Origin: Macrostomum lignano
Lineage: Eukaryota
Assembly (NCBI GenBank): GCA_002269645.1
Contig: NIVC01000927.1
Span: forward strand, 62,001 to 126,000
Length of the DNA: 64,000 nucleotides
Direction of reading: 5' to 3'
The position numbers and the translations under genes are program-made. Of this stretch, positions 1 to 64,000 are shown in pieces (the first letter of the stretch is position 1; each line of letters begins with the position of its first letter). The notes below the pieces were generated by a model. It was not told the DNA's origin. It ran no database searches and was given only the letters and a program-made list of their open reading frames with translations.

Positions 1-890
1 GAGGTATACAATAATGGTAGATTGTGTATATGGTTTTGGAGGTAGACAATAATGGTAGATTGTGTATTTGGTTTTGGAGGTAGACAATAATGGTAGATTG
101 TGTATATGGTTTTGGAGGTAGACAATAATGGTAGATTGTGTATATGGTTTTGGAGGTAGACAATAATGGTAGATTGTGTATATGGTTTTGGAGGTAGACA
201 ATAATGGTAGATTGTGTATTTGGTTTTGGAGGTAGACAATAATGGTAGATTGTGTATATGGTTTTGGAGGTAGACAATAATGGTAGATTGTGTATATGGT
301 TTTGGAGGTAGACAATAATGGTAGATTGTGTATTTGGTTTTGGAGGTAGACAATAATGGTAGATTGTGTATATGGTTTTGGAGGTAGACAATAATGGTAG
401 ATTGTGTATATGGTTTTGGAGGTAGACAATAATGGTAGATTGTGTATTTGGTTTTGGAGGTAGACAATAATGGTAGATTGTGTATATGGTTTTGGAGGTA
501 TACAATAATGGTAGATTGTGTATATGGTTTTGGAGGTAGACAATAATGGTAGATTGTGTATATGGTTTTGGAGGTAGACAATAATGGTAGATTGTGTATA
601 TGGTTTTGGAGGTAGACAATAATGGTAGATTGTGTATATGGTTTTGGAGGTAGACAATAATGGTAGATTGTGTATTTGGTTTTGGAGGTAGACAATAATG
701 GTAGATTGTGTATATGGTTTTGGAGGTATACAATAATGGTAGATTGTGTATATGGTTTTGGAGGTAGACAATAATGGTAGATTGTGTATATGGTTTTGGA
801 GGTAGACAATAATGGTAGATTGTGTATTTGGTTTTGGAGGTAGACAATAATGGTAGATTGTGTATATGGTTTTGAAGGTAGACAATAATG
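1..890 (+). repeat. 38-bp satellite (GAGGTAGACAATAATGGTAGATTGTGTATATGGTTTTG)n, G/T-rich strand
   Basis: Direct 38-bp periodicity, ~23 units visible, truncated by the window edge. Confidence 0.98.
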
Positions 891-2386
891 ATTAATTTTT
901 CACGATCGTGATGAAGCCACATAACTATACTTCTACACCTAATGCTGAATTTTAATGAAATAATTATATTATCTATCGCAGTCCTACCTAGGTCGTGAAA
1001 AACTTTAAAAATAATTTTGTAAACACTAATACCGTAATTATCGATAGTGATAAGTCACTAATGCACTTTCATTTTGGTTCTACAACAACTAAGAGCTAAC
1101 TATAATTACAAAACTTTGACTACAGAAAAGAAAAATTAACCAGAGTTCCAGACAGAAATTATTTAATCAAGTCCAACATTTCAATTTAATTAAATAGATT
1201 ATGTAAGCAACAAGTTGTAGATCGAATTTTTATATTTATGTATTTTTTAATAGCTAGAAGCGTTAATAGGTAAGCTAAGCTGACCTTTTTGTTGAGTTCA
1301 ACCGCAGCAGCAGCAGAGACAGCCAGAAGAAGAAAGCAAATAATTGCTTTAACAAGCACAACCGATTAGAAAATTCTGAAAACCCGAAAGCAAGCTTGAA
1401 CAAGGCTCTGACGAACTAAGCTATTTAAGATAAAACACGAGACAAAATATACATAGCGGAGATAAACAAACAATAAACAATAAAACTAAAGTTCTATTAG
1501 AAGATTCATCACAAAATGTACCGGTGCCTTACATTTCATACCTAAAGCCTTTTTAGGTTCAATCCAACAGTACAAAAGTACCAAATTAGCAATAAAAAGT
1601 ACACAGTGTACTCAATTGACCAGATTGGAAATTAAAATGTCTCAAATAATTATTATTAAATCGTATTTCGCAGCACTAATTCAAATTTGTGACTCTAAGA
1701 GTTTGAACATTGAATAATTGAGGATTAATGCGAGAGAAGTTAAAACATTTTAAAAAACAAGCCATTTAAGTGCGCGTTTAAAAAGGCGCGATTCCTCGAT
1801 ATCAGCAAAACTATAACAAAATTAGATCGATATTGATTGAAATATTTCTACTGATTAAATCGTATACTCGTGTATTTATAAAAGACGGTTTAAACACAAT
1901 TTGTGAGAGTTGAAAACGTATGACAATGCAGTTCACCTGTCACTCAAGTGCGGGAATGTGATCAAGTTAATTATTCATAACCGTAACTTAGCTTAGGATA
2001 TTGTGGGATATTTGTGGACTAATAGGGACAAAAGCGTAAGGTTGACCAATAAGATTGGCTGTGACAGATTCACGATATTTATTCAATATTTTAACCAAGC
2101 ACTATAATTATACCAATTACATAACCTAGTTATAACAAACATATTAGAGACAAGCAAGCATCAAACTACTCAACCATTCATAAGTTTTGTTGCATAAATT
2201 TGGCATGAGACTACTGTGATTTTCACATGGTCTTCTGTATGTCTGTTATGATAAAATAATAAGAAGATGATACCTAAGATTCAGGTGTAAAACTCACTTT
2301 CAGAGTGCTTTAAAAATTATCTGATTATTATTGTAATCCACTTATTTTTCCTGTAACTTAAACCTGAGTTTCCACTACAACCCACT

Positions 2387-3131
2387 CCTGATGTCACCGT
2401 AACTTCTCCTGATGTCACTGTAACCTACACCTGATGTCACTGTAACCTACACCTGATGTCACTGTAACCTACACCTGATGTCACTGTAACCTACACCTGA
2501 TGTCACTGTAACCTACACCTGATGTCACTGTAACCTACACCTGATGTCACTGTAACCTACACCTGATGTCACTGTAACCTACACCTGATGTCACTGTAAC
2601 CTACACCTGATGTCACTGTAACCTACACCTGATGTCACTGTAACCTACACCTGATGTCACTGTAACCTACACCTGATGTCACTGTAACCTACACCTGATG
2701 TCACTGTAACCTACACCTGATGTCACTGTAACCTACACCTGATGTCACTGTAACCTACACCTGATGTCACTGTAACCTACACCTGATGTCACTGTAACCT
2801 ACACCTGATGTCACTGTAACCTACACCTGATGTCACTGTAACCTACACCTGATGTCACTGTAACCTACACCTGATGTCACTGTAACCTACACCTGATGTC
2901 ACTGTAACCTACACCTGATGTCACTGTAACCTACACCTGATGTCACTGTAACCTACACCTGATGTCACTGTAACCTACACCTGATGTCACTGTAACCTAC
3001 ACCTGTCACTGTAACCTACACCTGATGTCACTGTAACCTACACCTGATGTCACTGTAACCTACACCTGATGTCACTGTAACCTACACCTGATGTCACTGT
3101 AACCTACACCTGATGTCACTGTAACCTACAC
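2387..3131 (+). repeat. 22-bp minisatellite (CCTGATGTCACTGTAACCTACA)n, ~34 copies, just downstream of the guanylate kinase stop
   Basis: Period 22 (CCTGA at 2408 and 2430); near-perfect units. Confidence 0.97.
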
Positions 3132-3205
3132 CACCGGACTTTGCTGTAAACCAACCCTGAGGTTACTGCAACCTACTATAACAGCAGTCTCCCTGTAGCT
3201 CTCAA

Positions 3206-4881
3206 TCAGCTTGCGGATGCTTTGACTGCCAATGCGCGGGCCACGTCGTCGGCCAGAAATTTGTCCAACTCGGCGAAAGCGGCGTCCAGATTATCGTTGA
3301 CAATCACGACGTCGTAGGCGCCGGCCTGATCGGCGTAGGCGTTGCCAGCCTCGGCTTCGGCCAGACGGAGGCGGATTTTCTCGTCGTCATCTGTACAGCG
3401 GGCTCGGAGTCGCTGCTCGAGGTCTGTCATGCTGGGCGCTTTGATGTACACGTAGGTTGGCGGCGGCTGCAGCTTGGCGGCTTTGAAACTCTTGACGCCC
3501 TGTGGCGATTAGGAATTCGGTACGGTTCTCAGTTGACGGCACGGGTAGTATATTATGCTACAATAATCATATAGGCCACTCAGAGCACACAGGAGGCACT
3601 CCGCCAAAACTGAGGCCCAGGCCAGTTCGTTTCCTTACTATATGCAGATGCACAAGATTTTCGATAATTCCGGGATAGCAAAACCGACCTTGAATCTTTA
3701 AATCCATTTTAAGGCTAATGGGCTGGGCTGGGCTGGTCCGCCAAAGCCCGATGAAAACGTTATAGAGGCCAAGAAGCGTCCCGGAGTCACTTGTGTAGCC
3801 ACAGAGTCGTTTCAGACGCGCTGCAGATGACACAGGTCCAACAGGAAAGAAGTGATTCTAGCATTTTCTATTCGCCCGGAAATGACGATCCAGCAGTCTG
3901 TTTAAGGCCGGTAGTAACGACTCTGTAACGCGTCCAGAACGCCTCAGAAGTGACGCACTGACGCAGACAATATAAAACGTTTCAAAGTGATTGTGGGGCG
4001 ACTATTTGACGACTTTTTGGCGACTTGTACCGTAACATCTTGTTGTTTTAGAGTCGTTTAGAATCGCTTCTTTCCTGTCTGACCTGTGTCATCTGCAACG
4101 CGTCTGAAACGACTCTGGAAGCCTCAGTTGGGGGAGTCACTTCCGTCTCAAGCGTTCCCTTTCTGAGCAGGCACACGGGCGTGTGAGACTAAAAACTAAA
4201 AGAAAACTTTCCATTTTTGCGAATTAATGTCAATTTAGACGTAATTATGTATATCAGCTAGCTAATTTAAACTGGCATTTCGTATGCTTAAAATGGTTCA
4301 TTGCCCTAAAACTATAAATACCAGTGAAAAATAAGTTACTAATGCAATATTTGTTTTAACTTATATATAAGATATTCTCAAAAACGCTGTTGTAAACGCA
4401 CATTGAATTTGTATTACTGAGTACGTTAAATGCCACTTGCGCAGCCGAAATTGATAAATCTTAAAAGCAATAACAAATCAGTATTAACACCTGAACAAAC
4501 CTGCACATCCACATCTAGCACGGGAATTTGTCCGCTATTGATAACATCCGTCACGGCTTTGTAACTGGTGCCATAGCGGTTGCCGGCAAAATGGGTGGAC
4601 TCAATAAACTTGCCGGCGTCAATGTCAGCCAGCATCTCGGCCTCGGTCACGTACCAATAGTGCTGGCCGTGCTTTTCGCCGGCTCTCGGCTGTCTGGTTG
4701 TGTGCGACACGCAGAACCGAAAGCAGCCGGGATGACGCTCCATCAGATGCTGGATTAGTGTAGACTTGCCGCTGCCGCTAGGCCCGCTGAATACAATTGG
4801 CCGAATGCCAGTTGATGCCGACATTGCTGCAATCCTTCTGCTGCTGCTCACAATGCCGACAAAGGAGATTGGCAAGCGCAT
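3206..4881 (-). CDS. GUK1: Guanylate kinase, two exons: complement(join(3206..3499,4501..4881)), 224 aa
   Basis: P-loop SGPSGSGKST, VSHTTRQPR, FIESTHFAGNRYGT and LDVDVQ|GVKS joined across a phase-0 GT..AG intron; LEQRLRAR and YDVVIVNDNLD in exon 2. Confidence 0.93.
3803..4116. mobile_element. MITE/foldback-like dispersed repeat in the guanylate kinase intron (58-bp inverted arms 3803-3860 and 4059-4116)
   Basis: Arms match 54/58 by eye; related sequence at ~4930-5045 and 62845-63065. No TSD identified. Confidence 0.6.
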
Positions 4882-5604
4882 CAATTTACAGATTTATGAG
4901 CAGAAATATCAGTTTATGTTACCTCGCCCCAGAGCGTTTCAGAGTTGTTAAATTACAACTCTAAAACCACAAAATGTCACGGCACAAGTTTCTAAAAAGT
5001 CATCTGAGTCAATATGAGGCGTTTTATTGTTTGCGACTCTGGGGCAACAGAGAGAATGGTATCTGAGGCGTGCTAGAGTTGTGTATAAAACACATATGCA
5101 TCACTTTATGAGTTAGAATCACATAGGCATTTTTAGCACTCTTTTATGATTTTAAAACTCATGTGATGCATTGGTGACTCAAACAGTTGCCTCTCTATTA
5201 CATAAAATCAATTGAGTTGTTAAAAATTCACAAGAGTAGTAATAGAAAATTACTTACATACTCCAATTTTCAATTGCAAAACAAGTAGTAAGGTACCCAT
5301 CAGAAATTCTACTATGCACATACCACATTTTCCCATTTCAAATCAAATAGTAAGGTACCAAACCAGCTGGAACAGGGTATTCTACAGGAATTCTCAATAC
5401 ACAGTTTACACTGCCTGCCCCACAAAGAACCCAAAAGAAAAGACCTCACACACAAGAATTAGAAACAATACAAACTCCCATTTTGGCAGTTTTATTGGCA
5501 ACCTTTTCCATTTCTGTATATGTCCACTTTTTTAATAATTAAACATATTTGAATTATATTGAGGAAAATATAATACCTTAAAGAAATTTAAGAAATTTAA
5601 TTTA

Positions 5605-6010
5605 AGGCACCTACACACAAGGGTAAAGGAGCATTGTACAAGAGCTAGCACTGTGTACGACCACCTCCTGATGTGCAATCAATGTGCCAAAGTTAGAAAT
5701 GCTGAGAAATTTGAAATTATTGATCATAATTGCCAGAGTTTTAAGTTGTCTACTCTTGAGGCATTGTACATTAAACAGCTAAAGCCTACCATGAACATCC
5801 AACTTGGTGGTAGAGGGGCGAGTGTCCATCTAAGGGTGTTCTGACCCCATGCACTTGCCTCTTATTTAGGGCCATCTAACTCAGTTACCCATACTTACAA
5901 TCTTTTTGGCCTACTAGACTTTAAAAAATTACCATCTTTCTGAAACTATATTATTGCCTTGCCTGAAGATGCCAATTTTTCGGCAAAACATGTCGCGCAA
6001 AGATTGATTA
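5605..6010 (+). mobile_element. 3' fragment of a Penelope-like element: C-terminal half of a GIY-YIG endonuclease plus 3' UTR with a degenerate hammerhead motif
   Basis: Frame reads RHLHTRVKEHCTRASTVYDHL...KFEII...KLSTLEALYIKQLKPTMNIQ, matching the R.L..R..EH ... F.I ... EAL.I...P..N pattern of PLE GIY-YIG domains; CTGAAGA..AAAACATGTC at 5963-5994. Confidence 0.75.
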
Positions 6011-8155
6011 ATAAATTATAATTTCATAATTTTGTATTATTAAAGATAAAATATGAATGTTCGCCTTTGCTTTCATTTTCCTGACTTTCCTGAAAGAAAT
6101 AATTTGAATTGAATTTTATGAACTAAAATATAATAGGCCAAAAGAAATAAAAAGTTTACAATTAACATTCACTGATTGAGAAGGCCATCACTGCCAGAAA
6201 AGAGGCCGGTAATTTTAAGATCCTTGGTATATTTAAGCAAATAAAATGAAAAAAAACAGTCACTTGTCCTTGGTGAGCACCCCAGCTCCAGGGCTTGTAT
6301 ACTGCAGAGAGAAGATGCAGGACATTAATACCCAATCAAGAAAGGATTTTGTTAAACAAAAAGCTTAACACTTGCTTATTTCCTCTCACATATTGCTGGG
6401 CTAACTCTTTCATTATGTTTCCTTTATCTATACTTGGTTATTTTAGGATATATGAATGATTGTTAAGACAAGATTAGAAAAATTGGAGGTCTAACTATAA
6501 GGGAAAGAGGATTGGATTGTGTTAGGAACTGCTAAAATTGTGCCATGCAATATAACTCCCATTGTGTTTTGAGAATTCCTGTAGAATACTCTATTCCAGC
6601 TAGGCTTAGTTTAGTACTTTTCTATTTGATTTGTAATGGAAAAATGTATTAGACACATAATAAAATTCTTAGCAAGTACCTTACTACTTACTTGTTTTGC
6701 AATCAGTAGTAGTAATAAAAATTACATATACTTATATATTCCAGTTTTCAATTGCTAAGCAACATAACTTTTATTCCTACTATAAACATACAATGTAAAT
6801 CTTTATATTTCACTGATGTTTAATATATATCTTTTTTCAACTGCAGAGTTGGTAGTAAGCAAATTATTAATATATAGTTTAATTGTATAAAGTTGATAAT
6901 GGTATAGGCTTTTTGGCACTATAAAATGTATGATTCTCTATCTCTCTTTTTTTCTCTTGGCTTTACTCTAAAATAATAGATATGATTTCATTGCAAGCTA
7001 GCTTGGTTACAATTTATTGCTCCTAGATTCTTTTGTGTATCCTTTTAAAAAGATTTACCTTTTTATATTATTTATTAGTTCTAATCAAAAATAATGTTTA
7101 TTAAGTTTTTAGTTTTTTTGCACTTAATTTTGATTGCCTTAGGCCTTGGTTTTTTTAGCTGTAATTGTGATTGTAATGTAATTGTAAAATTTTGTAATTT
7201 TTATCTATTTATTTTCTTTTACATTGCAACTTACTCTCCATTTACAGCCTTGATAGTCATAATGTTGACTATAGCAGCAGCAAAAAATGTTATTCAGTAC
7301 TATTAGCAATGATAGTGCTCTAGCTACCATATCTTGAGTCTTCCTGGTAGCTGGTGCTAGCTTGTATAAGGAATCATGCATGAATCATGAATTGGAATCA
7401 TACATTTAGACAGCCTGACAAAAAGGATTGTAAGTAACTAATATTCACTTTATTTTAATGTCCTTTAAAATTTAATTTTTTTTTATTAACATGACATTTT
7501 TGAAATAAACCTTTTGTCTTCCATGTTTTCTATACATAATTGTATGATTTCTTTCTTATACCATGTAACTTGAAAAAAAAGCTAAAAATTTATTATAAAT
7601 TTATAACCTACTCCAAATTTTTCTATTGCTATACTTTTTTATTCCTTATTGTGTTCATACCCAGATTTTCCCTGTGTAAAGTCTAAAGCTGTGTAAAGGG
7701 TTAATGTTTTCTCACTGTTGTAGTGTAGTGCTTAGAATGTTAATTTATTGAGTTTAAAATGAAAATAAATCCCAGTCACTGTTCAAATGAAAAATTTTGC
7801 AATGTAAAAAGCATTAAATTATAAAGAACTGCTCTTTGCTAAATATTAAGGGGATCTCAGTTAATCTATAACTATGTGACTGATTTAAGAAATGTAATCT
7901 ATAGGCTAAATGGGCCTATACTACAAGATTTTTGCACATTATTTAATGGTAAGACTGGATGGGCAGGGATTGGGGTAATAAATATATAACTGCTTGAAAC
8001 TAATCTATTGTTGTGATATACAGGCCTAATAGGCCTAGTGATTTGTTCATTAGCAAGCATATATCAATATTTGATGCAAAAAACCAGAATAATCTTGATA
8101 GTATTTATATTCTTATTACTACTATTAAGACTACCAAGATTAGCTTACAAAGGCA

Positions 8156-8624
8156 CCATAGTCAGGAAAGTGGCACAGCATGTGCCGGAATAATTTTTTT
8201 GGGACAATCTGCGTGCCATCTATGCACCATTTGTATACCATCTGTGCGCCATGTCTGTGCCCTTATTTTATATATTTTATGTAATTTACGTTTTTTACAT
8301 AAATTACATATTTTATAACAAATTTACAAAATTCTTAGAATTCATACAGACTCAATATGCTATACCAGTTTTGTTAATAAAGATTTGATTTTGATTCCTT
8401 ATGCACCAAAGTTGTGCATAGCATCGCATATGTCAGGGACCTTATCTTATGCGCCGCAATTATACACCACATGCGCTAGCCGCTAGGGACCTCAGTGTGC
8501 GCCGTGATTGTGCGCCGCATGCGCCAGGGACCTCAGTATGCGCCATGATTGTGCACCAAGTGCGCCAAGGACCCCTTGTATGCGCTGGAATTTTCCATGG
8601 CAAAGGCCACCTTCCTGACTATGG
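8156..8624. mobile_element. 469-bp MITE with 19-bp TIRs and an 8-bp TSD (hAT/P-type TSD length)
   Basis: TIR CCATAGTCAGGAAAGTGGC (8156-8174) vs reverse complement of 8606-8624, 18/19 match; CAAAGGCA at both 8148-8155 and 8625-8632; internal GCGCC motif repeats. Confidence 0.88.
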
Positions 8625-11144
8625 CAAAGGCAAAGTAAGAAGTACCAAGTCAGCTTTATCTTACTAGGCCTATGAATCTTAGTAGGAATCTTAGTAAGAT
8701 TAAACATTTTACCATTATTAATATGCTAGATTTTATTAAGATAAGTTAGATAACTATAGGGTGTTGACTAGGAATGATATATATTGAGTAAAATTTTGAA
8801 ACCCTTGGCCTTCACCAAAAAGCTACCTTTATGCCTAACTGAAATATTCATTTACCAAAATATCTATCTATCCTGTAGCACGCAAGCGCAAAGTGCGGCA
8901 TGGGGGATTTGGTGAGGGGGTGGCGCAACTCAACCCACTGGTGGGAATTAAAGACATTGCTTAACTTTTGTGCCCGTGTGACAGCGTGAGTGGGGGGGAG
9001 TTTTAGCTGTCACTGAGTATATATCAAAAACAACTAAAGGGCCTGTAGTGCAATATTGTAAGGTAGATAGTAGAGGAAGGGATGGGTGATAGTAGGTTTA
9101 AGTTTGGAAAGTGAGTTTGAGTGATTTTAATTAAAGAAATGAAATATGTAATATACAAAGGCAAAGCTTTTTTATTTGTGTATATATCTAGGCCTATATA
9201 TAATTATAAAAAGAATTTAAAGTCTTCCAAAGTCTTTGGTAAGCCTAAAGTCAATTTTATACTTTGCTCTAAAATTATGTATTCAAAAGTTATAATAAAA
9301 TCATTAATAAATATTTGCTAAAGCTTTTTACCAAAAATATATAACCAAAATAAGCCTTTTAATTTTAATAATAGATACCAATTTTAAAAGTATTGAAAAT
9401 ATTTGAATATATTTGAATATAAAGAAGATTTGAATATATTAAATTATGAATATTTAGAATATAATATGAATATATTAAATTTGACTATATTAAATATTTG
9501 AATATATTAAAAATTTGAATATATTTTGTGAAAATACATATACAACACCTAGACCTAGTAGATCTGGTTGATCCAGATCTTTAAAAAGTTGCTAGCTAGC
9601 CAAAGTAAGTTGCAAAATTAGGCCTAGTTCTTTCCAGAACCAATAAATAGAAAAGGCAACAAAATAGTAAAGAAAAAGGAAAAAAGAGACAATAAAAAGG
9701 GGGAAATGAAGTTAAAACTAGATTATTAGAAAAAGAAAAATATTTACACATGTTTTAGGGTTATATTGTACCAAATACCATATACTAAATGTTGTCTTAC
9801 AAAAATATGTCATATTTGCCTAGTCAATAGAGAAAGTTGAAATATACTAGATACATATTTATTATTTAGCAACTTCTAAAAAGGAAACTAATTTAAAATT
9901 TAACCAAATTTCAATAAAATATTTAGGTATCATATTAATAAGATAAGCAAATATAAAAATATAGTAAATTTACCTTCTTAGAATATGCAAAGATCATGAC
10001 TAATGCCATGTCATTATATGTAAGCTATGTATTAGGACTATGTGATTAAGCTTTAATGTGTAATACTATTAAGGATTAATGATTTTAAAGTCATATTGAC
10101 ATTTATTAAGGATTTTTAAGCAATCAATAGGTTTTTAACAATGAGTATAAGTATTAAGTCATAAATGTATCTTTGAATGGCATTATGTTTAAGCCAATGT
10201 TCTTATATATAGGTTATCTTTTTTGTTTTTCTTACTTTAGAGACATTGGTCATCTGTGCAATTGAATTAATCAACAACATTAACATATAGATATAGAGCC
10301 AGGGGGACATTTAAGACTTTAGACAACTTGGTAGTACAAAAAAGACCATTTTGCTTTTGTGTTAAGCAAAATAACTTATACTTTTTGTTCTTGAGAGCCT
10401 ATATGGGATGGCCATAAAAAGGCAAGACTAGAGTGGCTTCATTGAAATCTTTATAGCAATTGCCAATAGAGGTTAAGTAGGTTGGATAGAGGTTAGTCAG
10501 TATGTTTTTTTAATCAGTTGACCCAAGTATTGCAGACAATTGAAGCTTTATAGAGCATGTGTACAATAAGATCAAAAGATGAGTTAAGCCAGATACAAAG
10601 TGTAAAAGCTAAGGTTAGGGATGATATTTCCCTTTGATTAAACTCAAATTTATATCTAATTTAATTAAAATTTTGGCATCTGGGTCCAAAGTTAGAATGC
10701 CAAAATTTAATTTGATATGTCTTCTTTGATTTTTTAATTAGAGGCAAAGTCTGCATGCATTCTGGTGCATGTTAAGCAAAATTGTCACACAATTCTGCCA
10801 ACTTCCCTGAGCAGTCACACAAGTGTGCAGATACATATGCAGTCATATGCACAATTAAACATGCACAGTGTTTACTGTTAGGCATGAACACTTTACTGTA
10901 CCTTGAGGGTTGGCCATCAAGGCCGTTAATTGCACGAGCAGAGCCAAGCCGAGATTCCAATTCAGCCCCAAATTAATGCGACTGCACTTGGAATCGAGCC
11001 TGGGCCGCTGGCACATCAGAGCGCCGCGCTAGACCACTAGGGCCCCTCTGTCATGTCACACACCCATGATGACACAGACAAACCTAGCAGGTACCTAATT
11101 ATTAAACTGCTCATTCTACTCCAGCTTACCTTGAGTGCAAAGCT

Positions 11145-11855
11145 ATGGTTGGCGAGTTGGAAGCTGGCAATGATAAAAAAGATGCCGCTGCCGTCGCGAG
11201 TCCGACTTCAACCAGCCTGTCGCCACTGCGTCGAACTTCCCGGGTGCGCAAGGAGCCGTATAAGTACCGCATGGCTCTAGCCGAGCTGGCTCCAGCCGCC
11301 ATCCAGCAGAGTCCAAAGTCGGCGGCTGGCCGGGGCGCCGGCGGCAGGCACCAGGCGGCGTCGGATTCGGCAGAGGCCACCGTTGCAGCTGCTGCAGCCG
11401 CCGCGGCCGCAGAATCGGCCATCCGGGCGATGAAATCCGGGCCGGCCTGCGTAGCGCCGGTCAGCTCGGACAGTTTAGTCCAAATTGGCGTCCGCTATGC
11501 CATTGGCGATGTTGTCCAGCTGAAGGACAAGCAGTCCCAGGGGGTGGCTTACTATGCTCTGCTGCGCGGCCTGCTGCAGGATCAGTACCTAACTGGCTAT
11601 TGCGTGCTCACCTGGCTGCTGCCAACTACCGCTGCCCCGCCCGATGGCAGCTTCGATCCGGCCGCCTACCTGCCCGGCCCCGACGAGGACGCGCCGAGGC
11701 CGTTGGACTCTGTCCGGTTCGTCTGCAGCCGATCGGCCATTGCTGGCCGGTTAGCATGTCGGATTCGAGCTCAGGAAATCATTGGCGGACCGTCAGGTGG
11801 GGATTGTCTTCCTTTAAAGTCCAAGACCAGTCCATATGTATATTGGCTAGATTAG
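11145..11855 (+). CDS. GATAD1: GATAD1-like protein, main exon (left copy); true start and other exons unresolved
   Basis: YAIGDVVQL..YYALLRGLLQDQY..CVLTWLLPT..FDPAAYLPGPDEDAPR..FVC resembles, from recall, the conserved C-terminal region of GATAD1. No GATA zinc finger is visible in this ORF. Confidence 0.7.
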   Translation: MVGELEAGNDKKDAAAVASPTSTSLSPLRRTSRVRKEPYKYRMALAELAPAAIQQSPKSAAGRGAGGRHQAASDSAEATVAAAAAAAAAESAIRAMKSGPACVAPVSSDSLVQIGVRYAIGDVVQLKDKQSQGVAYYALLRGLLQDQYLTGYCVLTWLLPTTAAPPDGSFDPAAYLPGPDEDAPRPLDSVRFVCSRSAIAGRLACRIRAQEIIGGPSGGDCLPLKSKTSPYVYWLD

Positions 11856-12150
11856 CAATCCATATGCATACTGGCTAGATTAGCAATCCATATGCATACT
11901 GGCTAGATTAGCAATCCATATGCATACTGGCTAGATTAGCAATCCATATGCATACTGGCTAGATTAGCAATCCATATGCATTCTGGCTAGATTAGCAATC
12001 CATATGCATTCTGGCTAGATTAGCAATCCATATGCATACTGGCTAGATTAGCAATCCATATGCATACTGGCTAGATTAGCAATCCATATGCATACTGGCT
12101 AGATTAGCAATCCATATGCACTCTGGCTAGATTAGCAATCCATATGCATA
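11846..12150 (+). repeat. 28-bp minisatellite (GCTAGATTAGCAATCCATATGCATACTG)n, ~11 copies
   Basis: Period 28 (11846, 11874, ...); the array begins at the end of the GATAD1-like ORF. Confidence 0.96.
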
Positions 12151-12167
12151 CAACTGCCGTTTCTTAG

Positions 12168-12440
12168 AAATTGACTTGAACGCATCAACCGCTCCTCAAC
12201 AATAACTCAGCGAAATCTTGCCGCGGCTTCGTCCAGTCTATCGGCTATTCATCCTCGGATGCGACAGACTCGACGGCGTGGACCGTCGCCAAATTTCCCC
12301 GCTCCCCGTCTGCTAGAATTCGGTTCGCGGCGGACCGGGTGGCGGCCGTGACCGCCCAGCAACAGCAGCGTGGCAAGCAGCCGGCTGCCTACAAGAGGGA
12401 GCCTCTGATTGAACAGGCTGCCACTGCCGGCAGGAAGTGA
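12168..12440 (+). pseudogene. GC-rich putative terminal exon with an early in-frame TGA (12177-12179) on the left arm
   Basis: Follows a TTTCTTAG acceptor-like site. The same frame is open on the right arm (33511-33239), and about half of the inter-arm codon changes are synonymous. Confidence 0.4.
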
Positions 12441-12826
12441 ACTACAAAATAAACTCATTAATTTATTGGTGTAATTGCATTTTTGCGTTGCTTTTACTAC
12501 TTGCTACTTTATAAGTAGCAGTACGAGCGTATGTTTTAAATGCCTAGTTTAACCCAAGTTCCTTTTTTCTTGGATTTTTTCAGCTGTAAAGGTGTAGAAA
12601 CCATGCAAAGTATTTGCAGTAATCAGACTCTGTTTTTAGCTATCATGTACATTATCAGCTTTTAAATAAGTACTCATATGTTAAAATACTGTTGTAGACC
12701 TTGCTAACTGATAAATTAAATGTGACTTGATAAATTATTTTGTTGTGCCTATCTACTGCACATTCTGTTAATACAAAACTCTCGTCAGTTATTGAAAGTT
12801 ATTTTTTGACTGTTTTTTGACGGTCC

Positions 12827-15800
12827 TGACATTCTTAGCTTCTGACAGCTATTCTTACATAGCTACTGACATTTTTAGCTTCTGACAGCCATTCTTACAT
12901 AGCTACTGACATTCTTAGCTTCTGACAGCCATTCTTACATAGCTACTGACATTCTTAGCTTCTGACAGCCATTCTTACATAGCTACTGACATTTTTAGCT
13001 TCTGACAGCTATTCTTACATAGCTACTGACATTTTTAGCTTCTGACAGCTATTCTTACATAGCTACTGACATTCTTAGCTTCTGACAGCTATTCTTACAT
13101 AGCTACTGACATTCTTAGCTTCTGACAGCTATTCTGACATAGCTACTGACATTCTTAGCTTCTGACAGCTATTCTGACATAGCTACTGACATTCTTAGCT
13201 TCTGACAGCTATTCTACATAGCTACTGACATTCTTAGCTTCTGACAGCTATTCTGACATAGCTACTGACATTTTAGCTTCTGACAGCTATTCTTACATAG
13301 CTACTGACATTTTTAGCTTCTGACAGCTATTCTTACATAGCTACTGACATTCTTAGCTTCTGACAGCTATTCTTACATAGCTACTGACATTCTTAGCTTC
13401 TGACAGCTATTCTGACATAGCTACTGACATTCTTAGCTTCTGACAGCTATTCTGACATAGCTACTGACATTCTTAGCTTCTGACAGCTATTCTGACATAG
13501 CTACTGACATTCTTAGCTTCTGACAGCTATTCTTACATAGCTACTGACATTTTTAGCTTCTGACAGCTATTCTTACATAGCTACTGACATTCTTAGCTTC
13601 TGACAGCTATTCTTACATAGCTACTGACATTCTTAGCTTCTGACAGCTATTCTGACATAGCTACTGACATTCTTAGCTTCTGACAGCTATTCTGACATAG
13701 CTACTGACATTCTTAGCTTCTGACAGCTATTCTGACATAGCTACTGACATTCTTAGCTTCTGACAGCTATTCTGACATAGCTACTGACATTCTTAGCTTC
13801 TGACAGCTATTCTGACATAGCTACTGACATTCTTAGCTTCTGACAGCTATTCTGACATAGCTACTGACATTCTTAGCTTCTGACAGCTATTCTGACATAG
13901 CTACTGACATTCTTAGCTTCTGACAGCTATTCTGACATAGCTACTGACATTCTTAGCTTCTGACAGCTATTCTGACATAGCTACTGACATTCTTAGCTTC
14001 TGACAGCTATTCTGACATAGCTACTGACATTCTTAGCTTCTGACAGCTATTCTGACATAGCTACTGACATTCTTAGCTTCTGACAGCTATTCTGACATAG
14101 CTACTGACATTCTTAGCTTCTGACAGCTATTCTGACATAGCTACTGACATTCTTAGCTTCTGACAGCTATTCTGACATAGCTACTGACATTCTTAGCTTC
14201 TGACAGCTATTCTGACATAGCTACTGACATTCTTAGCTTCTGACAGCTATTCTGACATAGCTACTGACATTCTTAGCTTCTGACAGCTATTCTGACATAG
14301 CTACTGACATTCTTAGCTTCTGACAGCTATTCTGACATAGCTACTGACATTCTTAGCTTCTGACAGCTATTCTGACATAGCTACTGACATTCTTAGCTTC
14401 TGACAGCTATTCTGACATAGCTACTGACATTCTTAGCTTCTGACAGCTATTCTGACATAGCTACTGACATTCTTAGCTTCTGACAGCTATTCTGACATAG
14501 CTACTGACATTCTTAGCTTCTGACAGCTATTCTGACATAGCTACTGACATTCTTAGCTTCTGACAGCTATTCTGACATAGCTACTGACATTCTTAGCTTC
14601 TGATAGCTATTCTGACATAGCTACTGACATTCTTAGCTTCTGACAGCTATTCTGACATAGCTACTGACATTCTTAGCTTCTGACAGCTATTCTGACATAG
14701 CTACTGACATTCTTAGCTTCTGACAGTTATTCTGACATAGCTACTGACATTCTTAGCTTCTGACAGCTATTCTGACATAGCTACTGACATTCTTAGCTTC
14801 TGACAGCTATTCTTACATAGCTACTGACATTCTTAGCTTCTGACAGCTATTCTGACATAGCTACTGACATTCTTAGCTTCTGACAGCTATTCTGACATAG
14901 CTACTGACATTCTTAGCTTCTGACAGCTATTCTTACATAGCTACTGACATTCTTAGCTTCTGACAGCTATTCTTACATAGCTACTGACATTCTTAGCTTC
15001 TGACAGCTATTCTTACATAGCTACTGACATTCTTAGCTTCTGACAGCTATTCTTACATAGCTACTGACATTCTTAGCTTCTGACAGCTATTCTTACATAG
15101 CTACTGACATTCTTAGCTTCTGAGAGCTATTCTGACATAGCTACTGACATTCTTAGCTTCTGACAGCTATTCTGACATAGCTACTGACATTCTTAGCTTC
15201 TGACAGCTATTCTGACATAGCTACTGACATTCTTAGCTTCTGACAGCTATTCTGACATAGCTACTGACATTCTTAGCTTCTGACAGCTATTCTGACATAG
15301 CTACTGACATTCTTAGCTTCTGAGAGCTATTCTGACATAGCTACTGACATTCTTAGCTTCTGACAGCTATTCTGACATAGCTACTGACATTCTTAGCTTC
15401 TGACAGCTATTCTGACATAGCTACTGACATTCTTAGCTTCTGACAGCTATTCTGACATAGCTACTGACATTCTTAGCTTCTGACAGCTATTCTGACATAG
15501 CTACTGACATTCTTAGCTTCTGACAGCTATTCTGACATAGCTACTGACATTCTTAGCTTCTGACAGCTATTCTGACATAGCTACTGACATTCTTAGCTTC
15601 TGACAGCTATTCTGACATAGCTACTGACATTCTTAGCTTCTGACAGCTATTCTGACATAGCTACTGACATTCTTAGCTTCTGAGAGCTATTCTGACATAG
15701 CTACTGACATTCTTAGCTTCTGACAGCTATTCTGACATAGCTACTGACATTCTTAGCTTCTGACAGCTATTCTGACATAGCTACTGACATTCTTAGCTTC

Positions 15801-18800
15801 TGACAGCTATTCTGACATAGCTACTGACATTCTTAGCTTCTGACAGCTATTCTGACATAGCTACTGACATTCTTAGCTTCTGACAGCTATTCTGACATAG
15901 CTACTGACGTTCTTAGCTTCTGATAGCTATTCTGACATAGCTACTGACATTCTTAGCTTCTGACAGCTATTCTGACATAGCTACTGACATTCTTAGCTTC
16001 TGACAGCTATTCTTACATAGCTACTGACATTCTTAGCTTCTGACAGCTATTCTTACATAGCTACTGACATTCTTAGCTTCTGACAGCTATTCTTACATAG
16101 CTACTGACATTCTTAGCTTCTGACAGCTATTCTGACATAGCTACTGACATTCTTAGCTTCTGACAGCTATTCTGACATAGCTACTGACATTCTTAGCTTC
16201 TGACAGCTATTCTTACATAGCTACTGACGTTCTTAGCTTCTGACAGCTATTCTTACATAGCTACTGACGTTCTTAGCTTCTGACAGCTATTCTTACATAG
16301 CTACTGACGTTCTTAGCTTCTGACAGCTATTCTGACATAGCTACTGACATTCTTAGCTTCTGAGAGCTATTCTGACATAGCTACTGACATTCTTAGCTTC
16401 TGACAGCTATTCTGACATAGCTACTGACATTCTTAGCTTCTGACAGCTATTCTGACATAGCTACTGACATTCTTAGCTTCTGACAGCTATTCTGACATAG
16501 CTACTGACGTTCTTAGCTTCTGACAGCTATTCTGACATAGCTACTGACGTTCTTAGCTTCTGACAGCTATTCTTACATAGCTACTGACGTTCTTAGCTTC
16601 TGACAGCTATTCTTACATAGCTACTGACGTTCTTAGCTTCTGACAGCTATTCTGACATAGCTACTGACATTCTTAGCTTCTGACAGCTATTCTTACATAG
16701 CTACTGACATTCTTAGCTTCTGACAGCTATTCTTACATAGCTACTGACGTTCTTAGCTTCTGACAGCTATTCTTACATAGCTACTGACGTTCTTAGCTTC
16801 TGACAGCTATTCTGACATAGCTACTGACATTCTTAGCTTCTGACAGCTATTCTGACATAGCTACTGACATTCTTAGCTTCTGACAGCTATTCTGACATAG
16901 CTACTGACATTCTTAGCTTCTGACAGCTATTCTGACATAGCTACTGACATTCTTAGCTTCTGACAGCTATTCTGACATAGCTACTGACATTCTTAGCTTC
17001 TGACAGCTATTCTGACATAGCTACTGACATTCTTAGCTTCTGACAGCTATTCTGACATAGCTACTGACATTCTTAGCTTCTGATAGCTATTCTGACATAG
17101 CTACTGACATTCTTAGCTTCTGACAGCTATTCTGACATAGCTACTGACATTCTTAGCTTCTGACAGCTATTCTGACATAGCTACTGACATTCTTAGCTTC
17201 TGAGAGCTATTCTGACATAGCTACTGACATTCTTAGCTTCTGACAGCTATTCTGACATAGCTACTGACATTCTTAGCTTCTGACAGCTATTCTGACATAG
17301 CTACTGACATTCTTAGCTTCTGACAGCTATTCTGACATAGCTACTGACATTCTTAGCTTCTGACAGCTATTCTGACATAGCTACTGACATTCTTAGCTTC
17401 TGACAGCTATTCTGACATAGCTACTGACGTTCTTAGCTTCTGACAGCTATTCTGACATAGCTACTGACATTCTTAGCTTCTGACAGCTATTCTGACATAG
17501 CTACTGACATTCTTAGCTTCTGACAGCTATTCTGACATAGCTACTGACATTCTTAGCTTCTGACAGCTATTCTGACATAGCTACTGACATTCTTAGCTTC
17601 TGAGAGCTATTCTGACATAGCTACTGACATTCTTAGCTTCTGACAGTATTCTGACATAGCTACTGACATTCTTAGCTTCTGATAGCTATTCTGACATAGC
17701 TACTGACATTCTTAGCTTCTGACAGCTATTCTGACATAGCTACTGACATTCTTAGCTTCTGAGAGCTATTCTGACATAGCTACTGACATTCTTAGCTTCT
17801 GACAGTATTCTGACATAGCTACTGACATTCTTAGCTTCTGATAGCTATTCTGACATAGCTACTGACATTCTTAGCTTCTGACAGCTATTCTGACATAGCT
17901 ACTGACATTCTTAGCTTCTGAGAGCTATTCTGACATAGCTACTGACATTCTTAGCTTCTGACAGTTATTCTGACATAGCTACTGACATTCTTAGCTTCTG
18001 AGAGCTATTCTGACATAGCTACTGACATTCTTAGCTTCTGACAGCTATTCTGACATAGCTACTGACATTCTTAGCTTCTGATAGCTATTCTGACATAGCT
18101 ACTGACATTCTTAGCTTCTGACAGCTATTCTGACATAGCTACTGACATTCTTAGCTTCTGACAGCTATTCTGACATAGCTACTGACATTCTTAGCTTCTG
18201 ACAGCTATTCTGACATAGCTACTGACATTCTTAGCTTCTGAGAGCTATTCTGACATAGCTACTGACATTCTTCTTCTGACAGCTATTCTGACATAGCTAC
18301 TGACATTCTTAGCTTCTGACAGCTATTCTGACATAGCTACTGACATTCTTAGCTTCTGACAGCTATTCTGACATAGCTACTGACATTCTTAGCTTCTGAC
18401 AGCTATTCTGACATAGCTACTGACATTCTTAGCTTCTGAGAGCTATTCTGACATAGCTACTGACATTCTTAGCTTCTGACAGCTATTCTGACATAGCTAC
18501 TGACATTCTTAGCTTCTGACAGCTATTCTGACATAGCTACTGACATTCTTAGCTTCTGACAGCTATTCTGACATAGCTACTGACATTCTTATTTCTGACA
18601 GCTATTCTGACATAGCTACTGACATTCTTAGCTTCTGACAGCTATTCTGACATAGCTACTGACATTCTTAGCTTCTGACAGCTATTCTGACATAGCTACT
18701 GACATTCTTAGCTTCTGACAGCTATTCTGACATAGCTACTGACATTCTTAGCTTCTGACAGCTATTCTGACATAGCTACTGACATTCTTAGCTTCTGACA

Positions 18801-21800
18801 GCTATTCTTACATAGCTACTGACATTCTTAGCTTCTGACAGCTATTCTGACATAGCTACTGACATTCTTAGCTTCTGACAGCTATTCTGACATAGCTACT
18901 GACATTCTTAGCTTCTGACAGCTATTCTTACATAGCTACTGACGTTCTTAGCTTCTGACAGCTATTCTTACATAGCTACTGACATTCTTAGCTTCTGACA
19001 GCTATTCTTACATAGCTACTGACGTTCTTAGCTTCTGACAGCTATTCTGACATAGCTACTGACATTCTTAGCTTCTGACAGCTATTCTTACATAGCTACT
19101 GACATTCTTAGCTTCTGACAGCTATTCTTACATAGCTACTGACGTTCTTAGCTTCTGACAGCTATTCTTACATAGCTACTGACATTCTTAGCTTCTGAGC
19201 TATTCTGACATAGCTACTGACATTCTTAGCTTCTGACAGCTATTCTGACATAGCTACTGACATTCTTAGCTTCTGACAGCTATTCTGACATAGCTACTGA
19301 CATTCTTAGCTTCTGACAGCTATTCTGACATAGCTACTGACATTCTTAGCTTCTGACAGCTATTCTGACATAGCTACTGACATTCTTAGCTTCTGACAGC
19401 TATTCTGACATAGCTACTGACGTTCTTAGCTTCTGACAGCTATTCTTACATAGCTACTGACGTTCTTAGCTTCTGACAGCTATTCTGACATAGCTACTGA
19501 CATTCTTAGCTTCTGACAGCTATTCTTACATAGCTACTGACATTCTTAGCTTCTGACAGCTATTCTGACATAGCTACTGACATTCTTAGCTTCTGACAGC
19601 TATTCTTACATAGCTACTGACATTCTTAGCTTCTGACAGCTATTCTTACATAGCTACTGACATTCTTAGCTTCTGACAGCTATTCTTACATAGCTACTGA
19701 CATTCTTAGCTTCTGAGAGCTATTCTGACATAGCTACTGACATTCTTAGCTTCTGACAGCTATTCTGACATAGCTACTGACATTCTTAGCTTCTGATAGC
19801 TATTCTGACATAGCTACTGACATTCTTAGCTTCTGACAGCTATTCTGACATAGCTACTGACATTCTTAGCTTCTGAGAGCTATTCTGACATAGCTACTGA
19901 CATTCTTAGCTTCTGACAGCTATTCTGACATAGCTACTGACATTCTTAGCTTCTGATAGCTATTCTGACATAGCTACTGACATTCTTAGCTTCTGACAGC
20001 TATTCTGACATAGCTACTGACATTCTTAGCTTCTGACAGCTATTCTGACATAGCTACTGACATTCTTAGCTTCTGAGAGCTATTCTGACATAGCTACTGA
20101 CATTCTTAGCTTCTGACAGCTATTCTGACATAGCTACTGACATTCTTAGCTTCTGAGAGCTATTCTGACATAGCTACTGACATTCTTAGCTTCTGACAGC
20201 TATTCTGACATAGCTACTGACATTCTTAGCTTCTGACAGCTATTCTGACATAGCTACTGACATTCTTAGCTTCTGACAGCTATTCTGACATAGCTACTGA
20301 CGTTCTTAGCTTCTGATAGCTATTCTGACATAGCTACTGACATTCTTAGCTTCTGACAGCTATTCTGACATAGCTACTGACATTCTTAGCTTCTGACAGC
20401 TATTCTGACATAGCTACTGACATTCTTAGCTTCTGACAGCTATTCTTACATAGCTACTGACGTTCTTAGCTTCTGACAGCTATTCTTACATAGCTACTGA
20501 CATTCTTAGCTTCTGACAGCTATTCTTACATAGCTACTGACGTTCTTAGCTTCTGACAGCTATTCTGACATAGCTACTGACATTCTTAGCTTCTGACAGC
20601 TATTCTTACATAGCTACTGACGTTCTTAGCTTCTGACAGCTATTCTTACATAGCTACTGACGTTCTTAGCTTCTGACAGCTATTCTTACATAGCTACTGA
20701 CGTTCTTAGCTTCTGACAGCTATTCTTACATAGCTACTGACATTCTTAGCTTCTGAGAGCTATTCTGACATAGCTACTGACATTCTTAGCTTCTGACAGT
20801 TATTCTGACATAGCTACTGACATTCTTAGCTTCTGATAGCTATTCTGACATAGCTACTGACATTCTTAGCTTCTGACAGCTATTCTGACATAGCTACTGA
20901 CATTCTTAGCTTCTGAGAGCTATTCTGACATAGCTACTGACATTCTTAGCTTCTGACAGCTATTCTGACATAGCTACTGACGTTCTTAGCTTCTGATAGC
21001 TATTCTTACATAGCTACTGACGTTCTTAGCTTCTGACAGCTATTCTGACATAGCTACTGACGTTCTTAGCTTCTGACAGCTATTCTTACATAGCTACTGA
21101 CATTCTTAGCTTCTGACAGCTATTCTTACATAGCTACTGACGTTCTTAGCTTCTGACAGCTATTCTGACATAGCTACTGACGTTCTTAGCTTCTGACAGC
21201 TATTCTTACATAGCTACTGACATTCTTAGCTTCTGACAGCTATTCTTACATAGCTACTGACATTCTTAGCTTCTGAGAGCTATTCTGACATAGCTACTGA
21301 CATTCTTAGCTTCTGACAGTTATTCTGACATAGCTACTGACATTCTTAGCTTCTGATAGCTATTCTGACATAGCTACTGACATTCTTAGCTTCTGACAGC
21401 TATTCTGACATAGCTACTGACATTCTTAGCTTCTGAGCTATTCTGACATAGCTACTGACATTCTTAGCTTCTGACAGCTATTCTGACATAGCTACTGACG
21501 TTCTTAGCTTCTGACAGCTATTCTGACATAGCTACTGACATTCTTAGCTTCTGACAGCTATTCTGACATAGCTACTGACATTCTTAGCTTCTGACAGCTA
21601 TTCTGACATAGCTACTGACATTCTTAGCTTCTGAGAGCTATTCTGACATAGCTACTGACATTCTTAGCTTCTGACAGTTATTCTGACATAGCTACTGACA
21701 TTCTTAGCTTCTGAGCTATTCTGACATAGCTACTGACATTCTTAGCTTCTGACAGCTATTCTGACATAGCTACTGACATTCTTAGCTTCTGATAGCTATT

Positions 21801-22005
21801 CTGACATAGCTACTGACATTCTTAGCTTCTGACAGCTATTCTGACATAGCTACTGACGTTCTTAGCTTCTGATAGCTATTCTGACATAGCTACTGACATT
21901 CTTAGCTTCTGACAGCTATTCTGACATAGCTACTGACATTCTTAGCTTCTGAGAGCTATTCTGACATAGCTACTGACATTCTTAGCTTCTGACAGTTATT
22001 CTGAC
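12827..22005 (+). repeat. 40-bp satellite (TGACATTCTTAGCTTCTGACAGCTATTCTGACATAGCTAC)n, ~230 units
   Basis: Direct 40-bp periodicity with recurrent single-base variants. Confidence 0.99.
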
Positions 22006-22619
22006 NNNNNNNNNNNNNNNNNNNNNNNNNNNNNNNNNNNNNNNNNNNNNNNNNNNNNNNNNNNNNNNNNNNNNNNNNNNNNNNNNNNNNNNNNNNNNNN
22101 NNNNNNNNNNNNNNNNNNNNNNNNNNNNNNNNNNNNNNNNNNNNNNNNNNNNNNNNNNNNNNNNNNNNNNNNNNNNNNNNNNNNNNNNNNNNNNNNNNNN
22201 NNNNNNNNNNNNNNNNNNNNNNNNNNNNNNNNNNNNNNNNNNNNNNNNNNNNNNNNNNNNNNNNNNNNNNNNNNNNNNNNNNNNNNNNNNNNNNNNNNNN
22301 NNNNNNNNNNNNNNNNNNNNNNNNNNNNNNNNNNNNNNNNNNNNNNNNNNNNNNNNNNNNNNNNNNNNNNNNNNNNNNNNNNNNNNNNNNNNNNNNNNNN
22401 NNNNNNNNNNNNNNNNNNNNNNNNNNNNNNNNNNNNNNNNNNNNNNNNNNNNNNNNNNNNNNNNNNNNNNNNNNNNNNNNNNNNNNNNNNNNNNNNNNNN
22501 NNNNNNNNNNNNNNNNNNNNNNNNNNNNNNNNNNNNNNNNNNNNNNNNNNNNNNNNNNNNNNNNNNNNNNNNNNNNNNNNNNNNNNNNNNNNNNNNNNNN
22601 NNNNNNNNNNNNNNNNNNN
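22006..22619. other. Assembly gap (614 N) at the point where the satellite orientation flips
   Basis: N run; satellite is forward on the left and reverse on the right. Confidence 0.99.
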
Positions 22620-25600
22620 AGCTAAGAATGTCAGTAGCTATGTCAGAATAGCTGTCAGTAAGCTAAGAATGTCAGTAGCTATGTCAGAATAGCTAGAAGC
22701 TAAGAATGTCAAGCTATGAAATAGCTGTCAGAAGCTAAGAATGTCAGTAGCTATGTCAGAATAGCTGTCAGAAGCTAAGAATGTCAGTAGCTATGTCAGA
22801 ATAGCTCTCAGAAGCTAAGAATGTCAGTAGCTATGTCAGAATAGCTGTCAGAAGCTAAGAATGTCAGTAGCTATGTCAGAATAGCTGTCAGAAGCTAAGA
22901 ATGTCAGTAGCTATGTCAGAATAGCTGTCAGAAGCTAAGAATGTCAGTAGCTATGTCAGAATAGCTGTCAGAAGCTAAGAATGTCAGTAGCTATGTCAGA
23001 ATAGCTGTCAGAAGCTAAGAATGTCAGTAGCTATGTCAGAATAGCTGTCAGAAGCTAAGAATGTCAGTAGCTATGTCAGAATAGCTGTCAGAAGCTAAGA
23101 ATGTCAGTAGCTATGTCAGAATAGCTGTCAGAAGCTAAGAATGTCAGTAGCTATGTCAGAATAGCTCTCAGAAGCTAAGAATGTCAGTAGCTATGTCAGA
23201 ATAGCTGTCAGAAGCTAAGAATGTCAGTAGCTATGTCAGAATAGCTTCAGAAGCTAAGAATGTCAGTAGCTATGTCAGAATAGCTGTCAGAAGCTAAGAA
23301 TGTCAGTAGCTATGTCAGAATAGCTCTCAGAAGCTAAGAATGTCAGTAGCTATGTCAGAATAGCTGTCAGAAGCTAAGAATGTCAGTAGCTATGTCAGAA
23401 TAGCTGTCAGAAGCTAAGAATGTCAGTAGCTATGTCAGAATAGCTGTCAGAAGCTAAGAATGTCAGTAGCTATGTCAGAATAGCTGTCAGAAGCTAAGAA
23501 TGTCAGTAGCTATGTCAGAATAGCTGTCAGAAGCTAAGAATGTCAGTAGCTATGTCAGAATAGCTGTCAGAAGCTAAGAATGTCAGTAGCTATGTCAGAA
23601 TAGCTGTCAGAAGCTAAGAATGTCAGTAGCTATGTCAGAATAGCTGTCAGAAGCTAAGAATGTCAGTAGCTATGTCAGAATAGCTGTCAGAAGCTAAGAA
23701 TGTCAGTAGCTATGTCAGAATAGCTCTCAGAAGCTAAGAATGTCAGTAGCTATGTCAGAATAGCTGTCAGAAGCTAAGAATGTCAGTAGCTATGTCAGAA
23801 TAGCTGTCAGAAGCTAAGAATGTCAGTAGCTATGTCAGAATAGCTGTCAGAAGCTAAGAATGTCAGTAGCTATGTCAGAATAGCTGTCAGAAGCTAAGAA
23901 TGTCAGTAGCTATGTCAGAATAGCTGTCAGAAGCTAAGAATGTCAGTAGCTATGTCAGAATAGCTGTCAGAAGCTAAGAATGTCAGTAGCTATGTCAGAA
24001 TAGCTGTCAGAAGCTAAGAATGTCAGTAGCTATGTCAGAATAGCTCTCAGAAGCTAAGAATGTCAGTAGCTATGTCAGAATAGCTGTCAGAAGCTAAGAA
24101 TGTCAGTAGCTATGTCAGAATAGCTGTCAGAAGCTAAGAATGTCAGTAGCTATGTCAGAATAGCTGTCAGAAGCTAAGAATGTCAGTAGCTATGTCAGAA
24201 TAGCTGTCAGAAGCTAAGAATGTCAGTAGCTATGTCAGAATAGCTGTCAGAAGCTAAGAATGTCAGTAGCTATGTCAGAATAGCTGTCAGAAGCTAAGAA
24301 TGTCAGTAGCTATGTCAGAATAGCTGTCAGAAGCTAAGAATGTCAGTAGCTATGTCAGAATAGCTGTCAGAAGCTAAGAATGTCAGTAGCTATGTCAGAA
24401 TAGCTGTCAGAAGCTAAGAATGTCAGTAGCTATGTCAGAATAGCTGTCAGAAGCTAAGAATGTCAGTAGCTATGTCAGAATAGCTGTCAGAAGCTAAGAA
24501 CGTCAGTAGCTATGTAAGAATAGCTGTCAGAAGCTAAGAACGTCAGTAGCTATGTCAGAATAGCTGTCAGAAGCTAAGAATGTCAGTAGCTATGTCAGAA
24601 TAGCTGTCAGAAGCTAAGAATGTCAGTAGCTATGTCAGAATAGCTGTCAGAAGCTAAGAATGTCAGTAGCTATGTCAGAATAGCTGTCAGAAGCTAAGAA
24701 TGTCAGTAGCTATGTCAGAATAGCTGTCAGAAGCTAAGAATGTCAGTAGCTATGTCAGAATAGCTCTCAGAAGCTAAGAATGTCAGTAGCTATGTCAGAA
24801 TAGCTGTCAGAAGCTAAGAATGTCAGTAGCTATGTCAGAATAGCTGTCAGAAGCTAAGAATGTCAGTAGCTATGTCAGAATAGCTGTCAGAAGCTAAGAA
24901 TGTCAGTAGCTATGTAGAATAGCTGTCAGAAGCTAAGAATGTCAGTAGCTATGTCAGAATAGCTGTCAGAAGCTAAGAATGTCAGTAGCTATGTAAGAAT
25001 AGCTGTCAGAAGCTAAGAATGTCAGTAGCTATGTAGAATAGCTGTCAGAAGCTAAGAACGTCAGTAGCTATGTAAGAATAGCTGTCAGAAGCTAAGAATG
25101 TCAGTAGCTATGTCAGAATAGCTGTCAGAAGCTAAGAATGTCAGTAGCTATGTCAGAATAGCTGTCAGAAGCTAAGAATGTCAGTAGCTATGTCAGAATA
25201 GCTGTCAGAAGCTAAGAATGTCAGTAGCTATGTCAGAATAGCTGTCAGAAGCTAAGAATGTCAGTAGCTATGTCAGAATAGCTGTCAGAAGCTAAGAATG
25301 TCAGTAGCTATGTAAGAATAGCTGTCAGAAGCTAAGAATGTCAGTAGCTATGTCAGAATAGCTGTCAGAAGCTAAGAATGTCAGTAGCTATGTCAGAATA
25401 GCTGTCAGAAGCTAAGAATGTCAGTAGCTATGTAAGAATAGCTGTCAGAAGCTAAGAATGTCAGTAGCTATGTCAGAATAGCTGTCAGAAGCTAAGAATG
25501 TCAGTAGCTATGTCAGAATAGCTGTCAGAAGCTAAGAATGTCAGTAGCTATGTCAGAATAGCTGTCAGAAGCTAAGAATGTCAGTAGCTATGTCAGAATA

Positions 25601-28600
25601 GCTGTCAGAAGCTAAGAATGTCAGTAGCTATGTAGAATAGCTGTCAGAAGCTAAGAATGTCAGTAGCTATGTAAGAATAGCTGTCAGAAGCTAAGAATGT
25701 CAGTAGCTATGTCAGAATAGCTGTCAGAAGCTAAGAATGTCAGTAGCTATGTAAGAATAGCTGTCAGAAGCTAAGAATGTCAGTAGCTATGTAAGAATAG
25801 CTGTCAGAAGCTAAGAATGTCAGTAGCTATGTCAAGAATAGCTGTCAGAAGCTAAGAATGTCAGTAGCTATGTAAGAATAGCTGTCAGAAGCTAAGAATG
25901 TCAGTAGCTATGTCAGAATAGCTGTCAGAAGCTAAGAATGTCAGTAGCTATGTAAGAATAGCTGTCAGAAGCTAAGAATGTCAGTAGCTATGTCAGAATA
26001 GCTGTCAGAAGCTAAGAATGTCAGTAGCTATGTAAGAATAGCTGTCAGAAGCTAAGAATGTCAGTAGCTATGTCAGAATAGCTGTCAGAAGCTAAGAATG
26101 TCAGTAGCTATGTCAGAATAGCTGTCAGAAGCTAAGAATGTCAGTAGCTATGTCAGAATAGCTGTCAGAAGCTAAGAATGTCAGTAGCTATGTAAGAATA
26201 GCTGTCAGAAGCTAAGAATGTCAGTAGCTATGTCAGAATAGCTGTCAGAAGCTAAGAATGTCAGTAGCTATGTAAGAATAGCTGTCAGAAGCTAAGAATG
26301 TCAGTAGCTATGTCAGAATAGCTGTCAGAAGCTAAGAATGTCAGTAGCTATGTCAAGAATAGCTGTCAGAAGCTAAGAATGTCAGTAGCTATGTCAGAAT
26401 AGCTGTCAGAAGCTAAGAATGTCAGTAGCTATGTAAGAATAGCTGTCAGAAGCTAAGAATGTCAGTAGCTATGTCAGAATAGCTGTCAGAAGCTAAGAAT
26501 GTCAGTAGCTATGTAAGAATAGCTGTCAGAAGCTAAGAATGTCAGTAGCTATGTAGAATAGCTGTCAGAAGCTAAGAATGTCAGTAGCTATGTCAGAATA
26601 GCTGTCAGAAGCTAAGAATGTCAGTAGCTATGTCAGAATAGCTGTCAGAAGCTAAGAATGTCAGTAGCTATGTCAGAATAGCTGTCAGAAGCTAAGAATG
26701 TCAGTAGCTATGTCAGAATAGCTGTCAGAAGCTAAGAATGTCAGTAGCTATGTCAGAATAGCTGTCAGAAGCTAAGAATGTCAGTAGCTATGTCAGAATA
26801 GCTGTCAGAAGCTAAGAATGTCAGTAGCTATGTCAGAATAGCTATCAGAAGCTAAGAATGTCAGTAGCTATGTCAGAATAGCTGTCAGAAGCTAAGAATG
26901 TCAGTAGCTATGTCAGAATAGCTGTCAGAAGCTAAGAATGTCAGTAGCTATGTCAGAATAGCTGTCAGAAGCTAAGAATGTCAGTAGCTATGTCAGAATA
27001 GCTGTCAGAAGCTAAGAATGTCAGTAGCTATGTCAGAATAGCTGTCAGAAGCTAAGAATGTCAGTAGCTATGTCAGAATAGCTGTCAGAAGCTAAGAATG
27101 TCAGTAGCTATGTCAGAATAGCTGTCAGAAGCTAAGAATGTCAGTAGCTATGTCAGAATAGCTGTCAGAAGCTAAGAATGTCAGTAGCTATGTCAGAATA
27201 GCTGTCAGAAGCTAAGAATGTCAGTAGCTATGTCAGAATAGCTGTCAGAAGCTAAGAATGTCAGTAGCTATGTCAGAATAGCTGTCAGAAGCTAAGAATG
27301 TCAGTAGCTATGTCAGAATAGCTGTCAGAAGCTAAGAATGTCAGTAGCTATGTCAGAATAGCTGTCAGAAGCTAAGAACGTCAGTAGCTATGTCAGAATA
27401 GCTGTCAGAAGCTAAGAATGTCAGTAGCTATGTCAGAATAGCTGTCAGAAGCTAAGAATGTCAGTAGCTATGTCAGAATAGCTGTCAGAAGCTAAGAATG
27501 TCAGTAGCTATGTCAGAATAGCTATCAGAAGCTAAGAATGTCAGTAGCTATGTCAGAATAGCTGTCAGAAGCTAAGAATGTCAGTAGCTATGTCAGAATA
27601 GCTCTCAGAAGCTAAGAATGTCAGTAGCTATGTCAGAATAACTGTCAGAAGCTAAGAATGTCAGTAGCTATGTCAGAATAGCTGTCAGAAGCTAAGAACG
27701 TCAGTAGCTATGTCAGAATAGCTGTCAGAAGCTAAGAATGTCAGTAGCTATGTCAGAATAGCTATCAGAAGCTAAGAATGTCAGTAGCTATGTCAGAATA
27801 GCTGTCAGAAGCTAAGAATGTCAGTAGCTATGTCAGAATAGCTCTCAGAAGCTAAGAATGTCAGTAGCTATGTCAGAATAGCTGTCAGAAGCTAAGAATG
27901 TCAGTAGCTATGTCAGAATAGCTCTCAGAAGCTAAGAATGTCAGTAGCTATGTCAGAATAGCTGTCAGAAGCTAAGAATGTCAGTAGCTATGTCAGAATA
28001 GCTATCAGAAGCTAAGAATGTCAGTAGCTATGTCAGAATAACTGTCAGAAGCTAAGAATGTCAGTAGCTATGTCAGAATAGCTCTCAGAAGCTAAGAATG
28101 TCAGTAGCTATGTAAGAATAGCTGTCAGAAGCTAAGAACGTCAGTAGCTATGTAAGAATAGCTGTCAGAAGCTAAGAATGTCAGTAGCTATGTAGAATAG
28201 CTGTCAGAAGCTAAGAACGTCAGTAGCTATGTAAGAATAGCTGTCAGAAGCTAAGAATGTCAGTAGCTATGTCAGAATAGCTGTCAGAAGCTAAGAACGT
28301 CAGTAGCTATGTAAGAATAGCTGTCAGAAGCTAAGAACGTCAGTAGCTATGTCAGAATAGCTGTCAGAAGCTAAGAACGTCAGTAGCTATGTAAGAATAG
28401 CTATCAGAAGCTAAGAACGTCAGTAGCTATGTCAGAATAGCTGTCAGAAGCTAAGAACGTCAGTAGCTATGTCAGAATAGCTCTCAGAAGCTAAGAATGT
28501 CAGTAGCTATGTCAGAATAGCTGTCAGAAGCTAAGAATGTCAGTAGCTATGTCAGAATAGCTATCAGAAGCTAAGAATGTCAGTAGCTATGTCAGAATAG

Positions 28601-31600
28601 CTGTCAGAAGCTAAGAATGTCAGTAGCTATGTCAGAATAGCTGTCAGAAGCTAAGAATGTCAGTAGCTATGTAAGAATAGCTGTCAGAAGCTAAGAACGT
28701 CAGTAGCTATGTAAGAATAGCTGTCAGAAGCTAAGAACGTCAGTAGCTATGTAAGAATAGCTGTCAGAAGCTAAGAACGTCAGTAGCTATGTAAGAATAG
28801 CTGTCAGAAGCTAAGAATGTCAGTAGCTATGTCAGAATAGCTGTCAGAAGCTAAGAACGTCAGTAGCTATGTAAGAATAGCTGTCAGAAGCTAAGAATGT
28901 CAGTAGCTATGTAAGAATAGCTGTCAGAAGCTAAGAACGTCAGTAGCTATGTAAGAATAGCTGTCAGAAGCTAAGAATGTCAGTAGCTATGTCAGAATAG
29001 CTGTCAGAAGCTAAGAATGTCAGTAGCTATGTCAGAATAGCTGTCAGAAGCTAAGAACGTCAGTAGCTATGTAAGAATAGCTGTCAGAAGCTAAGAATGT
29101 CAGTAGCTATGTCAGAATAGCTGTCAGAAGCTAAGAATGTCAGTAGCTATGTCAGAATAGCTGTCAGAAGCTAAGAATGTCAGTAGCTATGTAAGAATAG
29201 CTGTCAGAAGCTAAGAATGTCAGTAGCTATGTCAGAATAGCTGTCAGAAGCTAAGAATGTCAGTAGCTATGTAAGAATAGCTGTCAGAAGCTAAGAATGT
29301 CAGTAGCTATGTAAGAATAGCTGTCAGAAGCTAAGAATGTCAGTAGCTATGTAAGAATAGCTGTCAGAAGCTAAGAATGTCAGTAGCTATGTAAGAATAG
29401 CTGTCAGAAGCTAAGAATGTCAGTAGCTATGTAAGAATAGCTGTCAGAAGCTAAGAATGTCAGTAGCTATGTCAGAATAGCTGTCAGAAGCTAAGAATGT
29501 CAGTAGCTATGTAAGAATAGCTGTCAGAAGCTAAGAATGTCAGTAGCTATGTAAGAATAGCTGTCAGAAGCTAAGAATGTCAGTAGCTATGTCAGAATAG
29601 CTGTCAGAAGCTAAGAATGTCAGTAGCTATGTAAGAATAGCTGTCAGAAGCTAAGAATGTCAGTAGCTATGTAAGAATAGCTGTCAGAAGCTAAGAATGT
29701 CAGTAGCTATGTAAGAATAGCTGTCAGAAGCTAAGAATGTCAGTAGCTATGTAAGAATAGCTGTCAGAAGCTAAGAATGTCAGTAGCTATGTCAGAATAG
29801 CTGTCAGAAGCTAAGAATGTCAGTAGCTATGTAAGAATAGCTGTCAGAAGCTAAGAATGTCAGTAGCTATGTCAGAATAGCTGTCAGAAGCTAAGAATGT
29901 CAGTAGCTATGTAGAATAGCTGTCAGAAGCTAAGAATGTCAGTAGCTATGTCAGAATAGCTGTCAGAAGCTAAGAATGTCAGTAGCTATGTCAGAATAGC
30001 TGTCAGAAGCTAAGAATGTCAGTAGCTATGTCAGAATAGCTGTCAGAAGCTAAGAATGTCAGTAGCTATGTCAGAATAGCTGTCAGAAGCTAAGAATGTC
30101 AGTAGCTATGTCAGAATAGCTGTCAGAAGCTAAGAATGTCAGTAGCTATGTAAGAATAGCTGTCAGAAGCTAAGAATGTCAGTAGCTATGTCAGAATAGC
30201 TGTCAGAAGCTAAGAATGTCAGTAGCTATGTAAGAATAGCTGTCAGAAGCTAAGAATGTCAGTAGCTATGTCAGAATAGCTGTCAGAAGCTAAGAATGTC
30301 AGTAGCTATGTAGAATAGCTGTCAGAAGCTAAGAATGTCAGTAGCTATGTCAGAATAGCTGTCAGAAGCTAAGAATGTCAGTAGCTATGTCAGAATAGCT
30401 GTCAGAAGCTAAGAATGTCAGTAGCTATGTCAGAATAGCTGTCAGAAGCTAAGAATGTCAGTAGCTATGTCAGAATAGCTGTCAGAAGCTAAGAATGTCA
30501 GTAGCTATGTCAGAATAGCTGTCAGAAGCTAAGAATGTCAGTAGCTATGTCAGAATAGCTATCAGAAGCTAAGAATGTCAGTAGCTATGTCAGAATAGCT
30601 GTCAGAAGCTAAGAATGTCAGTAGCTATGTCAGAATAGCTGTCAGAAGCTAAGAATGTCAGTAGCTATGTCAGAATAGCTGTCAGAAGCTAAGAATGTCA
30701 GTAGCTATGTCAGAATAGCTATCAGAAGCTAAGAACGTCAGTAGCTATGTCAGAATAGCTGTCAGAAGCTAAGAATGTCAGTAGCTATGTCAGAATAGCT
30801 GTCAGAAGCTAAGAATGTCAGTAGCTATGTCAGAATAGCTGTCAGAAGCTAAGAATGTCAGTAGCTATGTCAGAATAGCTGTCAGAAGCTAAGAATGTCA
30901 GTAGCTATGTCAGAATAGCTGTCAGAAGCTAAGAATGTCAGTAGCTATGTCAGAATAGCTGTCAGAAGCTAAGAATGTCAGTAGCTATGTCAGAATAGCT
31001 GTCAGAAGCTAAGAATGTCAGTAGCTATGTCAGAATAGCTGTCAGAAGCTAAGAATGTCAGTAGCTATGTAGAATAGCTGTCAGAAGCTAAGAATGTCAG
31101 TAGCTATGTCAGAATAGCTGTCAGAAGCTAAGAATGTCAGTAGCTATGTCAGAATAGCTGTCAGAAGCTAAGAATGTCAGTAGCTATGTCAGAATAGCTG
31201 TCAGAAGCTAAGAATGTCAGTAGCTATGTCAGAATAGCTATCAGAAGCTAAGAATGTCAGTAGCTATGTCAGAATAGCTGTCAGAAGCTAAGAATGTCAG
31301 TAGCTATGTCAGAATAGCTGTCAGAAGCTAAGAATGTCAGTAGCTATGTCAGAATAGCTGTCAGAAGCTAAGAATGTCAGTAGCTATGTCAGAATAGCTG
31401 TCAGAAGCTAAGAATGTCAGTAGCTATGTCAGAATAGCTGTCAGAAGCTAAGAATGTCAGTAGCTATGTCAGAATAGCTGTCAGAAGCTAAGAATGTCAG
31501 TAGCTATGTCAGAATAGCTGTCAGAAGCTAAGAATGTCAGTAGCTATGTCAGAATAGCTGTCAGAAGCTAAAATGTCAGTAGCTATGTCAGAATAGCTGT

Positions 31601-32857
31601 CAGAAGCTAAGAATGTCAGTAGCTATGTAAGAATAGCTGTCAGAAGCTAAGAATGTCAGTAGCTATGTCAGAATAGCTGTCAGAAGCTAAGAATGTCAGT
31701 AGCTATGTCAGAATAGCTGTCAGAAGCTAAGAATGTCAGTAGCTATGTAGAATAGCTGTCAGAAGCTAAGAATGTCAGTAGCTATGTCAGAATAGCTGTC
31801 AGAAGCTAAGAATGTCAGTAGCTATGTAAGAATAGCTGTCAGAAGCTAAGAATGTCAGTAGCTATGTCAGAATAGCTGTCAGAAGCTAAGAATGTCAGTA
31901 GCTATGTCAGAATAGCTGTCAGAAGCTAAGAATGTCAGTAGCTATGTAAGAATAGCTGTCAGAAGCTAAGAATGTCAGTAGCTATGTAAGAATAGCTGTC
32001 AGAAGCTAAGAATGTCAGTAGCTATGTAAGAATAGCTGTCAGAAGCTAAGAATGTCAGTAGCTATGTAAGAATAGCTGTCAGAAGCTAAGAACGTCAGTA
32101 GCTATGTCAGAATAGCTGTCAGAAGCTAAGAATGTCAGTAGCTATGTCAGAATAGCTGTCAGAAGCTAAGAATGTCAGTAGCTATGTCAGAATAGCTGTC
32201 AGAAGCTAAGAATGTCAGTAGCTATGTCAGAATAGCTGTCAGAAGCTAAGAACGTCAGTAGCTATGTAAGAATAGCTGTCAGAAGCTAAGAACGTCAGTA
32301 GCTATGTCAGAATAGCTGTCAGAAGCTAAGAATGTCAGTAGCTATGTCAGAATAGCTGTCAGAAGCTAAGAATGTCAGTAGCTATGTCAGAATAGCTGTC
32401 AGAAGCTAAGAATGTCAGTAGCTATGTCAGAATAGCTGTCAGAAGCTAAGAATGTCAGTAGCTATGTAAGAATAGCTGTCAGAAGCTAAGAATGTCAGTA
32501 GCTATGTAAGAATAGCTGTCAGAAGCTAAGAATGTCAGTAGCTATGTAAGAATAGCTGTCAGAAGCTAAGAACGTCAGTAGCTATGTAAGAATGGCTGTC
32601 AGAAGCTAAGAACGTCAGTAGCTATGTCAGAATAGCTGTCAGAAGCTAAGAATGTCAGTAGCTATGTCAGAATAGCTGTCAGAAGCTAAGAATGTCAGTA
32701 GCTATGTCAGAATAGCTGTCAGAAGCTAAGAATGTCAGTAGCTATGTCAGAATAGCTGTCAGAAGCTAAGAACGTCAGTAGCTATGTAAGAATAGCTGTC
32801 AGAAGCTAAGAACGTCAGTAGCTATGTCAGAATAGATGTCAGAAGCTAAGAATGTCA
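22620..32857 (-). repeat. 40-bp satellite, reverse orientation, ~255 units
   Basis: Reverse complement of the left array; identical outer junction (GGTCC|TGAC). Confidence 0.99.
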
Positions 32858-33238
32858 GGACCGTCAAAAAACAGTCAAAAAATAACTTTCAATAACTGAC
32901 GAGAGTTTTGTATTAGCAGAATGTGCAGTAGATAGGCACAACAAAATAATTTATCAAGTCACATTTAATTTATCAGTTAGCAAGGTCTACAACAGTATTT
33001 TAACATACTTATTTAAAAGCTGATAATGTACATGATGGCTAAAAACAGAGTCAGGTTACTGCAAATACTTTGCATGGTTTCTACACCTTAACAGCTGAAA
33101 AAATTCCAAGAAAAAAGGAGCTTGGGTTAAACTAGGCATTTAAAACATACGCTCGTACTGCTACTTGTAAAGTAGCAAGTAGTAAAAGCAACGCAAAAAT
33201 GCAATTACACCAATAAATTAATGAGTTTATTTTGTAGT

Positions 33239-33511
33239 TCACTTCCTGCCGGCAGTGGCAGCCTGTTCAATCAGAGGCTCCCTCTTGTAGGCAGCTGGCT
33301 GCTTGGCTCGCTGCTGTTGCTGGGCGGTCACGGCCGCCGCCTGGTCCGCCGCGAACCGAATTCGATCAGACGGGGAGCGGGGAAATTTGGCGACGGTCCA
33401 CGCCGTCGAGTCTGTCGCGTCCGAGGACGAATAGCCGATAGATTGGACGAAGCCGCGGCAATATTTCGCTGAGTTATTGTTGAGGAGCGGTTGATGCGTT
33501 CGATTCAATTT
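33239..33511 (-). CDS. Putative coding terminal exon (KLNRTHQPLL...AGRK*), possibly part of the GATAD1-like gene
   Basis: Open frame after an AG acceptor-like site at 33512-33513; synonymous-rich differences to the left copy. Splice partner not established. Confidence 0.4.
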   Translation of the reverse strand, partial: KLNRTHQPLLNNNSAKYCRGFVQSIGYSSSDATDSTAWTVAKFPRSPSDRIRFAADQAAAVTAQQQQRAKQPAAYKREPLIEQAATAGRK

Positions 33512-33595
33512 CTAAGAAATGGCAGTTATTTACTAACATTCTCTTTCAATCTTTCACAATGTTTTATTTACAAACTTTTGTGTGCAATAAATTAA

Positions 33596-34632
33596 CAGTA
33601 GGAATACCAAGCCATTTTTCCGCCCGTCGAACTACCAAGGGGGGGGGGATTTCCCCCCCCCTGACAATTTTTTTTGCTGCGCCGGAACGGAGCAACGCAG
33701 GCACACGAAATTCAAGAACACGGGCTAACTTTTTGTTGCGCACCTTCTCAAACAAGAATCAAGTCGCCAGCCCTTCGGACCGTCGAGATATTCGACGATT
33801 CTGCCAGAAGGTCGGATTTTTCCCATAAGCGCTAGTGTATTCAGTACACCCCTGTGCGCCAATTAGCACTGCGCCTCAGTGCAGCCTTGCCAAGTCTCCA
33901 AATTTCATCAGCACGTCGACCACATGTGTCTGCATCAGTTCTGACTTCGTTGGTCACTAGCCTTCACCCAGGTGGAGCTTCTGGACCCTCAACAGCTGTG
34001 GCACCAGGTGACTATGGACACCCTGATGCGGATTTCTCTAGTTTCGCCGATCAAGCCTCGACAGTGGGCAAGAATCAACCGTCAGACGTTCTCAGTTAGT
34101 CTCTCAAGCATTCTGTCATCATCCCGACGCCGTCGGCTCCTTCAACAGATTACACCAGGTGACTATGGACATCCTGTTGCAAATATGTCAGATTTTTCTT
34201 ATCAAGCTTCAATAATGGGCAAACCTCAACCGACGGACATTGTCAGCTAGTCTCTCGAGCATTCCGTCATCACCCCGATGCCGTCGGCACCTTCAACAAA
34301 TGACACCAGATGACTATGGACACCCTGATGCTGATTTCTCTAGTTTCGCCGATCAAGCCTCGGCAGTGGGCAAAAATCAACTGCTGGACATCCTCAGCTA
34401 ATCTCTCGAGCATTCCGTCATCACCCCGACGCCGTCGGCACCTTCAACAGCTGTGGCACCAGGTGACTATGAACAGCCTGATAAGAATTTCTTTAGTTTC
34501 GCTGATCAAGCCTCGACAGTGGGCAAAAATCAACTGCTGGACATCCTCAGCTAGTCAGTCAAGCATTCAGCCATCACCCCGACGCCGTCGGCACCTTCAA
34601 CAGGTGGCACCCCCCTCTTGGTAGTTCTACTG
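33596..34632. mobile_element. TTAA-flanked non-autonomous DNA transposon (piggyBac-like), 1037 bp, right arm only
   Basis: TTAA at 33592-33595 and 34633-34636; TIR CAGTAGGAATACCAAG vs CAGTAGAACTACCAAG (14/16); subterminal TIR-like copy GAACTACCAAGGGG near 33629; no transposase ORF. Confidence 0.75.
34002..34610 (+). repeat. ~151-bp tandem repeat x4 inside the TTAA-flanked element
   Basis: CACCAG(G/A)TGACTATG at 34002, 34153, 34304 and 34457. Confidence 0.9.
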
Positions 34633-34654
34633 TTAAATTGCTAGAATTTATTCT

Positions 34655-34935
34655 TGTTGCTAATCTAGCCAATATGCACATGGATTGCTATTTGCTAATC
34701 TAGCCAGTATGCATATGGATTGCTAATCTAGCCAATATGCATATGGATTGCTAATCTAGCCAGTATGCATATGGATTGCTAATCTAGCCAATATGCATAT
34801 GGATTACTAATCTAGCCAGTATGCATATGGATTGCTAATCTAGCCAATATGCATATGGATTGCTAATCTAGCCAGAACGCATATGGATTAATAATCTATC
34901 CAGTATGCATATGGATTGGTAATCTAGCCAATATA
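34655..34935 (-). repeat. 28-bp minisatellite, right-arm copy (more degenerate)
   Basis: Reverse complement of the 11846-12150 unit. Confidence 0.93.
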
Positions 34936-34992
34936 CATATGGACTGGTCTTGGACTTTAAAAGTACAATAGGTACTTTCGCTAAAAATGAAG

Positions 34993-35655
34993 TCAATCCT
35001 CACCTGACGGTCCGCCAATGATTTCCTGAGCTCGAATCCGACATGCTAACCGGCCAGCAATGGCCGATCGGCTGCAGACGAACCGGACAGAGTCCAACGG
35101 CCTCGGCGCGTCCTCGTCGGGGCCGGGCAGGTAGGCGGCCGGATCGAAGCTGCCATCGGGCGGGGCAGCGGTAGTTGGCAGCAGCCAGGTGAGCACGCAA
35201 TAGCCAGTTAGGTACTGATCCTGCAGCAGGCCGCGCAGCAGAGCATAGTAAGCCACCCCCTGGGACTGCTTGTCCTTCAGCTGGACAACATCGCCAATGG
35301 CATAGCGGACGCCGGATTGGACTAAACTGTCCGAGCTGACCGGCGCTACGCAGGCCGGCCCGGATTTCATCGCCCGGATGGCCGATTCTGCGGCCGCGGC
35401 GGCTGCAGCAGCTGCAACGGTGGCCTCTGCCGAATCCGACGCCGCCTGGTGCCTGCCGCCGGCGCCCCGGCCAGCCGCCGACTTTGGACTCTGCTGGATG
35501 GCGGCTGGAGCCAGCTCGGCTAGAGCCATGCGGTACTTATACGGCTCCTTGCGCACCCGGGAAGTTCGACGCAGTGGCGACAGGCTGGTTGAAGTCGGAC
35601 TCGCGACGGCAGCGGCATTTTTTTTATCATTGCCAGCTTCCAACTCGCCAACCAT
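34993..35655 (-). CDS. GATAD1: GATAD1-like protein, main exon (right copy)
   Basis: Mirror of 11145-11855 with D>N and I>S changes; the ORF ends GGPSGED* at a possible GTGAG donor. Confidence 0.7.
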   Translation of the reverse strand: MVGELEAGNDKKNAAAVASPTSTSLSPLRRTSRVRKEPYKYRMALAELAPAAIQQSPKSAAGRGAGGRHQAASDSAEATVAAAAAAAAAESAIRAMKSGPACVAPVSSDSLVQSGVRYAIGDVVQLKDKQSQGVAYYALLRGLLQDQYLTGYCVLTWLLPTTAAPPDGSFDPAAYLPGPDEDAPRPLDSVRFVCSRSAIAGRLACRIRAQEIIGGPSGED

Positions 35656-38173
35656 AGCTTTGCACTCAAGGTAAGCTGGAGTAGAATGAGCAGTTTAATA
35701 ATTAGGTACCTGCTAGGTTTGTCTGTGTCATCATGGGTGTGTGACATGACAGAGGGGCCCTAGTCTAGTGGTCTAGCGCGGCGCTCTGATGTGCCAGCGG
35801 CCCAGGCTCGATTCCAAGTGCAGTCACATTAATTTGGGGCTGAACTGGAATCTCGGCTTGGCTCTGCTCGTGCAATTAATGGCCTTGATGGCCAACCCTC
35901 AAGGTACAGTAAAGTGTTCATGCCTAACAGTAAACACTGTGCATGTTTATTTGTGCATATGACTGCATATGTATCTGCACACTTGTGTGACTGCTCAGGG
36001 AAGTTGGCAGAATTGTGTGACAATTTTGCTTAACATGCACCAGACTGCATGCAGACTCTGCCTCTAATTAAAAAATCAAAGAAGACATATCAACTTAAAT
36101 TTTGGCATCCTAAGTTTGGACCCCAGATGCCAAAATTTTAATTAAATTAGATATAAATTTGAGTTTAATCAAAGGGAAATATCATCCCTAACCTTAGCTT
36201 TTACACTTTGTATCTGGCTTAACTCATCTTTTGATCTTATTGTGCACATGCTCTATAAAGCTTCAATTGTCTGCAATACTTGGGTCAACTGATTAAAAAA
36301 ACATACTGACTAACCTCTATCCAACCTACTTAACCTCTATTGGCAATTGCTATAAAGATTTCAATGAAGCCACTCTAGTCTTGCCTTTTTATGGCCATCC
36401 CATATAGGCTCTCAAGAACAAAAAGTATAAGTTATTTTGCTTAACACAAAAGCAAAATGGTCTTTTTTGTACTACCAAGTTGTCTAAAGTCTTAAATGTC
36501 CCCCTGGCTCTATATCTATATGTTAATGTTGTTGATTAATTCAATTGCACAGATGACCAATGTCTCTAAAGTAAGAAAAACAAAAAAGATAACCTATATA
36601 TAAGAACATTGGCTTAAACATAATGCCATTCAAAGATACATTTATGACTTAATACTTATACTCATTGTTAAAAACCTATTGATTGCTTAAAAATCCTTAA
36701 TAAATGTCAATATGACTTTAAAATCATTAATCCTTAATAGTATTACACATTAAAGCTTAATCACATAGTCCTAATACATAGCTTACATATAATGACATGG
36801 CATTAGTCATGATCTTTGCATATTCTAAGAAGGTAAATTTACTATAGTTTTATATTTGCTTATCTTATTAATATGATACCTAAATATTTTATTGAAATTT
36901 GGTTAAATTTTAAATTAGTTTCCTTTTTAGAAGTTGCTAAATAATAAATATGTATCTAGTATATTTCAACTTTCTCTATTGACTAGGCAAATATGACATA
37001 TTTTTGTGAGACAACATTTAGTATATGGTATTTGGTACAATATAACCCTAAAACATGTGTAAATATTTTTCTTTTTCTAATAATCTAGTTTTAACTTCAT
37101 TTCCCCTTTTTATTGTCTCTTTTTTCCTTTTTCTTTACTATTTTGTTGCCTTTTCTATTTATTGGTTCTGGAAAGAACTAGGCCTAATTTTGCAACTTAC
37201 TTTGGCTAGCTAGCAACTTTTTAAAGATCTGGATCAACCAGATCTACTAGGTCTAGGTGTTGTATATGTATTTTCACAAAATATATTCAAATTTTTAATA
37301 TATTCAAATATTTAATATAGTCAAATTTAATATATTCATATTATATTCTAAATATTCATAATTTAATATATTCAAATATTCTTTATATTCAAATATATTC
37401 AAATATTTTCAATACTTTTAAAATTGGTATCTATTATTAAAATTAAAAGGCTTATTTTGGTTATATATTTTTGGTAAAAAGCTTTAGCAAATATTTATTA
37501 ATGATTTTATTATAACTTTTGAATACATAATTTTAGAGCAAAGTATAAAATTGACTTTAGGCTTACCAAAGACTTTGGAAGACTTTAAATTCTTTTTATA
37601 ATTATATATAGATATATACACAAATAAAAAAGCTTTGCCTTTGTATATTACATATTTCATTTCTTTAATTAAAATCACTCAAACTCACTTTCCAAACTTA
37701 AACCTACTATCACCCATCCCTTCCTCTACTATCTACCTTACAATATTGCACTACAGGCCCTTTAGTTGTTTTTGATATATACTCAGTGACAGCTAAAACT
37801 CCCCCCCACTCACGCTGTCACACGGGCACAAAAGTTAAGCAATGTCTTTAATTCCCACCAGTGGGTTGAGTTGCGCCACCCCTCACCAAATCCCCCATGC
37901 CGCACTTTGCGCTTGCGTGCTACAGGATAGATAGATATTTTGGTAAATGAATATTTCAGTTAGGCATAAAGGTAGCTTTTTGGTGAAGGCCAAGGGTTTC
38001 AAAATTTTACTCAATATATATCATTCCTAGTCAACACCCTATAGTTATCTAACTTATCTTAATAAAATCTAGCATATTAATAATGGTAAAATGTTTAATC
38101 TTACTAAGATTCCTACTAAGATTCATAGGCCTAGTAAGATAAAGCTGACTTGGTACTTCTTACTTTGCCTTTG

Positions 38174-38642
38174 CCATAGTCAGGAAGGTGGCCTTTGCCA
38201 TGGAAAATTCCAGCGCATACAAGGGGTCCTTGGCGCACTTGGTGCACAATCATGGCGCATACTGAGGTCCCTGGCGCATGCGGCGCACAATCACGGCGCA
38301 CACTGAGGTCCCTAGCGGCTAGCGCATGTGGTGTATAATTGCGGCGCATAAGATAAGGTCCCTGACATATGCGATGCTATGCACAACTTTGGTGCATAAG
38401 GAATCAAAATCAAATCTTTATTAACAAAACTGGTATAGCATATTGAGTCTGTATGAATTCTAAGAATTTTGTAAATTTGTTATAAAATATGTAATTTATG
38501 TAAAAAACGTAAATTACATAAAATATATAAAATAAGGGCACAGACATGGCGCACAGATGGTATACAAATGGTGCATAGATGGCACGCAGATTGTCCCAAA
38601 AAAATTATTCCGGCACATGCTGTGCCACTTTCCTGACTATGG
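38174..38642. mobile_element. 469-bp MITE, right-arm copy
   Basis: Mirror of 8156-8624; TSD TGCCTTTG at 38166-38173 and 38643-38650. Confidence 0.88.
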
Positions 38643-40731
38643 TGCCTTTGTAAGCTAATCTTGGTAGTCTTAATAGTAGTAATAAGAATATAAATACTAT
38701 CAAGATTATTCTGGTTTTTTGCATCAAATATTGATATATGCTTGCTAATGAACAAATCACTATTAGGCCTGTATATCACAACAATAGATTAGTTTCAAGC
38801 AGTTATATATTTATTACCCCAATCCCTGCCCATCCAGTCTTACCATTAAATAATGTGCAAAAATCTTGTAGTATAGGCCCATTTAGCCTATAGATTACAT
38901 TTCTTAAATCAGTCACATAGTTATAGATTAACTGAGATCCCCTTAATATTTAGCAAAGAGCAGTTCTTTATAATTTAATGCTTTTTACATTGCAAAATTT
39001 TTCATTTGAACAGTGACTGGGATTTATTTTCATTTTAAACTCAATAAATTAACATTCTAAGCACTACACTACAACAGTGAGAAAACATTAACCCTTTACA
39101 CAGCTTTAGACTTTACACAGGGAAAATCTGGGTATGAACACAATAAGGAATAAAAAAGTATAGCAATAGAAAAATTTGGAGTAGGTTATAAATTTATAAT
39201 AAATTTTTAGCTTTTTTTTCAAGTTACATGGTATAAGAAAGAAATCATACAATTATGTATAGAAAACATGGAAGACAAAAGGTTTATTTCAAAAATGTCA
39301 TGTTAATAAAAAAAAATTAAATTTTAAAGGACATTAAAATAAAGTGAATATTAGTTACTTACAATCCTTTTTGTCAGGCTGTCTAAATGTATGATTCCAA
39401 TTCATGATTCATGCATGATTCCTTATACAAGCTAGCACCAGCTACCAGGAAGACTCAAGATATGGTAGCTAGAGCACTATCATTGCTAATAGTACTGAAT
39501 AACATTTTTTGCTGCTGCTATAGTCAACATTATGACTATCAAGGCTGTAAATGGAGAGTAAGTTGCAATGTAAAAGAAAATAAATAGATAAAAATTACAA
39601 AATTTTACAATTACATTACAATCACAATTACAGCTAAAAAAACCAAGGCCTAAGGCAATCAAAATTAAGTGCAAAAAAACTAAAAACTTAATAAACATTA
39701 TTTTTGATTAGAACTAATAAATAATATAAAAAGGTAAATCTTTTTAAAAGGATACACAAAAGAATCTAGGAGCAATAAATTGTAACCAAGCTAGCTTGCA
39801 ATGAAATCATATCTATTATTTTAGAGTAAAGCCAAGAGAAAAAAAGAGAGATAGAGAATCATACATTTTATAGAGCCAAAAAGCCTATACCATTATCAAC
39901 TTTATACAATTAAACTATATATTAATAATTTGCTTACTACCAACTCTGCAGTTGAAAAAAGATATATATTAAACATCAGTGAAATATAAAGATTTACATT
40001 GTATGTTTATAGTAGGAATAAAAGTTATCTTGCTTAGCAATTGAAAACTGGAATATATAAGTATATGTAATTTTTATTACTACTACTGATTGCAAAACAA
40101 GTAAGTAGTAAGGTACTTGCTAAGAATTTTATTATGTGTCTAATACATTTTTCCATTACAAATCAAATAGAAAAGTACTAAACTAAGCCTAGCTGGAATA
40201 GAGTATTCTACAGGAATTCTCAAAACACAATGGGGGTTATATTGCATGGCACAATTTTAGCAATTCCTAACACAATCCAATCCTTCTTCCCTTATAGTTA
40301 GGCCTCCAATTTTTCTAATCTTGTCTTAACAATCATTCATATATCCTAAAATAACCAAGTATAGATAAAGGCAACACAATGAAAGATTAGCCTAGCAATA
40401 TATGAGAGAAGATAAGCAAGTGTTGGGCTTTTTGTTTAACAAAATCCTTTCCTGATTAGGTAATAATGTCCTGCATCTTCTCTCTGCAGTATTTTCCCTA
40501 TGTATACAAGCCCTGGAGCTGGGGTGCTACACTGCTACAATTTCTTTTTCTGGGAAAAGGGATCTGGCAAACTAGCTACTGTTGAGTATTGGGATCTCAA
40601 CAAGGACAAGTTTTTTTCTTTTTATTTGCTTGAATATACCAAGGATCTTAAAATTACCGGCCTCTTTTCTGGCAATGATGGCCTTCTCAATCATTAAATG
40701 TTAATTGTAAACTTATTTTTTCTTTTGGCCT

Positions 40732-40873
40732 TGTTGTGTGTTTGAATGTATTAGGAGTATTCGCGCTTGGCGAGACTGTGGACGCAGCCACATACCCTTT
40801 ACAAGTATATTTGAGTTTGTCCATAGACAATAATTTATGCATGAATAAGAAACTAAAGCGGCTGGCTGCCACA
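40732..40873 (-). repeat. 3' LTR (142 bp)
   Basis: TGTTG...CCACA; direct repeat of 45283-45422. Confidence 0.96.
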
Positions 40874-40885
40874 TCCCCCTTTTTT
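40874..40885 (-). promoter_or_regulatory. Polypurine tract
   Basis: Minus strand AAAAAAGGGGGA abutting the 3' LTR. Confidence 0.85.
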
Positions 40886-41001
40886 CAAAAGAACATTGTT
40901 CATTAATTGCATAGTTTGTTCATAAACAAAAAAATTCATCATTAAACAGCTTGATAGAATCTCGTCTGTTTGACAGTACGACCCGATCGTGTCACATATG
41001 G

Positions 41002-44000
41002 CTAATTTGTGTCAGCATTGGTCGTTTGTCGGTTAGCATCTTCAGCAAGATTACTTGTTGTTGGATGCTCATGAGTTAGCTGAATTCCGGATGATGCAGT
41101 TGAATCTTTCAGATGACTCTCTGAGATATCTACTGGTCGCTGTAGCGCTAGATGTTTCAGTATTGCAGACAGTCTGGAGTTCGCAACTCTGGGTGCTAAA
41201 AATCGCCAGTTCCTTCTGTAGCATTTACCATCAGCAGTTTGCACTTGGTACAATCGTTCTGGATCCATATGATCCCACGATTGAATTTCTGCTGGAATCC
41301 ACTGTCTCTTGTCCTTGTACAACCAGACTTGCTCTCCAGTCTCCAGTGGCTTCAAATCCCTAGCTGTACTGTTGTAGCAAATTGCGTCCTTCTTTCGCAT
41401 GGCGTTCAGTGTTTCCAAATCATTCTTCGTCCATGTTTGTTTTGGTATCAATTCCATTATTGGTACAGGTAGTTTGTACCTCAATTTCCTTCCCATCAGT
41501 AGCTCTGCTGGGGTCAGTAACCCACGCTCAATCGGAGTATTACGGTAGTGAAGCATTGCTTTTTCAAAGTCTTCATTCTTTCTCAAGAAGCATTTCACTG
41601 TTTGCACAGCTTGCTCTGCTGATCCATTGGACTGTGGATATCTTGGTGATGATGTTACAAGCGCTATCCCGCTTGATTTAGCATATAATTGGAATGCGTT
41701 GGACAAGAATGGCAGTCCGTTGTCGCATTGCAACTTCTCAGGTGTTCCGAATGTGGAGAAATATTTCTTTAATTGCAAGATAACAAACTCAGCTGTATTT
41801 GATCTTAATGGATCTGCACAAATCCATCGGCTGTATCTGTCCACTAAAACTATGAATTTTCGACCTTTAAAATCGAACAGGTCAGTCGCGCACTCTTGAA
41901 ATGGATAATCAGGATGCAGACTTTGAATGATTGTTTCTTTCTGTGGTCATAATTGGCTGCTTTGGCAGGCATTGCATGCTGCTATGTAGTTCTGGATGTC
42001 CCGACGCATCTGAGGCCAGTATACCAATCCTCTTGCTTTTAGCAGTGTTTTTTCAATGCCTTGATGTTCTTCATGAATGATGTTCAAGAATTCGTGGTGC
42101 ATGGTCAGTGGTATAAATATCTTGCTAGTTTTCATAATTAATCTGTCGTGCTTGGCTAAATCGTGACGAACATTCCAGGAAGGCTTTAGTTGTTCTGGCA
42201 ATTGGTTTCTGAGTTCCGGCCAACCCTTGCAAATGCGATTCTTGATCGCATGGCAAGTTGAATCTGCATATGTGTGTTCCTGGATCTTCTTAAGTAGGTC
42301 TTCCGGTAGACAAACCTTTTGGATACCCAAGATTTGATTCTCAAGCTCAGAGTCTATGTCACTTGCCGAATGCACGGATTGCAAGAAAGCACGGCTTAAT
42401 GTATCAGCCAAATAAAGATATCTTCCCGGTTTGTATTGCACGGCTAAGTCAAATTCTTGGATCTTGAGTATCAGACGTTGAATTCTAGCCGATAGTTCAT
42501 CCATTGGCTTCTTCATAATATACTGCAGCGGTTTGTGGTCAGACTCGACGGAGACTCTACATCCCCAGAGATACTGTCTGAACCTTCGACAGCCAAATAC
42601 TATCGCAAGCATTTCCTTCTCTATCTGGGCATATTTCTTTTGAGTGGATGTTAGAGCTGATGATGCATACTCAATGACATGTCCTTCCTGCAATAGTGCT
42701 GCTCCCAAGCCATCTTTGCTGGCGTCGACAGAAAAAATTAGGTCTTTATTCGGGTCAAACGGCGCAAGCACAGGTGCTTCGCAGAGGCACTGCTTGATTC
42801 CTTGACATACATGCGCAACTTTGGGATTCACCCGGCCGTTTCTATTGGCAACACACATATGTAAGTCGCTATTGGACAGAACAGTAGTCACGTGACTGCT
42901 CTCAGCCAATAGCGACTTATATGCGTGTGTTGCCAATAGAAACGGCCGGGTGAATCCCAAGGTTGCGCCCAAGCAAGTTCCTTGATACGCCTTTTCTTGG
43001 TCATTGGTCCACACCCATTCGGATTCTTTCTTCATGAGTTCCCTCAAAGGACTTGTCAGTGCAGAAAAGTTTGCTATGAATCTTGACAAGTAATTTGCAC
43101 TGCCAATAAACTGTTGGAGCTGCGCTTGCTTTTTAGCACACTGTTCAAAACTGTTTGGGTGCGGCATTTCTTTGATGCTGTTTACTTTTTGTGGATCTAC
43201 TTTCACACATTTGTCAGTTAGTATGTGTCCAAGAAATCGAAGCTCGGTTTTGCCAATGCTCGTCTTTTGCCTGTTCAGAGTCAGGTTCTTTTTCCTGCAT
43301 TGCTCCAAAAGATTTCAAACTGCTTGGTTGTGCTCTTCCCAAGTCTTTCCCCATACTATGATGTCATCGATGTAGTTAGCAGATTTTTCTACTTGACTTG
43401 TCACTTCTTCTTTGATGCGCCTTTGGTAAGCTTCAGGTGCATCCTTTAGACCAAAAGCTAGTCGATTCCATTTGTAAACGCCAAACGGAGTGTGAAATGC
43501 AGTAAGAAGTGAACTTTCTTGATCCAACTAAACTTGATGGAAGCCAGACTTAGCATCAAATGTTGAGAAGTATTTTGCTCCTGTCATCTCGCTAATCATC
43601 TCGTCATAAGTTGGAATGGGGTATCGATTTCTGACAATATCATCATTTAGATTCTTTGGATCTAAGCACAGTCTAATTGAGTTATCCTTCTTCCAGACGA
43701 TAACAACATTGGACACCCAATCTGCCGGCTGGTTGCATTTCGTTATTATTCCTTGGCTCTGCAAATGGTCAAGCTCTTCACGCAGGGCCTTCATAGCCAC
43801 AAATGGGACTTTCCTTGGGCCTTGGACTTTCAGTATTGCACCTTCTCTCAATGAAATGTGATGCGCTCCAGGCAGACATCCAATTCCTTCGAACACATCG
43901 CTGTATTCCTTAAAGATCGTTGATTCCGTCAGCACTTCTTTATCTGTAGTCTTTGTTACGTTGAGGATTTGAATCAGGCCTAATTTCTCAGCTGTGTCGG

Positions 44001-45170
44001 TTGCTAATACAGGTGTATTGTCTTCCTCAATGATGGTGAATTCTACTTTATGCACGGAATCTTTATGCGAGAGTCGCAATTTAATCTTGCCCTTCACATT
44101 AAGCATCTGATTGTTATACACTGATAGTCTGGTGTGGTCTTTTTCTAATGGGTTGTCTGTGATTGTTCTTAAACGTTTCTCGGACATAATATTCACATCA
44201 GCGCCGGTATCAATTTTGTAGTTGACGATGTGTCCAAACTCAGTGTCTAGCGACACAACTGTTCTTGAAACGGCTTTCACTTCATTTCCATTATAATAAT
44301 TCATAGAATATTTACTTACATCCCATGCAGCAGCTTGGTAAGAATTCGATGATTCAGTCACGTCAGTAAGCTCATCTTCAACTGTACGAATCTGTTTTGA
44401 TTGTTTTGTTTTCTCTTTCTGGCACATGGCCTTAAAATGGTTCTTTTGTCCACAGTTCAAGCAGGTCTTGCCATAGGCACTGTAGTTGGTGTGACCAAAT
44501 TTGTGGTTCTTGCCGCAGTATCTGCATGCCTGTTGTCCTGTAGGAGCCTTTTGTGTGATAGACTTGGACTTGGCTCTGGTTGATTGCTGCAACTTGTGAT
44601 CAGGGTCTTTTACAATTTGACTGACAGAGTTTCTGTTTTCACTCTTTATACCTGTCATCTGCCTGGCTTGCATCTTTGAAGCTTCAGTGGCACGGCACAG
44701 AACAATAGCCTTTTCCAGTGTCAGCTTCTCTTCCTCAAGGAGCCGTTCACGGAGTGCTGAATTATGAACCCCATATATATACTATCTGATTTCGAAGCAT
44801 GACATTGTCAATGCATTGCCTATTTTTAGGCTTTGAAAAACTGCATCGCTTTATTAACAATCGTAGCTCATTTATGAAGTGATCAAAATCTTCATGCTGC
44901 TCCTGCTTACGCATTCTAAACTTGTAGCAATCAAATGTTTCGCTATCCAGAGGAATGCAGAATTTCTTGAATTTGTCAATGATGTCTTTGTGAGCAGAGT
45001 CAGTAGAGAGTTCGAATGTCTCAAATATGTCCCTGCCTTCTTCACCAATGGCAGTCAGCAGAATCACATTCTTCATGCTGTCAGCCTCCTTGTCGCGCTT
45101 TGTGGCGGTCATGTATAAATTGAATGCGCCAATCCATTTTCTCTAGCGTTCTGACTTGGCCTCATCGAAT
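41002..45170 (-). pseudogene. Disrupted gag-pol
   Basis: Zinc knuckles CRYCGKNH and CLNCGQKNHFKAMC; protease IDTGAD; RT LCLDPKNLN, FSTFDAKSGFHQ, YIDDII; RNase H VDASKDGLGA, EKEMLA, SDHKPL; integrase HQG..CNAC, CDNG, YPQSNGSAE. Split into five ORFs by stops or frameshifts. Confidence 0.93.
42806..42977. mobile_element. Palindromic mini-element (156-bp hairpin 42813-42968) nested in the Gypsy pol
   Basis: ~63-bp near-perfect inverted arms around an AGTCACGTGACT centre; TTCCTTGA direct repeat at 42798-42805 and 42978-42985. Confidence 0.88.
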
Positions 45171-45270
45171 ACCATGGGCCCTGGAGGTCGCAGTCCAGCT
45201 GCATCGGACATGCCGCTGTAGTTGCCACCAAAAACGATGCACAAAGCAATTATCTAATTGGAGTCTTTTA

Positions 45271-45282
45271 CCTCTGACACCA
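45271..45282 (-). promoter_or_regulatory. Primer-binding site, probably tRNA-Leu
   Basis: Minus strand TGGTGTCAGAGG directly after the 5' LTR; complements a ...CTGACACCA tRNA-Leu 3' end (from recall). Confidence 0.7.
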
Positions 45283-45422
45283 TGTTGTGTGTTTGAATGT
45301 ATTAGGAGTATTTGCTCTTGGCGAGACTGGGCGCAGCCATATACCCTTTACAAGTATATTTGAGTTTGTCCATAGACAATAATTTATGCATGAATAAGAA
45401 ACTAAAGTGGCTGGCTGCCACA
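45283..45422 (-). repeat. 5' LTR (140 bp)
   Basis: Differs from the 3' LTR by 4 substitutions and 2 nt of indel. Confidence 0.96.
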
Positions 45423-45559
45423 GGCCTATTATATTTTAGTTCATAAAATTCAATTCAAATTATTTCTTTAAGGAAAGTCAGGAAAATGAAAGCAAAGGCG
45501 AACATTCGTATTTTATCTTTAATAATACGAAATTATGAAATTACAATTTATTAATCAAT

Positions 45560-45958
45560 CTTCGCGCAACATGTTTTGCTGAACAATTGGCATCTTCAGG
45601 CAAGGCAATAATATAGTTTCAGAGAGATGGTAATTTTTTAAAAGTCTAGTAGGCCAAAAAGATTGTAAGTATGGGTAACCGAGTTAGATGGCCCTAAATA
45701 AGAGGCAAGTGCATGGGGTCAGAACACCCTTAGATGGACACTCGCCCCTCTACCACCAAGTTGGATGTTCATGGTGGGCTTTAACTGTTTAATGTACAAT
45801 GTCTCAAGAGTAGACAACTTAAAACTCTGGCAATTATGATCAATAATTTCAAATTTCTCAGCATTTCTAACTTTGGCACATTGATTGCACATCAGGAGGT
45901 GGTCGTACACAGCGCTAGCTCTTGTACAATGCTCCTTTACCCTTGTGTGTAAGTGCCT
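45560..45958 (-). mobile_element. Penelope-like GIY-YIG 3' fragment, right-arm copy
   Basis: Mirror of 5605-6010 (ORF 45719-45910). Confidence 0.75.
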
Positions 45959-46683
45959 TAAATTAAATTCCTTAAATTTCTTTAAGGTATTATATTTTCC
46001 TCAATATAATTCAAATATGTTTAATTATTAAAAAAGTGGACATATACTGAAATGGAAAAGGTTGCCAATAAAACTGCCAAAATGGGAGTTTGTATTGTTT
46101 CTAATTCTTGTATGCAAGGTCTTTTCTTTCGGGTTCTTTGTGGGTGCAGGCAGTGTAAACTGTGTATTGAGAATTCCTGTAGAATACCCTGTTCCAGCTG
46201 GTTTGGTACCTTACTATTTGATTTGAAATGGGAAAATGTGGTATGTGCATAGTAGAATTTCTGATAGGTACCTTACTACTTGTTTTGCAATTGAAAATTG
46301 GAGTATGTAAGTAATTTTCTATTACTACTCTTGTGAATTTTTAACAACTCAATTGATTGTATGTAATAGAGAGGCAACTGTTTGAGTCACCAATGCATCA
46401 CATGAGTTTTAAAATCATAAAAGAGTGCTAAAAATGCCTATGTGATTCTAACTCATAAAGTGATGCATATGTGTTTTATACGCAACTCTAGCACGCCTCA
46501 GATACCATTCTCTCTGTTGCCCCAGAGTCGCAAACAATAAAACGCCTCATATTGACTCAGATGACTTTTTAGAAACTTGTGCCGTGACATTTTGTGGTTT
46601 TAGAGTTGTAATTTAACAACTCTGAAACGACTCTGGGGCGAGGTAACATAAACTGATATTTCTGCTCATAAATCTGTAAATTG

Positions 46684-48436
46684 ATGCGCTTGCCAATCTC
46701 CTTTGTCGGCATTGTGAGCAGCAGCAGAAGGATTGCAGCAATGTCGGCATCAACTGGTATCCGGCCAATTGTATTCAGCGGGCCTAGCGGCAGCGGCAAG
46801 TCTACACTAATCCAGCGTCTGATGGAGCGTCATCCCGGCTGCTTTCGGTTCTGCGTGTCGCACACAACCAGACAGCCGAGAGCCGGCGAAAAGCACGGCC
46901 AGCACTATTGGTACGTGACCGAGGCCGAGATGCTGGCTGACATTGACGCCGGCAAGTTTATTGAGTCCACCCATTTTGCCGGCAACCGCTACGGCACCAG
47001 TTACAAAGCCGTGACGGATGTTATCAATAGCGGACAAATTCCCGTGCTAGATGTGGATGTGCAGGTTTGTCCAGTTTGTTAATACTGATTTGTTATTGTT
47101 TTTAAGATTTATCAATTTCGGCTGCGCAAGTGGCATTTAACGTACTCAGTAATACAAATTCAATGTGCGTTTAAACAGCGTTTTTGAGAATATCGTATAT
47201 ATAAGTTAAAACAAATATTGCATTAGTAACTTATTTTTCACTGGTATTTATAGTTTTAGGGCAATGAACCATTTTAAGCATACGAAATGCCAGTTTGAAA
47301 TTAGCTAGCTGATATACATAATTAAGTCTAAATTGACATTAATTCGCAAAAATGGAACGTTTTCTTTTAGTTTTTAGTCTCACACGCCCGTGTGCCTGCT
47401 CAGATAGGGAACGCTTGAGACGGAAGTGACTCCCCCAACTGGGGCTTCCAGAGTCGTTTCAGACGCGTTGCAGATGACACAGGTCAAACAGGAAAGAAGT
47501 GATTCTAAACGACTCTAAAACAACAAGATGTCACGGTACAACTCGCCAAAAAGTCGTCAAATAGTCGCCCCACAATCACTTCGAAACGTTTTAAATTGTC
47601 TGCGTCAGTGCGTCACTTCTGAGGCGTTCTGGACGCGTTACAGAGTCGTTACTACCGGCCTTAAACAGACTGCTGGATCGTCATTTCCGGGCGAATAGAA
47701 AATGCATGCTCATCAACTCAGAAGTGATGCACTAAAGATTCTATAGCGACGCTAAAAAACTTATGTGACTTTTTGGCGACTTGTACCGTGACATCTCTCG
47801 TCGTTTGAGTCGTTTAGAATCACTTCTTTCCTATTGGACCTGTGTCATCTGGGGCTACACAAGTGACTCCGCGACGCTTCTTGGCCTATATAACGTTTTC
47901 ATCGGGCTTTGGCGGACCAGCCCAGCCCATTAGCCTTAAAATGGATATAAAGATTCAAGTTCGGTTTTGCTATCCCGGAATTATCGAGAATCTTGTGCGT
48001 ATAGTAAGGAAACGAACTGGCCTGGGCCTCAGTTTTGGCGGAGTGCCTCCTATGTGCTCTGAGTGGCCTATATGATTATTGTAGCATAATATACTACCCG
48101 TGCCGTCAACTGAGAACCGTGCCGAATTCCTAATCGCCACAGGGCGTCAAGAGTTTCAAAGCCGCCAAGCTGCAGCCGCCGCCAACCTACGTGTACATCA
48201 AAGCGCCCAGCATGACAGACCTCGAGCAGCGACTCCGAGCCCGCTGTACAGATGACGACGAGAAAATCCGCCTCCGTCTGGCCGAAGCCGAGGCTGGCAA
48301 CGCCTACGCCGATCAGGCCGGCGCCTACGACGTCGTGATTGTCAACGATAATCTGGACGCCGCTTTCGCCGAGTTGGACAAATTTCTGGCCGACGACGTG
48401 GCCCGCGCATTGGCAGCCAAAGCATCCGCAAGCTGA
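46684..48436 (+). CDS. GUK1: Guanylate kinase, right copy: join(46684..47064,48143..48436), 224 aa
   Basis: Same exon lengths (381+294) and GT..AG sites as the left copy; H>R and V>A changes plus synonymous changes. Confidence 0.93.
47449..47900. mobile_element. Rearranged copy of the intronic MITE-like repeat
   Basis: Mirror of ~3760-4120 with an extra or replaced segment at ~47704-47830. Confidence 0.5.
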
Positions 48437-48509
48437 TTGAGAGCTACAGGGAGACTGCTGTTATAGTAGGTTGCAGTAACCTCAGGGTTGGTTTACAGCA
48501 AAGTCCGGT

Positions 48510-48790
48510 GGTGTAGGTTACAGTGACATCAGGTGTAGGTTACAGTGACATCAGGTGTAGGTTACAGTGACATCAGGTGTAGGTTACAGTGACATCAGGT
48601 GTAGGTTACAGTGACATCAGGTGTAGGTTACAGTGACATCAGGTGTAGGTTACAGTGACATCAGGTGTAGGTTACAGTGACATCAGGTGTAGGTTACAGT
48701 GACATCAGGTGTAGGTTACAGTGACATCAGGTGTAGGTTACAGTGACATCAGGTGTAGGTTATAGTGATATCAGGAGTAAGTTGTAGTGG
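48510..48790 (-). repeat. 22-bp minisatellite, right copy, ~12 units
   Basis: Reverse complement of the 2387-3131 unit, with far fewer copies. Confidence 0.96.
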
Positions 48791-50272
48791 AAACTCAGGT
48801 TTAAGTTACAGGAAAAATAAGTGGATTACAATAATAATCAGATAATTTTTAAAGCACTCTGAAAGTGAGTTTTACACCTGAATCTTAGGTATCATCTTCT
48901 TATTATTTTATCATAACAGACATACAGAAGACCATGTGAACATCACAGTAGTCTCATGCCAAATTTATGCAACAAAACTTATGAATGGTTGAGTAGTTTG
49001 ATGCTTGCTTGTCTCTAATATGTTTGTTATAACTAGGTTATGTAATTGGTATAATTATAGTGCTTGGTTAAAATATTGAATAAATATCGTGAATCTGTCA
49101 CAGCCAATCTTATTGGTCAACCTTACGCTTTTGTCCCTATTAGTCCACAAATATCCCACAATATCCTAAGCTAAGTTACGGTTATGAATAATTAACTTGA
49201 TCACATTCCCGCACTTGAGTGACAGGTGAACTGCATTGTCATACGTTTTCAGTTCTCACAAATTGTGTTTAAACCGTCTTTTATAAATACACGAGTATAC
49301 GATTTAATCAGTGGAAATATTTCAATCAATTTCGATCTAATTTTGTTTTAGTTTTGCTGATATCGAGGAATCGCGCCTTTTTAAACGCGCACTTAAATGG
49401 CTTGTTTTTTAAAATGTTTTAACTTCTCTCGCATTAGTCCTCAATTATTCAATGCTCAAACTCTTAGAGTCACAAATTTGAATTAGTGCTGCGAAATACG
49501 ATTTAATAATAATTATTTGAGACATTTTAATTTCCAATCTGGTCAATTGAGTACACTGTGTACTTTTTATTGCTAATTTGGTACTTTTGTACTGTTGGAT
49601 TGAACCTAAAAAGGCTTAGGTATGAAATGTAAGGCACCGGTACATTTTGTGATGAATCTTCTAATAGAACTTTAGTTTTATTGTTTATTGTTTGTTTATC
49701 TCCGCTATGTATATTTTGTCTCGTGTTTTATCTTAAATAGCTTAGTTCGTCAGAGCCTTGTTCAAGCTTGCTTTCGGGTTTTCAGAATTTTCTAATCGGT
49801 TGTGCTTGTTAAAGCAATTATTTGCTTTCTTCTTCTGGCTGTCTCTGCTGCTGCTGCGGTTGAACTCAACAAAAAGGTCAGCTTAGCTTACCTATTAACG
49901 CTTCTAGCTATTAAAAAATACATAAATATAAAAATTCGATCTACAACTTGTTGCTTACATAATCCTATTTAATTAAATTAAAAATGTTGGACTTGATTAA
50001 ATAATTTCTGTCTGGAACTCTGGTTAATTTTTCTTTTCTGTAGTCAAAGTTTTGTAATTATAGTTAGCTCTTAGTTGTTGTAGAACCAAAATGAAAGTGC
50101 ATTAGTGACTTATCACTATCGATAATTACGGTATTAGTGTTTACAAAATTATTTTTAAAGTTTTTCACGACCTAGGTAGGACTGCGATAGATAATATAAT
50201 TATTTCATTAAAATTCAGCATTAGGTGTAGAAGTATAGTTATGTGGCTTCGTCACGATCGTGAAAAATTAAC

Positions 50273-52220
50273 CATTATTGTATACCTCCAAAACCATATA
50301 CACAATCTATCATTATTGTCTACCTCCAAAACCATATACACAATCTACCGTTATTGTCTACCTCCAAAACCATATACACAATCTACCATTATTGTCTACC
50401 TCCAAAACCATATACACAATCTACCATTATTGTCTACCTCCAAAACCATATACACAATCTACCGTTATTGTCTACCTCCAAAACCATATACACAATCTAC
50501 CGTTATTGTCTACCTCCAAAACCATATACACAATCTACCGTTATTGTCTACCTCCAAAACCATATACACAATCTACCATTATTGTATACCTCCAAAACCA
50601 TATACACAATCTACCATTATTGTCTACCTCCAAAACCATATACACAATCTACCATTAATTGTCTACCTCCAAAACCATATACACAATCTACCATTATTGT
50701 CTACCTCCAAAACTATATACACAATCTACCGTTATTGTATACCTCCAAAACCATATACACAATCTACCATTATTGTCTACCTCCAAAACCATATACACAA
50801 TCTACCATTAATTGTCTACCTCCAAAACTATATACACAATCTACCATTATTGTCTACCTCCAAAAACATATACACAATCTACCGTTATTGTCTACCTCCA
50901 AAACCATATACACAATCTACCATTATTGTCTACCTCCAAAACCAAATACACAATCTACCATTATTGTATACCTCCAAAACCATATACACAATCTACCGTT
51001 ATTGTCTACCTCCAAAACCAAATACACAATCTACCATTATTGTCTACCTCCAAAACCATATACACAATCTACCGTTATTGTCTACCTCCAAAACCATATA
51101 CACAATCTACCATTATTGTCTACCTCCAAAACCAAATACACAATCTACCATTATTGTCTACCTCCAAAACCATACACACAATCTACCGTTATTGTCTACC
51201 TCCAAAACCATATACACAATCTACCATTATTGTCTACCTCCAAAACCATATACACAATCTACCGTTATTGTCTACCTCCAAAACCATATACACAATCTAC
51301 CGTTATTGTCTACCTCCAAAACCATACACACAATCTACCGTTATTGTCTACCTCCAAAACCATACACACAATCTACCGTTATTGTCTACCTCCAAAACCA
51401 TATACACAATCTACCATTATTGTCTACCTCCAAAACCATACACACAATCTACCATTATTGTCTACCTCCAAAACCATATACACAATCTACCATTATTGTC
51501 TACCTCCAAAACCATATACACAATCTACCATTAATTGTCTACCTCCAAAACCATATACACAATCTACCATTATTGTCTACCTCCAAAACCATATACACAA
51601 TCTACCGTTATTGTCTACCTCCAAAACCATATACACAATCTACCATTATTGTCTACCTCCAAAACCATATACACAATCTACCGTTATTGTATACCTCCAA
51701 AACCATATACACAATCTACCGTTATTGTCTACCTCCAAAACCATATACACAATCTACCATTATTGTCTACCTCCAAAACCATATACACAATCTACCATTA
51801 TTGTCTACCTCCAAAACCAAATACACAATCTACCATTATTGTCTACCTCCAAAACCATATACACAATCTACCATTATTGTCTACCTCCAAAACCATATAC
51901 ACAATCTACCATTATTGTCTACCTCCAAAACCATATACACAATCTACCGTTATTGTCTACCTCCAAAACCATATACACAATCTACCGTTATTGTATACCT
52001 CCAAAACCATATACACAATCTACCGTTATTGTCTACCTCCAAAACCATATACACAATCTACCATTATTGTCTACCTCCAAAACCATATACACAATCTACC
52101 ATTATTGTCTACCTCCAAAACCATATACACAATCTACCGTTATTGTCTACCTCCAAAACCATATACACAATCTACCATTATTGTCTACCTCCAAAACCAT
52201 ATACACAATCTACCATTATT
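50273..52220 (-). repeat. 38-bp satellite, C/A-rich strand on +, ~51 units
   Basis: Reverse complement of the 1-890 unit. Confidence 0.98.
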
Positions 52221-52930
52221 TCAGCTTGCTTACATTTTGCCATTATTTCAGGGTGGCAAAAACAATCGCTATATTTATTCTGGGGTGCGGGCCATAGATA
52301 TATTAGGAATTGGCAACTTGCAGCAAACGAAATGAAAATCAACAGCTGAAGTCGACATACGCGTGTTCAATTGTCAGCAATCGGAAAGGCATTAAAAGTT
52401 GAAGATTCAGGCCGCTCAAAACGGCAGTTTGAGAGAACGTTTGAGAGAAAGAGAGCGATCAGGGTGGCTAGGATTACCAAGTGACGCAGTCCTCATCCGT
52501 ATGCTCCGTTAGAAAAGACTCTAAGTATTCACCGTGGTGTGGCCACCGATTGTCGCATCGTCAACTGGAAGCTCCGGCAAATGGTCCATATCACCAGGAG
52601 TTGGTCAGCCATTCGATCCTGGTGGGCCTTGGCACTCAGTTCCGATATCAGGCTTAACTCACTACTTGTCACACCGTTGAGCGAATTCACCGAAGAATGG
52701 CCCCAGTTAATGAGAGCCATGTTTAATAAGCTGAGGCGTCGGAGGTAAAGCTCTCTCTCTGTATTCCTAGCTAGCGCCTCCATGTTATTTAGGCCCCACC
52801 CCACCCCAGTCCATCAGTTTTGTCTCTGGCACAGCCTTACCAGTGCTTCTAACTTCACTATCCCAACTACCCCTCCACATCTTGCGTTTTCGCCTGTGGC
52901 TTAATCTACGCACATTCACGGTGCTGAAAC

Positions 52931-54250
52931 AATGGTAAATTTGCATATGGTTTTGGAGGTAGACAATAATGGTAGATTGTGTATATGGTTTTGGAGGTAG
53001 ACAATAACGGTAGATTGTGTATATGGTTTTGGAGGTAGACAATAATGGTAGATTGTGTATATGGTTTTGGAGGTAGACAATAATGGTAGATTGTGTATAT
53101 GGTTTTGGAGGTAGACAATAATGGTAGATTGTGTATATGGTTTTGGAGGTAGACAATAATGGTAGATTGTGTATATGGTTTTGGAGGTAGACAATAACGG
53201 TAGATTGTGTATTTGGTTTTGGAGGTAGACAATAATGGTAGATTGTGTATATGGTTTTGGAGGTAGACAATAATGGTAGATTGTGTATATGGTTTTGGAG
53301 GTAGACAATAATGGTAGATTGTGTATATGGTTTTGGAGGTAGACAATAATGGTAGATTGTGTATATGGTTTTGGAGGTAGACAATTAATGGTAGATTGTG
53401 TATATGGTTTTGGAGGTAGACAATAACGGTAGATTGTGTATATGGTTTTGGAGGTAGACAATTAATGGTAGATTGTGTATATGGTTTTGGAGGTAGACAA
53501 TAATGGTAGATTGTGTATTTGGTTTTGGAGGTAGACAATAACGGTAGATTGTGTATTTGGTTTTGGAGGTAGACAATAACGGTAGATTGTGTATATGGTT
53601 TTGGAGGTAGACAATAATGGTAGATTGTGTATATGGTTTTGGAGGTAGACAATAACGGTAGATTGTGTATATGGTTTTGGAGGTAGACAATAACGGTAGA
53701 TTGTGTATATGGTTTTGGAGGTAGACAATAACGGTAGATTGTGTATATGGTTTTGGAGGTAGACAATAATGGTAGATTGTGTATATGGTTTTGGAGGTAG
53801 ACAATAACGGTAGATTGTGTATATGGTTTTGGAGGTAGACAATAATGGTAGATTGTGTATATGGTTTTGGAGGTAGACAATAACGGTAGATTGTGTATAT
53901 GGTTTTGGAGGTAGACAATAATGGTAGATTGTGTATATGGTTTTGGAGGTAGACAATAACGGTAGATTGTGTATATGGTTTTGGAGGTAGACAATAACGG
54001 TAGATTGTGTATATGGTTTTGGAGGTAGACAATAATGGTAGATTGTGTATTTGGTTTTGGAGGTAGACAATAATGGTAGATTGTGTATATGGTTTTGGAG
54101 GTAGACAATAATGGTAGATTGTGTATTTGGTTTTGGAGGTAGACAATAATGGTAGATTGTGTATATGGTTTTGGAGGTAGACAATAATGGTAGATTGTGT
54201 ATATGGTTTTGGAGGTAGACAATAATGGTAGATTGTGTATATGGTTTTGG
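52931..54250 (+). repeat. 38-bp satellite, third array, inverted relative to 50273-52220, ~35 units
   Basis: Same unit and orientation as 1-890. Confidence 0.98.
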
Positions 54251-55235
54251 CCACGAAAGACTAAATTTAATCATTGTCCATGACAAAACCATATGCACAA
54301 ACACATTGTCTCATGAATGTTTTTTTAGTAGCCTTAAATAATGATTCCGAAGCGTTTAATAATAAGCGTACAGCATGACACAATGTCCCTATGTGTTCGA
54401 TGTACAATGAAATTGCTTTGAGGTAGCGTCATTAGATAATGGCCATAAACACTCGTGCGCTACGTGCCATGCAGAGAATGTAATTCTCTACTTGATCGTC
54501 TTTTTAACCAGAACAGATCCTTAAACCGCTTGCTTGGCTTGCAGTCTGTGGAAGACCGCAGCTTGGAACGAGCTGTTAGCTTAATTAACTTTTTTATCAA
54601 GTTGATTGGCTGTATTGTCTATGGCCGGGACGAGTTCGAATTCTTGATGTCATGTACGTGTTCACGTTTCACATCATCGCATTCACTAGCTTCATCTCCG
54701 TGCTGACAGATTTTGTCGCTATCTACATCCGTTATGCAAGTAGATGGGATAATTTTTGTGGAAGTACCAACAGAAGCATTTAAAGGAACTGCTTTAAAAG
54801 ATTCGATTTTTATTGTAATAGATACGATTGGAATTCAATTATTTTTATACAGAAAAGTTAATCGAGTTATACAGTTTCTTCTATTATAATAAAAGTCGCC
54901 CGAAATCGGCAAATTAGCTAGTTAATATACGACCATGCTTTCAATAAATAAATATACAATAGTGTGTAGGCAGCAAAGTTATCATCAATAGTGTGCGCAG
55001 CATCAATAGTGTGCGCAGCATCAACGTACAACCAAACTCCGGCGCGTAGGTTCAGTTAAAAAAATTATTTATGAGTTTGTGGTTAATTATTGGATTTGTA
55101 AACTTGTAAAAACTAAAGCGCGAGTAAAATATAAAACACAATTATTTTCGATAACTATTCGATAATTATTCTATAACAGAGATCAAGTAGAGATGTCACA
55201 GCCTATTAATTGGTCTGTTTCTGGCGCCACAGAAA

Positions 55236-56342
55236 TTAGGCCTCTCCAATGAGAGCCAGCAGCACCTTGCGATAGTCGCCAGACGTGTCACTGCGAATCA
55301 TATCGCCGAGGCCCTTGCTGTGCAGGCGCTGGAAGGCCGCTTTGATGGCCGGCAGGTCCGACTCGCACTGGCTGATGATGACGCGCTGCAGACGCCGGTC
55401 GTTTGTGCCGATGCCTCTCATGCTGTGGTAGAGCAGGGTGGCAACGTGAGCCACTGGGTCGGTAGCGAACGAGACGATGCTAAGCAGCAGGTTGCGATAG
55501 TTGCCGCTAGTCTCGCTGGAGATGGCGTCCTTCAGACTGCGCTTGTGGGACCGAGCGTACTCGGCCGATACGGCGGCGATGTGCGGCAGCGACCGGGTGC
55601 ACATGATCCGGTTGAAGGTTGACTCTTCAGTGCCCATTCGTTTCTCGCCAGCTTCGTACAAGGCCTGAACGTCTTTAGTGACAATCTCTGGGTTCACTGG
55701 CCCGGTGCTCTCGTCTCGGTTGGCCATCATCAGGCCGATGAGGACTCGGCTGAAGTCGCCGCTGACATCGGAGCGCACGTCGGCCTCCATGTCGCGGCGG
55801 AACTCTGCATGGTGTCAGTCAAGTCGCGGTCAATGAAGTAAGAGAGCGTTTTTATTGTAAAGATTTAATATGGGCTTACTTTGAGAGTAGGAAGCCTTAA
55901 TCGCCCTGATCTGGTGATTGTTACGCATCGACATGATGTCGACCAGAGCGTCTTCATCCGTGCCGGCTCCCTGTATATTGAAGCATTACATTATTTTGGA
56001 TTCGAATACTCCTATTAACTTCGAATTAGGATTCGCATTGTAGTGAAGACTCACCTTGATCGCCCGTCGAATGCAAGCGGCGTCATAGTCGCACAAGTAG
56101 TCGCAGAGACCCTTACAGACTTTGTGAAAGTTGCCGCTCAGCTCCGACTTAAATGCGGATTTTAAATCTTTGCCGTACGAAGTTTTAAAAGCCTTGGCAA
56201 TCTCCGCCCTCTGGTGAGACGGCCTGTGCGCCATTACATCAATAATGGCCTTCTCGTCCGTGCCGAGGCCCTTCATGGCCTTGTGCAGCTTCTCAGCGTC
56301 GGCCAGCGGGTCGAAAGTTTGATTGATCTGAGACAGGGCCAT
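55236..56342 (-). CDS. Annexin (four-repeat core), complement(join(55236..55804,55880..55970,56055..56342)), 315 aa
   Basis: Repeats MKGLGTDE, IKGAGTDE, GEKRMGTEE and MRGIGTND with capping acidic residues (SELSG, SDVSG, SETSG, SDTSG); GT..AG introns of 84 and 75 bp keep the frame (948 nt). An upstream exon cannot be excluded. Confidence 0.95.
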
Positions 56343-57733
56343 GTCCAGTTGCTGTTGGAAACGCAAAGGTTTTATTAATCACTTCTTATAATGATAGTTG
56401 TTTGATAGACTTTCACCGATTTTATATCAACCCAGTAATCCCGAGCGTTGTATACTGGACAAGAATAGCTTTAAAAATGAAAAGCAACTTTGCCGAGTTT
56501 CGGAGTTCGTTTATTATCGGAGACGCAAGCACTGAATCTAAAACCTGAGTGTATATTTATTCTGTCAAGTCGGTCCGCGAAGGGTAGAATTTGGAGCATT
56601 GAATGAACAATGAAACAGGCTGGCTACACACAAACGAAGAGGTGGGTGCAGGTGAGTATGTGGGGGAAGGGTTGCATGCAATTGCAAATAAAGCACAACT
56701 ACCTACGAGCGTATACTAGCGTTTTGTGGCCCAGGTGAGCAGAACTAGTTTGAATCAAGAGTGTACACTCGTACTTGTCGTACACTATTCGACGTCAAAG
56801 CAATTGCAATGGGCGCAGCTATGGTCAAGGAAAAATCGAAGACAAACGGGCTGTCATGAAAGATTTAATTGCACGTTGCACACCCAGTATGCAGCGGTCC
56901 TTCTATGCAATCAGCCCTATTGTGCGAGTTTGGAATATATGTATAGAAGCCCCCGCATGAAGCGTGCGTGAGCACGATGCTTTGCGCGCTATGTGACACA
57001 TACTGCACTCCACCGCATTGATCTATGCAGTGTGTGTTTCATGCATTTTTCATGCACATCACTCGCGACAATTAGCTACTTCAAAAGAGAGCCCGTGGCC
57101 GGTCGCACCCGCGCTTGTTTAGCACAGACTCTGCTGCTACAATTCATGTTCAATAGAATTTCTGCATGAGCGCGCTGTTACATATGTAAAGTATGAAAAT
57201 GTTATAAGAACATGTTAGCGATTTACATGCATGTTGGGGTACATAAATTATTGATCGCCACTGGACTAAAACTCACACAGAGCAATTGTAAATAATGTTA
57301 TTGCAAGTCGCGTACAACAACAACTAGTATAAACGTGTGGCTCGTACATGTACTTCGGTTTGCTTTTTACTCGAATACAAATAAGTTTCAGTAAGCATTT
57401 TTCTAATTCTCGAAGTTTCGAGACGAGTTTGGTTGGTTTGTATAGTTGGCGGTCCGGTCAAATTACGACTCGTAGCTTATGGCTGCAAAATTGGCAACCC
57501 AACCATTTTAATTGTCTGACTAAAGTGCACGTACAGTCAGCAATACATATTGAAAACCGCCACCTAAGAGCATTGGCAGGGTGATTGACTAATCAGATCA
57601 GCTCACGACACGACCTGACGCCAGGCACATGTCCCCCCCCCCCAGTAAAAGCTGATGGGGACGTGCTAATGCTAATCATAATTTTTCTTCAGGGCGCCAA
57701 AATATAGCGCCTATGGCGCTAAAATGAGTGCCT

Positions 57734-58780
57734 ACAACAACAACAACAACAAAAACAACAACAACAACAAAATACAGTCATGCAGTCACAGTTAAAACAG
57801 GGCGCGTCAGATGGCGCGCCGCAGAGCCTGGGAGCGAACAAAACCCGCTCCGTTAGCAGAGTCGGGCGCCCCAGCGTCGCACAACAGGCAGTCCACGTAT
57901 CGACGGGTTCGGGCCTGACCCCGCCTGAACGGACCCTAAGGTGAGCAGCAGGACGTCCTGAACAGGTTGGGGGCAGTAGCCCTCGGCCCGGATCACGTGG
58001 CCCGCCAGTTGAAGTCGTCGCCGGCGCAGACTGATGGACGGGCGCTGCAGCTTGGCCCGATCGTACAGGGCCTCGGTCCCGACGCTCTCGTCAGCTTGAA
58101 AGGCCGCACGGAGCAGCCCTGAGTGCGCCGAGTCCAACTGCCGCTCTGGCGTAGCCGTCGATCAGTGTCAGCGTCCACGTCCACGTCCTGCTCTTGTATA
58201 GCAGGACGGTTTCGACCACCACCTGCCACAGCCGAGCACTCTGCTGGTGGTCGGGCAGCGCTTCGGACTGGAGGACGGCTCGGATCGAACGAAAGGCCGC
58301 CCAGGCAAGTCCTCTGCGCCGCCGGAGGTCCTCTTCCACGTTGGGCACCAGACCGCCGAGGACGAACCGCTGGCAGCGTGCGAGCTTTGGTCGTCTGCCC
58401 GTCTGCGCCGCGGCACGTCAGGTCCGTTGGGATATCGGCCGGCACAGTCAGCACCTCGGTCTTCAGCGTGTTGACGATCAGACCAACGCTCGATGCCACC
58501 TCGACCATGCCTGTCGATCTGGCACTGGGCGCCTTCAACGGACGAGGACAGGAGGGCGAGGTCTCGGCGTAGCCAAGCACGCTTTACGCGCTTTTCGCGT
58601 GGCGGTGACCGATGCGTCTGCGCAGCAGGAAGCCGTCATTAGCCGAGGGGAGTGCGGTCCGAAGCACCCAGTCCAGCAGCAGCACGAAGAGGAACGGCGC
58701 TAGCGTGTCATGCCCTGCAGAACTCCTGATGAAGTACATGTATCGAACAGGTCAGACAGGCCGTCCGCCTGTCCATGTGG
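57734..58780 (-). mobile_element. 5'-truncated, frameshifted non-LTR retrotransposon (RTE-like RT C-terminus) with a (TTG)n tail
   Basis: Minus-strand pieces TLAPFLFVLLLDWVLR, LGYA, GLIVNTLKTEV, RRRGLAWAAF, ETVLLY and RRRRLQLAGHVIR; (CAA)n at 57734-57770; TGAGTGCCT on both flanks (57725-57733, 58781-58789). Confidence 0.85.
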
Positions 58781-58863
58781 TGAGTGCCTGCGGCGCCAAA
58801 AGTAATGCCTGTGGCGCCAAAATGAGTACCTGCGGCGCTAAAATGAGTACCTGCGGCGCCAGA
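58781..58863 (+). repeat. ~20-bp minisatellite (GCGGCGCCAAAATGAGTACCT-like), interrupted by the LINE (other part at ~57695-57733)
   Basis: GGCGC(C/T)AAAA motif repeats on both sides of the LINE. Confidence 0.75.
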
Positions 58864-59620
58864 ATAAGGAGAGGGCTGACAAACACGATTCTCAAAAGAA
58901 TGGAAATGCATGTAGGAATTTAGTCATGTACATGCACATGTTAAATTCTTTGCTTTTTCCCCACCCTGACACCTCCCTTAATAAAATAACGAACGTCTCT
59001 CAAAAGACGCTCCGTCTATCAATGGACGTCCTGGCTGAGCGCCTGGCTGAGCGCCTGGCTGAACCTAGATAGCTGCATGAGAATGAGCCGCTTTATTACT
59101 CAGCTGCATGGTACTGCGCGCCTGCAATTATTATGATTTTACTGAGGATTGTCTTTAATTCGGCAGCCCGATCTGCTACGAGCGTATGCGGTGATCTCAA
59201 TATTCTCCAGAGGATAAGGGCACATACGCGTCCCCGGACCATCGGATAGTCTGGGTGGGGCAAGGTGCATTAAATGCAGTAATAATCAACAAAAGCATAT
59301 GCAAATCTTGCTTTTAATAATAATTTAGTCGACTTTAATTAAAAGCTAGCAATACAAAAAAACTTTAAAGTATGCATTTATCCTACAACTTTAGTTATAA
59401 TCACTTTCTTTATTGCATTTAAATTTAGATTTTTTCTTTTCGGAAAAAGGTCGATTTAGATTTAGAGTCGTCGTCAGTTGAGACCACATGGACATCTTGT
59501 TGTGCCGACGCATTATGCATTGCCATCTGTAATCCTTATTCCTTTTTATTCGTTGCTTGAGGTTTTGAATTTTTTCCGTTAGTTATTTTTCATCGATATA
59601 TAAAGGGGAAATAATTATAA

Positions 59621-62600
59621 ATGGAAGGCATTGAAAATCCAACCGACTTAACAGATGCTGGCACCCAAAATGGGAATGCAAAGCACTATCAGGTAGGTAT
59701 ATACTATTACTAGGGCTACCGGCTAAGCTATTTATTTTTTCTTAAAGAAATATAAAGGAGAATAGCAGTATATATTTTTATTCTGCTCTTTAACTAGGCC
59801 TAATCCTTAACTTAGGCCTAATGCTTTTTGTGCATATACCATAGCCTATAGGCATAGGGCCTAACATAACATAGCCATATTACCATATGCTACATTAGGG
59901 TTGGCTGGAAAGGATAGACCTAGGGCTAGGTAGTAGATCTAAAGACACAGGTACAATGCCAGGTTGCTTACTGAAATAACTAGGTATTTTGTTACATTAT
60001 ATATTTATTATAGGCCTAGGCAGGCTTTTTTAGATCCAGTGTTCATCTTTTGATATATTATGCCTTTCTTATTGCTCTATTGATATTCATAGAGTTTTTT
60101 GTCCAGAAAATTAGGATTCTATATGGATTTTTTATTATATGTACATTTGCATGTCTTGTGCCTAAAAACCATTGAAGTGGCACAGCTTGGCTCTTTGTTT
60201 TTATGAGTCTATTTTATCATTCTTAGTTGACTGTGTAACAAATATTTGTAACAGAGATGATAAAATAGATTCATAAAATCAAAGATTCAAGCTGGGTCAT
60301 GCATTTTTATGATTTTTAGGTATAGGAAATATATGTAAAATAAAAAATTAACATAGAATCCTACTTCTACACAAATCTAATCTTAATTTAATAGCTTTGC
60401 ATGTTCACACTTGCTTAATAATGTCTAGTTTAGTGATCAATGCTATTAGTCACTATATACTTTTGATATATCAAAAGTTGATACTAGTTTTACAAACTTT
60501 TAGCTATCAAAACAAATTTCTTTTAGGTTTAAAAGTTCTCTATTTTTGGAGTTGCCATTTTATTCATATTTTAATAACTCTGTATAACTTTTAAATCTTA
60601 CTAACTTTATTACATCAACATTAGTAAGTTAGTACAACAATTTATGTTAAAATATTTAGTCAAATTAAGCTGAGTTTTTAAAGTTTACTAGACTTGTGTA
60701 GGTTACACAGGTATTTTTGAATAAAATTGCATATGAAATATGATATTAAATATATAATAGAATCATAATTACTACTACTACTTGAAAACTCAATGAGTAG
60801 TCTTGTTGCTAAATAAATTTTTATTATTTGGTCTTTAAAATAAATATTTGATTGTAATAATTATTAATAACATGTAACCTTTTTATCATTTTAGGATATT
60901 TTCATTGGCTGTCTTCTGGCTGTCATAGGAAATCTTTTAATCAGTGTTTCACTCAATATTCAAGTAAGTCTGCTTTAGAATATTCTTTTTTATAAATATA
61001 ATAAGTAAAATGTACTATTAGATAAGCTAGTTGAACTCAGTGGTGGTCAGTGGGCCATCAAAAAGAGCAAGCAAGGGTCAAGACTCAAGAAGACACCAAA
61101 CTGATCATTTCTCACAAGCTTCTCAAATCTTCACTTCGCTGCTCGCAGAAGTACACGCACAACCGTGATCAACAGCTAACAGTCGGGAATCGAACTCACT
61201 ACTTGAAGCGGCCCCTCTGGTGGGTGGGCATAGTGCTCATGGTGCTTGGCGAGTTAGGTAACTTTGCCGCCTATGGCTACGCGCCTGCCTCCACCGTTGC
61301 ACCACTTGGCACTACAACCGTCATCGCCAATATGTTCATCGCTGTGCTGTTCTTGCGCGAACGCCTTCGTCCTGAGGATCTGTTTGGCAGCTCTTTGTCT
61401 ATCGTTGGCGCTTTCCTCATTGTCAGCTTCTCCAAGAGGGTGAGCTGGAGGGGGGGCAGAGCAGATCAACAGAAAACACGTTTGATTTGCGCACCAGGAG
61501 CATTCATTTGGGGCTTTTGTACATGCCTGACGATTAGAAAGTCAGGGCCGTTGTACACCCTGTGTGAGCGTGTGTATGAGTGCTGTGCCTGCGTACAGTA
61601 TTGGAGCGCTTGCATGTGCTGAGGAGTCAGCGGAATGAGCAGTTCAATTGTCTCAGCGCTGACTGTGGGACCATGCCGTCAAAGGCGTTGCTCCAGGGTG
61701 GCCACAAATCTACGGTCATTAATATTCTGAGAGGTGTCCAACGTCTTAGGACTTTTTACATGACTCTTTTTAGCAGCTAGCAAGAGTAACAGCAACTGAC
61801 TTATTTCATAGCGACTTTACATCTATGGTACAAGTTTCATTTGCTTCTGCTTGTGTGGCACCCTTGTGGCAACCATGACTGCCTTGAGCAGGAAGTGCGA
61901 CGGGTTCTTTTGTCCATAAAATGCCAAGGCAGGCGTATGCAGATGCCATTGATGACATGCCACTGAACAAGATATTCAAGGACTTTTTTTTGAAAGACAA
62001 CCGACTTAATGTTTCCTGGTGCTTCATATGCAACATCCAAGTTTCTGTTCATGTATTGAAATGCAGTACTCCACTGCAGTTAAGGAGGCATAACTTAAGT
62101 TCGTGATATTTAAAAAAAATATTTCACTGTATTATTTGAGCTTTGGTATCAAAGCCTCCTTTAAAGCTATGGCGTAACCCTAGCTCTCCCTTTGTTGCTT
62201 GACCCTTTGAATTTCAGCAACCGCCCTATGAGCCGCGGCATTTCAGCGATCTAATTTTGGGATTCCGTATAGACTTTTCCGATGCATTTTAAACGATATT
62301 TCAGACTACACTACTATAATCAGTAATAATCTGAGCTAACTTATCAAAAGATTAGCGGAAAAAGTTGACTGTAAACAGTGACCGCTTTCTTTCAATTTTA
62401 TATTGCAGAAGGAGCACGTACTGTCATCCAGCCAGCTGGTGGAGGCTCTGACTAGCGTTCGCTTTATCATCTATATGGTGAGTTCACTTTGGGTTAATTG
62501 TAAATAAACCTCACCTTGCTTTTGTGATATGCTCAGTAACTCTCAGATTCTTCATCTCTGCAGTTAACCTCCCACTCCCAGATTCTCAGTCACTCGCCAC

Positions 62601-63749
62601 CCTCCCAGATCCTCAATTCCTCATATAATGTCATAATTGGAGAGTACTGCAATAAGTTAACATAGAGATTCGTTTCGTTTCGACTTTTTCGATTTTTCAG
62701 TCGCTGGAGCTTCTCACGCTGACAGTTCTATTCTTTCTACTCTACGTTGCTAAGAAAGACAATGTGCTCATCCTACTGCTCATCACCAGCATTGTCGGTG
62801 CGTTGTTACTTTTTTCTTCCACATGAAGAGTCATTATAGAAGCGTCCCAGAGTCGCAGACAATAAAACGCATCAAAGTGACTCTCAGGTGACTCTTTGAC
62901 GACTTCTTGGCGACCTGTACCGTTGACATGTCGTCGATTTAGAGTCGTCTGGAGTCACTTCTTTCCTATTTTACCTGTGTTACCTCAAGAAGCTCTGAAA
63001 CCAATCTGTGGTGACGCAAGTGACTCAGGGGACGCTTCTTGGCCTAGGTACTGTTTTCATTGGGGTTAAGTATAGAGCAGAACCTGAAGTTAAAGAAAGT
63101 CAATAACTAAATTCATTAATCAACTCCTTGTGGTATACAATATATTTCAAAACAGCAATATCTTGAATCAGGTCACAAACTCGACAACATTAAACACTAA
63201 TGTTTCTCTACGAAAACATTGTATAGCAAATTTATGTAATTTATCTGCAATTTATAGCAGAGGTTTTAGCCTAGTGGTTAGAGCGTCGCACTCACGACTT
63301 GAAGGTCGGGGGTTCGATACCCGATCCCACTGGAACAATTTGTGTCCTTGAGCAAGACACTTAACTCTGCACTGCTTCAGTTCACCCAGCTGTAAAATGG
63401 GTACCAGGATTAGCTGGGATAATTGAGGATGTGCATGGCGACCCCCCCAGTCCTTGGACTGAACAGCCGTACGCAGCCTTCAGATGCGCCGCGCAATAGC
63501 TGCGGCTGAGCTGTCGGTTGCAAATCTGCACATTAGAGCAAGTGTAATCAATTATTAATTTATTATTATTTGCACTTTATGCAACTCAGTTATATACCGT
63601 ATTTCGGACGCATTTCAGCTTCCTTCACAGTGATCTGCGCCAAGGCCGTGTCCGGTCTGTTGAATCTTAGCCTCGCCGGCCTGCCGCAATTCGGACATCC
63701 TGTACTCTATATCATGACTGCCGTACTTGTGGCCACTGCCGTGCTGCAG
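59621..63749 (+). CDS. NIPA-like (NIPAL2/3-type) magnesium transporter, exons 59621-59692, 60895-60963, 61149-61439, 62409-62477, 62701-62797, 63619-63749; continues past the window
   Basis: GCLLAVIGNLLISVSLNIQ|KYTH, YLKRPLWWVGIVLMVLGELGNFAAYGYAPASTVAPLG and ASFTVICAKAVSGLL are NIPA-family motifs; all junctions are GT..AG with consistent phases. Exon 1 is less certain. Confidence 0.9.
62845..63065. repeat. Dispersed repeat of the same family as the guanylate kinase intron/promoter repeat
   Basis: CCCAGAGTCGCAGACAATAAAACGC matches 46520-46550; GACTTCTTGGCGACCTGTACC...GTCACTTCTTTCC and GGGACGCTTCTTGGCCT match 47770-47890. Confidence 0.7.
63258..63570 (+). mobile_element. tRNA-derived SINE with a CORE-like central domain, in NIPA-like intron 5
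   Basis: A box TAGCCTAGTGG (63267), B box GGTTCGATACC (63311), then GTGTCCTTGAGCAAGACACTTAAC...CTGTAAAATGGG, resembling the MIR/CORE domain from recall; AT-rich tail. Confidence 0.75.
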
Positions 63750-63896
63750 GTTTAGTGAGTTTTTTTGAGTAGACATCTAGCACTGTTTTTTTAGCTATTC
63801 TGGCATATTGTAACATGGAATCTGATAGTGACAATTAGATAATTATGTGCTGTTTTTATACTGTTTTAACTGGCAGCTTTGAATGCTGTTGATTTC

Positions 63897-64000
63897 CACC
63901 CTCCCAGATCCTCAGTTGTTGGGCCAGCCTCCCAGACCCTGCTGGGATACCCTCCCAGAGTGTCAGTTGCTGGGCCAGTCTCCCAGACCCTGCTGGGATA
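63897..64000 (+). repeat. ~51-bp tandem repeat starting at the window end
   Basis: CCCTCCCAGA..TCAGTTG.TGGGCCAG.CTCCCAGACCCTGCTGGGATA seen twice. Confidence 0.7.

Follow-up and report, generated by a model that had tools for sequence, protein, structure and literature searches.

An apparent gene-bearing palindrome in the Macrostomum lignano assembly is probably a head-to-head join of two diverged subgenome copies

In the ampliconic palindromes of sex chromosomes, such as P1-P8 of the human Y, the centre and the boundaries are fully sequenced and arm identity is usually above 99.9% via gene conversion, while the arms of breakage-fusion-bridge fold-backs are identical at formation. Macrostomum lignano, a flatworm, is a neopolyploid with subgenomes S, L1 and L2, whose published divergence is 1.91% between L1 and L2 and 2.41% between L and S (PMC10733133). 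Its assembly Mlig_3_7 was constructed from contigs that Canu made of the PacBio reads SRX1063031 and that SSPACE scaffolded with mate pairs, and the assembly authors counted blocks duplicated at no less than 95% identity that total 180 Mb (PMC5730564). Three-copy blocks make up 69.6% of Mlig_3_7 (Zadesenets et al., Mol Biol Evol 2023, PMC10733133), many of the four-copy blocks have only 3-fold read depth, and S/L-chimeric scaffolds account for 36% of the assembly length (PMC10733133).

We analysed a 64-kb window of this assembly (GCA_002269645.1), NIVC01000927.1:62001-126000, in which window position 1 is record position 62001; positions below are those of the window unless the record is named. 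This placement follows from sequence of the scaffold that matches window 36693-58436 at 100%, and the guanylate kinase protein of the window is 99% identical to M. lignano. The original prediction had described a gene-bearing palindrome of more than 52 kb and had offered two explanations, a real satellite-anchored fold-back duplication or a pair of haplotypes or homeologues that scaffolding had placed head to head over the gap. The inverted repeat, its satellite arrays, its genes and the differences between its arms were all recovered, but the anatomy of a palindrome, its boundary and its centre, was not. On sequence comparison, we put at roughly 80% the probability that the apparent 52-kb palindrome is a scaffolding artefact in which two diverged subgenome copies, here called A (left) and B (right), were joined across a gap in a satellite that they share. 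The features on which this reading draws are collected in table 1.

Table 1. Features of the window, in window coordinates.
Feature	Position	Strand	Remarks
38-bp satellite array, copy A	1..890	+	cut by window edge; 49.1 copies in full record; TRF
Unique cassette, copy A	891..12825	+	left contig; repeat search, self-alignment
22-bp minisatellite, copy A	2351-3132		
Guanylate kinase, copy A	3206..4824	-	two exons, 4824-4501 and 3499-3206; intact
GATAD1-like gene, copy A (PAA74717)	11145..12440	+	two exons
28-bp minisatellite, copy A	11831-12151		in intron of GATAD1-like gene
40-bp satellite array, copy A	12826..22005	+	end of left contig; tandem-repeat search (TRF)
Scaffolding gap, 614 N	22006..22619	.	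sole N run in window
40-bp satellite array, copy B	22620..32858	-	start of right contig; tandem-repeat search (TRF)
Unique cassette, copy B	32859..50270	-	right contig; mirrors 891-12825; self-alignment
GATAD1-like gene, copy B (PAA74718)	33239..35655	-	98% identical to copy A
Additional 1.16-kb stretch, holding 151-bp repeats	33528-34691		in copy B, not in copy A
Ty3/gypsy LTR retrotransposon, 4.7 kb	40732..45422	-	copy B only
Guanylate kinase, copy B (PAA74719)	46741..48436	+	intact
38-bp satellite array, copy B	50271..52220	-	counterpart of 1-890; TRF
Unique 710-bp spacer	52221..52930	.	between inverted 38-bp arrays
Second 38-bp satellite array	52931..54250	+	inverted relative to 50271-52220; read in contiguous sequence
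Annexin, 315 aa (PAA74720)	55236..56342	-	
NIPA-type magnesium transporter gene	59621..64000	+	runs off window; mirrored in copy A upstream of window

Self-alignment of the window revealed inverted collinear matches of 96.5-98.4% identity between 1-22005 and 23674-51164. The cassette is indeed present twice, in inverted orientation, and both arms carry both of its genes. The guanylate kinase (Pfam, E=2e-34) differs between A and B at 2 amino acids, and the copy A protein has no sequence of its own among the NCBI proteins of the guanylate kinase cluster. Outside the species, the top match of the GATAD1-like gene was a spider GATAD1-like protein (E=3e-20); the GATA finger itself is not present in this gene. 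No Rfam match was obtained in the 64-kb window, and Pfam gave none for the reading frame in the 710-bp spacer or for those at 57.8-58.6 kb. As predicted, the junctions between unique sequence and satellite are identical in the two arms, for the 38-bp and the 40-bp satellite alike.

The arms also differ in the ways that had been described. Over 10,567 aligned unique bases we counted 120 substitutions (1.14%), with transitions and transversions at 2:1; a block at 7000-9000 is free of mismatches. Minisatellite copy numbers are 35.6 versus 13.6 for the 22-bp repeat and 11.5 versus 9 for the 28-bp repeat. The Ty3/gypsy element of copy B is flanked by the target-site duplication GGCCT, and the left arm has the matching empty site. 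In an alignment of 129 positions its LTRs (142 and 140 bp, TG..CA) show 4 substitutions and 2 single-base indels, and its coding region is broken into several reading frames. Fold-back chimeric long reads, which arise for example from a missed SMRTbell adapter, are known to create spurious inverted repeats where contigs end, and such a read would have written one molecule twice, the second time inverted. The two arms are separate contigs, and the LTR element with its own target-site duplication, the 1.16-kb block, the minisatellites and the 120 substitutions with their transition bias refute this origin, to which we give a negligible probability.

We then considered the centre of the apparent palindrome. 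Two 40-bp arrays do lie head to head on the inner side of the cassettes, and pure satellite flanks the gap for 9.2 kb on the left and 10.2 kb on the right. The left array consists of about 227-230 monomers, all forward and none reverse, and the right array of about 254-256 monomers, all reverse and none forward, in both cases up to the gap. Because each array keeps a single orientation right up to the Ns, the inversion point was never read. The gap, whose size of 614 N is the scaffolder's estimate, is the sole link between the two contigs and the only site at which the orientation could flip. Thus the palindrome had been placed around a 40-bp satellite centre that is in fact unread: there is no continuous sequence through the centre with an orientation switch, and only Ns separate two contig ends that consist wholly of one repeat, as in a mis-join.

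Comparison of the two arrays with each other did not separate these readings. Ungapped identity is uninformative here because of monomer-length variants. When the arrays were coded by monomer, no variants were shared in register on moving inward from the junctions, and a single block of about 38 monomers was significantly alike in both (score 67; the highest score after shuffling was 31). This block begins 186 monomers away from the junction in A but 95 in B. Homology of the arrays, with rearrangement, follows from this and is compatible with an artefact and with a real palindrome alike.

The outer boundary fared no better than the centre. The arms had been taken to be about 12 kb long and bounded outside by the 38-bp arrays, but the boundary on the left is simply the edge of the window. 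The inspection of sequence upstream of position 1 that had been proposed as a check showed that the mirror image continues through a further 15 kb or more, up to the end of the sequence examined. There we found the rest of the 38-bp array, the 710-bp spacer, a second inverted 38-bp array (the mirror partner of the one at 52931-54250), the annexin gene and the NIPA gene, mirroring the right flank. Since both flanking sequences are collinear to their ends, the symmetry spans at least record 46745-128342, and no outer boundary is defined within that interval. Exactly three sites encode an identical annexin protein: one in the window, one at the mirror position at record 56745-57851 (PAA74716) and one on a second scaffold, NIVC01000426.1 (PAA83250).

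The 38-bp arrays themselves form an inverted pair around the 710-bp spacer, which is kept in copy A (99.86%) and on NIVC01000426.1 (97.7%). We considered a foldback transposon for this pair (50271-54250), and rejected it: the inverted tandem-repeat arms and the loop are present, but on their outer sides the arrays break off in different monomer phases, symmetrical ends are lacking and there is no target-site duplication. As the pair occupies the orthologous position in all three copies of the locus, no mobility is shown. The resemblance to FB-type foldback elements lies in the inverted arms of short tandem repeats and the unique loop of about 0.7 kb; the differing end phases, the missing target-site duplication and the fixed position set the pair apart from them. 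Its presence in contiguous sequence does count against an artefact, because it shows that inverted satellite arrays exist at this locus.

The third copy, C, lies on NIVC01000426.1 and is collinear with A and B, with the same order of genes and satellites: NIPA, annexin, 38-bp array (-), spacer, 38-bp array (+), guanylate kinase, GATAD1-like gene, 40-bp array and further sequence. Its 40-bp array is ungapped, has one orientation and comprises 77.6 copies over 3.1 kb, whereas the arrays of A and B extend over at least 9-10 kb; it gives way to unrelated sequence, at about 332.5-338.9 kb of that scaffold, with a GPCR reading frame of 516 aa, and no inverted 40-bp array was found within the 6.4 kb beyond it. 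A non-palindromic form of the locus therefore exists. The 22-bp minisatellite has 14, 36 and 152 repeats in the three copies. Filtered three-way distances were 1.69% for A-B, 2.26% for B-C and 2.74% for A-C. Three collinear copies, divergence near the published subgenome values and large indels are what a three-copy block presents.

The three-way comparison also showed that the closest relationship is not between A and B throughout. B equals C, with 0 to 2 differences in each kb bin, across A coordinates 4-8 kb, and the same is true of window 11.7-12.7 kb; where B equals C over about 4 kb, A differs by 3-4%, while elsewhere A equals B over about 4 kb. This mosaic pattern shows no arm-specific concerted evolution, and the blocks in which B equals C mean that the identity blocks between A and B are not specific to the arms.

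These comparisons bear on the reading in which the inverted duplication is real. A and B would then face each other on a single chromosome, for example the large fused MLI1, in a structure of at least 80 kb whose arms measure at least 37-44 kb, whose centre lies within the 40-bp satellite and whose age is near that of the whole-genome duplication. We regard this reading as unlikely. To judge from the way SSPACE works, the scaffolder did find pairs that fit an inverted join, the contiguous inverted arrays at 50271-54250 provide a local example, and A and B are the closest pair, which together with the mismatch-free block at 7000-9000 could reflect gene conversion from arm to arm. Yet the centre is unread, the arms do not end within the sequence examined, and the divergence and the large indels have ordinary inter-subgenome values; the identity blocks recur between B and C, and C is not palindromic. 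If the join should nonetheless be real, improbable as we consider this, it would represent an inverted duplication longer than 80 kb, centred on a 40-bp satellite, whose arms are as old as the whole-genome duplication, and it could be a relic of the MLI1 fusions and rearrangements.

A fourth contig, NIVC01004908.1, here called D, can be read either way. It differs from A by 1 mismatch in 8,586 aligned columns, which fits a redundant copy of A, at least as far as the aligned sequence goes. Its 40-bp array keeps the same orientation for at least 9.6 kb, and the variant pattern of the array and the junction both differ from those of A, so that what follows A past the gap cannot be read from this contig. 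It could instead be a separate, third subgenome copy, in which case a palindrome composed of A and B would make up three loci together with C and D; this counts against an artefact and in favour of a real inverted duplication. However, it would be awkward for B, 1.1% away, to be the partner of A when D is separated from A by a single mismatch in 8.6 kb.

Of the two original explanations, the evidence thus favours the second, homeologous contigs scaffolded head to head, and leaves the fold-back duplication without direct support and with its stated anatomy wrong. What favours an artefact is that the contigs are joined by Ns only, that the symmetry runs past its supposed boundary, and that there are three copies at subgenome divergence, one of them non-palindromic. 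In the proposed sequence of events, A and B would be two of the three copies that one locus has in the S, L1 and L2 subgenomes of DV1, an inbred line, and Canu would have built a separate contig for each copy. Both contigs would have broken off 9-10 kb into the long 40-bp satellite, and SSPACE mate pairs would then have linked the satellite ends, with an estimated gap of 614 N written between them. As the satellite stands at the homologous end of both contigs, abutting them requires one to be flipped, which automatically yields a 'palindrome' with the paralogues as its arms. We infer that the mate pairs behind the link lacked a unique anchor or belonged elsewhere; which copy corresponds to S, L1 or L2 is likewise a matter of inference.

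One step in this scheme demands an additional assumption. A head-to-head join needs mates on the same satellite strand, which ordinary pairs inside an array of one orientation do not give, and so either a real orientation switch somewhere in the genome or chimeras in the library must be assumed. A real local switch in some 40-bp array, with its spanning pairs mis-assigned to A and B, would account for the same-strand pairs while leaving the join itself wrong, and the inverted 38-bp pair of all three copies offers a precedent. We consider this very unlikely, as no inverted monomer was present among about 800 monomers of the four 40-bp arrays examined and C has no inverted array in the 6.4 kb that follow its own.

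NIVC01000927.1 is likely chimeric at record 84006-84619. The palindrome, which probably does not exist, should not be counted as a gene-bearing fold-back, nor as evidence of breakage-fusion-bridge cycles or of a sex-chromosome-like structure. The locus is a worked example of paralogous contigs that end in the same satellite and can abut only head to head; because no other abutment is possible, such a mis-join will always mimic a perfect satellite-centred palindrome in polyploid or heterozygous assemblies. It also gives a clean three-way view of the rate at which satellites, minisatellites and transposable elements diverge between neopolyploid subgenomes.

Set beside the known systems, the locus shares with human Y P1-P8 the gene-bearing inverted arms and the central spacer, but it differs from them in its unread centre, the lack of any boundary found, a divergence of 1.1-1.7% in unique sequence, kilobase-scale indels and identity blocks common to a third copy on another scaffold. 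With breakage-fusion-bridge fold-backs it has in common the head-to-head arrangement and a spacer that is short or absent, although its arms have diverged on the scale of the whole-genome duplication. It resembles false duplications and haplotig mis-joins in that two allelic or homeologous contigs are kept side by side with a gap in a repeat as their junction; unlike in those cases, the copies here would be fixed subgenome variants of an inbred neopolyploid and not ordinary heterozygosity. The S/L1/L2 paralogous blocks and chimeric scaffolds (PMC10733133), for which chimerism of S and L is scored by k-mers along scaffolds and head-to-head joins at satellite ends are not described, match it in their three collinear copies, SNP divergence of 1.7-2.7%, indels of transposable elements and tandem repeats, an extra redundant contig and two paralogues within one scaffold.

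When we compared the window with itself, 1-22005 matched 23674-51164 in inverted orientation as five collinear blocks, which are 96.5-98.4% identical. As originally predicted, the cassette is present twice in inverted orientation, with a guanylate kinase gene and a GATAD1-like gene on each arm. The same satellite/unique junctions recur on both arms, with every base equal for the 40-bp and the 38-bp satellites alike. At the sequence level, the inverted repeat is real and far beyond chance.

Satellite arrays of the window
Feature	Window position	Strand	Method
38-bp array	1-890	+	Tandem Repeats Finder
38-bp array, inverse of 1-890	50271-52220	-	Tandem Repeats Finder
40-bp array	12826-22005	+	Tandem Repeats Finder
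40-bp array, inverse of 12826-22005	22620-32858	-	Tandem Repeats Finder
Additional 38-bp array, not used in the original prediction	52931-54250	+	Tandem Repeats Finder

The palindrome had also been described as centred on the 40-bp satellite. The head-to-head 40-bp arrays were confirmed (forward/reverse monomers 227/0 on the left and 0/254 on the right), but the centre itself was not: it falls entirely within unread letters, the sole N run of the window (22006-22619, record 84006-84619 of the 404,234-bp scaffold NIVC01000927.1). Among all 40-bp monomers on each side, neither contig contains an orientation switch, and no sequence bridges the gap. The scaffold belongs to Macrostomum lignano assembly GCA_002269645.1, and window position 1 corresponds to record 62001. 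The gap sits within non-coding satellite and affects no reading frame; gap lengths written by SSPACE are estimates. For this assembly, Mlig_3_7, PacBio reads were assembled with Canu, and SSPACE then linked contigs using Illumina and 454 paired libraries (PMC5730564). The arms are therefore separate contigs, joined by mate-pair inference only. Their ends consist of pure satellite, 9.2 kb on the left and 10.2 kb on the right.

We consider it probable (about 80%) that the left arm (copy A) and the right arm (copy B) represent one locus in two subgenomes, joined at their satellite ends by SSPACE. Each contig ends inside long 40-bp satellite, and SSPACE would have linked the two ends. Since the satellite lies at the homologous end of both contigs, joining them there would require one to be flipped. 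Such a join would create a seemingly perfect satellite-centred palindrome, and the arm differences would be ordinary subgenome differences. As a genomic feature, the palindrome most likely does not exist.

The claim that the cassette is bounded outside by 38-bp arrays did not hold, as the mirror runs on upstream of position 1 and the apparent limit is the window edge. A protein identical to the 315-aa annexin P0141 (window 55236-56342) is encoded at exactly three places, the other two being scaffold NIVC01000426.1 and, mirrored and ahead of position 1 of the window, record 56745-57851. The fetched upstream stretch L003 holds, in order, NIPA(-), annexin(+), a 38-bp array(-), a 710-bp spacer, a 38-bp array(+) and then the window's cassette, which mirrors 50271-64000 and its continuation exactly. 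L003 and L002, another stretch fetched from the scaffold, are collinear right to their ends, so the symmetry extends over about 82 kb at minimum (record 46745-128342).

NCBI lists four copies of the GATAD1-like gene: A, B, copy C on NIVC01000426.1 and copy D on the 31.8-kb contig NIVC01004908.1. Copy C keeps the full order from NIPA through the 40-bp array, which is gap-free and in one orientation (77.6 copies, 3.1 kb). Past this array (15856-22273 of L005, a fetched copy C stretch) lies unrelated sequence, in which 28-, 16/32- and 20-bp tandem repeats accompany an intact single-exon reading frame for a 516-aa rhodopsin-family GPCR (Pfam 7tm_1, E=4.5e-15). The locus therefore also has a non-palindromic form, and copy C reveals what normally adjoins the 40-bp array on the far side. 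The GPCR reading frame is not among the called genes. Contig D (L006, NIVC01004908.1:13639-31832) carries the left arm once more, from window position 4267 on. Over 8,586 aligned columns it shows 1 mismatch, 42 gap columns and many 1-bp indels. Its 40-bp array, at least 9.6 kb long, is far more homogeneous than that of A and has a slightly different junction.

In an alignment of A, B and C, from which gap-adjacent and misaligned columns were filtered out, pairwise distances were 1.69% (A-B), 2.26% (B-C) and 2.74% (A-C). The triplicated subgenome structure and chimerism of this assembly have already been published. Its authors described 180 Mb of non-repetitive sequence in duplicated blocks of ≥95% identity (PMC5730564). 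Zadesenets and colleagues, working on the same assembly, placed 69.6% in three-copy paralogous blocks, corresponding to subgenomes S (small chromosomes), L1 and L2 (two diverged large-chromosome versions), with SNP rates of 1.91% (L1-L2) and 2.41% (L-S) and indels as a very large further source of difference; of the four-copy blocks, many had only three-fold read depth and were redundant contigs (PMC10733133). This description agrees with the three distances, with the threefold annexin and with D as a surplus contig. Going by the distances, A and B are plausibly L1 and L2, and C is plausibly S. Parsimony also favours an artefact, with A (D being a redundant or array-polymorphic contig of A), B and C as the three expected copies.

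Were A and B a real inverted duplication, D would need to come from another subgenome, yet it differs from A by 1 mismatch in 8.6 kb, against 1.1% for A's partner arm. The scaffolding leaves some room for such a duplication: a head-to-head link would require mate pairs with both reads on one satellite strand, and an array in one orientation would give no such ordinary pairs, so that either the orientation switches somewhere or chimeric pairs were used. Inverted satellite arrays do occur in contiguous sequence here, as the 38-bp pair around the 710-bp spacer. We regard a real duplication as unlikely, and one of at least 80 kb with an age around the whole-genome duplication as a shade less likely still. 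Of the two alternatives first proposed, a satellite-anchored fold-back duplication is thus less favoured than homeologues scaffolded head to head, given the separate contigs, the extended symmetry and the subgenome-level distances.

Similarity among the copies forms a kilobase-scale mosaic. At A coordinates 4-8 kb (NIPA gene; record 50.7-54.7 kb), B equals C and A differs at 92 sites. From window 6.7 to 11.7 kb it is C that stands apart, at 166 sites, with hardly any difference between A and B; over 11.7-12.7 kb the closer pair is once more B and C (about 0.8% apart), with A as the outlier. Identity blocks therefore do not single out the two arms. As the source of the mosaic, the subgenomes may have undergone exchange or gene conversion, or paralogous reads may have been mixed during consensus and polishing. 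A common block of about 38 variant monomers in the 40-bp arrays is 186 (A) and 95 (B) monomers away from the junction and, for C, close to it, and the order of monomer variants is shared as a higher-order pattern (window 20270-21750 and 27490-29050, L005 about 13100-14000). This order shows the 40-bp arrays to be homologous, with unequal expansion.

The arms were correctly predicted not to be simple copies: they differ by a Ty3/gypsy insertion, minisatellite copy number and 120 substitutions. Opposite the element (40732-45422; LTRs of 142 and 140 bp; target-site duplication GGCCT), the left arm has an empty site. The right arm also carries 1.16 kb more, at 33528-34691, which contains 151-bp repeats. 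Downstream of guanylate kinase, the 22-bp minisatellite reaches 35.6 copies in A (2351-3132), 13.6 in B (48510-48811) and 151.6 in C (15952-19289 of the fetched stretch L004). Substitutions amount to 1.14% of 10,567 aligned unique bases (transitions:transversions 80:40) and are uneven, with 0 in 7000-9000 and 3.1% at 12-12.8 kb. These arm differences rule out a fold-back chimeric read.

Guanylate kinase is intact, with two exons, on each arm (Pfam E=2e-34; 2 amino-acid differences between A and B). The protein shows 99% identity to Macrostomum lignano proteins. The right-arm protein is PAA74719 at NCBI, and its locus, L001, is window 36693-58436 at 100%. The intact left-arm gene (3206-4824, -) seems unannotated in the record; the only NCBI protein of the cluster is of the right-arm type. 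The other two-exon gene has a sole relative outside the species, a GATAD1-like protein (E=3e-20), with the similarity in the C-terminal part; the GATA zinc finger of the spider homologue is absent from the flatworm models (11145-12440, 33239-35655). The model for copy C departs at its C-terminus (89% identity). The single intron contains a 28-bp minisatellite, to which B and C add about 1.2 kb of 151-153-bp repeats. Elsewhere, window 57850-58925 is G+C-rich; long reading frames overlap on its two strands, and a 21-bp repeat lies at 58781-58865. Three reading frames tested there gave no Pfam match, and the region could be a degraded repeat.

The inverted 38-bp arrays flank the 710-bp unique spacer in contiguous sequence (window 50271-54250, L003 12093-16146, L004 12112-14491). 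Spacer identity to the window copy (B) is 99.86% for A and 97.7% for C, and the arrays differ greatly in size (34.7/51.2, 38.8/49.1 and 3.6/16.1 copies). Both inner junctions end at one monomer phase, with a common ACCATTnTT-TCAGC, and monomer phases differ at the outer ends. In its sequence organization the pair resembles a foldback element, lying at the same, orthologous place in A, B and C.
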